Positions 1 through 64,000 of a stretch of DNA of 64,000 bases are shown piece by piece. Numbering within the stretch: position 1 is the first letter of the stretch; each line of letters opens with the position of its first letter. The DNA lies in the IMG/VR virus record IMGVR_UViG_3300023199_000204, positions 1-64,000 of that record. The stretch is one strand, 5' to 3'. Under the pieces are notes generated by a model that saw only the letters and a list, made by a program, of their open reading frames with translations, did no database searches and was not told the DNA's origin. A program made the position numbers and the translations under genes.

Positions 1-1
1 G

Positions 2-1117
2 CGTGAACTAGTTAAAGAAGCTATGGGCGAAGATATGCTATCATTAGAAGACGATCTTGATTCTGATTTAGGAGATTCCGATTTAGGGGATTCTGATTTA
101 GGGGATTCTGATTTAGGGGATTCTGAAGATTTTGAAGCAGAGCTTGATAAACTAATGTCAGAGGTTAGGGAGTTAAGTGGTGATGTTGATTCATTAGAAG
201 CGGATGTTGATGGAATTAAAGAAATGGAAGAAAAAGAGCCGTGGCATGGAGATCTTCAGGTTGAAGAAGAAGCAAATGATATGTCTCTAGACCAAGAGCT
301 TGCGGCTATGTTAGCTGATGATGGAGACGAAGAAGATAAAGAAGAAGACGAAGAAGATGAGTCAGATGCCAACGATAGTTTAGTTTCTTCTGCTTCAAAG
401 CGTCGTGCTTGGAGAGAAAAAGTAGCGGCAGAATATCAGCTTAAACTAAATCCTCAAACTACTGCTGATACCGATATGCCTCTTGCTCAAAGTGCAAACT
501 TGGGTCAATTATCAACAAGCCCATCTGATGATGGAGCTAAAGTTGAGGGATTGGTGGAGATGCACGAGAAGTTCTTGAGAGAGATTAATAGTCTACCTCA
601 GGTTCGCGAAGCTGTTGAGAAGATTACTTCTTTGATTAAATCTGGAAAACTAAATATTGCTGATCTAGATAATTCTGAAAAACTCAAGGCACTTGCTGTT
701 GATCCAGCTGCTGCGAAATATTACAAAGATTATTTTGGTCAAGCGGATCCGAAAAGCAGTGAGTTTGCCAATGAGCTAGTAAAAGAATTTGGTAAAAAGA
801 AAGTAGAGGCTAGCCTTGATGAGCAGAGACTAAAAATGCGTCGTGCTTATGATGTAGCCATTGATATGCAGGAAAAGGGAATGATTCCTGACACTGTATC
901 TTCTTTACATCAACAAGTTGATGAGCTTATAAATTTTAATGATAGCCAATTTGAAAGTTTCAAAAAAGCTGTTCAACTTGCTGGAAGGCCAACCAAAGTA
1001 GCTACAGCATCTCTAAAGGTTCCAGCAATGGAAGTAGGAATCAATGAGGATGGAGTGGCAAATAACACAACTACAGCTCCTGTTAATCTAGCGGGACAAC
1101 TTAAAAGCCTATGGTAA
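2..1117 (+). CDS. Acidic capsid scaffolding/core-like protein, C-terminal part (frame open to the window edge)
   Basis: Frame is open from position 2. Very D/E-rich coiled-coil character, K-x-A sites, a segment (DGAKVEGLVEMHEK..P) resembling those in the 5559 and 9590 proteins, and a location upstream of the capsid genes. Confidence 0.55.
   Translation, partial: RELVKEAMGEDMLSLEDDLDSDLGDSDLGDSDLGDSDLGDSEDFEAELDKLMSEVRELSGDVDSLEADVDGIKEMEEKEPWHGDLQVEEEANDMSLDQELAAMLADDGDEEDKEEDEEDESDANDSLVSSASKRRAWREKVAAEYQLKLNPQTTADTDMPLAQSANLGQLSTSPSDDGAKVEGLVEMHEKFLREINSLPQVREAVEKITSLIKSGKLNIADLDNSEKLKALAVDPAAAKYYKDYFGQADPKSSEFANELVKEFGKKKVEASLDEQRLKMRRAYDVAIDMQEKGMIPDTVSSLHQQVDELINFNDSQFESFKKAVQLAGRPTKVATASLKVPAMEVGINEDGVANNTTTAPVNLAGQLKSLW
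59..127 (+). repeat. 15-bp coding tandem repeat (GATTCYGATTTAGGR) x4 plus a partial copy, encoding DSDLG
   Basis: Seen directly: units at 59, 74, 89, 104 and a partial unit at 119. Confidence 0.95.
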
Positions 1118-1120
1118 TAT

Positions 1121-1160
1121 TTTGGGGCCCTGGAAAAATGCTATAGGGCCCCAAATTTAT
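1121..1160 (+). terminator. GC-rich hairpin, probable intrinsic terminator
   Basis: TTTGGGGCCCT (1121-1131) pairs with AGGGCCCCAAA (1145-1155), just after the scaffold stop. The T tract is short. Confidence 0.65.
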
Positions 1161-1173
1161 ATCGGAGACCATA

Positions 1174-1347
1174 ATGAAACTTACAAAAAAAGAAATTAGA
1201 AGAGAAATATTAGATTTATCTTATCTTGGCCTTACAACAAATGATATAAGAGGCTATTTTGAGTTTTATAATTTTGAGATAGAAGAAGAGGAAGAAACTA
1301 AGTCTAAAACAAATAGACGATTAATTAATTCAAATAGAAAAAAATAA
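1174..1347 (+). CDS. Small hypothetical protein (57 aa, MKLTKKEIRREILDLSY...)
   Basis: Translated by hand; GGAG RBS upstream; below the ORF-track size cutoff. Confidence 0.55.
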   Translation: MKLTKKEIRREILDLSYLGLTTNDIRGYFEFYNFEIEEEEETKSKTNRRLINSNRKK

Positions 1348-1365
1348 TTCTGTGGAGGATTCACA

Positions 1366-1830
1366 ATGACAAGTCTAAAACCACAATATGTGGATGAAAT
1401 CGTAGCTTCTATGGCAGAAATGCTAGGGGACAAGGATTTTATGTCACTTCATAAAAAAGCAGCTTTGGAGAAAGTTGCCAAAAGTACTCAAGAATATCTA
1501 TCAGCATATCAGGCAGCACAATCGCTAAATGAGGTTGAAACAATTCATAATGAGGTTCAGGCAACTAGAGGGTCTAGATCTCAGCAAGAGGAAGAGGCTC
1601 TTCATAATGCTTATCAGAGTGCGAAATCTCGTTTCTCTCCTGGTGAGAAACCAGTTCCTATTATGAGTGATGATGGTCAAGCGGCTGATGACGGAAAAGA
1701 GAATGTAGCAGCTGACTTTGCTCTTAAAAATCTTTCTGAAGTAGCTGACGCACTTGATAGCAACGGTTTTGAACATCTTGCTAATTTTATTGATGAGGCA
1801 ATGACAAAAATAGCTTCAAAAAAAAAATAA
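1366..1830 (+). CDS. Putative internal head protein with LA..LD..G module; possible -1 frameshift extension to 2060
   Basis: GGAGG RBS; motif LSEVADALDSNGFEHLANFIDEAM; ends in an A10 run then TAA, with the -1 frame open to TAA at 2058-2060. Confidence 0.6.
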   Translation: MTSLKPQYVDEIVASMAEMLGDKDFMSLHKKAALEKVAKSTQEYLSAYQAAQSLNEVETIHNEVQATRGSRSQQEEEALHNAYQSAKSRFSPGEKPVPIMSDDGQAADDGKENVAADFALKNLSEVADALDSNGFEHLANFIDEAMTKIASKKK

Positions 1831-2072
1831 CAAAGTCTAAAGATGGCAAGCCTGGAAAATATAAAAACACAGGCGGTGCTCACCCACCACCCAAAAAGTG
1901 GTGGGACAAGATGTCTAAAGAGATTAAAAAAAATAATAAAGATTACTCTAAAGAGAGAATAAGAGAGACCGTGGGTGATATTTGGTATAATAAACTTAGT
2001 AATTCTAAGCGTTCTGAAATATATAAACGTCACGGAAAAAGCAAAAGCCCTAACAGGTAAGGGAGCATAACA

Positions 2073-2591
2073 GTGGTTCTTAAATATAGCGAAAAAAATA
2101 ACAATACTCTTGCTAATGCTATGGCAAGGGCTTTAAATGAAGATTTTGAAAAATTGGCAAAAACCAAATGTAAATGCGGCTGTTTTAACTGCTCTTGCGG
2201 CAAAGCCAAAAATAATGGAAAATGTCCTTGTAATTGTAAATCTTGTAAAAAAACAAAAGTGGCAGAGTTGGAAGATATATCTTATACTATTTTAAGATCA
2301 GCTGACTTATTAGACAAGGTTGGACACTATGATGCTGCTTTAAGTTTATCATATGCTTTAAAGAAATTGGCAGAGAATGGATGTAATTGCCCTGACTGTC
2401 CTGATGAAATTGAGGATATAGACTCAAAAGAAGATTTAGTATATGTAATAAGCAAGGCTTTATTTGATATTTCAGATACTTTAGATAAGCTTGGACACTT
2501 TGATGTTTCAGATAATGTTGATACTGCTCTTAAATCACTATCCGGAAAGAAATGTGATTGCGGGGGATCTTGTTGTAACGGCAACTCTTAA
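2073..2591 (+). CDS. Putative internal head protein with Cys-rich (metallothionein-like) segments and two LA..LD..G modules
   Basis: CxC/CxxC clusters alternate with SADLLDKVGHYDAA and ISDTLDKLGHFDVSDNVD. Confidence 0.55.
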   Translation: MVLKYSEKNNNTLANAMARALNEDFEKLAKTKCKCGCFNCSCGKAKNNGKCPCNCKSCKKTKVAELEDISYTILRSADLLDKVGHYDAALSLSYALKKLAENGCNCPDCPDEIEDIDSKEDLVYVISKALFDISDTLDKLGHFDVSDNVDTALKSLSGKKCDCGGSCCNGNS

Positions 2592-2602
2592 TAGGGGAGT
2601 TT

Positions 2603-3403
2603 ATGTCTAATATTAGCAAGTATATGGAAAATATAAAACTAGATGTTATTAAACTATATACTAAAGATAATTTAAGTTATAATGCTATAGCTAAAAAATT
2701 TAATGTAAGCCAACCCAGTATTAAAAAATATTTAATTAATTGGGGAGTTAAACAAAAACCAGTCTATGAACAAATGAGTTATGTATTACACGATAGACAA
2801 AAAGATGATAGGTGTTTTCCAAAAAATATTCTTAATTTATTAGAAGGTGGTTTGCTTGGTGATGGTGGAGTTTATAATACCAAACTTCAATCTTATTATC
2901 AGCACGGATGTATTAACAAAGATTATATAGATTTTTTAAAAACATATTTTAATAACAATGAAATTATAGCAAACATTTGCTCTATTGCCCCAAAAGGCAA
3001 AAGTGTTAAAAGATTTTATTGTCTAACAACCAGAAGTAGTTTATTTTTAAGGAATATTAGGAATAAGTGGTATAAAGGCAGTATTAAGATAGTTCCAGAA
3101 GATTTTGAATTATGTCCTTTATCATTAAAGCATTGGTGGATAGGTGATGGATATTTAAACCCTGATTGGGGATGGGCTACTATTGCTACGCAAAGTTTTA
3201 CAGAAAAAGAGAATATGTTTTTAAAAAATAAATTAAATAATATTACTGAACATTATATAACCTTACGTCCAAGTGGTAAAGCAGCTCCAGGTAAATTTCA
3301 TCTATATTTATCAAGAAAAGCAATAAATGATCTAATTAATTATATGGGAAGTTGTCCTGTAAAATCGTTTAAATACAAATGGAAGGTTAAAAATGGTATT
3401 TGA
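2603..3403 (+). CDS. LAGLIDADG homing endonuclease (N-terminal HTH plus two LAGLIDADG motifs)
   Basis: GGLLGDGG and HWWIGDGY motifs, ATQSFT..E; AT-rich. Confidence 0.85.
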   Translation: MSNISKYMENIKLDVIKLYTKDNLSYNAIAKKFNVSQPSIKKYLINWGVKQKPVYEQMSYVLHDRQKDDRCFPKNILNLLEGGLLGDGGVYNTKLQSYYQHGCINKDYIDFLKTYFNNNEIIANICSIAPKGKSVKRFYCLTTRSSLFLRNIRNKWYKGSIKIVPEDFELCPLSLKHWWIGDGYLNPDWGWATIATQSFTEKENMFLKNKLNNITEHYITLRPSGKAAPGKFHLYLSRKAINDLINYMGSCPVKSFKYKWKVKNGI

Positions 3404-4088
3404 AATAATACAATCAGGAAATGCTTTACCATTTTTCTATAAACTGGATCCAACTGCTACATTTGAATCAGGGCAAATTGGTCAGCTTAAGCTTATAGGA
3501 AATGATATAGTTGTAGGATTATCTGACGGAACAGCTCCTTTGGGTATTATTGATGATGTAAGAACTACAGCTTTTTCGCAACCTGTTGCCGATGAAGTTG
3601 TAATTATTCAGGGAATAGATATTACTACAGACGGCTATAATACTTACAACGGAAGAGATTCCATAGGTCCACTAGATAATTCCCCAGTTATTGGGTCAAG
3701 CTTTACTTCAGATTATCCAGATGTATCTTTAATCACAACCAATGGAAATTTAATTTTACCAGCCGGGGCAGAGCTTAATTATGATGCCGATGGAGATGGA
3801 ATAAAAGAATCTGTAAGAATGACAGTTAGTTATGTTTATCATGTGGCTGATTTACCTGGTGGAGATACTACATTAGGAAGTGGAAAAGTCACTATTTGGT
3901 TTCAAAGAGGAATTTTTGCTACGGATCAGTATGATACTACTGCCAAATATCCTTTAAACGCAGTATTATTTGTTAATTCTGAAGGAAAGCTTACCACAAG
4001 TCAAACCACTCCTGAACATCCAGGAGTTGCGATGGTTACAGGTCCTCCGGGAGCTACGATAAACACTTTAGAGTTCCTATGGCTATAA
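3393..4088 (+). CDS. Capsid decoration/cement-like protein 1
   Basis: Beta-rich; shares QSGN, SGKVT.W..G and GKLT with the gene directly upstream of the major capsid gene. Confidence 0.55.
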   Translation: MVFEIIQSGNALPFFYKLDPTATFESGQIGQLKLIGNDIVVGLSDGTAPLGIIDDVRTTAFSQPVADEVVIIQGIDITTDGYNTYNGRDSIGPLDNSPVIGSSFTSDYPDVSLITTNGNLILPAGAELNYDADGDGIKESVRMTVSYVYHVADLPGGDTTLGSGKVTIWFQRGIFATDQYDTTAKYPLNAVLFVNSEGKLTTSQTTPEHPGVAMVTGPPGATINTLEFLWL

Positions 4089-5152
4089 ATAATTATTCTT
4101 TAAATGCTAAAAGTCCAAAATGGACTAAAGAAGAAATTGAAAAATTAAAATCTGTTTATAGAGATTACACTTATAAAGATCTAAGTATTATTTTTGATAG
4201 AAGTGTAGAGGCAATTTCACAAAAACTTAGTAGTCTTGGTTATAGTAAATATAATAAATGGACTGAAGAGGAAATAAACTTACTTAAAAAAAAATATAAT
4301 ACAAGTTCTACTGAACAGCTTATAATATTGTTTCCTGCTCATACTTTAGGAAGTATTAATAAAAAGGCAGAAAAATATAATTTAAAACGTCAAAATATAA
4401 AAAGACCAAAATGGACAGATGATGAAATTGGCACCATCCAAATAATGTATGAAAAAGGGTTTTCAGTTTCAGAAATTTCAAAAAAAATTAATAGAAGTGA
4501 AATAGTAGTAAATATTGAAATTGGTTCTTATAAAGCAAAACTTAAGAAATGGACAGCACAAGAAGAAAAAATATTATTAGATAATTATAAAACTTTATCT
4601 TATAAAGAAATTTCAAATCTTCTATCTAACAAAAGTTTAAGTCAAGTTAAAAAGTATGGTAAAAAGCTTAATCTTAACAAAATTGATCCAAGAGGTGTTT
4701 GGACGGCTGAGGAAGAAAAACTTTTAATTGAAAAATATTCTATTTCAACTATAGAAGAGCTTATGAATATTTTTAAAAACAAAGCTAAGTCTCAAATATC
4801 TAAAAAAGCAAAGCATTTGAGATTAAGAAAAACTAAGAAGACATTATCTAGATGTTTTAGAACAAAAATAGATAATTATAATGATATAGTTAAAATTTAC
4901 ACTTCTTCGCGGCAACGTTGGCGTAAAATAGTTTTAAAAAGAGATAATTATACTTGTGTTGATTGTAATTTAAAAGACATTACTGGTTTAATATTACAAA
5001 TTCATCATATTATTCCTGTAAGAAGTTGTAGTAGTAAAGAACAGATTATAGATATTAAAAATGGTATTACTCTGTGTATAGATTGTCATAATAAAGTGAC
5101 AGGTAGAGAGTATAAATTTATAGAAAAGTATCAAAACTTAGTTGAGTTATAA
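4079..5152 (+). CDS. HNH endonuclease with N-terminal W-T-x-E-E (Myb/SANT-like) repeats
   Basis: Five WTxxE repeats; C-terminal RDNYTCVDC..HHIIP..NGITLCIDCH. Confidence 0.85.
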   Translation: MAINNYSLNAKSPKWTKEEIEKLKSVYRDYTYKDLSIIFDRSVEAISQKLSSLGYSKYNKWTEEEINLLKKKYNTSSTEQLIILFPAHTLGSINKKAEKYNLKRQNIKRPKWTDDEIGTIQIMYEKGFSVSEISKKINRSEIVVNIEIGSYKAKLKKWTAQEEKILLDNYKTLSYKEISNLLSNKSLSQVKKYGKKLNLNKIDPRGVWTAEEEKLLIEKYSISTIEELMNIFKNKAKSQISKKAKHLRLRKTKKTLSRCFRTKIDNYNDIVKIYTSSRQRWRKIVLKRDNYTCVDCNLKDITGLILQIHHIIPVRSCSSKEQIIDIKNGITLCIDCHNKVTGREYKFIEKYQNLVEL

Positions 5153-5167
5153 GCCTAGGAGGAATAA

Positions 5168-5569
5168 ATGTCTTTTTCAAAAGAAGATAAAGCTGCTTGG
5201 AACAACAGCGAAATAATGCAGGAGTTTGAAAAAATTGCTGCGGAAATGGAAATTTTTAATGGACCTCCTGAGGAGGCATATCTTCCAATCAAAAATGCTG
5301 ATGACGATTGGGAAGATGAAATTAATGATGATGTTGAAAACAAAAATATTGAAGCGGAAAATAAGAAAGAGGATTTTTTAAAAATAGCAGAATTTGAAAA
5401 AAACTTGCTAGAAAAAAAGAAAACAGTAGATGATAAATTAATCAATGATTTGCGAACCTTGTCCGAAAAATTAATTTCAAAAAGAAAAATTGAGGCAGCA
5501 TATAAAGTGGAGAGGGCCATTTTAGATATTGAGGCACATCTTCAGACGGAGGAAAATAATGACATTTAA
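5168..5569 (+). CDS. Putative internal head protein
   Basis: AGGAGG RBS; N-terminal W..SEIMQEFEKIAAE shared with the 5559 and 9590 proteins; degenerate helical module at the C-terminus. Confidence 0.55.
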   Translation: MSFSKEDKAAWNNSEIMQEFEKIAAEMEIFNGPPEEAYLPIKNADDDWEDEINDDVENKNIEAENKKEDFLKIAEFEKNLLEKKKTVDDKLINDLRTLSEKLISKRKIEAAYKVERAILDIEAHLQTEENNDI

Positions 5570-8500
5570 TTATAGTGGAACAAGTGTTATGGAAGAATTG
5601 GAGAAAATTGCTATAGAAAAAAAATGGCTAACTGTAGAGGCAGGTCCAGACGCAGGTTTAATTAAATCAATTCAGCAGCAAATGAATGAGTTGGTTGGAA
5701 GATTACATAAACCAATGCCTCCTCAATATAATGTATTTCCTCTTGATGTTGATGGTGTTTTTGGACCAAAATCGACAAAAGGTATTAGAGGAATTATGCT
5801 TGTTGCCCAAGATGCTGTTAAAAACACTCCTAATAGACATATGCCTCAACACAGAGAGTTAATTACTGGTATAAGTGAAATGAGCAGGGGGACTCCAGAC
5901 GCTCTTTTAACTGGTCTTAAATATTTAAATAAATATTTTTATGAGAATTGGGGAGAGAAAATTAAACAAAAGGAGCCTCAAATTAAACTTCCTGAATGGG
6001 CAAAAAATAAGCCAGCACCAGTGGGAGATGGAACTGATGAGCCAGACTGGGAGGCACCTGCCGATGATGAAAAAAAATCTTGTTTACATAGCGAAGAGTG
6101 TCCACCAGGTCAGCGTTGTTATCAAGGATATTGCGAAGAATATATGGAAGAAAGCCCAATTAAAGGGGCGTCAAATAAAACTAACTTGGAGAAAATTGCT
6201 ATGAATCCTCGCGAATGGTTTAACAGCTTAGACTACAACACTCAGAGCAGAGTGAGAAGAAAAGTATATGAATTAATGAAAGGAAGAGGTTTTGATCAGG
6301 AAGGGGCTCTTGGAATGGTAATGAGACAAATGAATCCTCCTGAACCAAAACAAAAGCCTCCTCTTAAACAAGAGTGGCCTGATACGCCTGATTTTAATCC
6401 AGATGATTTTTTACGAGAAGTGGAAAGGGGTGTTCAGGAACAATATCCTTCTTTTAAAATGACCTCTTCTGTTATAAACAGTTTGGTTTCTCTTGCCAAT
6501 GATTTAGATGATATGGGAGCAAAAGAGGCTTCTTTTTCTGTTGATAATCAAATTAAGATATATAAAGAAGCTCTTGATAAGCTTTATGATGTAACTGGAG
6601 AAACTGGAGAGCAACTTATTGAAAAAGCACATCCCGGCGGAGGTCCAACAATTGCTCCTTCAAAAGAAGAGGGTGGCAAAGTTGAGACAGTTGTTGAGGA
6701 GCAGAAAAAATCAATTGACAAGGCGACCAAAAAGCCAACTGGAAAATATGCTCAAACAGTGTCAAAACTAATTGCTTTGGCAAATAAGCTTGAAGATGAA
6801 GGGAATGTTAAAGCCGCATTACAAGTGGATGAGTCAATACGGGAAATGAGGGCCTTGCTCCCTTTTTCAAATAGGAGTTCAGTAATTGAGGCAGCTGGCT
6901 CCGAGGACAAAAAAGCCTCGGTTGTTAAGAAAGGTTTTAGTCTTACGGAGACATTGGAAACAGATATAAATGATTATGCTATAGTTCTTGGAATAATGTA
7001 TAAACTGAATCAAGAGCAAAGACCATTGTATTCAGGAGCTTATAAAAACCTTAAAAACCTTTTGTTGAAATATTTATCTAAAGCTAAATATTATGAAAAT
7101 TATTCAAAACAAAGTAATGCCAAAAACTATCACCAATTAATTATATACTATAATAATTTAGAACGGTTTACTAAAAAAATTGTTGATAATTCTGGGACTA
7201 TGTCAGATATGGGAATGTTTTCTATAAGATTAGCATCTCATTTAAGAAGTATTCAAGAAGGGTTAGTTTATCTTGGGAAAGCTATGGATTCATTTGATTA
7301 TACTACTTCACCAAAAAAAGCTCTTGAGCCTCTTTCTGGAAATTCAAGACAAAGGGCAATAAAATCTTATTTAAAAGATCTTAAAACACTAGAAAATTTA
7401 ATACAAACTCAAGATCCAGTAAAAGTTGGTAAAATTTTAAATGGCGGTCTCAAGGCTATAGACCAGCTAGAGAAATGGATTGAAAAAAGAAGATATAATC
7501 TTACAGTTACTGATGGAAACGATAGTTATATTGGTGATAAACTTGAATTGCCTCATATTACACAGTTAAGAAATTATATTTCTAAGTTACAGAAGGGTTT
7601 AGGAAAAACTTCTGGAATAAAGTTTTATAAATTTGTCAAAACTGCTCTTGATGGCGCACCACCAGTTGGCATTGGAGGCGGATCTGCCACTCCACGAAGA
7701 AGAACAAGAAGTGTTGTTAATAGGAAGCCAAAAGACCAACAAGTGGTTAAATTACAGAGGGCTCTTAAAAAAGCAAATTTTGATACTGGCAAAATAGATG
7801 GATATTGGGGAAAAAACACTGCTGCGGCTTTTAACGCAATGCTGGCAAAACTTGGGCAATCAAGGGGCAGAGCTTTCAAACAGTTTAGTGGTGATAAAAA
7901 ACCCAATCCAAAGGTTTTAAGATTTGGAATATATGCTGCCAATTTATATCAAAGAAAAGATATTCCAAAAGGAAGATTTTTTGTTCTTACTGATACTGGA
8001 GAAATAGATTTGCCATTATCTGCATTAAATAGTCCTTCTAGTTTTATTGGGGCTCTGGAACTAAATTCCGTTATAAGGAAAGATCTTTCGGCAGAGGAAA
8101 AGGTTAAAGCAGCCGAAAAAGTTTTAATATTTACTGCTAAGAAATTAAATCCTCCAGATAAAGCTCCATATGTTTTGGGCAGAGTTGAAGACTTAATGGA
8201 TCTAAGTTATATTGATAAAGCTAAAAATAATTTAAGGCTTTTGAATAAAGCATATGTTATGTTAAAACCGTTTGTCTTAAAAGTAAAAAACAAAGAAAAG
8301 GTTGATGAAAAATCTTTAAAACAGAATAAGTTAAAACCTTCTGTTAAAAGCCCTTCTGCTAAAAGAAGTGTTAAACAAAAATTAGAAAAAGCTATGTTAA
8401 AAATTATGCCTGAGCCTGGGCAACTAACAAGCCTTGAATCTTTTGAACGACTTGCTCAAGTAAATAATATGACTGCTAGAGAATATTATCCACTATTAAA

Positions 8501-8648
8501 AAGCAGAATTGTTGGTGTTATGAGATTTATGAAAAACAATAAATCACAGCTTGTTGCTGAGCTTGGTTCTGATGGATTTTTAGATAAGTGGTGGAAATTA
8601 GAAAGAGTAAGCCGTGATCTTGATAGGTTAAAAGCTGCTATCAGATAA
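5559..8648 (+). CDS. Large putative internal/ejection protein with two peptidoglycan-binding-like domains
   Basis: Start moved to ATG 5559 (GGAGG RBS). PG_binding_1-like segments IQQQMN..VDGVFGPKS and LQRAL..IDGYWGKNT; two LA..LD..G modules; a small CxxxxECPPGQRCxxGxC motif. Confidence 0.6.
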   Translation: MTFNYSGTSVMEELEKIAIEKKWLTVEAGPDAGLIKSIQQQMNELVGRLHKPMPPQYNVFPLDVDGVFGPKSTKGIRGIMLVAQDAVKNTPNRHMPQHRELITGISEMSRGTPDALLTGLKYLNKYFYENWGEKIKQKEPQIKLPEWAKNKPAPVGDGTDEPDWEAPADDEKKSCLHSEECPPGQRCYQGYCEEYMEESPIKGASNKTNLEKIAMNPREWFNSLDYNTQSRVRRKVYELMKGRGFDQEGALGMVMRQMNPPEPKQKPPLKQEWPDTPDFNPDDFLREVERGVQEQYPSFKMTSSVINSLVSLANDLDDMGAKEASFSVDNQIKIYKEALDKLYDVTGETGEQLIEKAHPGGGPTIAPSKEEGGKVETVVEEQKKSIDKATKKPTGKYAQTVSKLIALANKLEDEGNVKAALQVDESIREMRALLPFSNRSSVIEAAGSEDKKASVVKKGFSLTETLETDINDYAIVLGIMYKLNQEQRPLYSGAYKNLKNLLLKYLSKAKYYENYSKQSNAKNYHQLIIYYNNLERFTKKIVDNSGTMSDMGMFSIRLASHLRSIQEGLVYLGKAMDSFDYTTSPKKALEPLSGNSRQRAIKSYLKDLKTLENLIQTQDPVKVGKILNGGLKAIDQLEKWIEKRRYNLTVTDGNDSYIGDKLELPHITQLRNYISKLQKGLGKTSGIKFYKFVKTALDGAPPVGIGGGSATPRRRTRSVVNRKPKDQQVVKLQRALKKANFDTGKIDGYWGKNTAAAFNAMLAKLGQSRGRAFKQFSGDKKPNPKVLRFGIYAANLYQRKDIPKGRFFVLTDTGEIDLPLSALNSPSSFIGALELNSVIRKDLSAEEKVKAAEKVLIFTAKKLNPPDKAPYVLGRVEDLMDLSYIDKAKNNLRLLNKAYVMLKPFVLKVKNKEKVDEKSLKQNKLKPSVKSPSAKRSVKQKLEKAMLKIMPEPGQLTSLESFERLAQVNNMTAREYYPLLKSRIVGVMRFMKNNKSQLVAELGSDGFLDKWWKLERVSRDLDRLKAAIR

Positions 8649-8663
8649 AGGTGGGAGAATTTA

Positions 8664-9593
8664 ATGATGACACTTTCTCTACGAGAGGAACGACAACTGT
8701 TGCCACTGTTGGTTAAAGAAGCCGCCATACCTGAATTTCTTGGCGGCTTTTTAAAAACAATAAAAGATAAGACATCATTTCTGTCAAAACCTTTTGAGAG
8801 TTTTTTGGGAACAGTTGGAATTATTGTTGTTGGCAGAATAAGCAAAATTCTGGGATTTCTGGCTTTAATTGGCGAATATTACGGCTTTGGATTAAGTTCT
8901 ATTGGAAAAATGATAGATACTTCTTTAGGATTTAATACCGGGAAACCAAAAATATCTTTATCTGATATAAAAAAAACAGCAAAAGGTGTTATTGACACCA
9001 TTGCTAAAAAAATTGGTTTAAAAGAGGCGGAATTTAAAAACGAATATCTTTTATCAAAGCGGGCAGGGCTTGGAACATTTTTGGGACAAATTTTTAGAGC
9101 AAAGAGATTAAGTTTTGTTAGTATTTTATATGGTTTTATAAGAACATTTGTTAAAGGTTTAATTGCTGCTGGGCTTATTGGTGGTTTAGCTTCTATGACT
9201 GGTCAAAGACCAGCGCCTCCAGTGGGCGGGAAGTCAAAAAGTCTTACAGGGAAATTACAATACTATAAAAATGTTTCTAACAATGTTGAAGATACTTTAA
9301 TAAAATTCCTAAACGCAGAAATAGCAAACTTTTCAAGAGCCTTCGAAGCACAAAAGGGGAGACCATTAAAAGGCTCTTCTGAATTACAAAAAGTATTATA
9401 TAATATAGAAATATTAAATTATGGGAAAAATATTTCTGATTTAAATTTAAGAGATGCTTTTATTGGTCCAGATGTTAAAACTTTGGCAAAAAAGATTTTA
9501 CCAAAAGTTAATTATCAGCCTTTAGCTTCTTCTTCTTCTACAAAAAAAACAAAAGAACTTTTAAAACTTTTAAACGAGGTGAAAAAAAAATGA
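8664..9593 (+). CDS. Putative internal/ejection protein with hydrophobic Gly-rich helices
   Basis: KEAA, KEA and KRA sites; hydrophobic segments such as FLGTVGIIVVG..ILGFLALIG and GLIAAGLIGGLA. Confidence 0.5.
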   Translation: MMTLSLREERQLLPLLVKEAAIPEFLGGFLKTIKDKTSFLSKPFESFLGTVGIIVVGRISKILGFLALIGEYYGFGLSSIGKMIDTSLGFNTGKPKISLSDIKKTAKGVIDTIAKKIGLKEAEFKNEYLLSKRAGLGTFLGQIFRAKRLSFVSILYGFIRTFVKGLIAAGLIGGLASMTGQRPAPPVGGKSKSLTGKLQYYKNVSNNVEDTLIKFLNAEIANFSRAFEAQKGRPLKGSSELQKVLYNIEILNYGKNISDLNLRDAFIGPDVKTLAKKILPKVNYQPLASSSSTKKTKELLKLLNEVKKK

Positions 9594-10963
9594 CCGGACA
9601 ATGGCACGGTAGTGATGTTATGGCTGGCTTTGCCAAAATAGCTGCCGAATCTGGGCTCATTACCTCAGATTTTAATCCGGATAATAAAGATTTCCTTGGA
9701 AATCCAAGTGAAAAAACTCCGGTGAAAGATAAAACAAGGTATGAGCCAACAGAAGATTATAATAATAGATATAATAAAGAGGGTGAAAAGCTTATAGATA
9801 AAGCACATCCTAAAAATGTGGAAGTGGCCGACGCGATGGGCAAAGGTGGTCTCGTTGAAAACGAGAACCAGAGGCAAGAAAAAGATATTGAAGTGGCAAC
9901 AAGAATGCCAAGTGGAGCATTATTTGGAATTCACGCAGATTTAATTAATGATTTGGTAAAACTTGCTAACAAGCTAGATGATGTTGGAAATTATAAAGCA
10001 GCAAGTTTAGTTGATAAAACCATTAGGGAGGTTCGCGGTCTCCCTTTTGATAAAGGCCACTCCATACAGAAAGAAGCAGCTCTATTTGGTCTTGTAGCAC
10101 TAGTTGCTGGTTTAGCACTTCCTTGGATTGCGACAAAACTAAAATTTAGATCTCCTTATGCTAGAAAATCAGGATTAACAGGAAAGCTTGGTTGGATAAG
10201 TGCTGGTGTAGGACTACTTAACCTATTTGGATCTAAACTTACAAGTATCAAAGAAAATCTAAATACTGATTTACAAGATTTATATGATGTTTTGGAAAAA
10301 CTAGATACACCCTCTTCAAAAAAAGCTATAATGATATTAAAGCCACATTTAAATAAGTTTTCAAAAATTAATTTAAGCACAAAAGAGGGTGCGGCCCAGT
10401 TTTTAAATAACTTTCATAAACTAAGTCAGGCTTATCCACAGGTAGAGGCATTAATTAATAATATTATTATTGAATATCAAAGTAATTGGTTTGATAAGTT
10501 AAAAGGATATGTTGGAATGGATGTATTATCCAGATTTAAGGAAAAATATTCAGATTTTAAGACAACATATAAAGAGACACAAGCTTTGGTTAATAAAACT
10601 TTAAAGGTCGGTGGAAAATTAAACCGCAAAGCTATCTCTCTAGGGGGAGCAGCTTCTGGGACCAAACCTTTTTCTCCTAAAGTTATAAGTGATAAACCAA
10701 TTTACAGACTACAGAGATTATTATTTGAAAGTGGATTTAGAGGAAAGAAATGGGAAGGAAAAATTAGTGGAGAATTGGATCAGGCTACTGTAACTGCTGC
10801 CAAAGAACTGGAAAGTCTTTTAAACGCAGCAATGTCGAAAATGCTTAAAAAGAATAATAAAGACCCAGATTTTTTCAACAACTCTATTATAAAAGATGGA
10901 AAGTTAGTAGGCAATGTTAATTCTTTATATAAAGTTATTCAAATTGCTGAAAATATATCATAA
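9590..10963 (+). CDS. Putative internal/ejection protein (paralogous segment with 5559; TM-like helices; PG-binding-like C-terminus)
   Basis: GEKLIDKAHP...GGLVE...LVKLANKLDDVGNYKAASLVDKTI; KEAA followed by hydrophobic LFGLVALVAGLALPW. Confidence 0.55.
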   Translation: MTGQWHGSDVMAGFAKIAAESGLITSDFNPDNKDFLGNPSEKTPVKDKTRYEPTEDYNNRYNKEGEKLIDKAHPKNVEVADAMGKGGLVENENQRQEKDIEVATRMPSGALFGIHADLINDLVKLANKLDDVGNYKAASLVDKTIREVRGLPFDKGHSIQKEAALFGLVALVAGLALPWIATKLKFRSPYARKSGLTGKLGWISAGVGLLNLFGSKLTSIKENLNTDLQDLYDVLEKLDTPSSKKAIMILKPHLNKFSKINLSTKEGAAQFLNNFHKLSQAYPQVEALINNIIIEYQSNWFDKLKGYVGMDVLSRFKEKYSDFKTTYKETQALVNKTLKVGGKLNRKAISLGGAASGTKPFSPKVISDKPIYRLQRLLFESGFRGKKWEGKISGELDQATVTAAKELESLLNAAMSKMLKKNNKDPDFFNNSIIKDGKLVGNVNSLYKVIQIAENIS

Positions 10964-10964
10964 A

Positions 10965-10985
10965 CTACTAATATTTTATTATAAT
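10965..10985 (+). promoter_or_regulatory. Candidate late promoter CTACTAAT-N7-TATAAT
   Basis: The same motif with the same spacing recurs in other intergenic gaps (18426, 19027, 27424, 46438). Confidence 0.65.
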
Positions 10986-11061
10986 TTACGAAATCTCGAA
11001 TAATAACGGGATATAACGATCAAAGATACAATATAAATATATTTCTTTGGAGGAAATAAAA

Positions 11062-11703
11062 ATGGCATTATACATCTACCAATCGGGCAATGAGCCCCTA
11101 GGTCAATTTGACGTTCTTGACTCATACCAGAGCAGCATTCTTGGTGGTGAGATTGGAACAGTATATGAGGCATCCAGAACTGTAACTGCTTCAGAAAAAG
11201 CCGCATACGACGTTCTTGACGGCTACACTAACACTACTGACGTAACTCGTGCTGGTGTTGCTAATAGAGTTAATACTAATGGACAGCGTCCACTATGGCT
11301 TCTTGATGAAGGAACTACAGGATATGGAACTCTTTTTGGTCAGGTAATTGGAACTCCTACAGGTCTTAGCACCTCTGGAACCAACCTTGGCCCACACACT
11401 TCTGCCGCAAGTGGTAAAGTCACCTGCTGGAATAAACCAGGTCTTTATGCAGTATCACTAGATGCTGTAAATACTGCTTCTGACGGAATTGTTCTTTCAA
11501 ACGTTTCTATGGATCCAGGTTTAGCATTACAACCGCTTAACAACGGTAAGCTAACCCCAACTGGTTCTTCAGGTGCTGTAAACGTAACTGTTGGACACTT
11601 CGTAGAGTTTGAAACTTCACCATTCTTGGTGACAACTCCACCTTCACTAGTTGGAGCCGCTGAAGCAGCAGAGAGAGCTGTATTTAACTTTTTAGCACTG
11701 TAA
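11062..11703 (+). CDS. Capsid decoration/cement-like protein 2
   Basis: Start moved to ATG 11062 (GGAGG RBS). Directly upstream of the major capsid gene; high-expression-type codon usage; paralogous to 3393. Confidence 0.6.
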   Translation: MALYIYQSGNEPLGQFDVLDSYQSSILGGEIGTVYEASRTVTASEKAAYDVLDGYTNTTDVTRAGVANRVNTNGQRPLWLLDEGTTGYGTLFGQVIGTPTGLSTSGTNLGPHTSAASGKVTCWNKPGLYAVSLDAVNTASDGIVLSNVSMDPGLALQPLNNGKLTPTGSSGAVNVTVGHFVEFETSPFLVTTPPSLVGAAEAAERAVFNFLAL

Positions 11704-11726
11704 TTTAAGAGAATAAGAGGATAATA

Positions 11727-11749
11727 TGGGGAGTTTAATAAACTCCCCA
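11727..11749 (+). promoter_or_regulatory. Intergenic hairpin upstream of the major capsid gene (possible mRNA stabiliser or processing site)
   Basis: TGGGGAGTTT-AAT-AAACTCCCCA with no U-tract. Confidence 0.55.
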
Positions 11750-11790
11750 AATCCTAAAAAAATTTTTTCACATAGGAGGACAAAGATACT

Positions 11791-12822
11791 ATGTCTTTAT
11801 TTAGTACACATGGAAAGGGAGGCGAGCTTAATGTTGGTTCAACTCGCGATGCCCTTCAACAAATTGTAAAATATGCAACTATTTTAGAAGATTTGCAGCC
11901 AGCAAATACTGCTTTGGCTCAGAGACCCTCATTTTCTGATCAACAGAGAGATGAGCTAGTAAAAAGAGCACTTTTAACCACAGAGGGCAAAATTGCTTTA
12001 GGTCAGGCAATGGCTAACCCCATTAGAAAGAACCTTGATTATCAAGGGGTAGGAAGAAGAGTTCTTGTTGTAGACCCGTTACCACAGGGAGCACTCCCAG
12101 TTTACGAGCGTGACATTGATGTTGCTGCTACTGTTGTTTCAAGCAATGGTTCAGCACCTGAGAGTCGCGTATTCGGTGACAGGGTAACTATTCCTGAGTT
12201 TGAAGTTGTTTCAAACCCGACAGTAAGAATTGCTGAAGTTCGCAGACGTAGATTCAACGTCATTGACCGTGCCCAGCAGAAAGCTCGCCAAGAAATCCAG
12301 GCTCAAGAGGATGCCAACATCTTCTCAGCTCTTGATTTCGCAGCTGACTCAACTCTTGGTGGTGAAAACACTGCTCAGGACATTGCGGACGCTGGTCTTC
12401 TAAAGCGCGACCTTTCTGAAATTAAGGTTCAGGTTGATCGTTGGGACCTTGTAACCACAAAATTCCTTATGAATATCGTTGAATACAATGATATCCTAAA
12501 CTGGGCAACTGGTGGCGGACAAGGAACTGGTGGTGGCGAGGTTGATCCTGTCACTATGCGTGAAATCCTACAGACTGGTCTTTATGCCCATCTTTGGGGT
12601 GCTGACATCATCGTTTCAAAGGTTGTTCCTCAGGGAACTGTCTTCGGTGTTGCCGATCCTGAGTTTATTGGTGTAATGCCTGTAAGACAGGATATTGAAG
12701 TACTTCCTGCAGACGAGCCTAAACAGTTAAAACTTGGCTGGGTAGTAAACGAAATTATTGGTGTTGGCATTGTCAACTCCCGTGGTTGTGCTGTTGGTCG
12801 TAAATCAGTAGCTGTTGGCTAA
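11791..12822 (+). CDS. Major capsid protein (HK97-like fold)
   Basis: 343 aa; PIRKNLDYQGVGRR.LVVDPLPQG.LP.Y, A.QEIQAQED..IF, G.YAHLWGADIIVS..VP.G and LGWVVNE.IG motifs typical of large-phage capsid proteins; strongly biased codons; followed by a terminator. Confidence 0.85.
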   Translation: MSLFSTHGKGGELNVGSTRDALQQIVKYATILEDLQPANTALAQRPSFSDQQRDELVKRALLTTEGKIALGQAMANPIRKNLDYQGVGRRVLVVDPLPQGALPVYERDIDVAATVVSSNGSAPESRVFGDRVTIPEFEVVSNPTVRIAEVRRRRFNVIDRAQQKARQEIQAQEDANIFSALDFAADSTLGGENTAQDIADAGLLKRDLSEIKVQVDRWDLVTTKFLMNIVEYNDILNWATGGGQGTGGGEVDPVTMREILQTGLYAHLWGADIIVSKVVPQGTVFGVADPEFIGVMPVRQDIEVLPADEPKQLKLGWVVNEIIGVGIVNSRGCAVGRKSVAVG

Positions 12823-12848
12823 ACTTAAAACTTAATAACTAATTAAAG

Positions 12849-12884
12849 GATAAAGGGGCTTTGTTCCCCTTTATCTTTTTTTTT
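12849..12884 (+). terminator. Rho-independent terminator after the major capsid gene
   Basis: GATAAAGGGG / CCCCTTTATC stem followed by T9. Confidence 0.9.
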
Positions 12885-12930
12885 GTCGATAAGAGCGACC
12901 CACACCAAATATAACTCGTTAGGAGGTTGG

Positions 12931-13899
12931 GTGATGGGGAAAAGATTATTTACGAAAAGGGAATTATTAAGAAAATTGGTGGAATTTTCTAAAAAGGTAA
13001 ATAAGAGTAGAATTTCAAAAACCGATTTAGACAAAGATAAAGCATTTCCATCTTCGGCAACATATAAGAGATATTTTGGTAGTTGGAGCAATGCTTTAAA
13101 GTTAGCTAAATTAAAATCTGGAATAATTACTGGAAGACCACAGGATAAGGAGATAATAATTCCAGACAAAGCGTTAGATATAATAAATGGAGAATTATTA
13201 GGTGATGGCTCAATGCCTTTAGGCGGGGAATATAAAAGCAATGCTTATTTTGAGCATTCAACAGCGAATATAGATTATGGAAAATATTTATATAATAAGC
13301 TTAAAAATTATGTTCCATTATTAAATTCCTCATATTGCCCTAAAAGAAATAAGAGATGTAATATTCAATTTAGAACAAGAAGTAGGGTTAATATTGCTTG
13401 GACTAAAATTAGAAACAAATGGTATATTAATGGAAAAAAAATAATACCAAATGATTTAATTCTCACAAAAGAGGTTTGTCTTCATTGGTATTTAGGTGAC
13501 GGATACAGTGAGGATAAGACTTGTAAATTTTCTACTTGTGGATTTACTAAAAAAGAGAACGAAAAATTATGCGAACTATTGTTAAACATTGGCTTTAAAT
13601 CAAACATTAATAAAAGAAGCGGTGGTTATTATATTATAAGAATGAGAAGAAGCAGTTCATTTAAATTTTTAGATTGGTTAGGTCCTTGTCCAGCGAAAGG
13701 ATATGAGCATAGATGGAATATTGGAGAAAAATCCAAGTTATTAACTAAAAAAGATTTAGAAACAGCATTTAAGAAATTTAATAAATCGGTTACAAGAAAA
13801 GAGTTTGATGCTGATAAAGATGTTCCTTCGTCTATAACAGCTATTAGATTATTTGGAAGTTGGAATAAGGCAAAGGAATTTTATTATGAAAATAAGTGA
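12931..13899 (+). CDS. LAGLIDADG endonuclease flanked by homing-endonuclease-associated (PS...FGSW) repeats
   Basis: GELLGDGS and HWYLGDGY motifs; PSSATYKRYFGSW and PSSITAIRLFGSW repeats; AGGAGG RBS before GTG/ATG at 12931/12934. Confidence 0.8.
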   Translation: MMGKRLFTKRELLRKLVEFSKKVNKSRISKTDLDKDKAFPSSATYKRYFGSWSNALKLAKLKSGIITGRPQDKEIIIPDKALDIINGELLGDGSMPLGGEYKSNAYFEHSTANIDYGKYLYNKLKNYVPLLNSSYCPKRNKRCNIQFRTRSRVNIAWTKIRNKWYINGKKIIPNDLILTKEVCLHWYLGDGYSEDKTCKFSTCGFTKKENEKLCELLLNIGFKSNINKRSGGYYIIRMRRSSSFKFLDWLGPCPAKGYEHRWNIGEKSKLLTKKDLETAFKKFNKSVTRKEFDADKDVPSSITAIRLFGSWNKAKEFYYENK

Positions 13900-15024
13900 T
13901 AAGGAATTGATGTTAGACCTAATGAGGGTTAAAAACATTGTTAATAAAATTCCAAGTCAAGCAGATTATATAAAATATGGAAAATATTCCAAAAACACTT
14001 ATATTTCACGAAAACCCTGGTCTAAATGGAACGAGAGTTTGTTTTTATTTTCTAACACCAACAATCTTAATGAAGTTAAAAAGATATCAAATGATGATTT
14101 AATATCTAATTTAAAAAAGCTATATATTAAATTAGGTCGTGTTCCCAAAAAAGACGATTTAAGGATAAGTGAAGGTTCATTATATAGTATGAATGCTTAT
14201 CGCAGGGCATTTGGAGATTTGGCGACAGCTCTAACTTCTGCTAATTTAAAACCAAATTAAATAAAAGGGATTCAAAAGGATGAAATAATAAAAGATATTA
14301 AAAATGTATATTCTTCTTTGGGCACAACACCAAGTTTTAGAATATAGGAAGCTTTCAAAAATAGGATATAGTTTTCCAACAATAAGAGAAAGGTTTGGAT
14401 CTTGGACCAAAGCTTTAATTGCGTCAGGCATCCCAATAATAAACGCAGGAAAAGCTAATAAAGAGTTTATTCTTATTGAGCTAAATAAATGGTATAATAA
14501 AAATAATAATGATGTTAATTGCTTATCTTATTGGACTTTAAGGAAGGCAAAAGCTGCCCGAGAATTTATATTCAGCCCTAGAACAATTAAAAATAATTTT
14601 GATGGAATGTCTTGGGAAGATATAATGAAGAAAATAGATATTAATTATGAAACTCAAGACCCGTTTGTTAAAAAAATATTGTTATATTGGAAAAGATAAT
14701 AATATATATGTTTCTTTGCTTGAATTAAAGACAGGTAATCATTTATTTTATCTAGTAAATAATAACAAGATAAAAGATTACGAATATGAAGCAAAAGTTT
14801 GTAAAGAAAAAAGCTGGACCTGTGATTTTTTAATATTTTGTAATTCTGGAAATAAGGTTTGGTTGGAAATTGACGGAATGAGAAAAAATAGAAAATATCC
14901 ATATTTATTAGGAGAAAATAACAAAATTGAATATTATAAAATTAACAATTTTGATTATGCTATTTTATCTTATAATAACAGGGATTTAATAAAATCTATT
15001 AATTCACTTTTAGGAGTAATATGA
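13886..15024 (+). pseudogene. Disrupted endonuclease: homing-endonuclease-associated repeats plus a PD-(D/E)xK-like C-terminus
   Basis: In-frame TAA at 14258 with sense continuing (IKGIQKDEIIKDIKNVYSSLGTTPS), a frameshift at T4 14335-14338 and another at A7 14670-14676; C-terminal CDFLI..WLEIDG. Confidence 0.7.
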
Positions 15025-15773
15025 CTTTTATAGACAGATATAGTTGGAAATGCTTACTTGGTCCTCAATCAAAAGACATTAAAGAAAATAAATTACTATC
15101 AACTTGGAGGGTTAGAAATAAAACTCATATAGTTTTATTTGAGCCGTTAGAGGATACTAATATATTAGAGAACTATATTCCATTAAGTTTTTATTATATT
15201 GAATTAGAAGATTTAAATAAAATAAAAAAAGTATATAAGGTAAAATCTACGAAAGTAAATACTACCTGTATAGATTTAACAAAAATAGATGATTTGAAAA
15301 AAAGAAAATATAAAAGTTTGAGAAGAAAAATTAATTCTTGTAAAGAGTATAATTTAGAAATATTAGATGATTATAAATCCATAAATGATTTATATGAGAT
15401 GATTAAGATATGGAATGCTGATAGTGGTGATAAATATTTTAGGAATTTCTCTGGTAAAAACAAATATTTTTATTCTTCTGGGTTTCACAAAGATTGTATT
15501 AATTCATTTTGTTATGATAAGGGTAAATTAGTAGCATTTGGGTCTTTATCTCCAAATAATAATGGAAATTCATCATTTATAATTGGAAAAGCATTAAATT
15601 ACAAATATAACGGTTTATCTGAATTTTTAGATTTTTCATTATATAAGAAAGCTATAAGGCAAGGAGTTAAAGTAGTTAACCTCGGGGCAAGTTATTCCAC
15701 TGGAATTAAAAACTATAAAAATAAGTGGTTTGGTTCATTTGAAAAGTTTTGTTATGAAGGAAAGATATTATGA
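15021..15773 (+). CDS. DUF2156/Fem-like GNAT-fold transferase
   Basis: LRRKIN..; GKA..KYNGLSEFL....GVKVVNLG...GIKNYKNKW resembles the C-terminus of aminoacyl-tRNA-dependent GNAT transferases. Confidence 0.5.
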   Translation: MTFIDRYSWKCLLGPQSKDIKENKLLSTWRVRNKTHIVLFEPLEDTNILENYIPLSFYYIELEDLNKIKKVYKVKSTKVNTTCIDLTKIDDLKKRKYKSLRRKINSCKEYNLEILDDYKSINDLYEMIKIWNADSGDKYFRNFSGKNKYFYSSGFHKDCINSFCYDKGKLVAFGSLSPNNNGNSSFIIGKALNYKYNGLSEFLDFSLYKKAIRQGVKVVNLGASYSTGIKNYKNKWFGSFEKFCYEGKIL

Positions 15774-15837
15774 GCGACTTTAATAAAAAATGTAGCTGTT
15801 GTGGAGATTTTTATAATACAAGGGGAAGTAAAGGCAA

Positions 15838-18351
15838 GTGAGAAAAAAAACAACGGCTGAGTTTATAAGCGATGCGATAAAAGTTCATAAAGGTAAATAT
15901 GATTATAGTAAAACAAATTATATTTCATGTAAAAATAAAGTGGAAATAATTTGCTCTATTCACGGAGAGTTTTTTCAAACAGCGAGCGACCATCTATCAG
16001 GGCATGGTTGTAAAAAATGTAAATTCGATAAATTAAATAAATTAAGAAAGGTAAATTTAAAAGAATTTCTTGAAAGAGCAAGAAAATCTCATAACAATTT
16101 TTATGATTATTCTCTAATAGAGAAAATATATGATTGTAATAATGATAAGTTAAAAATTATATGTCCCATACACAGAATATTTTATCAAACGGCATCTTCA
16201 CATATGTCAGGAATAGGATGTAAAGAATGCTATTATGATAATGTTAGAAAAAATCCTCCAAATCCTACTATTACTTTTGATGAATTTTTAGAAAGAGCAA
16301 AAAAGATATTTAGAAATAAATATAAGTATAAAAACTATGAAAATATTTCTTCAAAAATAACAATAATTTGTCCTATACATGGAGAATATGAGCAATTACC
16401 ATATAGTCATTTAAAAAGTAAAGGATGTGTTAAATGTAGAGGAACTGTAAATAATCTTAAAGTATTTATTAGCAAGGCAAATAATATACATAATTTTAGA
16501 TATGATTATAGCAAATCAGCTTATTCTGGAAATGAAGAGTTAATAACAATAATTTGCCCTATACATGGTGAATTTGAACAGATAGCGAGAACTCATTTAA
16601 GTGGCTCAGGATGTAGATTTTGTTATGGAAAACGTAAAAAAACTACTAAAAAATTTATAAAAGAAGTAATGGAAGTTCATGGGAACAAATATGATTACAG
16701 TAAAGTAGATTATCAAAATTGGAAAACAAAAGTTAAAATAATATGCCCTACTCACGGAGAATTTTTCCAAAGGGCTCGACTTCATCTAAAAGGAGCTAAT
16801 TGTCCCAGATGTGCTAATTCTTTTAGAAAGACTACCAAAGAGTTTGTTAAAGAAGTAATGGAAGTTCATGGAAATACATATAATTATAGTAAAACAAAAT
16901 ATATAAATTCTTATACTAAAATAATAATTATATGTTCTACTCACGGAGAATTTAAACAGAACCCAAGAGTTCATTTAAGGGGATCAGGTTGTAGAATTTG
17001 TAATTTATTTAAGGTTTCTAAAATATCTCAAGATTGGCTTGATAATTTCAAAGGAATAGAAAAAGAGGTTCCTATTACCGTTGGTAAAAATAGATTTATA
17101 GTTGATGGATTTAATAAAAATACAAATACTATATATGAGTTTGATGGAGACTTTTGGCATGGAAATCCAGATGTTTTTAACCTTAATGATAAAAATAAAA
17201 CTGCCAAAATGACTTTTAAAAAGCTTAATGAAAAGACATTAAGAAAAAGAAATGTCTTAATTAATGCTGGTTATAATCTTTTATATATATGGGAAAATGA
17301 TTGGAATAAAATTAAAGGAAGTAAAATGGAAAAATATAATAACGCAATTGAAGTGGATGGAAATAAATTAACAAAAAAATATATAGAGAGTTTAGATGAC
17401 AAACAAAGAGAAAAATTAATAGCCCCTATTTTTCATTATTTTAGAATTAATGGCTTTCAATATCCCGATGATGAGAATAAAATAAAAAAAGATTATAAAA
17501 GGCTTAAAGAAAAAGAATTTGATAAAAATATTACTGAATTATATAATAACGCAAGTTTAGCTACTTATATTTGTAAATATTTTTGTAAAAGTTTTTATAA
17601 AACTACAAGTAGAGGAAAACCACATATGATTGATGTTTTTAATGATGATAAATTATTAAGAAAAGTTATTAAAAATAGATTGGGTTTAAATTGGTATAAA
17701 CAAAAAGGAGAAGATGATGTAGAGGCTTTTACGATTTCATTTAAGCAAATAATCCAAGGAATTCGTTCTAGTAGGCTAGTTCCTATGATTTCTATGTTTA
17801 AGCCTAGCATCGCAAAGTTCATATATCAAAAATATAGTAATTATGGAGATACTATTCTAGATTACTCTGCTGGTTTTGGCGGAAGAATGCTTGGTGCTTC
17901 TGTTTTAGATAGAAGATATATCGGAATAGATCCACTAACTTCTTTTGAAATTAATGATATTATCAAATATCTTCAAATTGAAAACTGTTATTTAATAAAA
18001 GGCATTTCTGAAGAAATATATTTAAAGCATAATTCCATAGATCTATCTTTTTCAAGCCCTCCTTACTATGATCTTGAATATTATTCTAACGATAATACTC
18101 AGGCATATAATAAAGGTGAGAATTATTTTTATAATGTATATTGGAGAAAAACATTAGAAAACTCCTATAAAATGCTTAAAAAGGGAAAAATTTTCGCTGT
18201 AAATGTAAAAGACCAGCCAAAAATGGTTGAAATGGCTGGTGATTTTTTCACATATAAGGAAAAAATTGGCTTGAGAACCATAAGATCTCATCTGAACAAA
18301 AAAAATATAGATCCTACCAAATATGAATATATCTACATATTCGAAAAATAA
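15838..18351 (+). CDS. Fusion of DUF723-like repeats and a Vsr/DUF559-like nuclease with an amino (N4C/N6A) DNA methyltransferase
   Basis: Six YDYS..ICPxHGEF.Q...H..G.GC repeats; YEFDGDFWHG and IWENDW; then ILDYSAGFGGR (motif I) and SPPYY (motif IV). Internal AAGGA RBS plus in-frame ATG at 17326. Confidence 0.8.
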   Translation: MRKKTTAEFISDAIKVHKGKYDYSKTNYISCKNKVEIICSIHGEFFQTASDHLSGHGCKKCKFDKLNKLRKVNLKEFLERARKSHNNFYDYSLIEKIYDCNNDKLKIICPIHRIFYQTASSHMSGIGCKECYYDNVRKNPPNPTITFDEFLERAKKIFRNKYKYKNYENISSKITIICPIHGEYEQLPYSHLKSKGCVKCRGTVNNLKVFISKANNIHNFRYDYSKSAYSGNEELITIICPIHGEFEQIARTHLSGSGCRFCYGKRKKTTKKFIKEVMEVHGNKYDYSKVDYQNWKTKVKIICPTHGEFFQRARLHLKGANCPRCANSFRKTTKEFVKEVMEVHGNTYNYSKTKYINSYTKIIIICSTHGEFKQNPRVHLRGSGCRICNLFKVSKISQDWLDNFKGIEKEVPITVGKNRFIVDGFNKNTNTIYEFDGDFWHGNPDVFNLNDKNKTAKMTFKKLNEKTLRKRNVLINAGYNLLYIWENDWNKIKGSKMEKYNNAIEVDGNKLTKKYIESLDDKQREKLIAPIFHYFRINGFQYPDDENKIKKDYKRLKEKEFDKNITELYNNASLATYICKYFCKSFYKTTSRGKPHMIDVFNDDKLLRKVIKNRLGLNWYKQKGEDDVEAFTISFKQIIQGIRSSRLVPMISMFKPSIAKFIYQKYSNYGDTILDYSAGFGGRMLGASVLDRRYIGIDPLTSFEINDIIKYLQIENCYLIKGISEEIYLKHNSIDLSFSSPPYYDLEYYSNDNTQAYNKGENYFYNVYWRKTLENSYKMLKKGKIFAVNVKDQPKMVEMAGDFFTYKEKIGLRTIRSHLNKKNIDPTKYEYIYIFEK

Positions 18352-18425
18352 CCCACCCCGCCTAAATCTACCTACCAATCACTTATCCATTATCTTTTCT
18401 TTCCAAATATACTAATTAATAACAA

Positions 18426-18446
18426 TTACTAATAGATAGTTATTTC
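18426..18446 (+). promoter_or_regulatory. Candidate late promoter TTACTAAT-N7-TATTTC
   Basis: Matches the recurrent motif; directly upstream of GGAGG and ATG 18458. Confidence 0.55.
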
Positions 18447-18457
18447 GGAGGAAAAAG

Positions 18458-19019
18458 ATGTCTAAAAAGATTAAAAACCTTATTATGTTGGCGGACTCTC
18501 TTGATAAAGAAGGGAAGTTTGCTGATGCTGATTATATTGATAATTTAATTCACTCCTTTGCGGCAAAAAGTCCGCCAAAAAAAATATAAACAAACTGGGG
18601 CAAAAAATAAAAGTGATTATGCTGACCCAAAAAATTATAAATATCCCATACATACGGAGAAGAATGTAAGGTCTGCTCTATCATATTTTAGTCAGTCCAA
18701 AAATTACAATAAATATTCTCCAAGTGAGAGAGGCTCTATTTGGTCAAAAATCAAACGAGCAGCTAAAAAGTATAATATTAAACTCGATCCAAAGAACGAT
18801 CCTCCTTGGGGCAAAAAGTCTAAAACAGCAAAATTAAACCAAGAGATGGTAGATTTATTAGCTGGCTCTGGGCTTTGTATTAATGGACAAGACACATTTA
18901 ATAAATATTTAGATTTCTTAAATACACTAGATGATAATGAATTATCTGTTTTTAAATTCAGACTACAGCCATTTTCTGGCTCTAGTAGTGGGGAATCATA
19001 TGATACAAGCCTCAACTAA
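18458..19019 (+). pseudogene. LA..LD..G module fused to a DUF6582-like domain, split by +1 at A8 (18577-18584)
   Basis: ATG 18458 with GGAGG RBS reads MSKKIKNLIMLADSLDKEGKFADADYIDNLI..SPPKK. Removing one A joins it to YKQTG..YADPKNYKYPIHTEKNVRSALSYF..IKRAAKKYNI. Confidence 0.65.
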
Positions 19020-19026
19020 TCAAAAT

Positions 19027-19047
19027 CTATCAATATTTGGGTATTTT
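19027..19047 (+). promoter_or_regulatory. Candidate late promoter CTATCAAT-N7-TATTTT
   Basis: Recurrent motif upstream of 19081. Confidence 0.6.
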
Positions 19048-19080
19048 TAATAGCAGTATATTAATATAGGAGCCTTTTAA

Positions 19081-19368
19081 ATGAGTAGATGGGATTATTT
19101 TAACGAAATTACAGTAACAGAAACGAGCTTTCCTAGTTCTGCTCAAGTTGATTTTAATTTTCACACGGTTGGATTTAATTTAATAAATCAAGGGTCTGAA
19201 ATTATTGAATATTCTTTTGATGGGACCAATGTTCATGGTCAATTAGATGCTTCTGGAGATACAGTAGAGGCTGATTTTATCAGCAGAATAGTAAATAAAA
19301 TATGGTTCCGCGTGTCTTCTGGGATTTCTCAAGTTAGAGTCGAAGGATGGGGGAGTTCAGGAGGATGA
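19081..19368 (+). CDS. Small virion protein, single ~90-aa beta anchor domain
   Basis: W.YF..ITV.ETSFP..GF.L.N.G..IEYSFDG.NVHG..NKIWF..VEGWG; four copies in this locus. Confidence 0.55.
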   Translation: MSRWDYFNEITVTETSFPSSAQVDFNFHTVGFNLINQGSEIIEYSFDGTNVHGQLDASGDTVEADFISRIVNKIWFRVSSGISQVRVEGWGSSGG

Positions 19369-19371
19369 TTA

Positions 19372-21648
19372 ATGTCTAAATGGGACCATTATAGTGTAAT
19401 CGAAGTAACAGACGCAAGTTTTCCTTCCATTCCGCAAGTTTCTTTTAAATTTAATTCAAAAGGATTTAAGCTTGTTAATATTGGCGAGACAGAAGTTGTT
19501 TATTCTTTCGATGGGACAAATGTTCATGGAAAATTAAATCCTAATGATAATTCAGTAATACGAGAATTTCCTGACAGAATCGTTAATAAAATTTGGTTTA
19601 TAAGTTCTTCTTCTGGATATGTTAGAATTTCTGGCTGGGGGGCTGGTGGGGTAATATCTCAAGGAATTGGGTCTTCTTCTGGTGAAGACAGTAGCTCAAG
19701 CGATAATATTATAGAAGTACCTTTATTTGATGTAAATTATTCTTTGGAAAACGGAGTTGACTATTTAAATCCAGTATTAACTATCAACGGCATAACCGAG
19801 ACGCCTGTATTTAGATACAAGGGTGGCGATGCTTCGGCCAGTGGTTTGCCCGCATGGGGCTATGGACCCGATTTGGATTTTGCTTCTGCTGGTGATGACC
19901 CTACCTATAACGACGGTTCCCCTTTGCTTGGCGCCAATGACGATAGCGTTAAGTTCAACAATGGTGATTTTTTCCGCTATGACGCTTCGACAACATTCGC
20001 GGATATAACCTCCGAAGATATTGTGATGGAAATGGTGGTCGTTAGGGGAGGCTTGGGCGGTATATTTTCAAAGCGTGATAGCTCCAATCATGGCTGGGTT
20101 ATTCAGGACGAAACAAACGATATTCGCCTTCTATTAAGTGACCCCGACGGTGATAACGTTTCCATCATTACGAACGCGCTAGCGGCTGGCCAGTGGATAC
20201 ACCTAATGTTTTTTGTGGACCGTAGCAACGTTATTGGTGGAGCGGTTTATATTAATGGTACGAACGAGACACTTACTATTATTGGCTCTATCACAGACAT
20301 AGGTACGCTCGTAACATCGGCGAATCTTGCCGTAGGCGCTTTGCGTTTCGACGGTGTGCTAAAATCTCTCGCCAATGTCGCCTACGTCGCCATGTGGAAA
20401 CGCGACGCTTGGCTCGATACTCACCTACAAGCGGCGGTAGCAAAAGAACGCTTTGCGAAACTAACGGGTGTATGGCCCCAAAGGGCCACGGGTACAAAAG
20501 TTCCAACGGTAATGACCAGAACTACCACGGCCTATTCTGAAAAGATTGAAGCCGATGGAACAAGAAGGCTTTACTACGTAGGAATGAATTGGCCGCGCGT
20601 GGTTTCAAGGCCCGATGCTAACGGAGATATAGTAACGGGATACTTGGCGGAGCCTGCAACGACTAACCTTATTGGCTACAGCGAATATTTTAATAATTGG
20701 TCAAAGGGTAACTGTACCATAAGCAGCGATGCTCTAGTAGGGCCTACGGGACAAAGTACAGCGGATGAACTACACGAATCAGGTTCGTTTACAAGTAGCA
20801 ATGCAGCGGTGGGCAGAACAGCAAGTTTAACGGATGGAACGACATACACATTTTCTTGCTGGGTTAAAGCAGCTGGTAGAAGTTGGGTGCGCCTTGCAGC
20901 AATATCGGCTCCAACGGCTACGGCATACTTTGACGTAACAAACGGGATTGTTGGCACAACAAGCGGCACCACCGCTGCAGGAATGGAGTCTTGGGGGGAC
21001 GGCTGGTATCGATGCTGGATTACATATGCCGCTACAGGTACGGCAGGAAGAGTACATAATATCGTTCCAGCCGAGGACGACAACGATCCTGTGTACGATA
21101 GTCTTGATGACCACTCGCTTTCACTTTACGGCGCCCAAGTGGTAGCAGGTGCTGTCCCTTCTAGCTACATCATTACAGTCTCGTCGGCAGTCGCCACGCG
21201 TACCGCCGATAACCTTTACTACAAGGGCGATGACGGGAACATTAATGCGGATGGGAAGGGTTCTGTATACGTCGAAGCTTTGCCCCCTGTGTCTACGGCT
21301 GGAACACATTTGGTAAATCTCAACGATGGAGGTAGCGCTAGCGACCGTATCTTTACGATTATCGATAGTTCTGGTTTCTTTGCCGCCGATAGTCGCGCAA
21401 GTGGGGGCAACGATGGCGTAGTAGACTCGACAATCAACGCGCTTGACGGTGTATCTCACTCGGTAATGGTGAAGTGGAAAGCGAATTCACTGCAATTGTT
21501 TGTTGATGGAACATCGGAGGGCACTGTCGACACGTCGGTGGATATCCCCGATGACCTTGATCGCATAGCAATTGGTGAGGCAGAAGCAGGTGCTGTACGG
21601 CTTGACGGCATAGTCCAACGCGTGAAAATCAACAAGGATGATTCATAA
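19372..21648 (+). CDS. Head/tail fibre: anchor domain, LamG/concanavalin-like domains and a spike-fibre carbohydrate-binding-like domain
   Basis: N-terminus matches the 19081 domain; WIHLMF..AVYING (LamG-like); EPATTNL, GDGWYRCWIT and YGAQV...PSSYI...TRTAD motifs; GC-rich body. Confidence 0.65.
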   Translation: MSKWDHYSVIEVTDASFPSIPQVSFKFNSKGFKLVNIGETEVVYSFDGTNVHGKLNPNDNSVIREFPDRIVNKIWFISSSSGYVRISGWGAGGVISQGIGSSSGEDSSSSDNIIEVPLFDVNYSLENGVDYLNPVLTINGITETPVFRYKGGDASASGLPAWGYGPDLDFASAGDDPTYNDGSPLLGANDDSVKFNNGDFFRYDASTTFADITSEDIVMEMVVVRGGLGGIFSKRDSSNHGWVIQDETNDIRLLLSDPDGDNVSIITNALAAGQWIHLMFFVDRSNVIGGAVYINGTNETLTIIGSITDIGTLVTSANLAVGALRFDGVLKSLANVAYVAMWKRDAWLDTHLQAAVAKERFAKLTGVWPQRATGTKVPTVMTRTTTAYSEKIEADGTRRLYYVGMNWPRVVSRPDANGDIVTGYLAEPATTNLIGYSEYFNNWSKGNCTISSDALVGPTGQSTADELHESGSFTSSNAAVGRTASLTDGTTYTFSCWVKAAGRSWVRLAAISAPTATAYFDVTNGIVGTTSGTTAAGMESWGDGWYRCWITYAATGTAGRVHNIVPAEDDNDPVYDSLDDHSLSLYGAQVVAGAVPSSYIITVSSAVATRTADNLYYKGDDGNINADGKGSVYVEALPPVSTAGTHLVNLNDGGSASDRIFTIIDSSGFFAADSRASGGNDGVVDSTINALDGVSHSVMVKWKANSLQLFVDGTSEGTVDTSVDIPDDLDRIAIGEAEAGAVRLDGIVQRVKINKDDS

Positions 21649-22217
21649 TGAGTACAAAATGGAACTACTTTGAAAAAATAACAGTTTCAGAAACTTCTTT
21701 TCCAACAAATCCTCAAACTACTTTTGAGTTTCACGGACAAGGAGTTGTATTTTATAATGAAGGTGGCGTTGATGTAGAGTATTCACTTGATGGAGTTAAT
21801 ATTCACGGCATTGTGCCCGCTACAACTAAACTACAATTTAACTACAGAAATGTAAATAAGATATGGTTTCAAACCGCTTCTGGCTCTCCTGTCATAAGAG
21901 TTGAAGGATGGGCGGATACGGAAGCAACTCAAAAGGGTGATTTTTTCAATGATGTAGAAATCAATTCAAATATCTTCCCAGAGTCCCCTCAAGTTGTTTT
22001 TGGATTTATAACCCGAGGGTTTAAGCTAAAAAACACAGGGGCTTCAATTATTGAATATTCTTTTGATGGAAGTAATCTAGGCGGAACATTGAATCCTGCT
22101 GATAATACCATTGAAAGATTTTTTGAAGATAGAATGGCAACAAAAATTTGGTTTAGAAGCCCTGTTAGTTCAGGAACCGTAGAGACAGAGGGCTGGGGCA
22201 ATTCAAGAATTCAATAA
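21648..22217 (+). CDS. Virion protein with two tandem anchor domains
   Basis: Two copies of the 19081 domain (EYSLDG..KIWF..EGW; EYSFDG..KIWF..EGWG). Confidence 0.55.
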   Translation: MSTKWNYFEKITVSETSFPTNPQTTFEFHGQGVVFYNEGGVDVEYSLDGVNIHGIVPATTKLQFNYRNVNKIWFQTASGSPVIRVEGWADTEATQKGDFFNDVEINSNIFPESPQVVFGFITRGFKLKNTGASIIEYSFDGSNLGGTLNPADNTIERFFEDRMATKIWFRSPVSSGTVETEGWGNSRIQ

Positions 22218-22252
22218 TAAAAATTGCTAAAATACTTATGGAGTAAATAAAA

Positions 22253-22576
22253 ATGTTTAAAAGGGTAGGGGATTTGAAAATAGACATAGATGAAAAAACT
22301 ATGGAAGAGGTTCAGGAAAAAACTCTTGAATTAATGGAATTAATAAAAGAACAATCAAAAACTGTAGATGGTGGTTCTATTGTTAAGGCTTCTGATGGTA
22401 CAACTTACAAAGTAGGTGGGCATTATTTTCCCGAAGAGGAAGTTGATCAGGATAAAGATTCTGATGAGTTAGGAAGCAACAATCGCCCTAAAATATTTGG
22501 TAGTATAAAAAGTAAAAATCAAAATACCAACGGTTATGTTATAACTACTTGGACAAGGAGTGTTGATGAAAGATGA
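22253..22576 (+). CDS. Hypothetical protein
   Basis: ORF with GGAG RBS, in operon. Confidence 0.6.
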   Translation: MFKRVGDLKIDIDEKTMEEVQEKTLELMELIKEQSKTVDGGSIVKASDGTTYKVGGHYFPEEEVDQDKDSDELGSNNRPKIFGSIKSKNQNTNGYVITTWTRSVDER

Positions 22577-22841
22577 GAAAGAAATTAGAAAGTTAATGTT
22601 AGAACGGGCAGCAAGAATGGGTTGTAAAGAAGATTTACAGCAAACGTTTGATAAATGGGATAGGGCTATTTTACTTGCCCCAGAAAGTGAAAAAGTCGAA
22701 ATGTCTCGTGCTGCCATACTAGAAGTACAGGCGTTATTGGATATTCATCCAGAAACAGGTGATGGTTTAACCATAAATGGAGAAGTTATTACTGAGGCCG
22801 CAAAAGAAGGGGAAAGATGGAAATCCTGGGGAAGTAAATAA
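22560..22841 (+). CDS. Hypothetical protein
   Basis: AAGGAG RBS; overlaps the upstream stop. Confidence 0.6.
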   Translation: MLMKDEKEIRKLMLERAARMGCKEDLQQTFDKWDRAILLAPESEKVEMSRAAILEVQALLDIHPETGDGLTINGEVITEAAKEGERWKSWGSK

Positions 22842-22851
22842 GGAGAGTTGT

Positions 22852-23088
22852 ATGAGTAAAATACTTAATAGCAATGATAATGATTTTCTTTGCTCTGTTG
22901 GCGAAGCCATACAGGTATATGAAGGTAAAGTTAAAATTGGTTTTATGAAGTTTTTAATAGACCCTAATTATGACTATTTAGTCAGTGATTGGAAAATAGT
23001 TAAGGGTAAAATTAAGCAAGAAGGTAATTTAGTTAAGGTTGAAGGGACAGGAAAGGTTGTTATTCTAAATTGTCAAATAACAAATTAA
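22852..23088 (+). CDS. Hypothetical protein
   Basis: Start moved to ATG 22852 behind AGGAG. Confidence 0.5.
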   Translation: MSKILNSNDNDFLCSVGEAIQVYEGKVKIGFMKFLIDPNYDYLVSDWKIVKGKIKQEGNLVKVEGTGKVVILNCQITN

Positions 23089-23089
23089 A

Positions 23090-24421
23090 GTGAAAAAGAA
23101 ATATTTGAGCGAATATGATAAAATAAATTGTTGGGATTATGATAAAAACAAAAATTTAGATCCTAGTAAATTAACTTACGGGAGCCATAAGTTAGCGTGG
23201 TGGAAATGTAATAAATGTGACCAATCTTATAAAAAATCTATTAAAGAACAATTAAAACACAAATTATGTCCGTTTTGTTCTAATAAAAAAGTATATGAAG
23301 GCAATTGCCTTTTAAATTTATATCCAGAAATATCAAAAGAGTGGGATTATAATAAAAATGATTTAAAACCAAATAATGTAGTTTCTGGAAGTAATAGAAA
23401 AGTATGGTGGAAGTGTAGTAAATGTAATCAAGAGTGGGAAGCACCTATTTTTAAAAGAACTCTTTATAATTATGGATGCCCATACTGTTCAAATAGAAAA
23501 GTCTCTAAAAAAAATTGCTTATCTAGCACTAACCCAGAATTATTAAAAGAGTGGTGGTATGAAAAAAATATTATTAAGCCACATAATATAACAGCAGGCA
23601 GTGGAAAAAAAGTTTGGTGGAAGTGCTTAAATTGTAAAGAAAAATATAAAATAATTATACATAGAAAAGTAAGCGGAAGAGGTTGCCCATATTGCATAAA
23701 TATAAAAATTTCTAAAAAAAATTGTTTATCAGCAACACATCCCGAAATAGCAAGTGAATGGAATTATGATAAAAACCGTTTAACACCAGATGATGTAGTT
23801 TCAGGAAGCAACAAAAAAGTATGGTGGAAATGTAATAAGTGTAATCAAGAATGGAGCACTAAAATTCAACATAGGACATTATCTAACAGCAACTGTCCTT
23901 TTTGTAGCAACCAGAAAGTATATAATGGAAACTGTTTAGAGACTTTATATCCTGATGTAGCAAAAGAATGGAATTATAATAAAAATGATTTAACACCAAA
24001 AGATGTAGTTTATGGTAGCAATAAGAAAGTATGGTGGATATGTAAAAATAGCCACGAATGGAAAACTGATGTCTATAGTAGAACTATTAGCAAAACATTA
24101 TGTAAAAAATGTAGTAATAATGTTTCAAAGACATCTCAAAAATGGTTAAATAAAATGGAAGAAATATATGGAAAAATTGAAAGAGAATTTCCTATAAAAA
24201 CAAAAAAAAGAGTTTATAATGTTGATGGGTTTTCAAAAAAGCATAATATAATATTTTCTTACCACGGAAATTATTGGCACGGAAACCCAGAAATATATGA
24301 TTTAAATGAGTATAATAATGTAGCTAAAAAGACTTTTAGAGAGTTATATTTAGATACTTTAATTAGAGCACAATATTTAAAAGCTGAAGGGTATTGTGTT
24401 ATTGAAAAATGGGGTAAATAA
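23090..24421 (+). CDS. Zinc-ribbon-repeat (DUF4379-like) protein with a Vsr-like nuclease C-terminus
   Basis: Five EW.Y.KN..GS.KKVWWKC..C..CPxC repeats; VDGF..YHGNYWHGNP. Confidence 0.8.
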   Translation: MKKKYLSEYDKINCWDYDKNKNLDPSKLTYGSHKLAWWKCNKCDQSYKKSIKEQLKHKLCPFCSNKKVYEGNCLLNLYPEISKEWDYNKNDLKPNNVVSGSNRKVWWKCSKCNQEWEAPIFKRTLYNYGCPYCSNRKVSKKNCLSSTNPELLKEWWYEKNIIKPHNITAGSGKKVWWKCLNCKEKYKIIIHRKVSGRGCPYCINIKISKKNCLSATHPEIASEWNYDKNRLTPDDVVSGSNKKVWWKCNKCNQEWSTKIQHRTLSNSNCPFCSNQKVYNGNCLETLYPDVAKEWNYNKNDLTPKDVVYGSNKKVWWICKNSHEWKTDVYSRTISKTLCKKCSNNVSKTSQKWLNKMEEIYGKIEREFPIKTKKRVYNVDGFSKKHNIIFSYHGNYWHGNPEIYDLNEYNNVAKKTFRELYLDTLIRAQYLKAEGYCVIEKWGK

Positions 24422-24451
24422 AGTTGCCTACTAAAAAGGAGAAAGAGAAAT

Positions 24452-24679
24452 ATGGAAAAGAAAAATGGTAAGGTCTGCTGGTTTAATGGTAATTATGGTT
24501 TTATAACGCCAGATGATGGAAGTCAAGATTTATTTTGTCATTGGTCTAACATTGTTGATGAACCAGGGAAGTTTAAAACTTTGACTGCTGGTCAAAAAGT
24601 TTCTTATGTTCTAGGAACAAATGATAAAGGCCCTCAGGCAGAAAATATTGAAGTTTTTGGTGAATCAGAACTGGAATAA
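24452..24679 (+). CDS. csp: Cold-shock domain protein (CspA family)
   Basis: GKVCWFN..YGFITPDDG..DLFCHWS (RNP1/RNP2), FKTL..GQKVSY..GPQAENI. Confidence 0.9.
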   Translation: MEKKNGKVCWFNGNYGFITPDDGSQDLFCHWSNIVDEPGKFKTLTAGQKVSYVLGTNDKGPQAENIEVFGESELE

Positions 24680-25111
24680 ATGAAAAAACATTCATTTTTA
24701 TTAAGAAATGTAACTAAAAGAGATATAAACCTAGGAGACTTAAGATTTAAAATCCCAGCGATGGGAGTTAAAAATCTTCTTTCTCCTAAATCTCACATAA
24801 CTGTTGAAGATCTGGCGAATTCAATTTCTTCAGGCTCTTTATCAAAATATTTGGGAAAAAGTTTAATTCATATTAAAAATTTATCTCGCGTTTCTCCAAA
24901 ATATAAAACAGAGTCAAAGGTCACCACAAAGGGTCTTAAAAGGTTAAAAACATCTGTAAAAGAAAAAGCTGAAGACTTATCAAAAGAGCTTGAAGAAATG
25001 ACTTTAATGGATGATGAAGAATATTTGAGAGAACTTTCTATGGTAGATGATATTAGTAAAGGTTCAGCTCCTTTGGTGAGGAAACAAAATGAAAAAAAGA
25101 CCAAAGATTAA
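24680..25111 (+). CDS. Hypothetical protein
   Basis: ORF coupled to the csp stop. Confidence 0.6.
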   Translation: MKKHSFLLRNVTKRDINLGDLRFKIPAMGVKNLLSPKSHITVEDLANSISSGSLSKYLGKSLIHIKNLSRVSPKYKTESKVTTKGLKRLKTSVKEKAEDLSKELEEMTLMDDEEYLRELSMVDDISKGSAPLVRKQNEKKTKD

Positions 25112-25400
25112 ATGTGAAATCTGCGGAAATGATAATAAAAGAATACTTCATAGGCATCATATAATACCGCGTCACGATCCACGTTCTACAAATTCTGATA
25201 ATAATTTAGCAATTTTGTGCCCAAATTGTCACTCTTCTGTTCATACAGGAGAGCTAATAATTATCGGAGTTTATAAAACGACCTCTGGCACAGAAGTTTT
25301 ATGGTTTAAAGAAGGGGATGAGCCACCTCTTCCAAAAAAAAATTGGAGAGTTAAAGAAAATCCATTGGTAATAACTTTAAAAAAAAAGGGAGTGAATTAG
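25089..25400 (+). CDS. Small HNH endonuclease
   Basis: CEICG..HRHHIIP..NLAILCPNCH..VH. Confidence 0.85.
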   Translation: MKKRPKIKCEICGNDNKRILHRHHIIPRHDPRSTNSDNNLAILCPNCHSSVHTGELIIIGVYKTTSGTEVLWFKEGDEPPLPKKNWRVKENPLVITLKKKGVN

Positions 25401-25401
25401 A

Positions 25402-25812
25402 ATGAATAATATATCTATAGCATTTTATTATAGTCCTCATCTTAGGGATTTTTGGGATCAATTAATTAGATCTTTCTCTATAAATAATGCTTATGAAATA
25501 GGCGCACCTCTTAATGTTGAAATGGGTGGATGGAGTAGAATAGATGATATTAAAGACTTGCCAACTGAAAATAGAATATTTTTTTCCCCTAAAACATCTA
25601 AGTATTTTCCTGGAACGATAGAATTGTCAAATTTTGTTCATTTAGAGTCTGGTTTATATATTTTTGGATCAGATGACCATCATAATAAGCCTATTGTTTG
25701 CGACAACGTTGTTTATATTGATATGCCAAAAGAAAACAAGCCAATGTGGTCTGCCCAGACAGCTGCGATAGTTCTTTATGATCAGTGGAGACGGAATGGC
25801 GATAGTAGATAA
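25402..25812 (+). CDS. SPOUT/SpoU-like methyltransferase fold protein (divergent)
   Basis: LYIFGSD...DNVVYIDMP...AQTAAIVLYD resembles the TrmH/SpoU C-terminal knot. Confidence 0.4.
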   Translation: MNNISIAFYYSPHLRDFWDQLIRSFSINNAYEIGAPLNVEMGGWSRIDDIKDLPTENRIFFSPKTSKYFPGTIELSNFVHLESGLYIFGSDDHHNKPIVCDNVVYIDMPKENKPMWSAQTAAIVLYDQWRRNGDSR

Positions 25813-27391
25813 TAGAACCCTTATAACTGCAAATGATACTGCTACAAATATTGATAATTTAACAGGCGGTGCCGCTGGAAGCCAAAATACAGAAACTTTC
25901 ATTGAAGGCTCAGCCTCTGTATCTGATAAAATATCTAACACTGTAGATGGACTTTTATACGATTTCGGGTCCGCTCAGGATTTTAGTAGTCAGCATTTTT
26001 ATATTTGGTGGAACGTAGCTACTGCCGGTAAATTAGATACTCTTGCAAATGGCGGAGTTAGAATTAGGTTCTGTGGAGCAACTGTTACTGATTGGTTTGA
26101 AAAATATATAGAAGGGAGCGATACTTACTCGGGCGGATTTAGAATGACAGTTATTGATATTGAAACTGCTCGTTCTGATGCCGTAGGAGGAACATTGGGA
26201 GGAATAAATGGAACTACCCCTGCAACTACAGCCATTAGATATGTAGGAGTTGTTTTTGATGTGGCTGCAATGATTAGTGGTAATGTTGATAATTGTTTTA
26301 TTGATGCAATGTGGAGACTTCCAGCAAGTACTCCAGGAATGTTAGTTGAGGGGCAAAATACAGGCTCTGTTGACTGGACCTGGTCTGACATTGTTGATGC
26401 GGCAGATGAAGGAGATCCTAATAAAGCCTGGGGGACAGCATTTAATCGTGACGGCGTTATTTTTATTAACACTCCAATTCGTTTTGGGGATACAGATGGC
26501 GTAACTCATGGTTTTTCTGATACAGATGCCATCGTAGGGTGGGAAAATCAGCTAGTTGATGCAAATTTTTATGGGTTAGAGGTTATTGGTGGAACAGGCA
26601 CTCAAAGTTTCCAATTAGGCACAAAAACAGGAACTGGTGACGACGCCGTAGGAACGCAGGGCGGGGTTATTTTATCATCTTCTTCTGGACCAAGATGGTA
26701 TTTTGATGCAGATGATTCTAATATTGATTCATGTAATATATATGGAACTTCATTTTTTCATGGAGATGATTTTCAACTAGATAATTCTAACAATGAAATA
26801 ATTAGTTGTGTTTTTTCAGATTGTTCCTCAGCAAGAGTTGATAATTCATTAATATTAAAATGTCGTATATTAGATTCAAATACTGCTGACGGAGTTGCTT
26901 TTATGACGACTGACGATCTCACAGATATTCGCAGATGTGAATTTATTTTCAGTGATGGGCATGCTATTGAATTAACAACTCCTAGGGTAGCTACTCAAAC
27001 ATCAAAAGGAAACTCTTTTACTGGCTTTGGTTCAACAGGAACCAATGATGCTGCTATATATAATAATACTGCTGGAGCAGTAACTATTCAGGTTACTGAT
27101 GGAGGGGATACTCCAACTTATAGAAACGGAACAAGTGCTTCTACAACAGTTGAAAATGCAGTTGATATTACAATAACAGTTGTTAAGGAGCCTTTAACTG
27201 TAGATAGACCCATTCTGTCAGATGCTGATAGAATATTACCAACACTTTCTATATCAGAACAAGGAGATATTCCTGTAATTTCAGCCACTTCTAGTGAGCA
27301 AAAGCCAACCATTAGCTCAACAAATCCAACCGGGAAACCAAAAATTTCCAAAACGTCCAACCTTAAACCAAAAATATCAAAAATTGAATAA
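25796..27391 (+). CDS. Beta-rich/beta-helix virion fibre-like protein with C-terminal P-x-I-S repeats
   Basis: Start moved to ATG 25796 (GGAG). G/T/D/N-rich with beta-helix-like periodicity; terminal PILS/PTLS/PVIS/PTIS/PKIS/PKIS. Confidence 0.5.
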   Translation: MAIVDNRTLITANDTATNIDNLTGGAAGSQNTETFIEGSASVSDKISNTVDGLLYDFGSAQDFSSQHFYIWWNVATAGKLDTLANGGVRIRFCGATVTDWFEKYIEGSDTYSGGFRMTVIDIETARSDAVGGTLGGINGTTPATTAIRYVGVVFDVAAMISGNVDNCFIDAMWRLPASTPGMLVEGQNTGSVDWTWSDIVDAADEGDPNKAWGTAFNRDGVIFINTPIRFGDTDGVTHGFSDTDAIVGWENQLVDANFYGLEVIGGTGTQSFQLGTKTGTGDDAVGTQGGVILSSSSGPRWYFDADDSNIDSCNIYGTSFFHGDDFQLDNSNNEIISCVFSDCSSARVDNSLILKCRILDSNTADGVAFMTTDDLTDIRRCEFIFSDGHAIELTTPRVATQTSKGNSFTGFGSTGTNDAAIYNNTAGAVTIQVTDGGDTPTYRNGTSASTTVENAVDITITVVKEPLTVDRPILSDADRILPTLSISEQGDIPVISATSSEQKPTISSTNPTGKPKISKTSNLKPKISKIE

Positions 27392-27423
27392 AATTCAATA
27401 ATTATATTATTTTATATCAATAA

Positions 27424-27444
27424 CTACTAAATTTTCACTATTAA
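27424..27444 (+). promoter_or_regulatory. Candidate late promoter CTACTAAA-N7-TATTAA
   Basis: Recurrent motif in the intergenic gap. Confidence 0.55.
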
Positions 27445-27461
27445 TAAAGAGGCACTAGTTT

Positions 27462-28164
27462 ATGATTAAGGACTATAAAGACATAATTGACTTAGCTGAA
27501 AACTTAGACAGTGAAGTTAAATATTCTCCTAGATATGGAGGGAGATTGTCTTTAACAATGAAGGGAAAGCACATTCCCACTTCTATAACGGAGTTTGAAT
27601 TCAACTTTATAAGAAACATAGTAAAAACTTATAAACTAAAATGTGGGTATGAATGTGCTACCGCATTTGGCATTTCGATGTTAGCCCCTGCTCTTGAAAT
27701 GAAAGAATATAATGGAAAAATAATAATAATTGATTGTTATTTGGAAGAAAAAGACGGTGAATTTTTTCCACAATAAAGATGTAAATACTGATTCTTGGGG
27801 ATATAAGTCAGCAAAGTTTTTACGAGATGCTGTTGGTCTTGATAACACTTGTTTTTTTAAAATTGGTTGGAGCCCAGATGATGTTTTAGAAAAATTATTG
27901 GAAAATTTAGATTTTCCAAATGAAAAACTAGATTATGTTTTTATAGACGCAGAGCATAAAACGGAGTGCGCAATAAAAGATATTAACGCTATCAAGTCGT
28001 ATCTAGCGGAAAAGTTTATAATATTTTTACACGATGTCCATTGCCTTGGTGGCATTAACGAGTACTTAATGAAAGAATTCGGAATGAAATATACGAAAGC
28101 CGAGGGGTGTGAATACCCTAGTGGGAAAGGATATAATTTAGCATATATTATAAATTTATTCTAG
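27462..28164 (+). pseudogene. Class I SAM-dependent methyltransferase (Methyltransf_24-like) split by +1 at T6 (27762-27767)
   Basis: YECATAFGIS..IIIIDCY lies in the first ORF; LDYVFIDAEH..IFLHD lies in the second; removing one T fuses them. Confidence 0.7.
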
Positions 28165-28172
28165 GAGATTAA

Positions 28173-29324
28173 ATGTCAACACTTAAACTAACAATTACTG
28201 TATCAGATATAAGTGATGTAATTTCTTTATATGATAAGATACAAATTCAAAGGTCTGAATCGGGCCCACCATATTCAGATGCTGTTGATATAACATCTTC
28301 TGCTTCTACTTCCGCAACTCTTTCCAGTGAGTTAAATGGCCCATATAATATAAACGGGCAAACTTTATCTTTTAAAATAAATGGAGGCAACACTCAAACT
28401 TTAACCTTTACTTCATCAAACCCTGTTTCATCTACAGCGGCTGCTTCTGAATTTACGACATTTGCCTCTGGAGCCACAGCTTCTGGAGCACTTGGAAACT
28501 TTATTATGACAACTGCTTTGACTGGAACTGGTTCTTCTATAGAAGTAATAGGAGGAACTGCTTTAACTGAATTAGGATTTGATGCCGGAGATAAAGATAC
28601 GGGTGAAAACTCTGAAATAACTTTAGTTGCGAACACTTCAACTTATGAGTTCACTGACAGCAGTGGAAGTGAAAATTACTATTATAGAACAAGATACTAC
28701 AACTCTTCAACAGATGCTGTTAGCTGTTATTCTGATTGGATTCAAGGTGCTGACATAAGTGCTGATTTAGAAATTGGTGACGCTCCAATATACGCCTGGA
28801 CTCAAGATGAAATATGTGGAATTAATATATTGCTGAAACAGTTAAAAGCCAGACTAAAAAGTGATGGATTGGCAGAAACTATTGATGAGTATGGAAACAT
28901 AGAATTATCAAATTGTCCAATATTTACAGATGATGAATTAGTATGTTTCTTACAAAACAGTTTAAGTGAGTTTAATCAAACGCCACATTTTACTAGTTTT
29001 ACGTTTGCGGACCAGGTTATTTATGACAGATATGCTCATATTATTGTAGAAGGTGCTTTTATATTAGCAACAGGGGCACAAATGTTAATTGAAGCGGGAA
29101 GAGAGTTTACAATTACAGATAATGGAATTACTATGAATCCGCCACCATTATCTAATGTTCTAAATAATCAACTTGGACATTTTGTTACAAGGCACACACA
29201 AGCTTTAGAAAAGATTAAATGGAGTATTAAACCAAAACCAACGGGATTTGGAAGCTTCAGGGTACTTGCTTCAAATCCAAATTATCTTCGTCTACGGCAC
29301 CTAAGGCAAAGGAGAATTATATAG
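28173..29324 (+). CDS. Neck/head-tail adaptor protein with N-terminal Ig-like extension
   Basis: C-terminal FTDDEL..FL..SLSEFN.TP..IIVEGA..LIEAGREF.ITDNGI helical connector-like domain; synteny. Confidence 0.55.
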   Translation: MSTLKLTITVSDISDVISLYDKIQIQRSESGPPYSDAVDITSSASTSATLSSELNGPYNINGQTLSFKINGGNTQTLTFTSSNPVSSTAAASEFTTFASGATASGALGNFIMTTALTGTGSSIEVIGGTALTELGFDAGDKDTGENSEITLVANTSTYEFTDSSGSENYYYRTRYYNSSTDAVSCYSDWIQGADISADLEIGDAPIYAWTQDEICGINILLKQLKARLKSDGLAETIDEYGNIELSNCPIFTDDELVCFLQNSLSEFNQTPHFTSFTFADQVIYDRYAHIIVEGAFILATGAQMLIEAGREFTITDNGITMNPPPLSNVLNNQLGHFVTRHTQALEKIKWSIKPKPTGFGSFRVLASNPNYLRLRHLRQRRII

Positions 29325-30439
29325 TGAAAGAAGAGTGTCCAGTTTGCGGTAGAAAAAGTAAAACAAAAACAGGTGTAAGTAGTCATTTATTCAAATGTAA
29401 AGATGAAAAACATATAAATTATATAGAAAATATGAATAAAACTATAATAAATAATTTTTCTATAATGAAATCTCCATATGAATTAGATGTATATTGTTCT
29501 CCATATTATATTAGGAAGATATGGGATACAATTCCAGAAAATAAAGATAGAAAAAAATTAGCTAACTCTACATCTTTAAAAAAGCAGTGGAAAAAAGGAA
29601 CAAGGACTGTTCCAAAGGGATTAACTAATAAAAATTATAAATATAGTTTAAATCACAAACATACTATTAGTGAAACAGCCAAAAATACTATAATAGAATT
29701 ATTTAATTCCAATCTTACATCAAAAGAAATTTCTATTAAAGCCAGTTGTGATGTTAAAACTGTTATTCCTGTTTTTAGAAGATATTTTAGTGACGAAGAG
29801 GTAGATGAACGAATTAAGAGAATTTTAAAATTAGCAAGCATTAAATCTGGAGTGTCAAATAGTTTAAAGGTAAAGTTCCCTGAAAAATACAAAAATATTG
29901 TAAAAGAATTTAATGATACTAATGGGTTAAAAACAATAGCAGAAAAATATAAAACGGGAACAGGGGCAGTTAAGAAGATATGGATAGAAAAATTTGGAAA
30001 AAAGGCATATGAAGGCCGTCTTGCTATGATGTTAAAATTACAAAAAGAGAGGGCAGGGAAATCTCTTAAAAAGGCAAAATTCTTAGGTTCTAAAAATGAA
30101 AGACTATGTTATAGTCTTTTAAAAGAGAGTATAGAGTATAATGTAAAACATCACGATTATAGTGTAGTTCCCAGATTAGAAATAGATATAACAATTCCTG
30201 ATCTTAAAATCGCCATTTGTTGGGATGGAATAGGGCATAGGAAACCGGTTTTTGGGAAAAAGCCTTATAATAAAGTAGTTAAAAATGATAAAATAAGAAA
30301 ATTAATACTTGATAGAAAAAAATGGACACATATTTCTGTTGTTGATAATGGAAGTCATAACAAGGAATTTGTTAAAGAAAAAGTCAAAGATATTATAAAA
30401 ATTATAAATGATGGAAATCAACAGTATATTGAAATATAG
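29324..30439 (+). CDS. HTH plus DUF559/Vsr-like endonuclease (putative homing endonuclease)
   Basis: SKNE..EIDITIPDLKIAICWDGIGH..D; N-terminal CxxC..H. Confidence 0.7.
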   Translation: MKEECPVCGRKSKTKTGVSSHLFKCKDEKHINYIENMNKTIINNFSIMKSPYELDVYCSPYYIRKIWDTIPENKDRKKLANSTSLKKQWKKGTRTVPKGLTNKNYKYSLNHKHTISETAKNTIIELFNSNLTSKEISIKASCDVKTVIPVFRRYFSDEEVDERIKRILKLASIKSGVSNSLKVKFPEKYKNIVKEFNDTNGLKTIAEKYKTGTGAVKKIWIEKFGKKAYEGRLAMMLKLQKERAGKSLKKAKFLGSKNERLCYSLLKESIEYNVKHHDYSVVPRLEIDITIPDLKIAICWDGIGHRKPVFGKKPYNKVVKNDKIRKLILDRKKWTHISVVDNGSHNKEFVKEKVKDIIKIINDGNQQYIEI

Positions 30440-30539
30440 CATCAGTTATAGAACTCTGGGTGCTGTGTATAATATTTTCCTTTGCTGCTGTTATTAGTTA
30501 CTTAACAGGACGGAGGAAATTTTCAAGAAAGGAGATAGA

Positions 30540-30794
30540 ATGGTTTTAAAGAAAAATATAGCATATATAGGAATTAAAGAACCTGCGACAGTCGAAGAAG
30601 TTAATGTTGAAATTTGCGGGCTTAAAACAGTAATAATGACCGCACAGGAAATGATTGCCAGGCTTGAGCAGGCAGTTGCTCTGATGGAAATGGACAAAAA
30701 GAAAAAACAAGCTGAAGAGCAGGAGCCAGAAAATGAATTACAAAGCGAAGGCAAATTAGAGGAGATGCGTTCAGAAACTAAAGATGGTTCCTAA
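30540..30794 (+). CDS. Hypothetical protein
   Basis: AAGGAG RBS. Confidence 0.55.
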   Translation: MVLKKNIAYIGIKEPATVEEVNVEICGLKTVIMTAQEMIARLEQAVALMEMDKKKKQAEEQEPENELQSEGKLEEMRSETKDGS

Positions 30795-31754
30795 AAAAGA
30801 GAAAGAGTTTATAGAATTGTTTTATAGTAATATGTCTTTAAAAGATATGGAAAACACATATGGAGTTGACCAAAGGAAAATTAGAGGAATTTGGAGACAA
30901 AAATTCGGAAACGAGATGGTTAAAAATCGTGGCAAAAGTATAACTTCTAATAAAGTTAAGAATAGTAAAGAATTAAATAATGATATTATAAATAATATAT
31001 ACTTCCTTTCCGAAAAGCATAGTACAAAAGAGGTTGCTAAAAAACTTAATATATCCAAAAGTGTTGTTAATAAATATTTATCTAAAAATAAAAAAGTATT
31101 ATATAAAATTAAAGAGAGAAATATAGAGAACTCTCGTGTTAGAATGAAAGAGCTGAGGAAAAACAGTGTTAAACAACCTAAAACGCTAAGTGAAGGGAAA
31201 ATTGAATCCATAATTAAAGAGTTTAGTTCAAATTTACTGCTTATTGATATATCAAGAAAAAAATAATGTTTGTGTGAGCACAGTTTGTAATATATTTATT
31301 AATAAATATGGAAAAGATGCTCATATGGCGAGGGTAAAAAGATTAAAAGATATAAGAATTAAAAGAATTTTTAAGGCATTGGAGAAGGCAGGAAAGCTTG
31401 GTTCTAAACCAGAAAGAGAGTTTTATAAAAAAATAAATAGTAAACTTAATATTAATGTAAAACATCACGATTATGATTTAATACCTCCTTTTGAAATAGA
31501 TATTACAATTCCAAAATATAAAATTGCTATATTTTGGGATGGAATAGGACACTATAAACCTATTTTTGGTGAAAATATATTTAAGCAAGTTGTATATAGA
31601 GATAAATTTAAAAGAAAAAAAACTTAAAACATTGGGGTGGGGATACTTTTAAGTAAAAGATTTAAATAATAAAGTTAAAGAAGCATTTTTAAACAAACAA
31701 TTTAATAATTTACTTAAAAAATTTCCTATATTAAAAAATGAACTATCAGGTTAA
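30784..31754 (+). pseudogene. Disrupted paralog of the 29324 endonuclease
   Basis: Shares GSK.E, NVKHHDY and EIDITIP..KIAI.WDGIGH.KP.FG. +1 at A7 31257-31263, +1 at A8 31615-31622 and in-frame TAA at 31650. Confidence 0.75.
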
Positions 31755-32217
31755 AGCAAAGCAAAGGCGATTAATTCAAAAACTAAAGATGGCTCTAAAA
31801 AAAGAAAAAGAGTTTATAGAAAAATGCGAAAAATATGATCGTAGACCAAATTTTATAGATGATGTTAAAGTTTCGTTTCAGCCTTTGGACGTATCAGCGA
31901 AAACAATTAATGGAGAGATAATTTTAAATGAGAGCCTTTTAGAAAAAGACTGGGTAGAGCAAATGAGGTATTTGTTACACGAATCTACCCACGTTTTACA
32001 ACAAGAAGCGGGACAAGTTAATGGAAAGGTTGATAAAGATAATTATCTTGATGACGAAAATGAACAAGAAGCTTTTCAAGCACAAATTTCTTTTCAAAAT
32101 AAACATGAAGGACCTGAAGAGGTTCAAGAATATATAGAAAACTTATTAGATCATCACGACATAAAAGGAAAGGAGAGAAAAGAGAAAGAAAAAATGCTAA
32201 CTGAAGAAGTTAAGTAA
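31738..32217 (+). CDS. Zincin-like (HExxH) putative metallopeptidase
   Basis: LLHESTHVLQ plus downstream E.EAF. Confidence 0.55.
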   Translation: MNYQVKAKQRRLIQKLKMALKKEKEFIEKCEKYDRRPNFIDDVKVSFQPLDVSAKTINGEIILNESLLEKDWVEQMRYLLHESTHVLQQEAGQVNGKVDKDNYLDDENEQEAFQAQISFQNKHEGPEEVQEYIENLLDHHDIKGKERKEKEKMLTEEVK

Positions 32218-32228
32218 AATGGAGTAAA

Positions 32229-34241
32229 ATGGCACAATTTACCAATTTTTTTCCTACATTTGGGCAAACAGATATTCCTAAAACAACAACAGTTAGTTAT
32301 ACCATATTAACTGATGGCTACGATGGTGCTCAAATTGGAACACTTTCTACTATAATAGATGGCTATCAGGTAATAGAAAATGGAGCATTTGTTAATGGAT
32401 ATTCTGGGAATATATTTTCTAGTACTGGAAAATATGTTGTTGGAGTTTATCCAAAATCTCCTGATTTTCTAGGCGGAGCAAAGGCAATAAGTGTTGAACT
32501 AGAAGTTCTTGACTCGTATGGAAGTCTTGATGCCTATAGCTATACCTTTTATACAGCTGGATATGGAGTTGCTGAAGAGGTGGTGGAGAGCCCTCCTTTA
32601 ACAAACAGAGCTTGCCAGTATAAACCATTTTTTCCTTCTACAGATTTAGGATTGGTTGCCGCTTTAGATTCCGGAATAGGAACAGAGGTGGAACTAACCT
32701 GGAAACAAGCACATCCTTATGATGAAGATAATGTAGTTTACTATAATATAAGATTCAATACAGATAGATCGTTGGTTTTAAATAGTGATCCAATATTTAT
32801 TGTTTCTGATGTGGAAGCAACTATTGCTGGTTTATGTCCTGGAGATACGAATTATTTTAACTTAAAAGCAGTAGAGTTTGATCCTACATTACTTACAACT
32901 GATGGTATGACTCAGGGCGGAACAAATATGTTCTTTTACCCTGAAAGTGTGGTCGATTTAGAAGTTGCCATTGATGATTTATTGATTCCAGGATCTACGG
33001 ATGGATTTCCTGATTATGGAATTCTGGATATTGGAACAGAGCTTATTAGATATGTTTCTAAATCTGTAATTCCAGAAGGATTTGTTATATCCTCAAATGG
33101 AAGGGGCTATGGAGATACATTAGCTGAAGAACACTCAGAAAATGATCAAATTAAGTTATATTTTGGAATAGAGGACGGCAATACAATTGTGGTACAAGCC
33201 ACTCCAACTTTTACAAAGCCAAACGATCAAGTAACTTGGGTTAAAATTGATGGTTATGGAAATGATGGATATAGAGATGGTTATGATGGATATGATAAAG
33301 TTTATTCTGGTGGACCCAATGCCTATAGATTATTTGATGGATATGATGGATATTATAGGTATAGACAAGAAGAGTTTGATAATATAACAACAGATGGGAC
33401 CAATAATGATTCTTTAGGAGATTTTAAAAGATTTGATTATTGTGGCACTTATAGAAGATTATCTCCGGCAAGTTTTATGCAGGGTCAGTGTTCTGGGTCA
33501 TATTGGGGCGGAGTTCAGTTGAAAAATGGTAATAGGGTAAGAGTTCCTGATTTAACCACTCATATATTACAGAGAGAGGAGCTTCTTCTTGAGACTACAG
33601 GAGAGCCTTTTATTTTATTAAGAAGAATGTGGACAGGAATAAGATGTGCTTGTATGATGAGTAGAAGAGAGCATTCAGACGCAAGGTGCTCGATCTGCTA
33701 TGGCACAGGTTTTGTTCAAGGGTATACGCAATTCTTTAACCCAAGAAGACCAGATAGAAGAATTCTTGTAAGCATAGATCCTGCGACAGATGATGTACAA
33801 ATAGTGGATAGAGGTGGTTTGGAGCCAGTATACGAGCCAGATGGCTGGACACTACCATTTCCATCGATAAAAGACAGAGATGTTGTAATTAGGTTTAATG
33901 AGAATGGAACTGTTGAATATAGATATGAAGTTCTTAATGTAACTAGAGTTAGAAATGTTTTTAGTACCTCTGGTGCTCAAAAGATAAAATTTAAAAGATT
34001 TCCTGTTACAGATATAATATATCAATTCCCTATAGTTGGAGACACTTCTCCAGCACCAGAGGGTTTAACTACCTCTACTAATATTGCTCCAGGTTTACCT
34101 GCTCATAGTCACGATATTATTATACCTAATGGAGCAGATATAAATACTATAAGAATAGCAACATTGCTTTCTGAAGGGCACAACCATACAATTATCAATG
34201 GAGTTGTTATGCCTGTTCTAGGGCACACTCATACGATATAA
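32229..34241 (+). CDS. Neck/head-closure-like protein with FN3/Ig-like N-terminus, a DGY cluster and a His-rich tail
   Basis: TGEP..LLRR.WTG.RC.C...C..CYGTG and WTL..P.IKDRD..RYEV..VTR (stopper-like); VELTW..YYNI..YFNLKAV (FN3-like); HSH/HNH/HTH tail. Confidence 0.55.
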   Translation: MAQFTNFFPTFGQTDIPKTTTVSYTILTDGYDGAQIGTLSTIIDGYQVIENGAFVNGYSGNIFSSTGKYVVGVYPKSPDFLGGAKAISVELEVLDSYGSLDAYSYTFYTAGYGVAEEVVESPPLTNRACQYKPFFPSTDLGLVAALDSGIGTEVELTWKQAHPYDEDNVVYYNIRFNTDRSLVLNSDPIFIVSDVEATIAGLCPGDTNYFNLKAVEFDPTLLTTDGMTQGGTNMFFYPESVVDLEVAIDDLLIPGSTDGFPDYGILDIGTELIRYVSKSVIPEGFVISSNGRGYGDTLAEEHSENDQIKLYFGIEDGNTIVVQATPTFTKPNDQVTWVKIDGYGNDGYRDGYDGYDKVYSGGPNAYRLFDGYDGYYRYRQEEFDNITTDGTNNDSLGDFKRFDYCGTYRRLSPASFMQGQCSGSYWGGVQLKNGNRVRVPDLTTHILQREELLLETTGEPFILLRRMWTGIRCACMMSRREHSDARCSICYGTGFVQGYTQFFNPRRPDRRILVSIDPATDDVQIVDRGGLEPVYEPDGWTLPFPSIKDRDVVIRFNENGTVEYRYEVLNVTRVRNVFSTSGAQKIKFKRFPVTDIIYQFPIVGDTSPAPEGLTTSTNIAPGLPAHSHDIIIPNGADINTIRIATLLSEGHNHTIINGVVMPVLGHTHTI

Positions 34242-34250
34242 AGGAAGAAA

Positions 34251-35303
34251 ATGAAAAGAACAAGTAAAGAAATAGAAAACAAAGTAGTTGAGATGTACAA
34301 AAGTGGTTTATCTTATAGAAAAATTTCAGAAATAACTGATATTAAATTACACGTAATAAGAAAAATAGTAAAACAAAGTGATACTATTGTATCTACACCA
34401 GGATTTAAAAAAAAATATAATTATGATGAAATCATAAATATTTATAAAAATGGAAAGACAATTAAAGAAGTATCGATTGCTACTGGGGCGTCATTCTCGT
34501 GTGTAACAAATATACTAAAATCTAAAAATGTGCCGTTACGCAGGAAAGTTAATTTTAATAAAGATGATATTGTAAATTTATATTTATCTGGGCATAGTAT
34601 AAAATTTATTTCTCAAAAATTAAAATTACCTAAAACTAATATAGCACGTAGAGTAAAAAGATATGGAATAAGTAGGTCAATTTCACAGGCGAAAAGAAAT
34701 GAGCAAATTAATCATAAATGTTTCAAAGAATACAATATTAACTCTGCTTACTGGGCTGGATTTTTAGCGGCAGATGGTAGCATTAGAAAGAAAGGGGGAG
34801 TTAGACTAGCACTTCAAAAACGCGATATTGGACATCTTAAAAAATTTGGTGAATTTATTAATTATAATAAAATTAAATTATACAGTAATACCCCCGAGAT
34901 TGTTTTTGGCTCAAAAGAAATAGAAAAAGATTTAGAGTTTAACTTTAACATAATAAATAATAAAGTTTATATTTTAAATCCCCCTTCACAAATTAATAAA
35001 AATTTTATTTCTCATTTCATAAGGGGCTATTTGGACGGAGATGGGTGTATTCACAAGACAAAGTGTAAAATAAGTTTCGCTGGAACATATATGATGCTTT
35101 GTTGGATAAAAGAAAATATTAAACTATTTGTGGAAGAAGCTAAAAACCCAAGTGTTTTGCCTCAAAAGCAATCTAAATATACTTATACATTGACTTTTAA
35201 TGGTAAGATTCAATCTAGAAAAATAGTTAAGTGGTTATATGAAGGTTCTACAGAAAACACAAGGTTAGATAGAAAATACGAGATAGCAAAAAATTATATG
35301 TGA
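34251..35303 (+). CDS. LAGLIDADG homing endonuclease with three HTH repeats
   Basis: YWAGFLAADG, FIRGYLDGDG and LDRK motifs. Confidence 0.9.
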   Translation: MKRTSKEIENKVVEMYKSGLSYRKISEITDIKLHVIRKIVKQSDTIVSTPGFKKKYNYDEIINIYKNGKTIKEVSIATGASFSCVTNILKSKNVPLRRKVNFNKDDIVNLYLSGHSIKFISQKLKLPKTNIARRVKRYGISRSISQAKRNEQINHKCFKEYNINSAYWAGFLAADGSIRKKGGVRLALQKRDIGHLKKFGEFINYNKIKLYSNTPEIVFGSKEIEKDLEFNFNIINNKVYILNPPSQINKNFISHFIRGYLDGDGCIHKTKCKISFAGTYMMLCWIKENIKLFVEEAKNPSVLPQKQSKYTYTLTFNGKIQSRKIVKWLYEGSTENTRLDRKYEIAKNYM

Positions 35304-35307
35304 TTTA

Positions 35308-36082
35308 ATGAATATATTTCAAATGATAGGGTTAGAGAGAACTGGGACAAATTATTTACAATGGCTAATTGTAAATAATTTTAAAGACTGTATTATAATA
35401 GCGATAGGGAAGCATTCAGCACGCATGCCAACTCATTTAAGCCTTGGTGAAAAAGAGTTTATTGATTTTTTTCAATATAGAATATAAAAGTTATGCTTCA
35501 TATTTACATTGTAGTAAAAATATTAAAGACCCTGGTATATTAAAGAACGGAATTATTAAAATTCCAAGTAAATTTATTATATCAAGTTTAAAAGAAAATA
35601 GAAATAATATTAATTATATTATAAATGTTAGAGAGCCCATTGCTTGTGCATTGGGAATGAATAATGCTTAGAAATATAGAAAAATAATAGATAATATAAA
35701 ATCTTGGAATAAATTCTATTCAAAATGGCATATAATGATGAAAGACGCGGATAATTCGATATTTATAAAAAATGAAGATTGTATGCGTGATTATAAAAAA
35801 GAACTTATGAAAATAAAAGAAAAGTTCAATCTTGAAGTAATTAATAATGATTTTATTACGACTGATAAGGTTATAAACTTCTCTATGAGAGAAACTTCTT
35901 ACGAGAGTTGTAAAAAGGCGGCAGAGGGAAATAATTCAATTTATTCATTTAAGCCTCACACCAATGGTTTTGATAATAATTATTTTTTAGATAAAAAATA
36001 TTTAGCTAGGCTAAAAGAAAAAGAAATTAAAGAATTAGAAAATCTTATTAATAAAGAAGTTAAGAATATTTTTAAATACTAA
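35308..36082 (+). pseudogene. Sulfotransferase-like gene disrupted by +1 (T7 35466-35472) and in-frame TAG (35669)
   Basis: ATG 35308 reads MNIFQMIGLERTGTNYLQWLIVNNF (5'-PSB-like loop); later YIINVREP (3'-PB-like) and IFIKNED; the pieces join into one ~258-codon frame. Confidence 0.6.
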
Positions 36083-36099
36083 TTTTAAGAGGTTTATAT

Positions 36100-38700
36100 A
36101 TGGCAACAAATTATCCAAACGCAATAGACGGATATTCTGAAATAAGAGAGGTTGTAGATAGGCGAGACGAGATTCTGGCATCGGACCATAATGATCTTCG
36201 CAGTGCTATTATATCTATTGAGCAAACTCTTGGACAAAATCCACAAGGACCGTTTGGAACCGTTGTGGAAAGACTCAATGACGCATATTCTAATATTGAA
36301 GCACATATCGCTGGTGATCCGCCAAGACACATTGACACAGTTATTGATAGTGTTGCTAGAACTGGTGCTCCTTATTCATTATCAATTGGGACTGTTGGTT
36401 CTCAATTAACTTCTTTACTAAGTAGTTTAAACTCTTCAACACTTTATTCTGGCAGTGGTGCGAATACACTTGCTGACGGATATGCTTTACCAGCATCATA
36501 TACGACAAGTGCTATAACTGAAATTATAAGAAGACTTGGGGCTACAGCCGGCTCTGCCGCTATTGGAGCGGATGCTGTTGTCGGATCTCCTTTTTCTTTA
36601 AGTTCTGGTTCTGTAGCTTCTCAAACATCTTCTTTATTAACAAATCTTAATAATACTTCTCTATATACTGGTGGAAGCAGCCCTTATTCTTTCGCAGATT
36701 CTTATGTTCTTGATGAATCATATTTGTCTAGTGGAGTAACCGAAATTGTAAGAAGATTGGGCTCAACTGTAGGGGCAGGTGCAATAGGAGTTGATATTGG
36801 TCCTATGTCAGTAATAAATGTTGCGTCTCCTAGCAATGATATTCAAGACCTATTGAATAATATTGATGCTTATGTAGATACACTTGGAAATGAAGTGACA
36901 ACCGCCAGAACGAGTCCATATTATGGAGCTTTTGATAAATTAGATGATAGGATAGATGTTACTGATGGTTATTTAAACACTTTTGTATCTGTTGGAAATA
37001 CTGGAAAAATGTATACCAGTTTAACAGATGCTATAACTGATTTAAATAACGCCAATGGGGGAACCATAATAGTTGAACCAAATTATTCTTTTACAGTGAC
37101 TACTACTGCCGCAACCCACCCGCCGGCTATTGTAAAGCCAATTAAAATAATAGCTCTTGGTTCTGCTATAATAACTAATTCAAAGGGAAGCGGAGCAGAC
37201 GGATTATTTAAATTTCAATCAGGAAGTGGTGGTTCGGGATTGTTTGGATTGAGTATAGTTGAAGGTGGAACACCTTCGCCAACTGCTATTACTATTGATG
37301 TTAAAAATATTACAATTGAGGATTGTGATATAACTGGTCAAGTTTCGGTTGCCAATGGCGGAGGAATTACTAGAGCATATTTTAGAAATAGTGATTTTTT
37401 GGGAAGTGGTACGCCAAGCGGCAATGCTGCTATTGATTGCTATGGAACTGTCACAGATTTAAAAGTAGAAAATTGTTTTATATCTCCAGGTTCAGAATCA
37501 ATAGCATTTAGGCACCACAATGGAAGATCAGTTCAACTATCTAATTGTTATTTCTCTGCTGGACCTGCTACAGCAATTGATGCTACTGGCGGGGGCTTAA
37601 CTGTTGAAAGAAGTTCTATTGTTTTAACAGCGTTGAATTCTACTAATAAGGGAATAGTTTTTGATAGCCCAAGAGGCAGTTATACAAGAAATATTATTAA
37701 AGATGTAGAAATATATGCTGTGTCAAGTATCACAAATTCAGTTTTAAAGTTATCTGGAGAGGCTTTGGCTCAAAATATTAAAGTTAATTTAGGTGACGCA
37801 ATAGGAAATTATTCTGGATCGTCTGATCAAAATCCAATACAGATTTTAGATAGTGCTATTTTGGATGGGCTAGATTTAGTTGGAGTTAATTTACCAAATT
37901 CCACGGATGATGGGTTTGAAATTGGTGCTAATGAGCCTATAATTATGTTAGATGGATCTGATGGATATAATCAACCAGCTCAACCAGCTACACTTAGAAA
38001 TTCTATAATTTCAGATATGGATGATGGGTTATCTTATGGCACTAGTGCAGTAACTATAATAGGCAGTGTTGGAACTGGAGGGGCCGGAGAGGCGGCCACT
38101 CATTTAAAAAATCCAATATTAATCGAAAATGTAACAGTAATAGGTACTGGTAGAAATGATAATACTAACTATCTAAAGGTCTCTTATGTTGCTAACTTGC
38201 CCGATCATGCTGTTATTAGAAACTGTTTATTTGAGGGAGGCCTTTGGGCATATGGAATAAATGCCGTTGATGCCGACCATTTAGTAATATCAGGAAACAG
38301 ATTTAATTTTAATACTAGTGATGAAGATAGAATTATATCTGCTATTATTTTAACAGGAAATGATGCCAACTCACCAGAGGGATGCTCTATAGAGAATAAT
38401 GAAATCGATGTATACAGGACAGGTGCAAGTGGACAATATATTTTTTGGTTAAATCAAACTTCTGGAACCTCTGGAGATGAAGCAAGATATAACAGAATAT
38501 GTAATAATAAAGTGAGAGTATTTAATAAAACATTTACAACAATGTCTATGATGGTTATAAATAATATAAGGGACTCAATTATTCAAGGAAATATGTTATA
38601 TAAAGGAAATGCCTCAAACGTAGGTTTTAGTTTTCCAGGGACAGAGGTAAATATAGTGCCTGCGGCAGCAAGCATAACTGATCAAAATGTGGTAAGTTAA
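36100..38700 (+). CDS. Tailspike/whisker-like protein: shared N-terminal anchor, internal repeat, right-handed beta-helix
   Basis: YP..ID..V.D...I....N.LRSA...IE..LG..PQG shared with 39036; pectin-lyase-like I.N..F/I repeats. Confidence 0.65.
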   Translation: MATNYPNAIDGYSEIREVVDRRDEILASDHNDLRSAIISIEQTLGQNPQGPFGTVVERLNDAYSNIEAHIAGDPPRHIDTVIDSVARTGAPYSLSIGTVGSQLTSLLSSLNSSTLYSGSGANTLADGYALPASYTTSAITEIIRRLGATAGSAAIGADAVVGSPFSLSSGSVASQTSSLLTNLNNTSLYTGGSSPYSFADSYVLDESYLSSGVTEIVRRLGSTVGAGAIGVDIGPMSVINVASPSNDIQDLLNNIDAYVDTLGNEVTTARTSPYYGAFDKLDDRIDVTDGYLNTFVSVGNTGKMYTSLTDAITDLNNANGGTIIVEPNYSFTVTTTAATHPPAIVKPIKIIALGSAIITNSKGSGADGLFKFQSGSGGSGLFGLSIVEGGTPSPTAITIDVKNITIEDCDITGQVSVANGGGITRAYFRNSDFLGSGTPSGNAAIDCYGTVTDLKVENCFISPGSESIAFRHHNGRSVQLSNCYFSAGPATAIDATGGGLTVERSSIVLTALNSTNKGIVFDSPRGSYTRNIIKDVEIYAVSSITNSVLKLSGEALAQNIKVNLGDAIGNYSGSSDQNPIQILDSAILDGLDLVGVNLPNSTDDGFEIGANEPIIMLDGSDGYNQPAQPATLRNSIISDMDDGLSYGTSAVTIIGSVGTGGAGEAATHLKNPILIENVTVIGTGRNDNTNYLKVSYVANLPDHAVIRNCLFEGGLWAYGINAVDADHLVISGNRFNFNTSDEDRIISAIILTGNDANSPEGCSIENNEIDVYRTGASGQYIFWLNQTSGTSGDEARYNRICNNKVRVFNKTFTTMSMMVINNIRDSIIQGNMLYKGNASNVGFSFPGTEVNIVPAAASITDQNVVS

Positions 38701-38760
38701 AAATGAGAATATTAAAATATTTATTACTGCTTTTGTTAAAAAGTTACAAAAGGAAAAAAA

Positions 38761-39024
38761 ATGATTGAAAATGAAGAAAAAATTAAAAGATCTAGAAAAT
38801 GGGTTTTAGCTTTAATGGTGATAATTATCGCAACAGTGGCTGCTTTTGTTCCGCCCCTATTAAGTACTTGGGTTTTTAAAGATACTAGTCGTGTAGTAAT
38901 ATTGACAGGAACAGAATGGGTTTCAGTTATTACTTTAGTCACTGGAGCTTACATAGGCGGTAATGTGTGGCAACGCAAGGTTGAAATAGAGAACGGAAAA
39001 ACTAAAGAAAATGCGGAAGCATAG
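38761..39024 (+). CDS. Small two-TM membrane protein (holin-like)
   Basis: SRKW followed by two hydrophobic helices and a charged C-terminus. Confidence 0.4.
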   Translation: MIENEEKIKRSRKWVLALMVIIIATVAAFVPPLLSTWVFKDTSRVVILTGTEWVSVITLVTGAYIGGNVWQRKVEIENGKTKENAEA

Positions 39025-39035
39025 TGGAGGAATAA

Positions 39036-42000
39036 ATGGGAGATAGCACATATCCAAGTCAAATAGACAACGACCAAAATCTACCGAGGGTAGATGACAA
39101 TATAAGTGAAATTGGTGGAGAGGCTATTAACTCTGTCAGGAGTGCTGTATTTGCTATCGAAGAAGCTTTGGGTATAGAGCCGCAAGGGACTGCGACAGAC
39201 TTAGCAACAAGGCTCGATGCTTCTTTAAATTCAGATGGAACATTAAAAGCTTCAGCCCTTTCTACTGTCGGATTAGTAACTCTTCCTATTACAAATAGTC
39301 AGGTCGCAACGAACGCAGGCATAGTTGAATCAAAGCTTGATTTAAACTATAATACCACATATTTGAAAACAAGGATAGAAGAAGTAAATACGTTTGCTCT
39401 TTCTATTAATGAAGCGTTACTTAGTGATATTGCTAATCTTAATCAGCACGTTGGTCATCCTGGGGTTTTTGGCAGGCATCAAACCTCAGACATTGATGGG
39501 TATATTTCCCCTTATGCTTCATTGAATCTTCAAGGAATTGTTAATGACCTATACACAAGAATTACTAATCATATTGGTGATTTAATAGATGCTCACGACG
39601 CTAGTGCTATATCTGTTGTTCAGGCAAATCTACAATCAATATCTGCCGATGATGTTCAAGAGGCAATAGAAGCCCTAGATTTAGCTCAACTTGTAGAGGT
39701 GATTAAACATAGGGACCAAAACCATAGCAATGGAATTAATAATGACTCAAATGTAAATCTTATTGGTGAAAATCATTCTACTACTTCAGTATCATCTGCG
39801 GCACTAAATTCGTTTAATAGTGGAACAAGAACTATTCAATTTTCTTCTGTCCCTGCTGGAATAAGCTCTGTTAAAAGATATGATAGAATTGATGTGACTG
39901 TTGGTGGAAATACTTATAGAAGAAATATTAAATCAGTAAATACCGCAACTGCCGCCATAGAGGTGTTTAGAGAACTTCCTGTCGGTGGCGCTGGAACTGC
40001 TGTAATTTATCAAAGTTCTGAGGAAACATCAGCAGACTCGCAACTTAAATTAGCATTAAGGCAGCCAAATGTTTCATCAACAGGCGGCTCTGTTATTCAG
40101 TTAATTCACCCATCTTCACCATATATATTGAGCAGTGGATGTGATCCAAGGTTATTGAGTTCAGCAGCCAGTGATATTAAAATTAGATGGGCTACGGGCG
40201 AAACTGCTGATATTGATGTAAATACAGCAATTCAAACTTATCCAGTAGCAAGTTCTTTGCAAAGCACCTGGACTGTTGAAAACCTAGTGATTGCCCTCAA
40301 TGAAACATTTAGATCTGAAACACTAGGATATCACTATCCTCTAATCGCATTTGTTCATAATGGAGAGATTGGAATAGCTTTTGATGAAGCTGATGGATAC
40401 ATTGAAGCTGTCGCCCCAACTTCAAATAGTGCTTGGTCGGCACTAGGATTTAGCGGCACCGAAAAAGTTGACGCATTAGAAAATAGAAACTTTTATATTG
40501 ATGGATATGAATTTTCTGGAATAAGAAAAATAATAGATGCTAATGGAGAAACCACTGGTTCTAGCAATGTAAGCAGCATTGATGTTGATTTGGTTTCAGC
40601 GGGAATTGTTGCTAGTGGATTAGTGAGAGTATCAAACAGTGTTGCTGATGATGGGACATATGTTTATGATGCTATTACTACGTCTACATTAACTATAAAC
40701 GAACACCCTATTTTTACTTCGGATTCTAGCGTTGATATTAAAATTTATTCCGATTATTTTAGTGTTCCCACAACTCCTGTAAATAGAACTCTGTTTGAGC
40801 TTTTTATTGACGGGTATGAATTAGGTGAGGCTGAGTTAAGAGGAATTCCCAGAGCAGAATATATTAATGCTGGAGGAACTCCAGACAATCCAGAAATATT
40901 TTTTGATATAATCTCTGTTTCAAGAAACTTCTCTGCTTCCGAAAAAAGAATTAGATTTGAGGATAATTCTGGTGTAAAAACAGCCCAGCTTGGTTCAAGA
41001 GGCTCCGGATTATTATTGTCAACTTCTGGAGAAACTGTTACTTTACCGACAACAACTGCTGAAGGATATAAATTTAAACTTTATGATCTTAATGGTATTG
41101 ATTACGTGGAATTAATGGTAGCATACAGTAGCTATGCGACCGTCACTAACGACAATGCCATTGATGTCGAGATATATGATAGAATTAGCGAAGATAAGTT
41201 TTTACTTTTGGGAACTGTACTTCACGACAAAACTTCTTTTAAACATCTATTTGATAGAAGACTTTTAGGTAGTGTCGGCAGAAAAGATGTAAGGACTGAT
41301 TATACAAGAGATTATGTTTCCTATCCTCGTTCTTTAATGAGAGGGAATGGAGTTATATATGGATGTGTAGTAGAAAATCCGACAGGAGATTTATATATTT
41401 CTGGCGGGCAAGTAGTTGTTGATGGTCAGATATTTAATATAGAGAGAACTGTATTCTTTGTTCCAGAAGACGCATTGGTTTCAACATATAATGTTTTTAT
41501 TGACTCTGACGGAACCCCTAGATTGTTAAAGGATGACCAACACGTTAGTGGTCAACTAACAACCCCCTCTGTTGCTGAAATTATAGCAAGCAATGATAAG
41601 ACAATTATTGCTCAAGTTGAAGTTAATGCCGGAAATTCTGTAACAGCTATTAATGATTTTAGAAGATTTGTTAATAATCTTGATAATAAAGTTGATTTAT
41701 TTGTTGAAGAAAACAGCATAACTCACGGTTCTTTTGCTTCTATAGACGCAGCTTTAAATTATGCTGATATAGCAGTCGGTGATAATCAACCATTGTCTAG
41801 GGTGTTGAGAATTAAAGGAGATATAAGTATTACATCTAATGTTATTTTATCTAGTAATTTAACTATTGAAGGAGATTGTGGAGGCTCACAAACTACTCAA
41901 ACAGGATCAAGGCTTTCCTTTAATGGCTCAGGATATTTAACTCTTGGAAATAATAATACTTTAAGAAATTTAAATCTATATTCTGAAACCACTAATTTCA

Positions 42001-43577
42001 GTGGCTTAGTTAGAGCAACAGGTAAAGATGATATTTTAATAGAAAATTGTAGTTTTCAATACTCAACTTATGATCCCTCAAATACTGGTATATCTTTATT
42101 AACATCTGGAACAAATATTAATGTTAATAAATGCTCCTTTGCAAATACTGGTTCTTCTATATCTTGCGTTGGTGCTAATCAAGTAATATTTAAAAATAAT
42201 GTATTTGATGATATAGCATTAGCGGTATTATCAGTCGATTCATATGATATGATTATATCAAATAATGTTGTTGATACAAGCAATGTTTACTCAGTGTCTC
42301 CGTATCTAATAAAGCTCCAAAACTGTGGAAGAATTAATATAAGTGATAATATTTTATCAACAGATGCTACGTCAGCAGAAACGGGAGCAATGATACGTCT
42401 TCAAACAACGAGTAACCGAGTTAATATTGAAAACAATATTTTAATGAATACAGATGTTAATTCACAAGGGTTTTCAAAAGGAATTTGGATGGAGGGGTCT
42501 GTTATAGGAGACCACTTTTTTAATATTGTTTCAAATAATCAACTACACTTCTTTTTTGGAACAGCTCCATCTATAGCAATTGATATAGATGCAGGAGATA
42601 ACATATCGGTGTTAAATAATAAAGTATTTAATGCTGCAAGGGCACTTGATATGTTTGACTGTCAATTCTCTACTGTCTCAGGGAATACCCTAAATACTTG
42701 GTTTTCTTCAGAAACAACTGTTAAAATTGATGCCACTACCCCTCTGTTATCTGGAGCATTTAATAATTTAATTAATAATCAAATTGCTTCGTCTAATGTA
42801 GCTCCGAATGCCGAGTTGGTCGAGATAACAGATATTGGGTTTGGAAACACTATATCTGGAAATCTATTTTGTCACTTATTTGCAGTTATTTCTTCAGCAG
42901 CTCTATTATCATGTGCTGCCGATGTGACTCAAATTACTAATAATATTTTTAATGGAGGGATATATAGTACAGCTTCTCCTTTGGTGTATTCAGGTAGTAA
43001 CGGAATGGTAGCTTATAATAATTTGAATCAAATTACTGCAGTTCCAGCAGCAGGGCACACAGATGTTGATGGCTACAGCGCTGATACTATGAATTTAGGA
43101 ACGGAATATAATACATTTATACCGTTAAATCGAGCTAAAAGAAACCATGCCGCATCAGACTGGGAATTTACAGTTGGAGTTGTAACAAATAAAGTATTTC
43201 TTATTGCAACTACTTCCAGCGGAACTCCCAATAATCATTTGTTAATAGAATTTACTCAAGCCGATCTTATGCCATCTAAAACAAATAACTCAATCGAATT
43301 AGTTAAAGTTGAAGTTAGATGTGCGGCAACATTATCGGCAGGTTTAGATTTAGAATTAGTAAAATCAGAATTTAGCTTTGCCGGCAGCGGCGGGTCAACT
43401 ATTGTTTCTGTAACTAATCCAGTTGGCGGCTACGGCTACGGCCCAGAAACAGTTACCTTGACTCCAGCAAGCAGAAAGTTTTTAGGTCCAGATGAATCAT
43501 TCGCTGTTAGGGCAATCTCTCAAGTTGCATCAGTAAATAATATATATGGAGTTATGGTTTATTGGAAATTAAATTAA
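39036..43577 (+). CDS. Large tailspike/fibre protein with C-terminal beta-helix
   Basis: Same N-terminal anchor as 36100; HDASAIS..VQEAI fibre motif; many I.NN beta-helix rungs. Confidence 0.7.
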   Translation: MGDSTYPSQIDNDQNLPRVDDNISEIGGEAINSVRSAVFAIEEALGIEPQGTATDLATRLDASLNSDGTLKASALSTVGLVTLPITNSQVATNAGIVESKLDLNYNTTYLKTRIEEVNTFALSINEALLSDIANLNQHVGHPGVFGRHQTSDIDGYISPYASLNLQGIVNDLYTRITNHIGDLIDAHDASAISVVQANLQSISADDVQEAIEALDLAQLVEVIKHRDQNHSNGINNDSNVNLIGENHSTTSVSSAALNSFNSGTRTIQFSSVPAGISSVKRYDRIDVTVGGNTYRRNIKSVNTATAAIEVFRELPVGGAGTAVIYQSSEETSADSQLKLALRQPNVSSTGGSVIQLIHPSSPYILSSGCDPRLLSSAASDIKIRWATGETADIDVNTAIQTYPVASSLQSTWTVENLVIALNETFRSETLGYHYPLIAFVHNGEIGIAFDEADGYIEAVAPTSNSAWSALGFSGTEKVDALENRNFYIDGYEFSGIRKIIDANGETTGSSNVSSIDVDLVSAGIVASGLVRVSNSVADDGTYVYDAITTSTLTINEHPIFTSDSSVDIKIYSDYFSVPTTPVNRTLFELFIDGYELGEAELRGIPRAEYINAGGTPDNPEIFFDIISVSRNFSASEKRIRFEDNSGVKTAQLGSRGSGLLLSTSGETVTLPTTTAEGYKFKLYDLNGIDYVELMVAYSSYATVTNDNAIDVEIYDRISEDKFLLLGTVLHDKTSFKHLFDRRLLGSVGRKDVRTDYTRDYVSYPRSLMRGNGVIYGCVVENPTGDLYISGGQVVVDGQIFNIERTVFFVPEDALVSTYNVFIDSDGTPRLLKDDQHVSGQLTTPSVAEIIASNDKTIIAQVEVNAGNSVTAINDFRRFVNNLDNKVDLFVEENSITHGSFASIDAALNYADIAVGDNQPLSRVLRIKGDISITSNVILSSNLTIEGDCGGSQTTQTGSRLSFNGSGYLTLGNNNTLRNLNLYSETTNFSGLVRATGKDDILIENCSFQYSTYDPSNTGISLLTSGTNINVNKCSFANTGSSISCVGANQVIFKNNVFDDIALAVLSVDSYDMIISNNVVDTSNVYSVSPYLIKLQNCGRINISDNILSTDATSAETGAMIRLQTTSNRVNIENNILMNTDVNSQGFSKGIWMEGSVIGDHFFNIVSNNQLHFFFGTAPSIAIDIDAGDNISVLNNKVFNAARALDMFDCQFSTVSGNTLNTWFSSETTVKIDATTPLLSGAFNNLINNQIASSNVAPNAELVEITDIGFGNTISGNLFCHLFAVISSAALLSCAADVTQITNNIFNGGIYSTASPLVYSGSNGMVAYNNLNQITAVPAAGHTDVDGYSADTMNLGTEYNTFIPLNRAKRNHAASDWEFTVGVVTNKVFLIATTSSGTPNNHLLIEFTQADLMPSKTNNSIELVKVEVRCAATLSAGLDLELVKSEFSFAGSGGSTIVSVTNPVGGYGYGPETVTLTPASRKFLGPDESFAVRAISQVASVNNIYGVMVYWKLN

Positions 43578-43587
43578 AAGGATAGAT

Positions 43588-44097
43588 ATGAATAAAGAAA
43601 AATCAGGAATAGATTTATTAAAAGAAATAAATGAAAAATTAGATTTGCTCAATAAAAGATTAGAAATAGTTGAGCAAAATAGCAAAATAATGCTTAACAC
43701 AAGAGGAGCGGTTGAACAACCAAAAGAGTTTAAGCCCTCAATTGCCCCAACCCCGAAACCCATTGAAAAGAAGCCAAGAATTATTAATGATCACAGGGAG
43801 TTGAAAAGAGATGATAAAGGGACAGAGTTTAAAGGAGTGAAAGGAAAAACTAAGGTTATAGGCAAAATTAAAAAAGATAATAAGTTTGTTGCTGGGGTTA
43901 TGATAAAAGTTTTTGATTCACAGAAAAATTTAGTTAAACAAACAAAAACAAATAGGGCTGGCGAATGGATGTCTTTTCTTCCCGAAGGCACATATAGTGC
44001 GATATATAGCTTAAAAGATATGATTAATGCAAAAGTTAATTTTAATGTAACTGCTGGGAATAGCATAGTTAGAGTTCCACAACCAAAGGAGATTTAA
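43588..44097 (+). CDS. Coiled-coil plus carboxypeptidase-regulatory/transthyretin-like domain protein
   Basis: V.GV.IKVFD....VK.TKTN..GEW...LPEG.Y. Confidence 0.5.
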   Translation: MNKEKSGIDLLKEINEKLDLLNKRLEIVEQNSKIMLNTRGAVEQPKEFKPSIAPTPKPIEKKPRIINDHRELKRDDKGTEFKGVKGKTKVIGKIKKDNKFVAGVMIKVFDSQKNLVKQTKTNRAGEWMSFLPEGTYSAIYSLKDMINAKVNFNVTAGNSIVRVPQPKEI

Positions 44098-45090
44098 GTG
44101 ATAGAATGTAATAGATGCCGTAGAAATAGAAAACACAAAGCAAAAGGAATGTGTCTTTCTTGTTATTCTGGATCTTTATATAAAAAAATAATTTGCTCAA
44201 ATTGTAAAAATAAAAGAAGACAGTTTAGAAAAAGTTCTTCATTGTGCTCTAAATGTTTTAAACACTTATCTAAATTTAAATGTAAAAATTGTAATAGCAA
44301 AATACATTTTGAAAATGGATTTTGTAAATTTTGTTACATACCTCCAGAGAAAACTTGTAATAGTTGCTATAAAGTCGGTATTCTTAAATCTAATTTATGC
44401 TCTAAATGTTATAATAAAAAATATTATTCTAAAAATATTGGAAAATGCGAAATATGTAAAAAAGAAAAAAACATATTTAACCATAGTGGTAAATATATAT
44501 GTTCAAAATGTAATCATAGGAATATAAGAACTATATCTATTTGTAAAATATGTTCAAAAGAGAAGGTTATATATAAAGACGACAAGTGTAAATATTGTTG
44601 CGTGAAGGTTGGGAAATGTAAAAAATGTAATATAATAAGAAAATTATTTTATGATAATAAAACAGTATGTAGATTATGTTATTATCCTCCTAAAAGAGAA
44701 TGTTATTTTTGTAATAAATATGGAATAATATCAAAAATAAAAGATGGCAAATATATGTGTAATAAATGCTATAATTCTCAACCAGAAAGAATAGCTATTT
44801 TACAAAATAACAGAGCAAGTAGGGGAAATATTTCAGGAAGTGAGTGGTTATATATAATGAATTCTACAAATTGGAAATGTTTTTATTGTGAGCAAAAGTT
44901 GAACAAGAATAATAGAACTGTTGATCATATTATTCCTATAATAAAAGGCGGTTCTAATAGTATAGATAACTTAGTTCCTTCTTGTAATATATGTAATTCA
45001 AGCAAGAACGCCCAAAATGTATTTAAATGGCTTAAAATAAAAAATATTGAATTGACGGAAGAAAAATTAAAAACCCTTGGAGTTAAGTAA
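44098..45090 (+). CDS. Cys-rich HNH endonuclease
   Basis: Many CxxC pairs; CFYC..TVDHIIP..GG....NLVPSC..CN.SK. Confidence 0.85.
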   Translation: MIECNRCRRNRKHKAKGMCLSCYSGSLYKKIICSNCKNKRRQFRKSSSLCSKCFKHLSKFKCKNCNSKIHFENGFCKFCYIPPEKTCNSCYKVGILKSNLCSKCYNKKYYSKNIGKCEICKKEKNIFNHSGKYICSKCNHRNIRTISICKICSKEKVIYKDDKCKYCCVKVGKCKKCNIIRKLFYDNKTVCRLCYYPPKRECYFCNKYGIISKIKDGKYMCNKCYNSQPERIAILQNNRASRGNISGSEWLYIMNSTNWKCFYCEQKLNKNNRTVDHIIPIIKGGSNSIDNLVPSCNICNSSKNAQNVFKWLKIKNIELTEEKLKTLGVK

Positions 45091-45872
45091 TGAGTACATC
45101 GCACAGAGTATATAGTGATCTTTTTCAAGAAGCTAATTTTGTAAATCAGACGGCTGTATCTCAAGGGAAAAATTTACTTATAGATGTTATTAGAGAATCG
45201 TTTAAAAAAGATACATTTTATCGCTATACTCACGACGCCTTTGGTTTCCCTTTAACACCGGATTTAACAGCTCTTCCTCCAGATATTCAAGAGGAAAGAA
45301 CAACAAGAATATATATAGGAGATGTATATCGTTATGATAAAAGATTTAATCCTTCAATAACAGTTAGACATTCTTCGGGAAAATATAAGCCAATATCTAT
45401 TAATCAAAATCATACCACTAAATATAGATTGGATTTGGTAATTGATGGATATGGAAATAGATCATATATTAGGGTTCCGACACATAGGGTCATTACTGGA
45501 GCTTGGGAACAAACATTTGAAGTTAAAATAACTTCAGAAAGCACACAGGACCGCGAAGAATTGACGGATATTGTGACAGGGTATTTACAAGGTGTTGTTC
45601 GTCAAGAACTGTATGAGGCTGGACTTTTTGTTAGAGGAGTGAGTATGAGTTCTGAAACTGAAGAAGATTGGGCTAATGATAAGTTATATATACAGAGTAG
45701 TAGTCTGGAAACATATTCAGAATGGCGTAGGCACCTTCCAATAAATAGTGTAATTGAAACACTTAATTTTTGTTTTAACTATGGTATTTTAGGAAGTGGC
45801 AACTTTGCTTTAGACAGTATTATGGTTCATACTGAAGATAATACAATCAGTTATGAAGTTCCAGTCACTTAA
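45090..45872 (+). CDS. Tail completion/terminator-like protein
   Basis: Position before the sheath; P.ITV..GAW...FEV.I.SES..DREEL.D.V pattern. Confidence 0.5.
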   Translation: MSTSHRVYSDLFQEANFVNQTAVSQGKNLLIDVIRESFKKDTFYRYTHDAFGFPLTPDLTALPPDIQEERTTRIYIGDVYRYDKRFNPSITVRHSSGKYKPISINQNHTTKYRLDLVIDGYGNRSYIRVPTHRVITGAWEQTFEVKITSESTQDREELTDIVTGYLQGVVRQELYEAGLFVRGVSMSSETEEDWANDKLYIQSSSLETYSEWRRHLPINSVIETLNFCFNYGILGSGNFALDSIMVHTEDNTISYEVPVT

Positions 45873-46360
45873 TTTTTAATCCATTCTCTCATAGCACAGC
45901 AGTTTTTACATAAAAGATCATAGTTTTTAAGAGTGTCTCTCATTTTTTTTAAAGACATCCCTTTAAGTTTACTTCTAGTATATTTTTTTCCGTTGTAGAA
46001 TTCATATATTATATAAGGATATGATAAATTACAATCTTCACAACTACCACCTCTTTCTATAATAATTTCTTCCAAATTTTCATTAAATTTTATATCTTTT
46101 ACTTTGTTTTGGCATTCAATACAATAGCTATATGGAGTTCCACTTTTTCTTATATAAAATTCTTTAATATTCTTTCTATTTAAGCACCTAGCACAAAAAG
46201 CCTCATCTTTTTTTAAATTTACAATATAGCTTCTAGAGTTTCCTCCCTTATATTCTGAACAAGAAAGGCAAAATTTTCTACTGGATAATTCCAGTACCTC
46301 TCCAGCTTTGTCTTTGATTTTATTAGGAAATTCTTTATTACAGTTTTTACATTTTATCAT
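45869..46360 (-). CDS. Zinc-finger/HNH-like endonuclease, the only minus-strand gene
   Basis: CxxC pairs, GG.CEDC...YEF...LLCKNC; GAGGA RBS on the minus strand. Confidence 0.6.
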   Translation of the reverse strand: MIKCKNCNKEFPNKIKDKAGEVLELSSRKFCLSCSEYKGGNSRSYIVNLKKDEAFCARCLNRKNIKEFYIRKSGTPYSYCIECQNKVKDIKFNENLEEIIIERGGSCEDCNLSYPYIIYEFYNGKKYTRSKLKGMSLKKMRDTLKNYDLLCKNCCAMREWIKN

Positions 46361-46372
46361 TTTGTCCTCAAA

Positions 46373-46393
46373 TATATTTAGATTTATTGATAG
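46373..46393 (-). promoter_or_regulatory. Candidate late promoter (minus strand) CTATCAAT-N7-AATATA
   Basis: Reverse-complement copy of the motif just upstream of the RBS of the 46360 gene. Confidence 0.45.
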
Positions 46394-46437
46394 TTACTTA
46401 TTTATCTGTCAATCTAAAATGGTTGAAGTTTTATTAT

Positions 46438-46458
46438 CTATCAATAAAACATTATATC
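46438..46458 (+). promoter_or_regulatory. Candidate late promoter CTATCAAT-N7-TATATC
   Basis: Recurrent motif upstream of the sheath gene. Confidence 0.6.
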
Positions 46459-46550
46459 AATGATGCTAAAAATTTTCAATAAAGTCTTGAAATCATATGT
46501 TTTAAGCTATTGTGGGCATCGTCAAATATATATATTTTGGAGGATTTCAA

Positions 46551-49094
46551 ATGCCTAATATTCCTGGAGTACAAGGTCCATTAATACCATCTGTAGTGAC
46601 GAGGGTAAGGGTAAGATCAAGGGCTCTATCAATTCCTGGGGGATTGAGAGTTTTATGTTTAGTTGGCGAAGGTCGTCGCGAGGAGGTTCTTGTAGATTCT
46701 GCTCAAGGGGGCGGTGCCGATGGATTTGTGCCAGATTTTTCTCAATTAGCCACTGATGGTTATGGAAGATTTTTCCGTCTGGCAAACACCAGCATAGTTT
46801 CAAACAGAACATCTCTTTTATTAAACGGATCAGAATTAAGACTTTTAGAAGAAGCTCTTGATGGAAACAGCTTCTCATCAAGTTATGACGCAAGAATTGA
46901 TATTTCTACAGGTCAAATAGAGCTTCAAAGTGCTTCTATTGTTGATCAGGGCGGAATATTATATTCAGAAAGCTCAGGAAACACCGGTGATGGTTATTTA
47001 TCAGCAATAAATCTTACAGATTCTAATGCTCCTGCGGAAACTTGGACAATTAGGTGTACTAGTGTTTTAAAAGACAGTTATGGTGCTCCTATAAGAGAGC
47101 AAGCTACATTTATAGCCTCAGGTTCAGTTAGCGGACAATTAGTAGACTCATATGGTCAGCCATTTACTTGGAAAAGTGATGGAGCCGCCGTAGATAATGG
47201 AATTTTGTCTTTTGCTATATATAATCCTTCTCCTAGTCAGCCTCACGATGTAGGCGACAGATACTCTATTCAGGTTTCTAGTAAGGTGTTACAGGAAAGA
47301 GATACTTTAGAAGCCAGATATATTGCTGAAGCAGATTTGCTTGATCCTCAAACATTTACAGAGCCAGAAAAACTTTATATTAAGCACGGACAGCCCGATT
47401 TGGAAAATACATTATCTTTTGCCGCGCAATTGGCTTTTGAAAATGGAGCAACAAGTGTTCTGGCTGTTCAGGCGAAACCAGCATTGCCAAGAAGAACTAG
47501 TGAAATTGTTCTTCCTGCTCAAAATTCACTAACAGGCGAAACTGGTGCTGATGGTGGTTCTGATCCAGATGATTTAATTTTTCCAATCACTGCTCCAGGA
47601 AAACCAGGAGCTGATTCAGAAGTTCATTTCTTTATTATAAATGCTGATGGGTCAGAGGACCAAATATTCCCTAATAAAGTTTCATTTTATGATCCTGATA
47701 TTACGACCGCATTTTCCACTTATGAAGATACTGGCGTAAGTGCTGATTTACTAACTGAATTTATGGCTCCAGGCTCAAGTGGAACTCCATATAGCTATAC
47801 TGTTGTAAGTGATGATAAAATTGAAGATACTGGAATTGATGGGTATATTTCACCAATTGGTGTTGGCTCAACAGCATTTTTTACAGCCTCTTCTGCCTCA
47901 TTTACAAGTGAAGCAGTAACTGATGGAAAATATATTGATGTCGTAAATACTGGAACTGCTAATCTTGGCAGATGGGAAATTACAGAGGTTGTAAGTGCCA
48001 CAACTGTAAGAATTTCAAGAGATTCTGGATTTTTTGCTACCGAAACAGATTTAAAATGGCAGCTATTACTTCCTGGAGAATCATCTTATAGAGTTTTATT
48101 TACAACTGATTTAGCTTTAGCTTCGGGCAAAGGTTTAAGAGTTAGTTATATAGATGAGAAAGATGAAGACTTTTTTGATGCTAACTGGGCAGTGGCTCTT
48201 GATACTTTAGAGACTCAAGATTTACAGATTCTTGGTCTATATCCTAGTCAAACATTTTCAGCAATTCAGCAGGCTGGTCGTGTCCACGTGGAGAGAATGT
48301 CTTCAACATTCTATAAGAGAGAGCGTGTGCTCTTCACAGGTGCTTTGGATGGTTTAACGACTGATAATGTGCTCGGCGTATCCAACGCGGCTGTAGAGAA
48401 TATAGGAATTCTTGAGGGCATTCAGGGTGATTCTGCCGAAGAGATATTAGATGGAAATATCGAAGATTTGACAGATTACAGTGTTGTAAATAGCTTTGGA
48501 GACAGCTTTAGAGTTGCGTATTTCTATCCAGATCAAGCTATTAGGGTTGTTAATGGAACAGCAACCACAATTCCAGGGTATTGGATTTCAGCCGCTGCGG
48601 CAGGAAGAATGTCAGGAGAGCCTAATATTGCTCAGCCTCTAACAAATAAGGTATTATCTGGAATAACAATTCTAAACAGTCGTCAATATAAAGAAACCGT
48701 TCTTGCTTCTCTTGGAGATGATGGAATTATTGTATGTCAGCCAGTTACAGGCGGCGTGAGAGTTATTCACGGAATTACAACTTCTCAAAGTGGAAACCCA
48801 GAAGATGAAGAACTATCAATCGTGTTCATTCGTGATCATATCGCGAGAACTATGAGAGATACATTTAGAGAGTTTATCGGGCAACCAGAAGATCCTACAC
48901 TAATTCCTTCTTTAACTGCCAAAGCAATTTCGCTACTTAATGCTTTTGTCTCTCAAAACTTGATTACTGCTTATAGAAACCTATCTGTATCCAGAGATGA
49001 TGTAGAGCCAAGACAATACAATATCGTGGTTGAAGTCCAACCTAACTATCCAGTTAACTGGATATTCTGTGATGTGAGCGTAGGACTCTTTTAA
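46551..49094 (+). CDS. Contractile tail sheath protein
   Basis: Start at ATG 46551 (GGAGG). H...MS....ER, AAA.AG......PLTNK, GITT....ELS...IRD and PNYPVNWI...V sheath C-terminal motifs. Confidence 0.9.
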   Translation: MPNIPGVQGPLIPSVVTRVRVRSRALSIPGGLRVLCLVGEGRREEVLVDSAQGGGADGFVPDFSQLATDGYGRFFRLANTSIVSNRTSLLLNGSELRLLEEALDGNSFSSSYDARIDISTGQIELQSASIVDQGGILYSESSGNTGDGYLSAINLTDSNAPAETWTIRCTSVLKDSYGAPIREQATFIASGSVSGQLVDSYGQPFTWKSDGAAVDNGILSFAIYNPSPSQPHDVGDRYSIQVSSKVLQERDTLEARYIAEADLLDPQTFTEPEKLYIKHGQPDLENTLSFAAQLAFENGATSVLAVQAKPALPRRTSEIVLPAQNSLTGETGADGGSDPDDLIFPITAPGKPGADSEVHFFIINADGSEDQIFPNKVSFYDPDITTAFSTYEDTGVSADLLTEFMAPGSSGTPYSYTVVSDDKIEDTGIDGYISPIGVGSTAFFTASSASFTSEAVTDGKYIDVVNTGTANLGRWEITEVVSATTVRISRDSGFFATETDLKWQLLLPGESSYRVLFTTDLALASGKGLRVSYIDEKDEDFFDANWAVALDTLETQDLQILGLYPSQTFSAIQQAGRVHVERMSSTFYKRERVLFTGALDGLTTDNVLGVSNAAVENIGILEGIQGDSAEEILDGNIEDLTDYSVVNSFGDSFRVAYFYPDQAIRVVNGTATTIPGYWISAAAAGRMSGEPNIAQPLTNKVLSGITILNSRQYKETVLASLGDDGIIVCQPVTGGVRVIHGITTSQSGNPEDEELSIVFIRDHIARTMRDTFREFIGQPEDPTLIPSLTAKAISLLNAFVSQNLITAYRNLSVSRDDVEPRQYNIVVEVQPNYPVNWIFCDVSVGLF

Positions 49095-49113
49095 TAAGTA
49101 TGGGAAATAATTA

Positions 49114-50100
49114 ATGAAATTAGATGAAGAAATAACTGAAAGACACACTGCTAAGGAAAAAATTAATTATGGATTAATATTTGAGGAATATTTAAATGGA
49201 AAAACTGCTAATTTCTTAATTAATAAATATAATATTTCAAGAAAACAATTTTTTAAAAAATCAAAAGAATTTAATATAAAAAAACAAACCAAACTGCGTT
49301 CAGAATTATTTTTAGAGAATACTGCTGAGACTTATTATTGGGCAGGATTTATAGCTGCCGATGGCAATATAAGCAAATGTGGAAAAAGAATATCTATACA
49401 ATTAAAACTAGATGATTTATCACATTTGCAGAAATTAAGTCTTTGGTCTGGGGCAAAAACTTTATATTTTAGAGAGACTATAAAAAATAACAAAATTATT
49501 AAATCCTGTTGTTTAAACTTAAATTCAAAATCAGCAGTTACGGCAATATTTAAGTTAAATATAATTCCTAATAAAACAAGAATATTACTTCCCCCTCCTA
49601 AAACCATATATAGTTGGCATTATATTAGAGGGTATTTTGATGGAGACGGTTCAATAAGTTGGCATAAGTCAAATAATAAAGCAAGAATTTATTTAGCATC
49701 AGGTTCTTTAAAGTTATTAAAATGGATAAAAAATAAAATATCTTTTATCGAAGGAGTTGGTAATCCAAAAATTACTTATAAACTTGATAAAAACTCAAAT
49801 AATAAAACATATTGTCTAGAATATATGGGTTTTCAAACAATTAATATACTTAACAAGATATATGAAAATTCTAATAAAACAATAAGGCTTGATAGAAAAT
49901 ATAATAGATTTATTGATTATAAACAAAGAATGTTAAACCAGATTAGGAATAAAGAAGAAAAAGATAATAAAATTTTAATTCGTAATATGGAAATTGTTAA
50001 TTTATATAATTCTTTAAATATAAAAATGAAGGATTTGGCGGACAGATTTAATTTATCGCGAGCATCTATAAGCAATATAATAGCAAAAAATGAAGCGTAA
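49114..50100 (+). CDS. LAGLIDADG homing endonuclease
   Basis: YWAGFIAADG, YIRGYFDGDG and LDRK motifs. Confidence 0.9.
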   Translation: MKLDEEITERHTAKEKINYGLIFEEYLNGKTANFLINKYNISRKQFFKKSKEFNIKKQTKLRSELFLENTAETYYWAGFIAADGNISKCGKRISIQLKLDDLSHLQKLSLWSGAKTLYFRETIKNNKIIKSCCLNLNSKSAVTAIFKLNIIPNKTRILLPPPKTIYSWHYIRGYFDGDGSISWHKSNNKARIYLASGSLKLLKWIKNKISFIEGVGNPKITYKLDKNSNNKTYCLEYMGFQTINILNKIYENSNKTIRLDRKYNRFIDYKQRMLNQIRNKEEKDNKILIRNMEIVNLYNSLNIKMKDLADRFNLSRASISNIIAKNEA

Positions 50101-50896
50101 ATCACCAGGTTGTAAAGGCTTTGATTTAAATTACGAAGCTATTTCCAAAGAGTATTTGAGCGGAGGTAGTTTAAAAGATTTGGCAGAAAAATATAATGTA
50201 TCTAAATGGACGTTATTGGATAATTTTAAGAAACTTGGAGTTAGAAAAAATACTAAAAGATATTTAGATAAAACGAAGTTTGATACTTATACACCAGAAA
50301 GCTGTTATTGGGCAGGTTTTATAGGGGCAGACGGGTGGATAAATAACAATGGATATTTGGGTATTGAAATAAAACAAACAGATAAAAACCATTTAGAGAA
50401 AATTAAAAGATTTTTGAGTAGCAATGCTGATATAAATTTTAGAGAAAGGAATAAATTTAGTTCTGTTCAAAAATCAGCGTATATTCAGTTTAATTCAAGA
50501 TATTTAATAAACAGTCTAGAATATAACTTTAATATAATCCCAAAAAAATCATTAATACTTCAACCTCCAAATATACCAGAAAATATGATAAGACATTATA
50601 TTAGGGGCTATTTTGATGGTGATGGCTCTCTAGGGTGGCACAAACACAATAAAAATCCTAGAGTTACAATATGTTCAGGTTCAATTAAGTTTTTAAAAAC
50701 GATATTTAATGAAATAAAACGTAATATTAACTCAACAGGAAATCCTAAAATTATAAAGCGAAGGCATTCTAACACTTGTACGGTAGAATTTATGGGTAAG
50801 CAGTGTTATGATATTCTTGATTGGTTATATGAGGATGCTGAATATTATTTAGATAGGAAATATAAAAGGTATTTAAAATATAAATCCAAAAGGTGA
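50090..50896 (+). CDS. LAGLIDADG homing endonuclease
   Basis: YWAGFIGADG, YIRGYFDGDG and LDRK motifs. Confidence 0.9.
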   Translation: MKRKSPGCKGFDLNYEAISKEYLSGGSLKDLAEKYNVSKWTLLDNFKKLGVRKNTKRYLDKTKFDTYTPESCYWAGFIGADGWINNNGYLGIEIKQTDKNHLEKIKRFLSSNADINFRERNKFSSVQKSAYIQFNSRYLINSLEYNFNIIPKKSLILQPPNIPENMIRHYIRGYFDGDGSLGWHKHNKNPRVTICSGSIKFLKTIFNEIKRNINSTGNPKIIKRRHSNTCTVEFMGKQCYDILDWLYEDAEYYLDRKYKRYLKYKSKR

Positions 50897-50899
50897 TTA

Positions 50900-51490
50900 A
50901 TGGCTTATCCTAGGACAGGAACTTTATTACAACGACCTCAGATAAACGCAACTCTTTCCACCCAACTGGTAATAAAGGTGGGAAGGATCACAGTTGGTGC
51001 CATTCAAAGGTTACAAATAACTCAAAGAAGAGAGCACCAGGTTTGGGAAGAAATAGGAACTGACGGGATAGTTGAAATTCATCCAAAGGGGGCGGCAAAA
51101 ATTTCTTTATCAGTTGAAAGGGTTGTTTTTGATAATTTAAGATTAACAGAATCTTTCGGAAGGGGTTTTGTTAATATACAATCTCAGAGATTTCCATTTG
51201 ATATTGAAGTAATTGATTTGTCGCTTTCTGATGAAATAGGAAATGACTCCATTCTTCACGTTTTTCATAATTGTTGGTTTAGTGAGTACTCTCCAACAAT
51301 AAGTGCTGATAGTTTTGTTATTTCTGAAAGAGCAAATATTTTATGTGAAAGAGTAACCTCTTCTCAAAATAGTATCAGTATGGTTAATGGAGGCTTAAGA
51401 GGAATTTCTGTTGAATATGATACTATGGAGAGAGCAACAGATACAATAGGCAGACCTGGAAGATTTGATCCTACCGGTAATCTAACATAA
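50900..51490 (+). CDS. Tail tube protein 1
   Basis: Follows the sheath; IKVG..TVGAIQRL.I.Q.R...EIGTDG..E..P..NCWF..YS pattern. Confidence 0.8.
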   Translation: MAYPRTGTLLQRPQINATLSTQLVIKVGRITVGAIQRLQITQRREHQVWEEIGTDGIVEIHPKGAAKISLSVERVVFDNLRLTESFGRGFVNIQSQRFPFDIEVIDLSLSDEIGNDSILHVFHNCWFSEYSPTISADSFVISERANILCERVTSSQNSISMVNGGLRGISVEYDTMERATDTIGRPGRFDPTGNLT

Positions 51491-51497
51491 GAAAATA

Positions 51498-52262
51498 ATG
51501 ATTGAATTAGACATTGAAGAAATAAAAGATCTATATACAAATAAAGGGAAATCAATTCAAAAAATAGCGGATATATTAAAGTGTAATTATGGAACTATTA
51601 GGAATAGAATGATTTTAAATAATATTAATATCAGATCACAAACATCAATTAACTTTAATGCTAAACACAAATATTTTGATTTTTTAAATGAAAAAAGTTG
51701 TTATTGGGCAGGATTTATAGCTGCTGACGGCAATGTTTATAAAAATATTTTAAGTATTCAGCTAAAAGAAGATGATAAAAATCATCTCAAAAAGTTTAAA
51801 AATAATCTTGATATAAAATCTAAGATACTATTTCACAATGGGACTTGTAGTATTAAAATAAGGTCTAATTTATTAATAAATAGCCTTAATAATAATTTTT
51901 CTATTACGCCTAATAAATCTTTAACTTTACAGCCTCCAGATAATATGCCAAAAAACATGATTAGACATTATATAAGAGGATATTTTGATGGAGACGGACA
52001 TATAGGATATAATAATTTCCGTAAAGTATTTGTTTCAGAACTATATTCTGGTTCATATGATATATTAAAGTGGATTTTAGATAATATTAAAAATAACTTT
52101 AATACCAAGGCAACAGTTAGAAAAAGAAAGAATAAAAATCTTTATAGATTTGGCTTTTCAGGAAATTTGGCAAACAAGTTTTTAGATTACATTTATGAAG
52201 ATACTAATATCTATTTAGATAGGAAATACAAAAAATATATTAACATAATGGAGGCTATATAA
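51498..52262 (+). CDS. LAGLIDADG homing endonuclease
   Basis: YWAGFIAADG, YIRGYFDGDG and LDRK motifs. Confidence 0.9.
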   Translation: MIELDIEEIKDLYTNKGKSIQKIADILKCNYGTIRNRMILNNINIRSQTSINFNAKHKYFDFLNEKSCYWAGFIAADGNVYKNILSIQLKEDDKNHLKKFKNNLDIKSKILFHNGTCSIKIRSNLLINSLNNNFSITPNKSLTLQPPDNMPKNMIRHYIRGYFDGDGHIGYNNFRKVFVSELYSGSYDILKWILDNIKNNFNTKATVRKRKNKNLYRFGFSGNLANKFLDYIYEDTNIYLDRKYKKYINIMEAI

Positions 52263-52263
52263 T

Positions 52264-52893
52264 ATGGCTCAGTATCCCACTACAGGCTCTAAATTAGAGT
52301 CAAACATACAAACTGGATTATCTACGCAGATAATTATCAAGGTTGGAACTGAAACTGTTGGAGCAATTCAGAGACTTCAAATTCAGCAGGAAAGGAGTTT
52401 AGAGAGGGTCAAGGAAGTTGGAACAGATGGTGTTTTGGAAATTGTTCCAAGACAACCAACAACTCATCAGGCACAAATAGAAAGAATTGTTTTTGATAGA
52501 TTACATCTTCCAGAAGCTTTTGCCAGAGGTTTTATCAACATTAAATCTCAGCTTCTTACATTTGATATTTTGGTCATCGATAGGACCAATGGAGAAAATG
52601 AAGGTGCGGTTTCTCACAAACTTACTGGATGTTGGTTTGCTAGTTTAAGTGCTACATATCAAGCTGATAATTTTATTATTTCAGAAAGTGGAACCATTTG
52701 GATTGAAGATATAAGCTCAACTCTTGGCTCAAGTGAAGCAAATGCTGCTCAGGGCGGAAGTCGTGGGATTAATTTTCAGATTAATCAGAGAGAAAGATCT
52801 ACTGACCGTGGTTCAGGAGGCTCAGGCGGAGCTGGAGGTTTTAGAGGCACAATGGATGTTGCTAATCTAATCAATGCGAGTTTCGAGAATTAA
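52264..52893 (+). CDS. Tail tube protein 2 (paralog of 50900)
   Basis: Shares LSTQ..IKVG..TVGAIQRLQI.Q.R, GTDG..EI.P, ER.VFD.L.L.E.F.RGF.NI.SQ and CWF. Confidence 0.8.
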   Translation: MAQYPTTGSKLESNIQTGLSTQIIIKVGTETVGAIQRLQIQQERSLERVKEVGTDGVLEIVPRQPTTHQAQIERIVFDRLHLPEAFARGFINIKSQLLTFDILVIDRTNGENEGAVSHKLTGCWFASLSATYQADNFIISESGTIWIEDISSTLGSSEANAAQGGSRGINFQINQRERSTDRGSGGSGGAGGFRGTMDVANLINASFEN

Positions 52894-52912
52894 TTTAGAT
52901 TGTTTATTAAAC

Positions 52913-52934
52913 GGGGAGAGAACTCTCCCCTTTT
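52913..52934 (+). terminator. Intrinsic terminator after tail tube 2
   Basis: GGGGAGAG-AA-CTCTCCCC-TTTT. Confidence 0.75.
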
Positions 52935-53000
52935 CCTTCCAATAGTTAAACTTATAACTATTAAATAAAACCTACCCAATACCTTGGGAAAGGCAGAGGT

Positions 53001-53459
53001 GTGATTATGACAGAGATTAAACATAGCACTTTTGGCTCCTCAAAGGGTCATTCCAAAGAAAAGCAAAATCCTCAACAGCAAATAAAAGAAGCTGATCTGG
53101 GCTCATTAATTGAACTTGGATGTATTAAAGAGGATGTTGTGATTGGAAACCTTAGTTTTAAAATGAGAAGCTTAAGTTCTACAGAAAGACTAATGGCCGC
53201 TGATTATATTGATGAATATGCGGACGTGGAGAAACTATTTAGTTTTAATAAAATGATTTTATCAATGGCAATTGACAGTGTAAATGGAACCCCTTTGGAA
53301 AACTTTTACGATGGTCCAGATAATTTAGATGTTTTAAGCAAAAGAATGGAGGTAATGGGGAAATTACAGTCTCCAGTTATAGCTGTTCTTTTAGAGGCAT
53401 ATGATAAAATTACTGACAGATGTGATGCTCAATTTAATGTTGAACAAGTAAAAAAATAG
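53001..53459 (+). CDS. Tail assembly chaperone (gpG-like)
   Basis: Lies between tube and tape measure; ends in slippery A AAA AAA TAG. Confidence 0.75.
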   Translation: MIMTEIKHSTFGSSKGHSKEKQNPQQQIKEADLGSLIELGCIKEDVVIGNLSFKMRSLSSTERLMAADYIDEYADVEKLFSFNKMILSMAIDSVNGTPLENFYDGPDNLDVLSKRMEVMGKLQSPVIAVLLEAYDKITDRCDAQFNVEQVKK

Positions 53460-53484
53460 CAACTGGGTCGTGGCATCGGCTCAG
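53450..53484 (+). other. Programmed -1 ribosomal frameshift signal
   Basis: A AAA AAA (53450-53456); stem CTGGGTCG / CGGCTCAG (53463-53484, two G.U pairs) 6 nt downstream. Confidence 0.8.
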
Positions 53485-53905
53485 ATGGAAATTATGTAAA
53501 ATCTTTCAGGTGCCAGTCGATGACAAGATATTTCAAAAAATCAACGACGCTCAGTGGGCTTGGTATCAAACCCAAATTATTGAAGATGAGACAGAAAGAT
53601 TTGAGTTACAAAGAGATATAACTGAATATGGAGCAATGTTTGTAAACCCAGATGCCGTTCGTCAAGTAAGAGAAAATCGTGATAATGTTTACGAAACTTC
53701 AGAAGAAGATTTTGATGCTATGCTTAAAGAAACATTTGGTAGAGGAATTCCTAAGGTTGAAAATAAAGAAATGTCAATTAAAGATTTTAAGAAAAGCTTA
53801 CAAGATGAAATTAAAAAAGATAAGAAAAAGAAAGTTAATCAAAGTGAAATAGAACAATATTTAAATATGGATTTAGATTTGGTTAATTTCATTCCATATA
53901 AATGA
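53450..53905 (+). CDS. Frameshift extension of the tail chaperone (gpGT-like C-terminal part)
   Basis: The -1 frame reads KKIATGSWHRLRWKLCKIFQVPVDD... into the 53510 ORF, whose GTG lacks a clear RBS. Confidence 0.75.
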   Translation, partial: KKIATGSWHRLRWKLCKIFQVPVDDKIFQKINDAQWAWYQTQIIEDETERFELQRDITEYGAMFVNPDAVRQVRENRDNVYETSEEDFDAMLKETFGRGIPKVENKEMSIKDFKKSLQDEIKKDKKKKVNQSEIEQYLNMDLDLVNFIPYK

Positions 53906-53912
53906 GGTTTAA

Positions 53913-55997
53913 ATGGCTGATGATCCCAAGGTGATAAGTGAAAAAGATGTTGAAGGAGTAAAAAAATACGACGATGCTAATAAAAATCTTAATAAAACCT
54001 TGGATAAAACCAAGGAAAGCCTTGATGGTGTCAAAAAAAGTGCTGATGGCACCAAGCTAAGTAAAATAGAACTTGCCGAAAACGCCAAAAAATTAAAAGA
54101 TGAGGCAGATAAACTTAATATTAGTCTTGATGGCATTAAAGATAGGTTAGCTAATGCTTCAGAAGGGGCTGAAAGTCTTGGAAGAAAAATTGCTTTAAAA
54201 CTAACCAGCTCTATGTCCAAATATGCTGAAATTGCTGGTGTGGCTGGAAGCAAAACTATTCAAAGTTTGGTTATTCCCACAAATGAAGCGGGGGCGGCTG
54301 TTGATCATTTGTTTGGCAAATATGGAAAATTATTAGCTCCTCTTAAAAGAGTTGAAACTTATTTAAGATCTCTTTATCAAACCCAGGCATTGGCGAGACA
54401 GGCAGCAATTCTTCACGGTGACTCAATTGATAAGGCAAACGAGTTTGCTGGAAAGTATGCTCAAGGTCTAAGAAAATCAGCATTGGCAACAGGGCTAACT
54501 GCCAAAGAAATTTACGGAATGAATCAAACTATGAAAGATGTTCCTGGAGCATTAGCTCCAACAACCCGTGGGTTGGAAGATATATTGGGTGCTCAAGTTA
54601 GAATGATTCAGCCATCAGCGGCTCTTGCCACGACTATGAAAGCTTTTGGAATGTCAGCGGCAGAAGCTGGGACATTCGGCAGAGAAGCATTTTTATCATT
54701 TAACCAAACTGCTGAACAAACAATTAAGCAGATGGGTTTTATCGCTCAAGCGTCAAAAGAAACAAATGCCCCAATGTCTGTTGCCAGAGAGCAAATAGTT
54801 AGTGCCAGCAAAAGCCTTGCTATTTTTGGTCGTGGAAGTTCTGTTGCTGCCAATATGTGGACAACTTTTGCTCGAACATTAAGAGAAAGCAGAGTTCCTT
54901 TACAAAATATTGGTCAAATTGTTTCCAATTTAACTCAAGGATTGGCAAATATGTCAATTCAAAACAGAGCTTTTATTTCTATGATGAGTGGTTTAGGAAG
55001 AGGAGCAACTGCCCTTGGAGGAGGTCTTCAGCTTGAGCTAGCGATGAGGAGCCCAAGAGGTATGCAGAGAAATCTACAAGCTCTAACAAGGTCTCTTTCT
55101 AGATTTGGTGGTGGAAGAATTATAACTCTTCAGCAAGCGGCAAATGATCCAAGATTAGAAATGCAGTTTATGATTCAAAGACAAATGTTAAGAAAGCTAA
55201 CAGGAGTTTCTGGCCGTGAGCAACAAAACAGAATTCTTGAAGTTCTAAGAAAAGTTCGTCAAGGCGGAATGTCTCAGCTTGAAGGAAGTAGGGCTTTAAA
55301 AGATGCTTTTCAGGCTGGCAGAACAATTCAACAAAAGAGCCTCACCGCTTTACAAAGAATTGAACAACTGTTAAGAGCAGCCATAGGTAAAAGATCAGAC
55401 GCCATTGGCGCTGCTGCTGATAGAACGGTTGCTAAATCACTAGATAGGGTTAGTGGTGCCGCAGGGCAAGGTGTATTAAGTGCTAGAGATTTTAATAATG
55501 CCATTTCTCGAATTGGTGCCGCTATGAGAAATGTTCCAAGAAACATTAAATATACCAGTGATAGTTTAGGTCCAAGTCGTTTTTCATTAGGTTCGTTAGC
55601 TCAGATATTTAAAAGAGAGGCGGTAGTTCCTAGATTAAACTTAACGACTCCATCACAACAGCCTAGTATGGCAGCAACACCTTTGCTTAGAGCTATTCAG
55701 GGAAATCAAGCAAGAAGAACAAGTCAAAACGCAATGATGCCGATATTAAAGGCAATTGAAAATAATGTAAAGAATGATCAAACTTCAGTAAGAAGGGACG
55801 CAACTCTTCCAAACAATCCTCTTTCTGTTTTAACTCCACAGGCACAAAAAGAACAAAAAAATTTAGAGCTAGTGGTTAAAATTGTAAGCAACTTAAATGA
55901 TCCTGATTTAAAATCTTCTATTGAAAATGTTGTTCAGAATCACTTAGTTAAAAAAATAAATTCCTTAGCACCTTTAGGAATAACCAATAATAAATAG
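53913..55997 (+). CDS. Tape measure protein
   Basis: Ala/Gln/Arg-rich helical protein directly after the chaperones. Confidence 0.75.
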   Translation: MADDPKVISEKDVEGVKKYDDANKNLNKTLDKTKESLDGVKKSADGTKLSKIELAENAKKLKDEADKLNISLDGIKDRLANASEGAESLGRKIALKLTSSMSKYAEIAGVAGSKTIQSLVIPTNEAGAAVDHLFGKYGKLLAPLKRVETYLRSLYQTQALARQAAILHGDSIDKANEFAGKYAQGLRKSALATGLTAKEIYGMNQTMKDVPGALAPTTRGLEDILGAQVRMIQPSAALATTMKAFGMSAAEAGTFGREAFLSFNQTAEQTIKQMGFIAQASKETNAPMSVAREQIVSASKSLAIFGRGSSVAANMWTTFARTLRESRVPLQNIGQIVSNLTQGLANMSIQNRAFISMMSGLGRGATALGGGLQLELAMRSPRGMQRNLQALTRSLSRFGGGRIITLQQAANDPRLEMQFMIQRQMLRKLTGVSGREQQNRILEVLRKVRQGGMSQLEGSRALKDAFQAGRTIQQKSLTALQRIEQLLRAAIGKRSDAIGAAADRTVAKSLDRVSGAAGQGVLSARDFNNAISRIGAAMRNVPRNIKYTSDSLGPSRFSLGSLAQIFKREAVVPRLNLTTPSQQPSMAATPLLRAIQGNQARRTSQNAMMPILKAIENNVKNDQTSVRRDATLPNNPLSVLTPQAQKEQKNLELVVKIVSNLNDPDLKSSIENVVQNHLVKKINSLAPLGITNNK

Positions 55998-56007
55998 GAG
56001 AATATAA

Positions 56008-56838
56008 ATGGCTTTTGATAACAGGGCTCGGTTAGAGCCAAGAGATTTGCCTATTAATGATACTATAGATAATAGTAAAGCATCAGTTAGAATAGGAGAT
56101 TATGAATCTCCATCAATTTTACAACTTAATCCAAATATTAAGGATGGTAAAAGAGATAGGCAGCTCATAATTTGGAGAGTTCCACAACTTGGGTTTGTTC
56201 CTATGTATATTAATCCACAACAAATGAGATTACAAGAGAAAAAAGTTATTCAAAAGCAAAGAACTAAGGGCGGATATGTAATTCAATATTGGGGAGAGGA
56301 GCTTCCTATAATAACCTTAGAGGGTTCAACTGGTGCTTCAGGAATTGAAGGTATTAATATTTTAAGAAAAGTGTATAGGGCTGAACAAAATGCTTTTCAA
56401 CAAGTATCTCAGACATTAGCAGATAGATTACAATCATTTACTGTTGGAGGGACCCTGGCAAACTTAATTGGAGCAGGAGCGGAACAAAATACAGGAAATG
56501 CTATTGCTCAGGTAGGCGCAAGTTTATTTGGAGGTTCGGCAAATCCTCCTTTGCTTCCAACACTTGGTTCTTTAGCAGTTTCAGTTGAGCTTTTCCACCA
56601 GGGTTGGGTATTTAAAGGATATTTTAATGAATTTTCAATTACAGAGTCAGTTACACAGGGTGTTGGGGTATTTAATTATAGTATGACATTTACAGTATTA
56701 GATAGAAGGGGAACGAGAACTAATTTTATGCCCTGGCATAGATCTCCAGCAACTCTTGACTCAGAATCAGAAAATCCACTTGCTTATTTCAAATCTAATG
56801 CTGATTCTACGCCACCAAGTTTTGGCGGGGAGGAATAA
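56008..56838 (+). CDS. Baseplate/tube-initiator-like protein
   Basis: MYINPQ....K......TKGG...QYWGE....I...G.TG and F.GYF..F...E....F.YS..F tube-like fold; synteny. Confidence 0.6.
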   Translation: MAFDNRARLEPRDLPINDTIDNSKASVRIGDYESPSILQLNPNIKDGKRDRQLIIWRVPQLGFVPMYINPQQMRLQEKKVIQKQRTKGGYVIQYWGEELPIITLEGSTGASGIEGINILRKVYRAEQNAFQQVSQTLADRLQSFTVGGTLANLIGAGAEQNTGNAIAQVGASLFGGSANPPLLPTLGSLAVSVELFHQGWVFKGYFNEFSITESVTQGVGVFNYSMTFTVLDRRGTRTNFMPWHRSPATLDSESENPLAYFKSNADSTPPSFGGEE

Positions 56839-59800
56839 TGACAGTTTTTGTTTCCACACAAGCGGGTCTTGGCGATGGATTAAATAGTGTATTAAATGAG
56901 TTTGGAAAATCCGTGGGCATTCCGGGTTTTCCAGAACCAGGGGTTTCTTCAAACACTCCAGATATTCAAAGGTTAAAAGATTTTGCTGGAGGAATATTAT
57001 CTAAATTAAGGGGCGAGACGCCAGTAGAAAAGTTTGATCCAAATTATGTCGGAACAGGAAGACAACTTGTTGTTGGTGGCAATATTCAGCAAGGAAAAAC
57101 ATCTCCTTTGGAAGAGGGAAATGTAAGACAAGTTTATTCTCAAACTCCCAATATAAGTATTATTGTAAAAAAACGACCTTTTTCTTCTCTTAAAAATTTA
57201 TATGATCCTAAGCTAATGGATCCCGCAGAAAAGTGGCTTTTAAGAGCTACGAAGAGACTTATTTCAAGAAAATGCTCTATAATGGCAGATTATGAAAGAC
57301 TAAATAAAATAGATGTGGCGTTTAGTAATAATAAAGATACGAGCCAGATTATATCAGCTTTGTTTGCTCAAGCAGCAGAGCTTGATGGTGATATTAATTC
57401 ATTTACCTCTGCTACAATTTTAGAAAAATCAGTTCAGGATAGAAGACCAGTAGCCATAAGCACATATTTTACCAATCAATCACTTCCTGTTTTAGAGGAG
57501 TTAGGTCCGGGAACAGGAGTTTTTGAAATCACTACAATCTCCAACCTTAACACAAATCTAGATCTTGACGGTAATGGAAACGCTAGTTTTAATTTAGAAG
57601 ATCCTTATCATATATTATTTGTAACCGAAGAGGATATTGAGTCAGCAATAAGAGACACTGCGTTGTCAAATTTTGTTGATTCTTTAAACCAAGCATCTGC
57701 TTCAAGTTTAGCAACTGCTCAAATGAGAGATTCTTTACTATCTGAATCAAGAAGATCAAAGAGCCAAAGTGCTATCAGTTTTACTGTTAATATCGGTGGT
57801 AAAAAGCCCGTAACTGCTGTAATAGATTCGCTTGGTTTTGAAATTTCTCCAGATAATCTTGAAGATGTTCCAGAAGCACAAGCTTTAGACTCTGATGATC
57901 AGTCATCTTTTGAAGCAATCTATAATCTTTTAGAAACATATAGTCAGGCAACTAATAAAACTATTTTATCAGGTTTTAATAATATAAATGGAAAAGATAT
58001 TAAAGAACAGATAAAATATACTAGAAGTAAAATGAGATTATATTATTTAGGTAAGTATTTAATTCAACCAATGGACACTATCCATATGTATATTGATGGA
58101 GGAACGAGAAGAAATAACGAAGGGAATGATATAAATAACAACCTAAATAATGATCCAATTAGCATTGCTGGAAATATTTTAGGACTACAAGATGAAGCTC
58201 AAATTGATAATTCCTTATTAAGAGTTGAATGGGAAAATGAAGCAAAGGGGCTGATGAAGTTTGAGGATTTTAAAAAATTACGCTCTTTACAAACAAGTGG
58301 TGAAGGAGCAGGATTTCACGTTTTTGGAGGAATAGTGGGCAAAGTAACAGATAAGTATGATGCCGAGTCTGGAAAATATAGTATGTCAGTTAGTGTTCAA
58401 TCAAATATGGAATGGCTTAGAATTTCTAGATATAATGCTCAACCTTCTTTAGATCAAACTCAAGGAATCGTTTATGATCCGCTAACTCCTTTTAAAATTA
58501 ACACAGACCCTGCTACTGGATTACCCACAGGAAAGCCAGAGCTTCTCGATGCTAATTTAAGAAGGCTTGGAAGCAGTGCTTGTAAGTTATATTTCAATAA
58601 TGGTCCGTCTCTAGGTTCAGAAGTTACAAGTGTTGAAGATATGAATCAAGATGTTAGACCCCTAGGGGGCAATCTTATTGCTTTATACCAGCACGCTCCT
58701 GGCTTAGTTTATCGTTGGAAAGAAGGAATTATGACGGCGGTATATGATATGCAGACAACTGATCCTTTAAATAGAACCCGTGTTGATAATAGACAACTAA
58801 GGAGAGATGTTGGTTTTTTTGCTAGTCATACTGCTTTTGATAATATGGATGCGGCAAATATAATTAGTGTAATGGTTACGGGTTTTCCTTACAACCCTTC
58901 TACATTTGTTCAGTCTGCTATTCAAACAGGAGCTTTCGTTCCAGACACAACATTAAACAGCAAAACTGATTTCTTTTCCACATTTTTGGAGATTCAGAGA
59001 TCTGTAAATTATGTTCACGGTTCTTTTCAACCATTTCGGTCTTTTAATACTGACCCCGCTGATCTTGCCAATGCTATAAGATTTCAAAGACAGCTTACTG
59101 GAAAATCAAATAAGCTCACTCAATTGAGAAATCAAGAAGCAACTATATTGGACAGAATAAGAATTTTGGTTCAGGACGCCAAAGTTTCTGATGTAGCTAG
59201 AACACAGCTTACAAATTTAAATATCACAAGAGAGAAAATAACAAAAGCAGAAGAGGAATTTTCCAGTCTTGTTAAAACTAGTGGTAAAGAGCAGGAGCAA
59301 AATATTATTAGAGTTGCTGGTGATGATATTACCTTTGATTTAGAGTTTTTAGATTCTGACGACAGGGTTAGATTATTTGGCGATAGAATGATACACGCTG
59401 TTTTAAGAAGAAGAGAAGATGTAATTAACAACAGAGATAAAAACTATTTAATTATATCTGATGAATATGATAAAGATTTTGATATTCAGGCATTTGCTTT
59501 AAGATTAAGAGAACAAAGCCCAGATTTATTTAAAAGTGATTGGCAATCAGTTTATCAGCTTTGCCAGACTGTGGCAAATACGTTGAACTTCGAGTTTTTC
59601 GCAAACACCCAAGGTCATTTGGAATTTAGACCGCCTCAATATAATAGAACTCCTGTCTCTGTTTTAGAGGCAATGTTTAGATTATCAAGTACAGCTGGCA
59701 TTAAAGTATATCCAGATTTTCTATCAAGTTTGTTTGAAGGAAGGGAGAGAAATCTAGTAAAAGATATAGAAATATTAGAGTGGCAAATAAGATTAAAAGC

Positions 59801-61544
59801 AGCTTTGCTTGGAGCATCTAGTGATTCTGATGTTCAAGACATTGTTTTTAAAAAATCGGGCTCTGAACTTTTATTTCTTTCACAAGAGCTTGATGCTATA
59901 AGAGCCGCTGCTAAGGATAGAGCACAGTTCTCTAAGCAAAGGTTAGGTTTGTTAGAGGTAATTAGAGGAGCGAACGCAAGTGCCCAGTTGCTTAACTTTA
60001 CTAATGAAGGTTTATTTTCTGTCAAATCACAAATTAATTTACAAAGAAGATTAAATCCAAAAGTAGATGCTAGTAGTACAAATATAATTGGAAAAATAAG
60101 TGCTGAAGGAAACGAAGGGTTTTATAACACTACTAGGAAGAAATTAGTAAACCTTACAGGAAGACAACTTAGAAATTTCCCTGAATTTAATGATGCGAAA
60201 ATTGGAGCTTCAAGGAATGGTCAAACTACTCCTGCTACTGATGTTGCTAGAATTATTTCTGACATCTCTGGTTTTATAAGTAGAAGGTCTAGATTATTAA
60301 GAACTCTAGAGAAAGTTCTTGAGCAAAGTATTGAAATAGGACAAATTTCAGAAGGTGGAAAGCTAAGTTTAGGTGGATTTAGAAGTCCAGATTTAAGTGA
60401 TTTTACTTCTGGAGCATTTAGCAAACTAGTTCAAGATGATACTAAAAACACTTTGGGTCATTTATCAGGATCTAGATTTGTAATAAGAGATGACGTAGTA
60501 AAAGATTTTACATTTGAAGAAGCACCTCCTGCTATAACAACTGTTTCTGTTAGTGGCACCGATCCTATAGTTGGAGAACCCAATGGAGGAATTGCTGGCG
60601 GAATGCCTCTTTACCTAGCTTATGGGGTAGATTTTGATTCTTGGAGACAATATGGTTGGAGGGCGGAAAAGCCGTTTAATAAACCATTTTTCTGGAGTGC
60701 TGAATTACAATGTGCCTCATACGCTGTAATGTTACTTTCAAGACAAAGAGCAGATATTTTAAAAGGTAATATTACTGTTATGGGTAATGAGTTTTATCAA
60801 CTTGGAGATGTTGTTTATGTTGTTGATAGGCAAATGTTATACTATGTTCACGGAATAAGTCATCAGATAGGGTATGACAACTCATTTAGCACATCTTTAA
60901 CTTTAAGATACGGTCATCCTCCTGGAGAATATATTCCAACCCCACTTGATGTTATTGGAAAAGGATTAACAACCAAGGCTGGCTCACAGAGTGCCTATCG
61001 CATAAGAAGAGAAAGACCAAGAAATGATTTTGTTCTTGGGGTTGTGAAATTTGATGCAGAACTGGATAGTGATAATCCATTAGCAGGGTCGCACGGAGCA
61101 AGAAACTTTAATATACTTAAAAATGCCGCCATAGCAGCCAAAAAAGACATAGATCCTAATGATACTACGAATAGTCCTAGAATATATGTTGTAGGGTTTG
61201 GATCAGAAGATATGAGCAGTAAGGTCAACAATGTTAAAAGTTGGTTCTTAAATCCAGAGAGACCAGGTGCTTCAAGTGGAATAGGAATTCCGTCACCTTT
61301 TTCATTATTGTCTGGATCAGGAAATGATTTAGCAAAATATAAAATCTCATCAGCTTTATTAAACACACAGTTGGTAAGACAGTGTTTGCCTAAAAATGAA
61401 TTAAATCCTGAAGAATTAGAGGCAATAAGGAAAGGGATTGTTGCTGATGAACAATCTTTCTTTTTTGATGAAATGTTAAATACAGTGGTTGAAATTAGAT
61501 TAAGACTCCCTCCAGCAGGTGGTTGGACTAGGAGTAATCAATGA
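56838..61544 (+). CDS. Baseplate hub protein (gp27/gpD-like, expanded)
   Basis: FEFFA..QG.LEFRPPQYN; G.ITV.G.....LG..VY......YYV..ISH......F.T.L.L.YG. Confidence 0.65.
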   Translation: MTVFVSTQAGLGDGLNSVLNEFGKSVGIPGFPEPGVSSNTPDIQRLKDFAGGILSKLRGETPVEKFDPNYVGTGRQLVVGGNIQQGKTSPLEEGNVRQVYSQTPNISIIVKKRPFSSLKNLYDPKLMDPAEKWLLRATKRLISRKCSIMADYERLNKIDVAFSNNKDTSQIISALFAQAAELDGDINSFTSATILEKSVQDRRPVAISTYFTNQSLPVLEELGPGTGVFEITTISNLNTNLDLDGNGNASFNLEDPYHILFVTEEDIESAIRDTALSNFVDSLNQASASSLATAQMRDSLLSESRRSKSQSAISFTVNIGGKKPVTAVIDSLGFEISPDNLEDVPEAQALDSDDQSSFEAIYNLLETYSQATNKTILSGFNNINGKDIKEQIKYTRSKMRLYYLGKYLIQPMDTIHMYIDGGTRRNNEGNDINNNLNNDPISIAGNILGLQDEAQIDNSLLRVEWENEAKGLMKFEDFKKLRSLQTSGEGAGFHVFGGIVGKVTDKYDAESGKYSMSVSVQSNMEWLRISRYNAQPSLDQTQGIVYDPLTPFKINTDPATGLPTGKPELLDANLRRLGSSACKLYFNNGPSLGSEVTSVEDMNQDVRPLGGNLIALYQHAPGLVYRWKEGIMTAVYDMQTTDPLNRTRVDNRQLRRDVGFFASHTAFDNMDAANIISVMVTGFPYNPSTFVQSAIQTGAFVPDTTLNSKTDFFSTFLEIQRSVNYVHGSFQPFRSFNTDPADLANAIRFQRQLTGKSNKLTQLRNQEATILDRIRILVQDAKVSDVARTQLTNLNITREKITKAEEEFSSLVKTSGKEQEQNIIRVAGDDITFDLEFLDSDDRVRLFGDRMIHAVLRRREDVINNRDKNYLIISDEYDKDFDIQAFALRLREQSPDLFKSDWQSVYQLCQTVANTLNFEFFANTQGHLEFRPPQYNRTPVSVLEAMFRLSSTAGIKVYPDFLSSLFEGRERNLVKDIEILEWQIRLKAALLGASSDSDVQDIVFKKSGSELLFLSQELDAIRAAAKDRAQFSKQRLGLLEVIRGANASAQLLNFTNEGLFSVKSQINLQRRLNPKVDASSTNIIGKISAEGNEGFYNTTRKKLVNLTGRQLRNFPEFNDAKIGASRNGQTTPATDVARIISDISGFISRRSRLLRTLEKVLEQSIEIGQISEGGKLSLGGFRSPDLSDFTSGAFSKLVQDDTKNTLGHLSGSRFVIRDDVVKDFTFEEAPPAITTVSVSGTDPIVGEPNGGIAGGMPLYLAYGVDFDSWRQYGWRAEKPFNKPFFWSAELQCASYAVMLLSRQRADILKGNITVMGNEFYQLGDVVYVVDRQMLYYVHGISHQIGYDNSFSTSLTLRYGHPPGEYIPTPLDVIGKGLTTKAGSQSAYRIRRERPRNDFVLGVVKFDAELDSDNPLAGSHGARNFNILKNAAIAAKKDIDPNDTTNSPRIYVVGFGSEDMSSKVNNVKSWFLNPERPGASSGIGIPSPFSLLSGSGNDLAKYKISSALLNTQLVRQCLPKNELNPEELEAIRKGIVADEQSFFFDEMLNTVVEIRLRLPPAGGWTRSNQ

Positions 61545-63745
61545 ATTATGTTAGCAATCTCATTAGGTTGGCAGTTATAACAAATGTTGATCACGATGGT
61601 GGAATTGTAAGCACAAGATGGCTTGACCAAACAGCTTTACCTGGACCAGATGTTCCTGTTCCCCATCCCTTTGCTGGAAAGGGCGGGGAAGGAATTTTTA
61701 TAGCTCCAAAGCCTGGAAACATTATAGCTTTAGATGTATCTGCTCACGAAAGATATATCCCTGTATCTATTCTTCCTTTAAGAGCCTATTATCAAGATTT
61801 AAACTCTATTTCTGAAATAGGTTTTGATGAAATAGAATTTCCTCAACTTGATAATGGAGAAATTGTTATTCAAGGTTCTACTGGAGGTCAATTTAGGTTT
61901 GATAATGATGGTGAGGTTTCTATTAAAAATGCTTTTTCTGAAGGAATATCTTTTGGTGGAGACGATGATAGCTCTCACAGATGTTCAATCTATATAGGAA
62001 CTCCTGTAGATTATAAAGTAGACCAAACTGGCTTAAGTGCTTCTGGATTGGTAAGAAGAGATGTGCGAATAGAATCTTCGGAGAGAGACTTTGTTGATTT
62101 TCTTACTGAGATTAGTTCCGAACAAAGCCTCGAAGAAATTGGATGGGATCCAAGCAAAAAAGTAAGTTTTATAACAAGGTCCTCGTCTGCTGAGGTAAAG
62201 GGCAAGGCGCAAAATAGAAAGTTTAGAAATCCTGGTTTAATTGAAAAAAGAAATATTATACTTGAATATGGCAGAGATTGGGATTTTGGAACTTATCAGG
62301 AAGAACTTGATAGGCTTACAACTTCTCAAGTTACTCTAAACGAACTTGATGATAGAAGGGAAAGAAGAAGCAATTCGTTAAGTTTATCTTTGGCATTTCC
62401 TAATGAATTAATGGAAGTAATTAGTGGAACGGTAGTTGATATTTTTGGAAACCCAATTGATATTAATAGAGTTGCTATCGAAGCTCCAAGAGGCAAAGAT
62501 AGGGAATTTCTTAATGATATTTTGGAAAAAATGCGTCATACAATGGCATATCATATGGAAATTAATGCTAGAAAGGGGTGGGATTATAGGGCGAGAAATA
62601 CATTTGCTGACCGACCAGACCCTCCTATATTTACTGTTCCTGATATATTTAGCTCTGCGAACAATGCTAGAGACAGAAGTAAATTTTCTTTAGATATTGA
62701 TAAAGAAGGGCAGCTTAAAATAAATGTTCCGGCATCGTCAGAAACTGGAAATATATCATTTTTAACCAGAAATGAAAACTCTAGTACTATTGAAGTTGAT
62801 GATAATGGAAATCCTAAAAAGAATGTTAGAGATGATTTTAGAGGATTGCATAGAAATATAAAAAATCAAGATATATTTTTGGACCAAGTTGGTCCTGGTG
62901 GAATTAAAGTTTTAGGGACCTCTGTCAAAAATAGATTAAGTGGGAATAAATCAAGTTGGATAGATCCAGATCCAACAGACAGTTCCTCTTCTACGGGAGA
63001 AAGGAAAGAGTTGCCCGAGTTTATTGAAGCCGGAACTGCTTTTCACAACATAACTCAAACAGCTGCTCTTTTATTAAGAAGCAATTTAAATCAAACAGCA
63101 ACTGGTGAGTTAAATGAGGACGATGCTGCTCCTTCTGAAGGGGCAGTTTTGAAAGAGATTAACTCTAGAACCCCAAGTAACGAAAATCCTTCTCCTAATG
63201 CGGGAGGAAGAAGTTTACAATTAAATTTGGATGGAAGTATAGAAACATCTATAGGTGCGAACACATCAGATAGAATTTCTTGGATGTTAGATACGGCAGG
63301 AGCGCTTATTGCTAGAATAGGAAGGGATAAATCTGGGCGAAGTGCTATAATTCAAACAGATGGCGAAATTGCTTTAGAGATTGGGGGATTTGATTATATA
63401 GGGGAGGATGGAACAGATGAAGTTGATACGAGATTTGTGGGAAGAGGTAAAGATAGGACTATTTCTTTACCTTCTGACCCTAATAGATTTAAAAGTGGAA
63501 AGTTTGTCATAAGGGTTAGAAGATCCAATGGTGAGCAAACTGGACCTGATGTAGATAAAGAAGATCATTTAATTATAATTGAACAAACAGGAATAACTAT
63601 TCACTCTGCCGGAAGGATGAATTTCATAAGTGAAATGGACACTGTAATAAAAAGTGGCAGCAGGGTGGTAATAGATGCTCCAAAAGTTCAAATTTATGAG
63701 CAAAATCCAAGATACTTCTCAAGATCAGGCAGAAGAATATCGTAA
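61541..63745 (+). CDS. Baseplate central spike (gp5/gpV-like)
   Basis: N-terminal OB-fold-like I..VD...G.V...P..G; beta-strand repeats at the C-terminus; follows the hub. Confidence 0.55.
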   Translation: MNYVSNLIRLAVITNVDHDGGIVSTRWLDQTALPGPDVPVPHPFAGKGGEGIFIAPKPGNIIALDVSAHERYIPVSILPLRAYYQDLNSISEIGFDEIEFPQLDNGEIVIQGSTGGQFRFDNDGEVSIKNAFSEGISFGGDDDSSHRCSIYIGTPVDYKVDQTGLSASGLVRRDVRIESSERDFVDFLTEISSEQSLEEIGWDPSKKVSFITRSSSAEVKGKAQNRKFRNPGLIEKRNIILEYGRDWDFGTYQEELDRLTTSQVTLNELDDRRERRSNSLSLSLAFPNELMEVISGTVVDIFGNPIDINRVAIEAPRGKDREFLNDILEKMRHTMAYHMEINARKGWDYRARNTFADRPDPPIFTVPDIFSSANNARDRSKFSLDIDKEGQLKINVPASSETGNISFLTRNENSSTIEVDDNGNPKKNVRDDFRGLHRNIKNQDIFLDQVGPGGIKVLGTSVKNRLSGNKSSWIDPDPTDSSSSTGERKELPEFIEAGTAFHNITQTAALLLRSNLNQTATGELNEDDAAPSEGAVLKEINSRTPSNENPSPNAGGRSLQLNLDGSIETSIGANTSDRISWMLDTAGALIARIGRDKSGRSAIIQTDGEIALEIGGFDYIGEDGTDEVDTRFVGRGKDRTISLPSDPNRFKSGKFVIRVRRSNGEQTGPDVDKEDHLIIIEQTGITIHSAGRMNFISEMDTVIKSGSRVVIDAPKVQIYEQNPRYFSRSGRRIS

Positions 63746-63765
63746 GAATATCGAAAGAATATCGT
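63733..63765 (+). repeat. 11-bp tandem repeat AAGAATATCG(T/A) x3
   Basis: Units at 63733, 63744 and 63755, spanning the spike stop codon up to the next RBS. Confidence 0.9.
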
Positions 63766-63776
63766 AAGGAGATATA

Positions 63777-64000
63777 ATGGCACAAGATACACTTCCGGTT
63801 CAAATACCATTTCCGGAGGAAGGCGAACAGCCAAAAACATATTCTGAACAATTATCGCAACTTAACTGTGTTTGTTCAGGAGGGGCAATAATTAGTCCAA
63901 TAACACTTCCTAGTGCTACAGTTAATTTAGGAGATATTATTGCTGATCATTCTAGAGTATTATCTAATTTTGCCTCAGCCTACAGTGTAATTACAATAAT
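63777..64000 (+). CDS. Next baseplate-region protein (5' part, truncated by the window)
   Basis: AAGGAG RBS; frame MAQDTLPVQIPFPEEG... open to the window end. Confidence 0.65.
   Translation, partial: MAQDTLPVQIPFPEEGEQPKTYSEQLSQLNCVCSGGAIISPITLPSATVNLGDIIADHSRVLSNFASAYSVITI

What the first reader, a model, noticed from the sequence alone, without database searches (positions are those of the whole stretch)
3393..49094. D-G-Y tripeptide tags surface-exposed virion proteins only: a candidate virion modification signal
Seen: 23 DGY tripeptides in seven structural proteins totalling about 4,600 aa (decoration 3393 x1, decoration 11062 x1, neck 32229 x8, spike 36100 x4, spike 39036 x5, tail completion x1, sheath x3), plus several DSY/DAY variants. 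A rough compositional expectation (D~7%, G~8%, Y~4%) is about one. I found none in the major capsid protein, both tubes, tape measure, 56008, hub or spike (about 4,000 aa). Codons vary freely (GAT/GAC, all four Gly codons, TAT/TAC), so the pattern is at protein level, not a DNA repeat. In the internal duplication of the 36100 protein, LADGYAL aligns with FADSYVL, so D-[G/S]-Y look interchangeable. IDGYISP occurs in both the sheath and the 39036 spike. Inference: unrelated outer proteins carry a common short recognition sequence for a phage-encoded modifier (Tyr O-glycosylation or sulfation, or attachment of a decoration), perhaps to cloak or stabilise the virion. I know of no described system with this sequon.
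Basis: partly seen in the sequence, partly recalled or inferred. Interest (0 to 1): 0.9.

Follow-up and report, generated by a model that had tools for sequence, protein, structure and literature searches.

The report
DGY motif on jumbo-phage outer proteins
The tripeptide Asp-Gly-Tyr is about eight times more frequent than expected in this uncultured giant phage, almost entirely in its outer virion proteins; its relatives keep regaining the motif at new positions, and a large sugar-transferase gene cluster follows the most motif-rich fibre genes, so it may be a glycosylation tag, though that is unproven.

Summary
The counts are right. The window's 59 + strand ORFs hold 26 DGY against 3.2 expected, which ranks first of 8,000 tripeptides; 23 sit in the seven named proteins. 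The signal is at protein level: the other five orderings of D, G and Y occur 1-5 times each, the DNA pattern never occurs on the minus strand, and codons follow genome usage.

"Only surface proteins" is overstated. Three more DGY lie in two LAGLIDADG homing endonucleases and a peptidoglycan-binding domain, and a lectin-domain virion protein has none.

The window is the first 64 kb of a 316-kb contig related to Bacillus phage G. Relatives at 24-70% identity show the same excess in the same protein families, with some sites fixed and many gained anew. Counting each alignment column once gives 51 DGY columns against 8.4 expected, while NGY, EGY and DGF sit at baseline. (DGY)n arrays with variable spacing occupy predicted disordered loops.

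Walking the contig found a ~15-kb glycosylation cluster directly after the DGY-rich fibre genes, in the same order in at least 11 related contigs. Phage G shows neither the DGY excess nor hits to the two transferases tested.

Best reading (~0.4): a motif read by phage-encoded glycosylation enzymes. No modification is shown.

The parts
32229..34241 (+). 670-aa virion protein with 8 DGY (aa 29, 44, 341, 346, 350, 353, 370, 373). It has tandem FN3/Ig-like domains, then a DGY-rich linker, then a C-terminal Cys4 and HxH-motif domain.
   Evidence: Counts are. AF2 gave mean pLDDT 64.5, with aa 140-330 confident; Foldseek matches fibronectin-III arrays. D373-G374-Y375 are at least 90% conserved in 23 orthologues at 28-62% identity.
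33249..33353 (+). Cluster of six DGY within 35 aa (aa 341-375), spaced 3-5 aa within two sub-clusters 17 aa apart. It is an expansion of one ancestral DGY site.
   Evidence: The alignment with orthologues shows the expansion. The cluster lies in the 113-aa segment 329-441, which has pLDDT below 50 and almost no secondary structure. Neighbouring copies use different synonymous codons.
36100..38700 (+). 866-aa fibre-like protein with 4 DGY (aa 10, 126, 289, 621), plus DSY200, DAY61 and DAY256. Its N-terminal 60 aa are paralogous to those of 39036.
   Evidence: No Pfam, PHROG or PDB sequence match was found.
39036..43577 (+). 1,513-aa fibre or spike protein with 5 DGY (aa 154, 453, 489, 592, 1345).
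   Evidence: Eight of nine orthologues hold 3-6 DGY each against 0.3-0.5 expected; a truncated 846-aa one has none. Sites 154 and 489 are kept in 8 of 9. L024 (24% identity) has 6 DGY, none shared with the window.
45090..45872 (+).
   Evidence: DGYG is invariant in all 16 sequences of the alignment (the window's plus 15 orthologues), down to 33% identity.
46512..49094 (+). 860-aa tail sheath with 3 DGY (aa 82, 160, 443) and DSYG at aa 188 and 212. All lie in the non-core N-terminal 550 aa.
   Evidence: The PHROG tail-sheath match covers aa 556-857 only. GDGYL160 is kept in 20 of 21 orthologues; sites 82 and 443 turn over. The AF2 model is poor overall (pLDDT 52.8). DGY443 lies in the confident strand 436-448, and DSYGA188 is a hairpin loop.
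11047..11703 (+).
   Evidence: 65 homologues average 0.66 DGY against 0.06 expected, in 5 distinct alignment columns. There is no detectable similarity to phage G gp26, so the decoration role is inferred from position only.
3393..4088 (+).
   Evidence: 33 homologues average 0.36 DGY against 0.05 expected. No family match was found.
2603..3403 (+). LAGLIDADG homing endonuclease whose DGY (aa 182) is part of the endonuclease motif.
   Evidence: Pfam LAGLIDADG_2 at 6e-17 and PHROG 11023.
12883..13899 (+). Second LAGLIDADG homing endonuclease, with DGY at aa 206 in the same motif. Not part of the phenomenon.
   Evidence: Pfam LAGLIDADG_2 at 1.5e-24. It is a paralogue of 2603.
5529..8648 (+). 1,039-aa protein with a PG_binding_1 domain. 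Its DGY (aa 757, DGYWG) falls inside that domain match; that it corresponds to the domain's DGxxG consensus is my own knowledge.
   Evidence: Pfam PF01471 over aa 736-767, and endolysin PHROGs.
27462..28164 (+). Class-I SAM methyltransferase (Methyltransf_24) split into two ORFs (27462-27776 and 27730-28164) by a frameshift at a T6 run near 27765. It is the only transferase-like gene inside the window and a weak candidate modifier.
   Evidence: Pfam hit on the second piece at 4.6e-8, covering profile positions 36-105. The DNA was read. The pieces were searched apart and were not joined.
31738..32217 (+). 159-aa DUF4157/eCIS_core zincin-like protein (HESTH at aa 81) directly upstream of 32229.
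   Evidence: Pfam PF13699 at 4.5e-4, below the curated cut-off. Homologues appear in 18 of the DGYDGY-scan loci, alongside 32229 homologues in 25.

Best explanation
DGY (more loosely D-[G>A]-Y) is a short linear motif kept by selection on the exposed parts of the outer virion proteins. These include fibres, a tandem-FN3 protein, the non-core part of the sheath, a tail protein and two head-associated proteins. The motif is found across a clade of uncultured jumbo phages related to Bacillus phage G.

Its context-independence suggests it is read by a trans-acting factor. The most likely reader is the phage's own cytoplasmic glycosylation machinery, encoded in a ~15-kb cluster directly downstream of the most DGY-rich fibre genes.

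Proposed mechanism:
1. The nucleotidyltransferase, the dehydratase/epimerase and the DegT aminotransferase make an activated amino-deoxy sugar.
2. One transferase puts the first sugar on the Tyr hydroxyl of DGY, presented in a tight Asp-Gly turn or a disordered loop.
3. The other transferases extend the chain.
4. The methyltransferase caps it.
The result would be a glycan coat on fibres, neck, sheath and head.

What is shown: the motif's excess, its specificity, its turnover, its turn or loop setting, and the presence and position of the gene cluster. What is inferred: that the cluster acts on virion proteins, that DGY is what it recognises, and that Tyr is the acceptor.
For: Statistics:
- 26 DGY against 3.2 expected, rank 1 of 8,000 tripeptides.
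- The other five orderings of D, G and Y occur 1-5 times each.
- The maximum over 5,000 shuffles was 11.
- The signal is at protein level only.

Clade-wide behaviour:
- Most relatives' loci show a 7-12-fold excess, in the same protein families.
- Counting each alignment column once gives 51 DGY columns against 8.4 expected (p = 2e-23).
- By the same count NGY is 0.6x, EGY 0.7x, DGF 1.4x and the permutations about 1x.
- Eight control families (MCP, tubes, 53913, 56008, 56838 and others) have 0 columns against 3.0 expected.

Sequon-like behaviour:
- New sites arise by substitution in homologous context, while the number per protein stays at 3-6.
- 239 non-redundant sites share no conserved flanks.
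- At DGY columns Tyr is replaced by N, T, S, V and others; F appears in only 5 of 25 columns.
- (DGY)n arrays have 3-8 aa spacing, vary in synonymous codons and sit in predicted disordered loops.
- DGY44 of 32229 is a two-residue hairpin turn.

The class is viral. Of 120 IMG/VR hits to a DGYDGY-coding pattern, 84 are in frame and many have large local excesses. Of 120 hits in cellular genomes, 44 are in frame and all but one lack any further excess.

Candidate enzymes:
- The cluster holds a double GT4, two GT2, a GT47-like gene, Nucleotid_trans, a SAM methyltransferase, DegT, an epimerase/dehydratase, NTP_transferase and HAD.
- It lies at contig 84.8-100.4 kb, directly after fibres holding 7, 6, 2 and 2 DGY.
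- Its own 17 ORFs hold none.
- The order fibre, fibre, GT4 is kept in at least 11 contigs.
- Phage G shows no DGY excess in the two regions examined and no hit to the double GT4 or the 513-aa GT2.
Against: - There is no direct evidence that any residue is modified.
- The conserved fibre-GT order reflects one ancestral arrangement in one clade, not independent co-occurrences. Phage G is a single outgroup.
- Phage glycosyltransferase clusters can instead modify DNA or the host envelope.
- Tyr-linked glycans are known to me only from S-layers, where they are added outside the membrane (PMC2943079). No cytoplasmic Tyr sequon is described.
- Several DGY are invariant over deep divergence (sheath 160; 45090 aa 119), which also fits a structural role.
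- DGY443 of the sheath is modelled inside a strand.
- The lectin-domain protein 19372 has no DGY.
- DGY shows roughly 2-fold excess over composition in the unrelated phage regions examined (T4, phiKZ and a Lysinibacillus phage, pooled 17 against 8.2).
- Both structure models are of low to moderate confidence, and solvent exposure could not be computed.
Confidence: 0.4

Rival explanations
1. DGY is an intrinsic adhesive or ligand-binding patch. An Asp carboxylate next to a Tyr ring, displayed many times over the virion, would give weak multivalent binding to host polysaccharide, biofilm matrix or a metal ion. The neighbouring glycosylation cluster would serve another purpose, such as modifying DNA or the host envelope.
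For: The motif is concentrated in fibre or adhesin-type proteins that also carry Laminin_G_3 lectin, FN3, PKD, kelch or YadA_head modules. The demand for D and Y rather than N, E or F fits a chemical role for both side chains. Arrays in loops suggest multivalency.
Against: A bare tripeptide in unrelated settings (turns, strands, disordered arrays) with no conserved flanks does not make a defined binding pocket. Trp and Phe, which I know to be common in sugar-binding sites, are not enriched after D-G. The window's own lectin-domain protein 19372 lacks the motif. Invariant sites in the sheath and in 45090 are hard to explain by host binding.
Confidence: 0.2
2. DGY is a clade-specific structural idiom: an Asp-Gly tight turn followed by Tyr at the start of the next strand. 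It would be favoured in the beta-rich, fast-evolving outer proteins and partly inherited from common ancestors, with no reader at all.
For: DGY44 of 32229 and DSYGA188 of the sheath are modelled as hairpin turns. In a kelch propeller (L234) DGY sits at the D-G hairpin in five blades. Some sites are invariant. I and F are mildly preferred at -1. DGY shows roughly 2-fold excess in the unrelated phage regions examined.
Against: NGY is at 0.6x, although to my knowledge Asn-Gly is the commoner tight-turn pair; DGF is only 1.4x. Tyr is mostly replaced by polar residues, not Phe. Variably spaced (DGY)n arrays in predicted disordered segments are not hairpins. T4's long fibres and phage G's tail module show no excess. 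New sites keep appearing while the count per protein is held.
Confidence: 0.15
3. DGY is a docking or cross-linking motif between virion parts. It could be read by a phage chaperone, by an accessory fibre that sticks to head, neck, sheath and fibres, or be used for Tyr-Tyr or Asp-Lys covalent links that harden the particle.
For: The same context-independence and array behaviour applies as for a modification site. The motif sits on parts that could touch each other, namely the sheath surface, the neck-region protein and the fibres. The sheath's DSYGAP matches the core of the resilin repeat, where Tyr cross-links form (own knowledge).
Against: No candidate reader protein was found. Lys is depleted, not enriched, around DGY, which argues against Asp-Lys links. 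Oxidative Tyr coupling needs an oxidase, and none was seen in the 100 kb examined.
Confidence: 0.12
4. The excess is a compositional or sampling artefact, a DNA-level repeat, or comes from a few paralogous domains.
For: Six of the 26 sites lie in one 35-aa stretch. Three lie in known domain motifs.
Against: 22 well-separated sites still give p = 6e-12. DGY ranks first of 8,000 tripeptides under two null models. The DNA pattern is absent from the minus strand and almost absent from the other frames. BLAST finds no paralogy among the DGY proteins apart from 56 N-terminal aa of 36100 and 39036. Independent relatives repeat the result.
Confidence: 0.01

Closest known systems
Virion glycosylation in mycobacteriophages (Freeman et al. 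2023, Cell Host Microbe 31:1216; cited in PMC11256854)
   Same: Phage-encoded glycosyltransferases are proposed or shown to put glycans on virion proteins and form a glycan shield (PMC11256854).
   Different: In those phages the reported targets are the major capsid proteins (PMC11256854); by my recollection the tail tube is also a target, methyltransferase genes accompany the transferases, and the sites lie in C-terminal Ser/Thr-rich stretches rather than at a defined tripeptide. Here the MCP and tubes have no DGY and no Ser/Thr-rich tails. The candidate targets are fibres, sheath surface and accessory proteins, and the candidate acceptor is Tyr. Nothing is shown biochemically here.
Sequon-directed bacterial protein glycosylation (own knowledge): PglB D/E-X-N-X-S/T; Bacteroidota D-(S/T)-(A/I/L/V/M/T); cytoplasmic HMW1C on N-X-S/T of an adhesin; SdgA/SdgB on Ser-Asp repeats
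   Same: A 3-5-residue motif marks many unrelated surface proteins. An Asp lies two residues before, or next to, the acceptor. Adhesin repeats are modified in the cytoplasm. Motif number rather than exact position is conserved.
   Different: The acceptor there is Asn, Ser or Thr, never Tyr. No D-G-Y sequon was found in the literature. Several of those systems act outside the cytoplasm.
Tyrosine O-glycosylation of Firmicutes S-layer proteins (Paenibacillus alvei SpaA, Thermoanaerobacter; review PMC2943079)
   Same: Glycans are O-linked to Tyr on a displayed surface protein. The hosts are Bacillota, as is the host of the closest cultured relative, phage G.
   Different: Transfer there is thought to be co-secretional, by an O-oligosaccharyltransferase (PMC2943079). 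Only a few Tyr per protein are used, and the review gives no consensus motif. No such transferase was seen here.
Bacillus phage G (Donellivirus gee), the closest cultured phage
   Same: The major capsid protein is 53% identical. Both are jumbo myoviruses, and the sheath and 45090 are distantly related to phage G genes.
   Different: Its head region (1-50 kb) and tail region (90-140 kb) hold 2 and 3 DGY against 1.6 and 2.7 expected. There is no tblastn match to the double GT4 or the 513-aa GT2.

Membership tests
Phage virion glycosylation system (mycobacteriophage type) | Phage-encoded glycosyltransferase genes, with or without a methyltransferase, associated with the structural genes | tested here: met
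   A double GT4, two GT2, a GT47-like gene, Nucleotid_trans and a SAM methyltransferase lie at contig 84.8-97 kb, co-oriented with and directly after the fibre genes. This region is outside the 64-kb window.
Phage virion glycosylation system (mycobacteriophage type) | Glycan covalently attached to virion proteins (mass shift, glycostain) | not testable with these tools
   The phage is uncultured and no proteomic data are available here.
Phage virion glycosylation system (mycobacteriophage type) | Targets are the major capsid protein and tail tube, via Ser/Thr-rich C-terminal stretches (own recollection of Freeman 2023) | tested here: not met
   The MCP and both tubes have 0 DGY in the window and in 67, 12 and 17 orthologues. 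Their C-termini are not Ser/Thr-rich.
Sequon-directed general protein glycosylation | A short motif over-represented in, and under selection on, exposed proteins, independent of flanking sequence | tested here: met
Sequon-directed general protein glycosylation | Acceptor residue Asn, Ser or Thr within the motif | tested here: not met
   The motif is D-G-Y. DSY is at 1.1x and DTY at 0.5x; DGS and DGT are only 1.5x.
Sequon-directed general protein glycosylation | A transferase shown to recognise the motif | not testable with these tools
   Only candidate enzymes were identified.
Tyr O-glycosylation (S-layer type) | Membrane O-oligosaccharyltransferase with lipid-linked glycan assembly | tested here: inconclusive
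   No such family appears among the Pfam marks of the genes at contig 52-100 kb or in the window proteins scanned. About 216 kb of the contig were not seen.
Tight beta-hairpin turn (Asp-Gly, type I'-like) as a purely structural motif | D-G occupy the two loop positions between two antiparallel strands | tested here: inconclusive
   This holds for DGY44 of 32229 and for the DSYGA188 loop of the sheath. It fails for DGY443 (inside a strand) and for the arrays in the unstructured segment 329-441. Both models are of low to moderate confidence.
Tight beta-hairpin turn (Asp-Gly, type I'-like) as a purely structural motif | Equivalent turn formers (Asn-Gly) and equivalent aromatics (Phe) should be enriched alike | tested here: not met
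   NGY is 0.6x and DGF 1.4x, against DGY at 6.1x.
Calcium-binding loops (DxDxDG, EF-hand-like, RTX) | Several acidic or Asn ligands at fixed spacing around the D-G | tested here: not met
   No conserved flanking positions appear in 239 non-redundant sites; D is at most about 2x at -3 and +9.
Collagen-like Gly-X-Y repeat | Gly at every third residue over a long run | tested here: not met
   Array spacing varies over 3, 4, 5, 7 and 8 aa, and most DGY are solitary.
LAGLIDADG_2 homing endonuclease / PG_binding_1 (the three extra DGY) | Pfam domain match covering the DGY | tested here: met
   PF03161 at 6e-17 and 1.5e-24; PF01471 at 2.8e-6 over aa 736-767.

The most novel reading that the evidence does not exclude
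D-G-Y is a tyrosine O-glycosylation sequon read in the cytoplasm by a phage-encoded transferase of the adjacent cluster. A whole clade of environmental jumbo phages would then coat fibres, neck, sheath and head with a self-made, methyl-capped glycan. This would be the first defined sequon for phage virion glycosylation and the first sequon-directed Tyr glycosylation.
Probability: 0.3. Interest if true: 0.88.

Novelty: new variant of a known kind. Interest (0 to 1): 0.74.

Why it matters
Glycosylated phage virions are known from only a few cases, and as far as I know none has a defined acceptor motif. If DGY proves to be one, three things follow:
- Virion glycosylation could be predicted from sequence in metagenomes.
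- A testable enzyme-substrate pair would be available: a ~15-kb cluster and short peptide arrays that can be expressed in laboratory strains.
- A Tyr-directed, sequon-based protein glycosylation system would be added to the known set, of possible use for glyco-engineering.

Even if the motif turns out to be an adhesive or docking element, it is a rare case of a three-residue motif whose selection is visible directly in sequence statistics. It is seen across hundreds of environmental phage contigs, and it marks which virion proteins or domains are exposed.

Tried and rejected
- **DNA-level repeat or strand-independent motif:** rejected. The pattern never occurs on the minus strand, and arrays differ at synonymous sites.
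- **Hidden paralogy among the DGY proteins:** rejected. All-against-all BLAST links only the first ~56 aa of 36100 and 39036, and flanks are not conserved.
- **General property of phage structural proteins or fibres:** rejected. Pooled controls from T4, phiKZ, a Lysinibacillus phage and phage G give about 1-2x, and T4's long-fibre region gives 1 against 1.9.
- **Cellular counterpart or host clue:** a scan of 596 Gb of genomes for a DGYDGY-coding pattern found no DGY-rich class. The one exception is a contig binned to a Clostridia MAG (L342), possibly phage DNA.
- **PDB sequence searches** with the sheath, 32229, 36100, 39036 and a 14-DGY fibre gave nothing useful.
- **Homologue search with the 14-DGY fibre** returned only unnamed proteins.
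- **Literature searches** for a DGY motif found nothing. The papers of Freeman 2023 and Zarschler 2010 are not held.
- **AF2 model of the sheath** was too poor (pLDDT 52.8) to place DGY82 and DGY160. No coordinates are returned, so solvent exposure could not be computed.
- **Modifier genes inside the window:** only a frameshift-split Methyltransf_24 and a borderline LPG_synthase_C-like ORF turned up.
- **Similarity of 11047 to phage G's decoration protein gp26:** none.
- **Calcium-loop and collagen-like readings:** rejected; see the membership rows.

Full report
**What the window is.** All long ORFs lie on the + strand of a 33% G+C sequence.
- It encodes a major capsid protein (11791-12822, PHROG 2522), a tail sheath (46512-49094) and two tube paralogues (50900, 52264). 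It also holds large unannotated virion proteins and at least eleven homing endonucleases inserted between structural genes.
- It is the first 64 kb of the 316-kb contig IMGVR_UViG_3300023199_000204.
- The closest cultured phage is Bacillus phage G, with the capsid protein 53% identical. Other virion proteins have no close GenBank relative.

**Checking the observation.**
There are none in 4,020 aa of capsid, tubes, 53913, 56008, 56838 and 61541 (Fisher p = 6e-7).
- Over all 59 ORFs there are 26 DGY. Composition predicts 3.2 and a first-order Markov model predicts 6.0. DGY is the most over-represented of all 8,000 tripeptides under both models.
- The five other orderings of D, G and Y occur 1-5 times each.
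- 5,000 within-protein shuffles never exceed 11, and 22 sites remain after merging neighbours.
- The coding pattern occurs 29 times on the + strand, 26 of them in frame, and never on the - strand. Codons follow genome usage.
Two are in LAGLIDADG endonucleases, where DGY belongs to the catalytic motif. One is in a PG_binding_1 domain. These are ordinary domain motifs, and they show that 'only surface proteins' is too strong.
- The lectin-domain protein 19372-21648 has no DGY.

**Relatives.** The sheath, 32229 and the capsid protein retrieved 107 IMG/VR loci.
- Most loci around the sheath show a 7-12-fold excess.
- The excess sits in the same orthologous families: 32229, 36100, 39036, sheath, 45090, 11047 and 3393, plus homologues of 28173. 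It is absent from the capsid, tubes, 53913, 56008 and 56838.
- Some sites are fixed. GDGYL160 of the sheath is kept in 20 of 21 orthologues, and DGYG119 of 45090 in all 16 aligned sequences.
- Many sites are lineage-specific and arise by substitution in otherwise alignable sequence.
- Eight of nine orthologues of 39036 hold 3-6 DGY each whatever their divergence. The 24%-identical one has six, none at the window's positions.
- Counting every alignment column once gives 51 DGY columns against 8.4 expected (p = 2e-23, rank 1). NGY, EGY, DGF and the permutations are at 0.5-1.4x, and DAY is at 2.6x.
- Eight control families have 0 columns against 3.0 expected.
- Unrelated controls are near baseline. 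T4 gives 10 against 2.7 and 1 against 1.9 (the latter region includes the long fibres). phiKZ gives 5 against 2.2, and a Lysinibacillus phage tail block gives 1 against 1.5.
- Phage G itself shows no excess: 2 against 1.6 in the head region and 3 against 2.7 in the tail region.
- The phenomenon therefore belongs to an uncultured clade, not to phages or fibres in general.

**Anatomy of the motif.**
- 239 non-redundant sites share no flanking consensus. There is a mild preference for I or F before and G, F or N after, and Lys is depleted.
- At shared columns Gly is replaced mostly by Ser or Ala. Tyr is replaced by Asn, Thr, Ser, Val and others, with Phe appearing in only 5 of 25 columns.
- Fibre proteins of relatives are very rich. 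One 522-aa protein has 14 DGY. Some carry YadA_head or Laminin_G_3 modules.
- A scan of IMG/VR for a DGYDGY-coding pattern gave at least 120 loci, 84 of them in frame. About fifty have strong local excess, for example 20 against 0.85.
- Those loci contain (DGY)n arrays with spacing of 3-8 aa. One kelch propeller has DGY at the D-G hairpin of five blades, plus a DGYDGYDGY loop.
- Array copies differ at synonymous sites.
- The same pattern in 596 Gb of cellular genomes was in frame in 44 of 120 hits, and all but one hit had no further DGY.
- In 32229 the six-DGY cluster is an expansion of one ancestral site.
- That cluster lies in a 113-aa segment that AlphaFold2 leaves almost unstructured (pLDDT below 50). 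DGY44 is the two-residue turn of a hairpin in an FN3-like domain.
- The sheath model is poor. It places DGY443 in a strand and DSYGA188 in a hairpin loop. All sheath sites lie outside the conserved sheath core.

**Search for a modifier.**
- Inside the window only two candidates appear. One is a Methyltransf_24 gene split by a frameshift at a T6 run (27462-28164; the pieces were searched apart). The other is a borderline LPG_synthase_C-like ORF at 15021-15773.
- Walking the contig by exact-protein look-ups showed that the structural block continues. The further proteins are of 672 aa (1 DGY), 1,083 aa (2), 2,278 aa with Laminin_G_3 (7), 937 aa (6), 451 aa (2) and 181 aa with a PKD domain (2).
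- After one endonuclease there follows a ~15-kb co-oriented glycosylation cluster. Its transferases are a double GT4 (753 aa), a GT2 (513 aa), Nucleotid_trans, a SAM methyltransferase, a second GT2 and a GT47-like gene.
- The cluster's sugar-synthesis genes are a DegT aminotransferase, an NAD epimerase/dehydratase, a sugar-phosphate nucleotidyltransferase and a HAD hydrolase.
- Its 17 ORFs (about 5,000 aa) contain no DGY.
- The order fibre, fibre, (PKD), GT4 recurs in at least 11 related contigs, down to 28-36% fibre identity. The fibres there hold 3-15 DGY each and the enzymes none.
- Phage G has no tblastn match to the double GT4 or the 513-aa GT2.

**Interpretation.** The data show a minimal motif that is chemically specific (Asp and Tyr, not Asn, Glu or Phe). 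It is independent of context, placed in turns and loops of exposed proteins, and multiplied in disordered arrays. Its number is maintained while its positions drift.
- That behaviour is typical of a short linear motif read by another macromolecule.
- The only candidate readers found are the transferases next to the most DGY-rich genes. I therefore rank glycosylation, probably on Tyr, first, at about 0.4.
- The link from cluster to motif is inferred. The synteny is one ancestral arrangement, phage G is one outgroup, and such clusters can serve other ends.
- The rivals are an intrinsic adhesive or ligand-binding patch (0.2), a clade-specific structural turn (0.15) and a docking or cross-linking element (0.12). 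A statistical artefact is excluded.

**Comparison with what is known.**
- Virion glycosylation by phage transferases is established in mycobacteriophages (Freeman 2023, cited in PMC11256854). It is not reported with a tripeptide sequon nor on these targets.
- Bacterial sequons use Asn, Ser or Thr.
- Tyr-linked glycans are known from Firmicutes S-layers, where they are added outside the cell (PMC2943079).
- No paper in the library mentions a DGY motif.
- I therefore file this as a new variant of a known kind, with function unproven.

Noticed in passing
window 2603-3403, 4079-5152, 12883-13899, 13853-14699, 15838-18351, 23090-24421, 29324-30439, 34251-35303, 44098-45090, 49114-50100, 50090-50896, 51498-52262: The structural module is riddled with homing-endonuclease genes (LAGLIDADG, HNH, PHROG 4645 'endonuclease', HNH_repeat).
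   Followed up: partly
window 27462-28164: A Methyltransf_24 SAM methyltransferase is split into two overlapping ORFs by a frameshift at a run of six T near 27765. This could be a sequencing error, a pseudogene or programmed slippage.
   Followed up: partly
window 15021-15773: A 250-aa ORF in the head module matches LPG_synthase_C (PF09924) at 27.6 bits against a cut-off of 27.5. To my knowledge that domain is the aminoacyl-tRNA-dependent transferase fold of MprF.
   Followed up: no
window 31738-32217: A DUF4157/eCIS_core zincin-like protein with an intact HExxH (HESTH) motif lies directly upstream of 32229. Homologues occur in 18 related loci.
   Followed up: partly
window 19081-19368, 19372-21648, 21648-22217: A ~94-aa module is present once, once (as the N-terminus of a 758-aa Laminin_G_3/CBM-like protein) and twice in three adjacent genes, at 40-52% identity.
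   Followed up: no
window 32229-34241, C-terminal third: The 32229 family carries a conserved four-Cys cluster and repeated HxH motifs near the C-terminus. By my own knowledge these recall the metal-binding HxH repeats of T4 fibre proteins.
   Followed up: no
window 45869-46360 (- strand): The only conserved minus-strand gene is a 163-aa Cys-rich (several CxxC) protein between 45090 and the sheath, 57% identical in relatives. Other relatives carry different minus-strand genes in that slot.
   Followed up: partly
L359:5370-20948 (same contig, 84.8-100.4 kb, outside the window): A ~15-kb glycosylation and nucleotide-sugar cluster holds five glycosyltransferase-family genes, Nucleotid_trans, a methyltransferase, DegT, an epimerase/dehydratase, a nucleotidyltransferase and HAD. 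It also has two DUF4379 zinc-ribbon genes.
   Followed up: yes
L342 (CALXAV010000004.1, 24-32 kb; MAG 'uncultured Clostridia bacterium'): Two adjacent proteins of 1,108 and 1,183 aa hold 6 DGY each (12 against 0.52 expected). This is the only DGY-rich locus among 120 cellular-genome hits. It may be a binned phage or prophage and a weak host hint.
   Followed up: partly
window 5529-8648 and 9590-10963: These two proteins share a ~95-aa segment at 44% identity. 5529 also carries a peptidoglycan-binding domain, so it may be a virion-associated lysin.
   Followed up: no

What the first reader, a model, noticed from the sequence alone, without database searches (positions are those of the whole stretch)
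10965..46458. Phage-specific promoter motif CTAYYAAW-N7-TAT
Five intergenic gaps preceding structural operons contain the motif with identical spacing: CTACTAAT-N7-TATAAT (10965), TTACTAAT-N7-TATTTC (18426), CTATCAAT-N7-TATTTT (19027), CTACTAAA-N7-TATTAA (27424) and CTATCAAT-N7-TATATC (46438). A minus-strand copy precedes the 46360 gene. This is neither sigma70 -35/-10 nor the T4 late TATAAATA, implying a phage-encoded sigma factor, activator or RNA polymerase.
Basis: partly seen in the sequence, partly recalled or inferred. Interest (0 to 1): 0.6.

Follow-up and report, generated by a model that had tools for sequence, protein, structure and literature searches.

The report
Conserved jumbo-phage promoter motif CTAYYAATA
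A short DNA word (CTAYYAATA, then YAT seven bases on) sits in front of the head, tail and sheath genes of an uncultivated 316-kb phage and is kept at the same genes in distant relatives, so it is almost certainly a phage-specific promoter, but which protein reads it is still unknown.

Summary
In the whole 316-kb phage record, CTAYYAAW-N7-TAT occurs 10 times on the gene strand. All 10 are intergenic: none lies in 270 kb of coding sequence and none on the opposite strand of the gaps (0.3 expected). Six lie outside the window, so they are an out-of-sample test.

The motif is kept upstream of orthologous genes (sheath, head operon, tail gene, PhoH) in relatives with about 47% protein identity and 30-46% GC, while the flanking DNA has diverged. 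It follows gene orientation: a minus-strand copy precedes the divergent HNH gene.

The refined form is C1-T-A-Y-Y-A-A-T-A9, then Y16-A17-T18, in a fixed register, with no -35 element.

The most likely reading is a -35-independent, extended -10-like promoter with -11 = A6 and the start near A17. Host RNA polymerase redirected by a phage factor would read it.

The genome has no recognisable RNA polymerase, gp55, MotA or sigma-54. It does encode a 213-aa sigma-70-family protein outside the window, but nothing links that sigma to this motif. Two of the five sites (18426, 27424) are weaker variants. No RNA data exist, so start sites are inferred. This is a real but fairly ordinary kind of feature with a new consensus.

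The parts
10965..10992 (+). Promoter motif copy (CTACTAATA, TAT at 16-18) heading the head unit: gene 11062-11703, then the major head gene.
   Evidence: PWM trained on relatives scores 17.7 bits. The motif is kept before the orthologues in G002 and G003 and in IMG/VR loci down to 46% protein identity.
18426..18453 (+). Weak variant copy (TTACTAATA, TAT at 16-18), with start codon 18458 at +33 and GGAGG in between.
   Evidence: T replaces the invariant C1, and the core PWM score is only 0.3 bits. The downstream ORF has no orthologue in the relatives, so it could not be footprinted. Possible site only.
19027..19054 (+). Strongest copy (CTATCAATA, TAT at 16-18) before 19081-19368 and the 758-aa tail protein gene.
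   Evidence: Top PWM score in the genome, 23.7 bits. The motif is kept before the orthologues in G002 and G003. Tail protein assigned by phrog_5939 and Laminin_G_3.
27424..27451 (+). Variant copy (CTACTAAAT, TAT at 16-18), with start codon 27462 at +39 and AAGAGG in between.
   Evidence: It departs from the consensus at positions 8 and 9 (core PWM 5.3 bits). The downstream methyltransferase-like split ORF is absent from the relatives. Probable but unverified.
46438..46465 (+). Copy before the tail sheath gene (CTATCAATA, TAT at 16-18, TGATG at 24-28).
   Evidence: PWM 20.5 bits. Twelve non-redundant sheath-upstream regions (sheath 57-69% identical) keep all three blocks in one register while the flanks diverge.
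46366..46393 (-). Minus-strand copy (CTATCAATA read on the minus strand from 46393) 33 nt before the start of the divergent HNH endonuclease gene.
   Evidence: Correctly oriented copies lie 35-45 nt before the orthologous minus-strand gene in G001, G003 and G005, and before the minus-strand gene at the same place in G002. They are also visible in the sheath loci.
11062..11703 (+). First gene of the head unit (213 aa, no family match).
   Evidence: No PHROG hit. 69-71% identical orthologues in G002 and G003.
11791..12822 (+). Major head protein gene.
   Evidence: phrog_2522 major head protein, E 5e-76.
12845..12889 (+). Strong intrinsic-terminator-like hairpin plus T run that closes the head unit.
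   Evidence: 14-bp stem with 5 G-C pairs, followed by a T run.
19372..21648 (+). Tail protein gene downstream of the 19027 copy.
   Evidence: phrog_5939 tail protein, E 1e-36; Laminin_G_3.
46551..49094 (+). Tail sheath gene. The true start is ATG 46551, by the RBS and by the N-termini of relatives.
   Evidence: phrog_279 and phrog_2839 tail sheath; start judged.
45869..46360 (-). HNH homing-endonuclease gene served by the minus-strand copy.
   Evidence: phrog_2255, E 3e-19, aligned from residue 1.
52913..52940 (+). Terminator-like hairpin that ends the sheath unit.
   Evidence: GGGGAGAG...CTCTCCCC followed by a T run.

Best explanation
The motif is the core promoter of a phage-specific transcription class shared by a clade of uncultivated jumbo myoviruses. 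Its refined form is a rigid module: an A-rich run, then C1-T-A-Y-Y-A-A-T-A9-(W), five free bases, then Y16-A17-T18. There is no -35 element. I read it as a -35-independent, extended -10-like promoter. Y5-A6-A7-T8-A9-W10 is the -10 hexamer, with the invariant A6 at -11. C1-T-A-Y is an upstream extension at -16 to -13. Transcription starts at or next to A17, so Y16/A17 are -1/+1. Host RNA polymerase core would use it after being redirected by a phage-supplied or phage-modified specificity factor. It drives the strongly expressed virion units (head, tail, sheath) and a few others. What is shown: the motif is real, strand- and gap-specific, follows gene orientation, and is conserved.
For: Statistics: 10 of 10 strict hits are intergenic on the gene strand, against 0.32 expected. 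Outside the window there are 6 against 0.34 expected.

Independent model: a PWM trained only on relatives, applied to this genome, gives at 16 bits or more 8 intergenic-plus hits, 0 coding-plus, 1 intergenic-minus and 3 coding-minus.

Conservation:
- Among reciprocal-best-hit gene pairs, the motif is upstream in both genomes in 11 pairs, in one only in 3+3, and in neither in 288.
- Twelve sheath-upstream regions keep the blocks in one register while the flanks diverge.
- Head-operon loci keep the motif down to 46% protein identity. More distant ones carry the variants CTGCTAATA, CTGGTAATA and CCATCAATA.
- Motif-naive k-mer screens recover it in orthologous upstream regions and in G002, G003 and G004.

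Orientation: minus-strand copies sit 33-45 nt before the minus-strand HNH gene in five genomes.

Unit structure: the head unit runs from the motif at 10965 to a strong terminator at 12845. The sheath unit runs from 46438 to a terminator at 52913.

No -35: information content is about zero from -45 to -5.

Start position: six or seven sites have the start codon at +32 to +37 and a Shine-Dalgarno sequence at +21 to +30. The transcript must therefore begin by about +20.

Reader: no RNA polymerase of any known type was found. A sigma-70-family gene is present and syntenic in four genomes.
Against: There is no transcript data at all. No public RNA run holds this phage. The conservation of T18 and a weak third block (T24-G25-n-A27) are not explained by a start at A17, and they fit a start near +28. 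The would-be -7 position (W10) is T in only about half the sites. The 213-aa sigma lacks region 3, which reads extended -10 elements in sigma-70, and it has an RpoD-like -35-reading helix that this motif would leave unused. Intrinsic terminators just upstream of the motif are not significantly enriched: 6 of 43 sites against 31 of 436 background windows. The orthologue counts are not independent, because the relatives share ancestry.
Confidence: 0.5

Rival explanations
1. It is a promoter, but laid out. Y16-A17-T18 would be a short -10 element with A17 at -11, and transcription would start near +27 to +29. The 8/9-mer at about -27 to -19 would be the binding site of a phage activator or sigma-appropriation factor that replaces -35 recognition, working like T4 MotA/AsiA but placed closer to the -10.
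For: YAT is very strongly kept (Y 39/49, A 42/49, T 40/49), more than an ordinary start-site preference would predict. A weak third block, T24 (24/36), G25 and purine-rich 27-29, sits where the discriminator and start would fall. In sheath promoters TGAAR at 24-28 is kept in a fixed register.
Against: Six or seven sites have the start codon at +32 to +37 with the Shine-Dalgarno sequence at +21 to +30. These include three orthologous HNH genes and the pair G002 36160 / G003 37169. A start at +28 would cut the ribosome site out of the mRNA. No T is kept at the would-be -7, position 21. No MotA homologue was found. Part of the G/A signal at 24-29 comes from Shine-Dalgarno sequences of short-leader genes.
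Confidence: 0.25
2. The module is the promoter of an unrecognised phage-encoded RNA polymerase or a non-sigma-70 initiation factor. It would be a rigid promoter of roughly 20-28 bp that spans the start site, as in T7-like enzymes or the phiKZ/AR9 virion polymerases, whose early promoters are highly conserved AT-rich words of about 10 nt centred near -10.
For: The blocks sit in a rigid register over about 28 bp with no -35. The review PMC7598289 describes virion-polymerase early promoters as conserved words of about 10 nt near -10 that can be found bioinformatically. The record is a linear contig without end repeats and may be incomplete, and many large proteins have no family match.
Against: No match to the RNA polymerase beta or beta' domains or to T7-like polymerase. 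No DFDGD-type catalytic motif in any frame of five related genomes totalling 1.2 Mb. The large conserved proteins that could be annotated are baseplate or tail proteins. The phage carries a sigma-70-family gene, which points to use of the host polymerase.
Confidence: 0.1
3. It is not a core promoter. It would be an operator for a phage DNA-binding regulator, or a signal in the RNA (a processing or stability site) at the 5' ends of selected units.
For: Strand specificity and upstream position would also fit an RNA element. Only about 12-15 sites exist for about 470 genes.
Against: It is the only conserved element between strong terminators and the next gene at several sites. No other promoter-like signal is enriched in these gaps. 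No Rfam family matches. The sequence is AT-rich and shows no obvious pairing potential (not tested by folding).
Confidence: 0.08

Closest known systems
T4 late promoters (TATAAATA at -10, read by gp55 with gp33 and the gp45 clamp)
   Same: There is no -35 element. A single highly conserved AT-rich word of 8-9 bp lies just upstream of the start. It sits before virion genes. TAYYAATA matches TATAAATA at 6 of 8 positions.
   Different: The sequence differs at positions that T4 does not tolerate being changed (own knowledge). An invariant C precedes the word, and a conserved YAT follows it. No gp55 homologue was found. The phage is not T4-like: its head protein falls in phrog_2522 and its sheath resembles those of Mycobacterium and Lysinibacillus myoviruses.
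Extended -10 (-35-independent) promoters, such as the middle and late promoters of Thermus phage P23-45 read by phage-modified host holoenzyme
   Same: It has a -10-like hexamer plus a 3-4 bp upstream extension and no -35. It plausibly depends on phage proteins that switch the host enzyme away from -35-dependent promoters.
   Different: The extension is CTAY rather than TG or TGTG. The hexamer is YAATAW rather than TATAAT. No homologues of the P23-45 factors were sought. The comparison rests on my own knowledge of that system.
Early promoters of RNA-polymerase-encoding jumbo phages (phiKZ, AR9), read by virion RNA polymerase
   Same: These are also highly conserved AT-rich words of about 10 nt centred near -10, findable by bioinformatics alone, and they differ from phage to phage (PMC7598289).
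   Different: Those phages encode split beta/beta' polymerases, and none is detectable here. Here the motif marks virion genes rather than early operons.
T4 middle promoters (MotA box at -30 plus a sigma-70 -10, sigma appropriation)
   Same: A phage-specific upstream box combined with a short TA-containing downstream element.
   Different: The box-to-TAT spacing is 7 bp here, against 11-13 bp in T4 (own knowledge). No MotA homologue was found.

Membership tests
Canonical sigma-70 (-35/-10) promoter | A TTGACA-like hexamer 16-18 bp upstream of the -10 element. | tested here: not met
   Information content is about zero at every position from -45 to -5 in 49 aligned sites. TTGACA-N16-18-TATAAT matches are not enriched in the gaps, and TTGACA alone is not enriched either.
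Canonical sigma-70 (-35/-10) promoter | A TATAAT-like hexamer with conserved A at -11 and T at -7. | tested here: inconclusive
   If the hexamer is positions 5-10 (YAATAW), then A6 at -11 is invariant but position 10 is T in only about half the sites. If the hexamer begins at Y16, position 21 is not conserved.
T4-type late promoter | The sequence TATAAATA. | tested here: not met
   The consensus is TAYYAATA, and pyrimidines at positions 4-5 are invariant in strong sites.
T4-type late promoter | A gp55-family late sigma encoded by the phage. | tested here: not met
   phrog_234 and phrog_12791, the families that T4 gp55 itself hits, have no match in the 316-kb record. The record may be incomplete.
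T4-type late promoter | A -35-independent promoter with a single conserved word near -10. | tested here: met
   No upstream conservation. Whether the word lies near -10 is inferred from leader lengths, not measured.
Jumbo-phage virion or non-virion RNA polymerase promoters (phiKZ/AR9 type) | The phage encodes split beta/beta'-like RNA polymerase subunits. | tested here: not met
   PF00562 and PF00623 have no match. No D-x-DGD catalytic motif appears in a plausible ORF in six-frame translations of five related genomes.
T7-like single-subunit RNA polymerase promoter | The phage encodes a T7-like RNA polymerase. | tested here: not met
   PF00940 gives only a 12.8-bit sub-threshold hit in a 154-aa ORF.
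Sigma-54 (-24/-12) promoter | GG at -24 and GC at -12, and a sigma-54 protein. | tested here: not met
   The two main blocks are about 12 bp apart, as in sigma-54 promoters, but they contain no GG or GC. There is no Sigma54_DBD match in the genome. A host sigma-54 cannot be examined.
T4 middle promoter (MotA-dependent) | A MotA homologue, and a box 11-13 bp upstream of the -10. | tested here: not met
   No MotCF domain match. The spacing here is 7 bp.
Promoter (any class) | Primary transcript 5' ends just downstream. | not testable with these tools
   Only three DNA metagenome runs hold the phage, and no RNA run does.

The most novel reading that the evidence does not exclude
The rigid 28-bp three-block module (CTAYYAATA / YAT / TGnAA) is read by an initiation system that is not sigma-70-like. 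This could be a still unrecognised phage RNA polymerase, or a new class of phage specificity factor that gives host core enzyme a -24/-12-like geometry. It would be shared by a whole clade of uncultivated jumbo phages of roughly 300-400 kb.
Probability: 0.12. Interest if true: 0.75.

Novelty: new member of a known kind. Interest (0 to 1): 0.42.

Why it matters
The motif gives a tested, transferable signature for transcription-unit starts in a clade of uncultivated jumbo phages that has no cultured relative. It splits the 64-kb virion region into units: head, tail and sheath. It shows that the clade's strongest promoter class is -35-independent. It also sets up a concrete biochemical question: which phage protein retargets the host polymerase to CTAYYAATA? 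The motif, together with the separate two-block motif found in passing, offers two candidate targets for the one recognisable phage sigma. The short, strong, orthogonal-looking promoter could also be of practical use once its reader is known.

Tried and rejected
- **RNA evidence:** I did not use read laying, because DNA contigs cannot show starts.
- **Cultured relatives:** megablast and tblastn against INPHARED gave no near relative.
- **Generic EM motif finder on all gaps:** it was swamped by tRNA-like T-arms and ribosome sites. I replaced it with strand-asymmetry k-mer screens, orthologue footprinting and a cross-genome PWM.
- **Terminator just upstream as support:** not significant, 6 of 43 sites against 31 of 436 background windows.
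- **Host-type sigma-70 promoters:** neither TTGACA-N17-TATAAT nor TTGACA is enriched in the gaps.
- **Readers sought and not found:** RNA polymerase beta and beta', T7-like polymerase, gp55, a second sigma, sigma-54 and MotA. Weak Sigma70_r4-like hits in the window turned out to be HTH domains of homing endonucleases.
- **Large conserved unknown proteins as hidden polymerases:** those that could be annotated are baseplate or tail proteins, or intein-bearing PrkA, SpoVR and RNR.
- **Literature:** searching for the word CTATCAAT with promoter and phage found nothing relevant.
- **An early miscount:** I first thought the 8-mer-to-YAT spacing varied from 7 to 9. A careful recount of the sheath loci shows a fixed register.
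- **Footprinting of 18426 and 27424:** it failed because their downstream ORFs are absent from the relatives.
Full report
**Context.** The window is the first 64 kb of a 316,473-bp IMG/VR virus record. The record has 32% GC, and my ORF caller puts about 470 of about 516 ORFs on the plus strand. It carries 32 tRNA genes, all beyond 163 kb. The window holds the virion module:
- major head protein, 11791-12822 (phrog_2522);
- a tail protein, 19372-21648;
- tail sheath, 46551-49094;
- many HNH and LAGLIDADG homing endonucleases.

No cultured phage is close.

**The observation.** All five sites exist as described. Over the whole record the strict form CTAYYAAW-N7-TAT has 10 plus-strand hits.
- All 10 are intergenic. 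None lies in the 270 kb of coding sequence.
- The minus strand has 5 hits, all coding.
- Dinucleotide-preserving shuffles of the intergenic DNA expect 0.32 hits, with a maximum of 3.
- Outside the window there are 6 hits against 0.34 expected.
- Strict sites are several-fold denser per kb of gap inside the virion module than elsewhere: 4 in 3.7 kb against 6 in 38.6 kb.
- Only CTACTAAT and CTATCAAT occur at strong sites.

**Relatives.** The sheath protein recovered 23 IMG/VR loci at 42-69% identity. I fetched five related contigs in full: G001 318 kb, G002 302 kb, G003 161 kb, G005 111 kb and G004 162 kb. They share 42-134 genes with this phage at about 47-50% median protein identity, and their GC ranges from 30 to 46% (G004 was not included in this count).

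Four lines of comparative evidence follow.
- **Sheath gene.** Twelve non-redundant upstream regions keep CTAT(C/T)AATA, Y-A-T at positions 16-18 and TGAAR at 24-28 in one fixed register. Everything upstream is unalignable, and the leaders vary from 17 to 127 nt.
- **Orthologue pairs.** Among reciprocal-best-hit gene pairs, the 8-mer lies upstream in both genomes in 11 pairs, in one genome only in 3+3, and in neither in 288. Fisher p is 3e-15, inflated by shared ancestry. The shared sites precede the head-unit gene, the small gene before the tail protein, the sheath, a small gene before the glycosyltransferases, PhoH, and a small gene before a DHH phosphoesterase.
- **Motif-naive screens.** Six-mers shared between orthologous upstream regions are topped by TATCAA, TCTATC, ATCAAT, CTATCA, TACTAA and CTACTA. 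Strand-asymmetric 8-mers in the gaps of G002, G003 and G004 include TATCAATA, ATCAATAA, TCTATTAA and CTATTAAT near the top.
- **Cross-genome PWM.** A PWM trained only on the relatives' sites and applied to this genome gives these counts:

| Score | Intergenic-plus | Coding-plus | Intergenic-minus | Coding-minus |
|---|---|---|---|---|
| 16 bits or more | 8 | 0 | 1 | 3 |
| 14 bits or more | 12 | 2 | 3 | 13 |

A second footprint, on the head-unit gene, shows CTACTAATA or CTATCAATA plus TAT at 16-18 down to 46% protein identity. More distant loci carry the variants CTGCTAATA, CTGGTAATA, CTGGCAATA and CCATCAATA. The most invariant letters are therefore C1 and A6-A7-T8-A9.

**Orientation.** The minus-strand 8-mer at 46386-46393 lies 33 nt before the start of the minus-strand HNH gene (45869-46360). 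Correctly oriented copies lie 35-45 nt before the orthologous minus-strand gene in G001, G003 and G005, and before the minus-strand gene at the same place in G002. Other minus-strand 8-mers in the gaps are far from any minus-strand gene and lack A9 and YAT.

**Anatomy.** Forty-nine gap sites from five genomes were aligned on the 8-mer.
- Positions -4 to -1 are A-rich, and position 0 is T-rich.
- C1-T-A-Y-Y-A-A-T follows, then A9 (38/49) and W10.
- Five free positions follow.
- Then Y16 (39/49), A17 (42/49), T18 (40/49) and W19.
- No position from -45 to -5 carries information, so there is no -35 element.
- In 36 long-leader sites a weak third block remains: T24 (24/36), G25 (16/36), A27 (23/36).

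**Where transcription probably starts.** Six or seven sites have their start codon at +32 to +37 from C1, with a clear Shine-Dalgarno sequence at +21 to +30. They are:
- the HNH gene in G000, G001 and G003, whose N-terminus is fixed by a PHROG alignment from residue 1;
- the orthologous pair G002 36160 / G003 37169;
- G003 103311;
- the weaker G000 sites 18426, 27424 and 298487.

No site has a start codon closer than +32. If TAT were the -10 and the start lay near +28, these mRNAs would lose their ribosome sites. If the start is at or near A17, every one of them keeps a 15-20 nt leader with its Shine-Dalgarno sequence.

With A17 as +1, standard sigma-70-family geometry puts the invariant A6 at -11 and Y5-A6-A7-T8-A9-W10 as the -10 hexamer. 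C1-T-A-Y then falls at -16 to -13, the place of an extended -10 element. That is the model I favour.

This remains an inference. The strong conservation of T18 and the weak third block fit the rival geometry better, so I give the rival a quarter of the probability.

**Unit structure.** The head unit runs from the motif at 10965 through gene 11062-11703 and the head gene to a strong terminator at 12845-12889. The sheath unit runs from 46438 to a terminator at 52913. Some sites in G000, G001 and G003 lie 4-27 nt after a terminator. This is not significantly more frequent than in background gaps.

**Who reads it.** No multisubunit or T7-like RNA polymerase is detectable: there are no Pfam matches and no catalytic motifs in six frames of five genomes. 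The large conserved proteins that could be annotated are baseplate or tail proteins. There is no gp55, sigma-54 or MotA.

One genuine sigma-70-family gene lies at G000 135122-135763, outside the window.
- It encodes 213 aa. Sigma70_r4 scores 56.7 bits and TIGR02937 scores 76.8 bits, both above their cut-offs.
- It aligns to primary sigma factors over regions 2 and 4 but lacks region 3.
- It is syntenic (SLOG protein, sigma, ribonucleotide reductase) in G000, G001, G002 and G005.
- Its region 4.2 recognition helix reads ERIRQIE, as in RpoD. In the three relatives it reads QRIEQI, and the region 2.4 positions also vary.
- Yet all these phages share the same CTAYYAATA motif.

This genome also holds a second gap motif: GCGTGCGTGA, 17-18 bp, then TCGACGATTTTA. 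It has five copies at 200-292 kb, all on the plus strand, each 24-113 nt before a start codon. Its spacing is the classical two-block sigma spacing, and it is absent from the relatives. It is at least as good a candidate target for the sigma. The candidates are the sigma, an unrecognised gp55-like factor, or host sigma modified by phage proteins.

**Comparison with known systems.** By layout the closest are T4 late promoters and extended -10 promoters used by phage-modified host enzyme. The 10-nt early-promoter words of phiKZ/AR9-type phages look similar (PMC7598289), but those need phage polymerases that are absent here. The motif fails the sequence and factor tests for each of these families (see the membership table). 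It works like them without being a member.

**Verdict.** The motif is a real, clade-conserved promoter signal with a new consensus. Its reader is unidentified and its start site is untested. Phage-specific promoter words are a familiar kind of feature, so I rate it as a new member of a known kind with moderate interest.

Noticed in passing
G000 (outside the window): block 1 starts at 200271, 208611, 227960, 254841 and 292000, plus strand: A second intergenic motif with five copies: GCGTGCGTGA, 17-18 bp, then TCGACGATTTTA. Each copy lies 24-113 nt before a start codon of mostly small unknown genes. It has canonical sigma -35/-10 spacing and is absent from relatives G001-G005. It is a candidate target of the phage's 213-aa sigma.
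   Followed up: partly
G000 135122-135763 (outside the window; L002:1327-1968): A 213-aa sigma-70-family protein with regions 2 and 4 but no region 3. Its region 4.2 is RpoD-like. It is syntenic in four related phages, but the DNA-reading residues differ between them.
   Followed up: partly
G000 125925-129134, 130333-134208 and 135769-138849 (outside the window): PrkA-like AAA kinase, SpoVR-like protein and class II ribonucleotide reductase genes. Each is interrupted by an intein with a LAGLIDADG endonuclease.
   Followed up: no
window 2603-3403, 4079-5152, 15838-18351, 29324-30439, 45869-46360, 49114-50100: An unusually dense set of homing-endonuclease genes (LAGLIDADG, HNH and a repeat-rich 837-aa HNH protein with many paralogues in G002) scattered through the virion module.
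   Followed up: no
window 18458-18589 / 18558-19019 and 27462-27776 / 27730-28164: Two pairs of overlapping ORFs in different frames that look like single genes split by a frameshift. The second pair resembles a class I methyltransferase. The cause could be assembly error, decay or programmed frameshifting.
   Followed up: no
G000 about 158000-167000 (outside the window): A stretch with higher GC (about 40%) and large gaps that hold many tRNA T-arm-like GGTTCGA words beyond the tRNAs aragorn calls. Rfam adds one extra tRNA at 166194-166269.
   Followed up: partly
window 46451-46479, minus strand: A near-consensus sigma-70-type promoter match (TTGAAA, 17 bp, TG-TATAAT) on the minus strand. It overlaps the plus-strand sheath motif and points at the HNH gene. 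It may be chance in AT-rich DNA.
   Followed up: no
Head-operon leaders in distant relatives (L134, L135, L138, L139, L142, L143, L145, L148, L152): A short word (A)TGTAAG(A/C/T) recurs in the leader before the orthologue of gene 11062-11703 in many distant relatives, but not in this phage. It could be a different conserved regulatory element.
   Followed up: no
G003 gaps and G005 gaps: Lineage-specific gap words: TGGCGGCAATGG (6 copies, G003) and AAGGAGCAAATCTT (up to 17 copies, G005, probably a tandem array).
   Followed up: no

What the first reader, a model, noticed from the sequence alone, without database searches (positions are those of the whole stretch)
19081..22217. Repeated ~90-aa anchor domain with a recently acquired GC-rich fibre cargo
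Four copies of one domain occur as a single (19081), a tandem pair (21648) and the N-terminus of a 758-aa fibre. After a Ser-rich linker, the fibre DNA switches abruptly at about 19780 to much higher GC with many CG-containing codons, and returns to AT-rich at the stop (~21645). The foreign part has no DGY. This points to a plug-in display system in which a virion-docking domain is fused to exchangeable adhesin modules from another genome.
Basis: partly seen in the sequence, partly recalled or inferred. Interest (0 to 1): 0.6.

Follow-up and report, generated by a model that had tools for sequence, protein, structure and literature searches.

The report
Phage adhesin with swapped foreign cargo
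An uncultured giant phage carries four copies of a small, previously undescribed beta-sandwich "docking" domain next to its capsid gene, and one copy is fused to a sugar-binding adhesin whose outer 620 residues were recently swapped in from a GC-richer phage; this is a new example of the known habit of phages to exchange receptor-binding modules.

Summary
There are exactly four copies of a ~92-aa domain (45-53% identical) in three adjacent genes: 19081-19368, the N-terminus of 19372-21648, and a tandem pair in 21648-22217. Third-codon-position GC jumps from 0.21 to 0.47 at nt 19783 and falls back at the stop codon. Contigs from a second sample cross both junctions without a difference, so this is not an assembly chimera.

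The domain is a confidently modelled small jelly-roll with no Pfam or PHROG family. A profile search finds 375 representatives. Among the best 150, 115 stand alone and 32 sit N-terminally before a Gly/Ser linker and varied fibre-like cargos.

Relatives of this phage (capsid protein 69-78% identical) keep the anchor gene at the same capsid-proximal position. They carry other cargos (1106, 819 and 630 aa) or none, and those cargos have native composition.

The cargo here is a near-complete copy of a ~650-aa lectin-like tail-adhesin family of small phages. The composition switch falls 21 codons inside that family's conserved N-terminal box. This points to cassette replacement by homologous recombination in an existing fusion.

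Where the anchor docks is inferred, not shown; I lean towards the capsid (head fibre). This is a new variant of a known kind.

The parts
19081..19368 (+). Gene 1: stand-alone anchor domain (95 aa), a small 8-stranded jelly-roll
   Evidence: ORF. AF2 with a 79-sequence alignment gives pLDDT 94.6 and pTM 0.85. No Pfam or PHROG hit. It is the profile-family member P0001. Relatives have a stand-alone anchor gene at the same position.
19372..19647 (+). Anchor domain at the N-terminus (residues 1-92) of the 758-aa gene 19372-21648
   Evidence: 53% identical to gene 1. HMM envelope residues 1-92. Native composition, GC3 0.20.
19648..19719 (+). Ser/Gly-rich flexible linker (residues 93-116)
   Evidence: Read from the sequence. 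In the AF2 model, residues 80-112 have pLDDT below 50. GC3 5/24, native. Other fused family members have equivalent Gly/Ser linkers.
19720..19782 (+). First 21 codons (residues 117-137) of homology to the cargo family, still in native AT-rich codons
   Evidence: A profile of 42 stand-alone homologues aligns its positions 13-647 of 653 to residues 117-755. GC3 is 3/21, P=0.002 under the island's GC3 of 0.467. Over the 11 confidently aligned codons alone, P=0.05.
19783..21648 (+). GC-rich foreign segment: residues 138-758 of the adhesin, up to and including the stop codon
   Evidence: GC3 changepoints and CpG excess. phrog_5939 'tail protein' 1e-36 over residues 379-751, and Pfam Laminin_G_3 6.7e-11. 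Full-length homologues at 35-43% identity. AF2 pLDDT mostly above 90.
20638..21213 (+). Central carbohydrate-binding-module-like domain (residues 423-614) inside the cargo
   Evidence: Matches the RcGTA head spike fibre Rcc01080 (PDB 6tb9), residues 78-274, E 3.3e-18. Weak CBM_4_9 hit. It is the part shared with many phage tail-fibre proteins. It occurs four times in tandem in a 775-aa protein of the relative L028.
21304..21630 (+). C-terminal Laminin_G_3 (concanavalin-A-like lectin) domain, residues 645-753
   Evidence: Pfam PF13385, E 6.7e-11, above the gathering score. Foldseek matches laminin and neurexin LG domains and the Pa193 and E217 baseplate entries (9b45, 8env).
21648..22217 (+). 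Gene 3: two anchor domains in tandem (189 aa; domains at about residues 1-91 and 89-186)
   Evidence: It is the only tandem among the 150 best family representatives. Its start overlaps the stop of the adhesin gene by one base.
11791..12822 (+). Context: major capsid protein gene, 6.3 kb upstream. Two homing-endonuclease insertions account for about half of the gap.
   Evidence: phrog_2522 'major head protein' 5e-76. 69-78% identical in the relatives L027, L028 and L029, where the anchor genes lie 0.1-4.4 kb from it.

Best explanation
The three genes at 19081-22217 encode a surface-display set of an uncultured giant myovirus-like phage (316 kb or more).

The repeated ~92-aa unit is a small jelly-roll domain of an undescribed phage family. 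Its role is to hold a cargo on the particle. In the family it occurs either alone or at the N-terminus, joined by a flexible Gly/Ser linker to varied adhesin or fibre modules.

In this phage lineage the domain was duplicated in place to four copies: one alone, one carrying the adhesin, two in tandem. I infer that these co-assemble, as a mixed oligomer or on equivalent sites, so that only some positions carry the adhesin.

The locus lies beside the major capsid gene in this phage and its relatives. The fold is closest to vertex and turret proteins of other viruses. The adhesin shares a sugar-binding domain with the head-spike fibre of the Rhodobacter gene transfer agent. For these reasons the most likely docking site is the capsid, giving a head fibre for first, reversible binding to host surface polysaccharide. 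A tail location is the main alternative.

The adhesin (residues 117-755) is a near-complete copy of a ~650-aa lectin-like protein that small sipho- and Mu-like phages encode at the end of their tail modules. From residue 138 to the stop codon its DNA keeps the codon usage of a roughly 48-55% GC genome. The 21 codons before that are homologous to the same family but use native AT-rich codons. So an existing anchor-adhesin fusion most likely had its distal 620 residues replaced by homologous recombination. One crossover was in the family's conserved N-terminal box and the other at the gene end. This would change host-binding specificity.

Shown: the copies, the family and its architectures, the composition switch, synteny with different cargos in relatives, and the homologies.
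Inferred: docking on the virion, capsid rather than tail, co-assembly of the paralogues, sugar binding, and the recombination route.
For: Copies and genes.

Family. No Pfam or PHROG match. The word search found only one other protein. The profile search found 375 representatives at E<=1e-3. Among the best 150, 115 stand alone and 32 are N-terminal fusions. The cargos fall into 10 groups and all are linked through Gly/Ser-rich stretches. The ESM Atlas places the family in viruses only.

In-lineage duplication. The four domains form one group in the family tree (SH-aLRT 88).

Relatives. G001 and G002 (capsid protein 71-86% identical, sheath 46-50%) have one anchor gene each between the capsid and sheath genes. 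L027 (capsid protein 71%) has a stand-alone anchor followed by an anchor fused to 1106 aa, in full synteny with the window. L029 (62-78% over the two capsid-gene pieces) has a stand-alone anchor followed by an anchor fused to 819 aa. L028 (69%) has an anchor fused to 630 aa, followed by a protein with four copies of the sugar-binding-like domain, next to the capsid gene. Their cargos have native GC3: 0.14, 0.37 and 0.20, against 0.09, 0.30 and 0.14 in their anchors.

Foreign composition. In 12 other loci of the cargo family, gene GC stays within 0.05 of flank GC; here it is 0.18 higher.

Cargo identity. It matches RcGTA Rcc01080 at E 3e-18, and the RcGTA head spike is a pentamer of jelly-roll base proteins plus one flexible capsule-binding fibre (PMC7296036).

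Breakpoint inside the conserved box.

Not a chimera.
Against: - No direct evidence places the anchor on any part of the virion. No cultured phage among 50,697 GenBank records has it, so there are no proteomic or structural data.
- The RcGTA base protein itself was not among the listed matches.
- In more distant phages the anchor gene lies among tail-fibre genes or just before lysis genes, and the cargo family is a tail protein elsewhere. A tail site therefore stays plausible.
- The complex prediction for the three proteins gave no verdict.
- The argument for a crossover inside the cargo family rests on 21 codons. Only the last 11 are aligned with high confidence, and for those P=0.05.
- No close donor is known; the best identity is 43%.
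Confidence: 0.6

Rival explanations
1. Same modular anchor-plus-cargo system, but the anchor docks on the tail or baseplate, so the 758-aa protein is a conventional tail receptor-binding protein with an N-terminal attachment domain.
For: The cargo family sits at the distal end of tail modules in sipho- and Mu-like phages and matches phrog_5939 'tail protein'. It resembles the tail-fibre/baseplate protein of phages Pa193 and E217. In distant phages the anchor gene follows tail-fibre or tail proteins (L009, L010, L030).
Against: In this phage and five relatives the locus is capsid-proximal: 0.1-17 kb from the capsid gene, and 20-26 kb from the sheath gene where that gene is in view. The cargo's central domain also occurs in a proven head fibre. 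The fold neighbours are capsid vertex and turret proteins.
Confidence: 0.27
2. The small domain is not structural. It is an assembly chaperone or folding partner for fibres, sometimes fused to its client.
For: These are small proteins encoded next to fibre genes. Nothing here shows presence in virions.
Against: The fusion is always N-terminal, through a flexible linker, to at least 10 unrelated cargo types. That is the pattern of attachment modules, whereas known intramolecular fibre chaperones are C-terminal (general knowledge). Stand-alone copies exist in genomes without an adjacent fused fibre. The fold resembles capsid-surface oligomers.
Confidence: 0.08
3. The GC-rich stretch is not foreign. 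It reflects amino-acid composition, expression-linked codon bias or an assembly chimera.
For: Structural genes of this genome are somewhat GC-richer than average; the capsid gene has GC 0.45 and GC3 0.31.
Against: The shift is at synonymous sites (GC3 0.47 against a genome median of 0.21) and comes with a CpG excess. The borders are sharp and one lies inside the reading frame. The same protein family is AT-rich in AT-rich genomes. Cargos of relatives have native composition. Independent contigs from a second sample cross both borders.
Confidence: 0.04

Closest known systems
Head spike of the Rhodobacter capsulatus gene transfer agent (base Rcc01079 plus fibre Rcc01080; PDB 6TB9/6TBA; PMC7296036)
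   Same: Both combine a small jelly-roll base unit with a flexible, probably monomeric adhesin. The adhesin's central domain here is homologous to Rcc01080 residues 78-274 (E 3e-18). In RcGTA the fibre gives first, reversible binding to capsule polysaccharide.
   Different: In RcGTA the fibre is a separate protein held by an N-terminal Ile/Leu-Gly repeat peptide in a homopentamer of base proteins. Here the adhesin is covalently fused to a base-like domain, and there are four paralogous domains. No sequence or listed structural match to Rcc01079 was obtained. The location on the capsid is not shown here.
Modular receptor-binding proteins with a conserved N-terminal anchor and horizontally exchanged C-terminal parts (T7 gp17-type and Klebsiella/Ackermannviridae tailspike anchors; T-even and P2 tail-fibre mosaics). 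Cited from general knowledge.
   Same: A conserved N-terminal attachment module, divergent distal modules among relatives, and exchange by recombination at conserved motifs.
   Different: The anchor here is a different, undescribed jelly-roll domain. It also exists as stand-alone and tandem paralogues beside the fused copy. The locus is next to the capsid gene, not in the tail module.
Penton, turret and cement jelly-roll proteins: HCIV-1 and SH1 VP9, STIV A223, PM2 P1, HFTV1 turret, KHP40 cement
Distal tail adhesins of sipho- and Mu-like phages: phrog_5939, ~650 aa, Laminin_G_3 at the C-terminus
   Same: The cargo (residues 117-755) aligns to positions 13-647 of 653 of this family's profile at 35-43% identity.
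   Different: Those proteins have no jelly-roll anchor, and no anchor gene lies nearby in 12 loci. They lie in tail modules and share their genome's composition.

Membership tests
Undescribed phage jelly-roll 'anchor' family (defined here by the profile of alignments A1 and A3) | Significant match of about 90 residues to the family profile, with the near-invariant Ser, Gly, Gly and Trp positions | tested here: met
   All four window domains match (E 1e-24 to 1e-62 among themselves; domain E 2e-27 to 6e-35 against the A3 profile). 375 representatives at E<=1e-3. The near-invariant S45, G48, G53 and W90 are kept in all four.
Modular anchored receptor-binding proteins (conserved N-terminal anchor, exchangeable distal part) | Relatives share the N-terminal module but differ in the distal module | tested here: met
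   G000, L027, L028 and L029 (capsid protein 69-78% identical) carry 758-, 1106-, 630- and 819-aa proteins with the same anchor and cargos from at least three unrelated groups.
Modular anchored receptor-binding proteins | The N-terminal module attaches the protein to the virion | not testable with these tools
   No cultured member exists. The complex prediction gave no verdict.
RcGTA-type head spike | Fibre with the Rcc01080-type oligosaccharide-binding domain | tested here: met
   phmmer against PDB sequences: 6tb9_F3, E 3.3e-18, query residues 423-614 to chain residues 78-274.
RcGTA-type head spike | Base protein homologous to Rcc01079 | tested here: inconclusive
   The anchor is a small jelly-roll, as Rcc01079 is described to be. 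No PDB sequence hit was found with the family profile, and Rcc01079 is not among the listed rows of three structure searches. A direct superposition could not be run.
RcGTA-type head spike | Separate fibre bound through an N-terminal (Ile/Leu)-Gly repeat peptide to a base homopentamer | tested here: not met
   The adhesin begins with the jelly-roll domain itself and is fused to it covalently. The arrangement is therefore different.
RcGTA-type head spike | Location on capsid vertices | not testable with these tools
   There is only indirect support: the locus lies beside the capsid gene in six related records.
Pfam PF13385 Laminin_G_3 / PHROG 5939 tail protein (for the cargo) | Score above the family threshold | tested here: met
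   Laminin_G_3 scores 43 bits against a cut-off of 27.6. phrog_5939 E 1e-36, residues 379-751 to profile positions 371-745 of 801.
Horizontally acquired segment (compositional island) | Synonymous-site composition differs sharply from the genome, while the same gene family matches its genome elsewhere | tested here: met
   GC3 0.47 against 0.21, with changepoints at 19783 and about 21669. Control of 12 loci.

The most novel reading that the evidence does not exclude
The four paralogous jelly-roll domains (one alone, two in tandem, one bearing the adhesin) build a mixed ring on the capsid's five-fold vertices, for example two tandem proteins plus one adhesin-bearing subunit. Each vertex would then carry exactly one covalently attached, exchangeable adhesin. 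This would be a genetically encoded solution to the fibre/vertex symmetry mismatch that RcGTA solves with a repeat peptide. It would also define a new, widespread family of head-fibre bases in uncultured giant phages.
Probability: 0.15. Interest if true: 0.7.

Novelty: new variant of a known kind. Interest (0 to 1): 0.5.

Why it matters
The work defines a phage domain family of several hundred sequence clusters that no database names, and gives it a testable role as the fixed half of an exchangeable adhesin.

It also catches one exchange in the act. The borders can be read to within a few codons, and one of them lies in a conserved box. That is direct sequence evidence for how host-binding modules move between unrelated phages: here from small sipho- or Mu-like phages of about 50% GC into a 32% GC giant phage.

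If the capsid location holds, head fibres with swappable adhesins would be a common feature of a group of uncultured giant phages. The anchor would also be a natural scaffold for displaying foreign domains on phage particles.

Tried and rejected
- DNA search of 19000-22300 against 50,697 GenBank phage records: no match.
- tblastn against the same records: the tandem protein and a typical stand-alone member found nothing. A fused member matched one uncultured phage record, and only through its C-terminal cargo. The family is therefore absent from these records at this sensitivity.
This is why the exhaustive profile search was used.
The four-copy alignment worked instead.
- Complex prediction of tandem + single + adhesin residues 1-105: score 0.03, 'no answer'. 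It counts neither for nor against binding.
- I asked whether the ~90-110-aa genes flanking cargo homologues in small phages are hidden anchors. No anchor-profile hit (E<=1) was found in any of the 12 cargo-family loci with DNA. The idea is rejected for those loci. It stays untested for the loci, which came without DNA.
- I looked for a second cargo copy in the genome that could have served as a recombination partner: none.
- PHROG and Pfam scans of the neighbours of distant anchor genes gave little: a tail-fibre N-terminus, a 'tail protein' and a CHAP lysin.
- The BFVD structure search returned only uncharacterised small phage proteins.
- An Atlas lead to the PRD1 P5 spike N-terminal domain scored 0.79, below the level the tool calls meaningful, and was not pursued.
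- Assembly chimera and codon-bias explanations were considered and rejected.
Full report
**Setting.** The window is the first 64 kb of a 316,473-bp linear virus record with 32.3% GC. Almost all genes are on the + strand. The record encodes a tail sheath at 46512-49094 and a major capsid protein at 11791-12822 (phrog_2522, E 5e-76). It also holds many homing-endonuclease genes. It is an uncultured giant myovirus-like phage and has no DNA-level relative among GenBank phages.

Three adjacent, tightly spaced genes encode 95, 758 and 189 aa: 19081-19368, 19372-21648 and 21648-22217. A search of the whole record with the first protein finds exactly four places:
- the protein itself;
- the first ~93 residues of the 758-aa protein (53% identity, E 3e-29);
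- both halves of the 189-aa protein (49% and 46%, E about 1e-24).

The four-way alignment has 22 invariant columns. After the second copy comes a Ser/Gly-rich stretch (residues 93-116), which AlphaFold leaves disordered.

The composition then changes. GC3 is 0.16-0.24 in the anchors, the linker and other genes of the window, but 0.465 in 19780-21645. CpG observed/expected is 1.22 there, against about 0.5-0.7 in other long genes of the window. A two-changepoint likelihood fit places the borders at nt 19783 (2-lnL interval 19741-19795) and about 21669 (21634-21684). The latter coincides with the stop codon at 21646-21648. Among 195 non-nested ORFs of 150 aa or more, this gene has the highest GC3 outside one other GC-rich island far outside the window.

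The junctions are real. In a second sample of the same study, separately assembled contigs span 19205-20075 and 20634-21806 without a single difference, and a third sample holds fragments of both parts. Because all samples come from one study, this counts as support against chimerism, not as independent occurrence.

**What the repeated domain is.** It matches nothing in Pfam or PHROGs, whether as a single sequence or as 79 family members scanned one by one. The word-based search found one relative only, so I used the exhaustive profile search. That search returned 375 cluster representatives at E<=1e-3 and 93 at E<=1e-10.

Among the best 150:
- 115 are stand-alone proteins of about 90-135 aa;
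- 32 have the domain at the N-terminus of a longer protein (204-1106 aa);
- only the window's 189-aa protein is a tandem.

In the fused proteins the domain is followed by a Gly/Ser-rich stretch. The cargos fall into 10 groups by all-against-all BLAST. The largest group consists of repeat-rich fibre-like sequences. Some cargos match PHROGs annotated as virion structural proteins or Pfam Laminin_G_3. The ESM Atlas assigns the nearest clusters to viruses only, all unnamed.

With a 79-sequence alignment, AlphaFold gives a very confident 8-stranded jelly-roll (pLDDT 94.6, pTM 0.85). The best solved neighbours are:
- Bacillus Ena pilins;
- the STIV turret protein A223;
- nucleoplasmin pentamers;
- the PM2 spike protein P1;
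- the KHP40 cement protein;
- the HFTV1 turret.

**What relatives show.** Six other records have a capsid protein 69-86% identical to the window's: G001 (L014), G002 (L006), L027, L028 and L029. Where the sheath is in view it is 46-50% identical. All carry the anchor in the capsid-proximal block.

- **L027** is collinear with the window. Its order is a 218-aa protein, the capsid protein, an acyltransferase-like protein, a methyltransferase, a stand-alone anchor (101 aa), an anchor fused to a 1106-aa fibre, and then the cold-shock protein and the homologue of window gene 28173-29324.
- **L029** has a stand-alone anchor followed by an anchor fused to an 819-aa Laminin_G_3 protein.
- **L028** has an anchor fused to 630 aa. 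This is followed by a 775-aa protein made of four repeats of the same sugar-binding-like domain as window residues 428-621, directly upstream of the capsid gene.
- **G001 and G002** have one stand-alone anchor each, next to separate fibre-like genes.

So the anchor is conserved and the cargo is not. In the relatives the cargo's GC3 is close to the anchor's (0.14/0.09, 0.20/0.14 and 0.37/0.30), unlike 0.47/0.20 here.

A family tree (quick search, few columns) groups the four window domains together (SH-aLRT 88). It places the fused anchors in one large clade and at least four small clades. This means the four copies arose, or were homogenised, within this lineage, and that fusion to cargos happened several times. 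Adjacent pairs of anchor-bearing genes recur in L027, L029 and the unrelated L030. This hints that paralogues work together. The one complex prediction I could run gave no answer.

**What the cargo is.** Residues 379-751 match phrog_5939 'tail protein' (1e-36) and residues 645-753 match Laminin_G_3. Seventy database proteins match residues 135-758. About 40 of them are 630-690 aa long and align over 99% of the region at 31-43% identity.

A profile of 42 such proteins aligns its positions 13-647 of 653 to residues 117-755. The cargo is therefore a whole member of this family minus about 12 residues.

Where context is known, these homologues are the last large gene of tail modules: after the tape-measure and distal tail genes and before the lysin, or after Mu-type baseplate genes. 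None of 12 loci with DNA has an anchor domain nearby, and the window's own genome has no second copy.

AlphaFold models residues 113-758 as a compact, confident (pLDDT mostly above 90) chain of beta-sandwich domains. Foldseek relates them to laminin and neurexin LG domains, to chains of the baseplate/tail-fibre structures of phages Pa193 and E217, and at fold level to lectin-like receptor-binding domains of other proteins.

The central domain (residues 423-614) matches the head spike fibre Rcc01080 of the Rhodobacter gene transfer agent (E 3.3e-18). In that particle, a pentamer of small jelly-roll base proteins on each capsid vertex holds one flexible fibre that binds capsule polysaccharide (PMC7296036).

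**How the cargo got there.** In 12 other loci of the family, gene GC lies within 0.05 of flank GC, over a range from 0.36 to 0.60. Here the gene segment is 0.18 above its surroundings. The family is thus not intrinsically GC-rich, and the segment keeps the signature of a genome of roughly 48-55% GC.

The switch does not coincide with the domain border. Homology to the cargo family starts at residue 117 (nt 19720), but codons 117-137 have GC3 3/21. This is native-like, with P=0.002 under the island's composition. For the 11 codons aligned with high posterior probability, P=0.05. The next 21 codons have GC3 11/21. Residue 138 lies in the most conserved block of the family.

The simplest reading is that this phage already had an anchor-adhesin fusion of the same family. 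A homologous gene from a GC-richer phage then replaced everything from the conserved box to the stop codon. A de novo fusion whose crossover happened to fall there cannot be excluded. Timing is relative only, because no homologue is more than 43% identical. Homing-endonuclease genes flank the locus (15838-18351 and 23090-24421) and could have promoted exchange, but this is speculation.

**Where it sits on the particle.** This is the weakest step.

For the capsid:
- the locus adjoins the capsid gene in six related records and is 20-26 kb from the sheath where that gene is in view;
- the fold neighbours are vertex, turret and cement proteins;
- there is the RcGTA precedent with a homologous adhesin domain.

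For the tail:
- the cargo family is a tail protein elsewhere;
- distant anchor genes lie among tail-fibre genes.

I put about 0.55-0.6 on the capsid, given that the system is structural.

**Comparison and novelty.** Conserved N-terminal anchors with exchanged distal receptor-binding parts, and head fibres as first-contact adhesins (RcGTA, phi29, phiCbK, 7-7-1; PMC12796354), are both established ideas.

What is new here:
- the anchor family itself;
- its occurrence as stand-alone, tandem and fused paralogues in one operon;
- its capsid-proximal position in a group of uncultured giant phages;
- a cleanly delimited, compositionally visible cassette swap from small-phage tail adhesins.

I rate it a new variant of a known kind, of moderate interest.

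Noticed in passing
G000:C1:158,700-167,500 (outside the window; L005:4800-13500): A second and much larger GC-rich island (GC 0.45-0.72 in a 32% GC genome). It has only short ORFs, among them a DUF7227 protein (1e-37) and a nucleotidyltransferase-like protein, plus three tRNA genes. No rRNA or other Rfam family was found. It looks like another foreign insertion or a partly decayed one.
   Followed up: partly
window:15838-18351: An 837-aa fusion. The N-terminal ~495 residues are six zinc-ribbon repeats plus an endonuclease (phrog_681/559). They are joined to a C-terminal DNA methyltransferase that stands alone (~340 aa) at the same position in the relatives L027, L029 and L006. A homing-endonuclease module seems to have fused to a resident gene.
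   Followed up: partly
window:12883-13899, 23090-24421, 25089-25400, 34251-35303, 44098-45090: Unusually dense homing-endonuclease load in the structural region: LAGLIDADG_2 with HNH repeats right after the capsid gene, a protein with five DUF4379 zinc fingers, a small HNH, a LAGLIDADG_3/HTH protein and another HNH.
   Followed up: no
G002:C1:89221-92467 and L029:3199-5261: The capsid gene of two relatives is split into three and two pieces respectively, with a LAGLIDADG gene between the pieces in L029. This suggests introns or inteins in the major capsid gene. The window's own capsid gene is intact, with a LAGLIDADG gene just downstream.
   Followed up: no
L028:11921-14248: A 775-aa protein made of four tandem copies of the sugar-binding-like domain shared with the window's cargo and RcGTA Rcc01080. 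It is encoded between an anchor-fibre gene and the capsid gene of a relative.
   Followed up: partly
L030:9162-11656: An unrelated phage carries two adjacent genes (273 and 551 aa) that both start with the anchor domain but have different cargos. They lie after a run of large fibre or baseplate-like genes, one with a Peptidase_S74 chaperone domain.
   Followed up: partly
window:18558-19019: A DUF6582 protein (E 3e-17) is encoded directly upstream of the first anchor gene. It has no counterpart at that position in L027 or L029.
   Followed up: no
whole record G000: CheckV completeness is given as 18% for a 316-kb record, while a 336-kb relative is rated 78%. Either the estimate is unreliable for this group or the genome is much larger than the record.
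   Followed up: no
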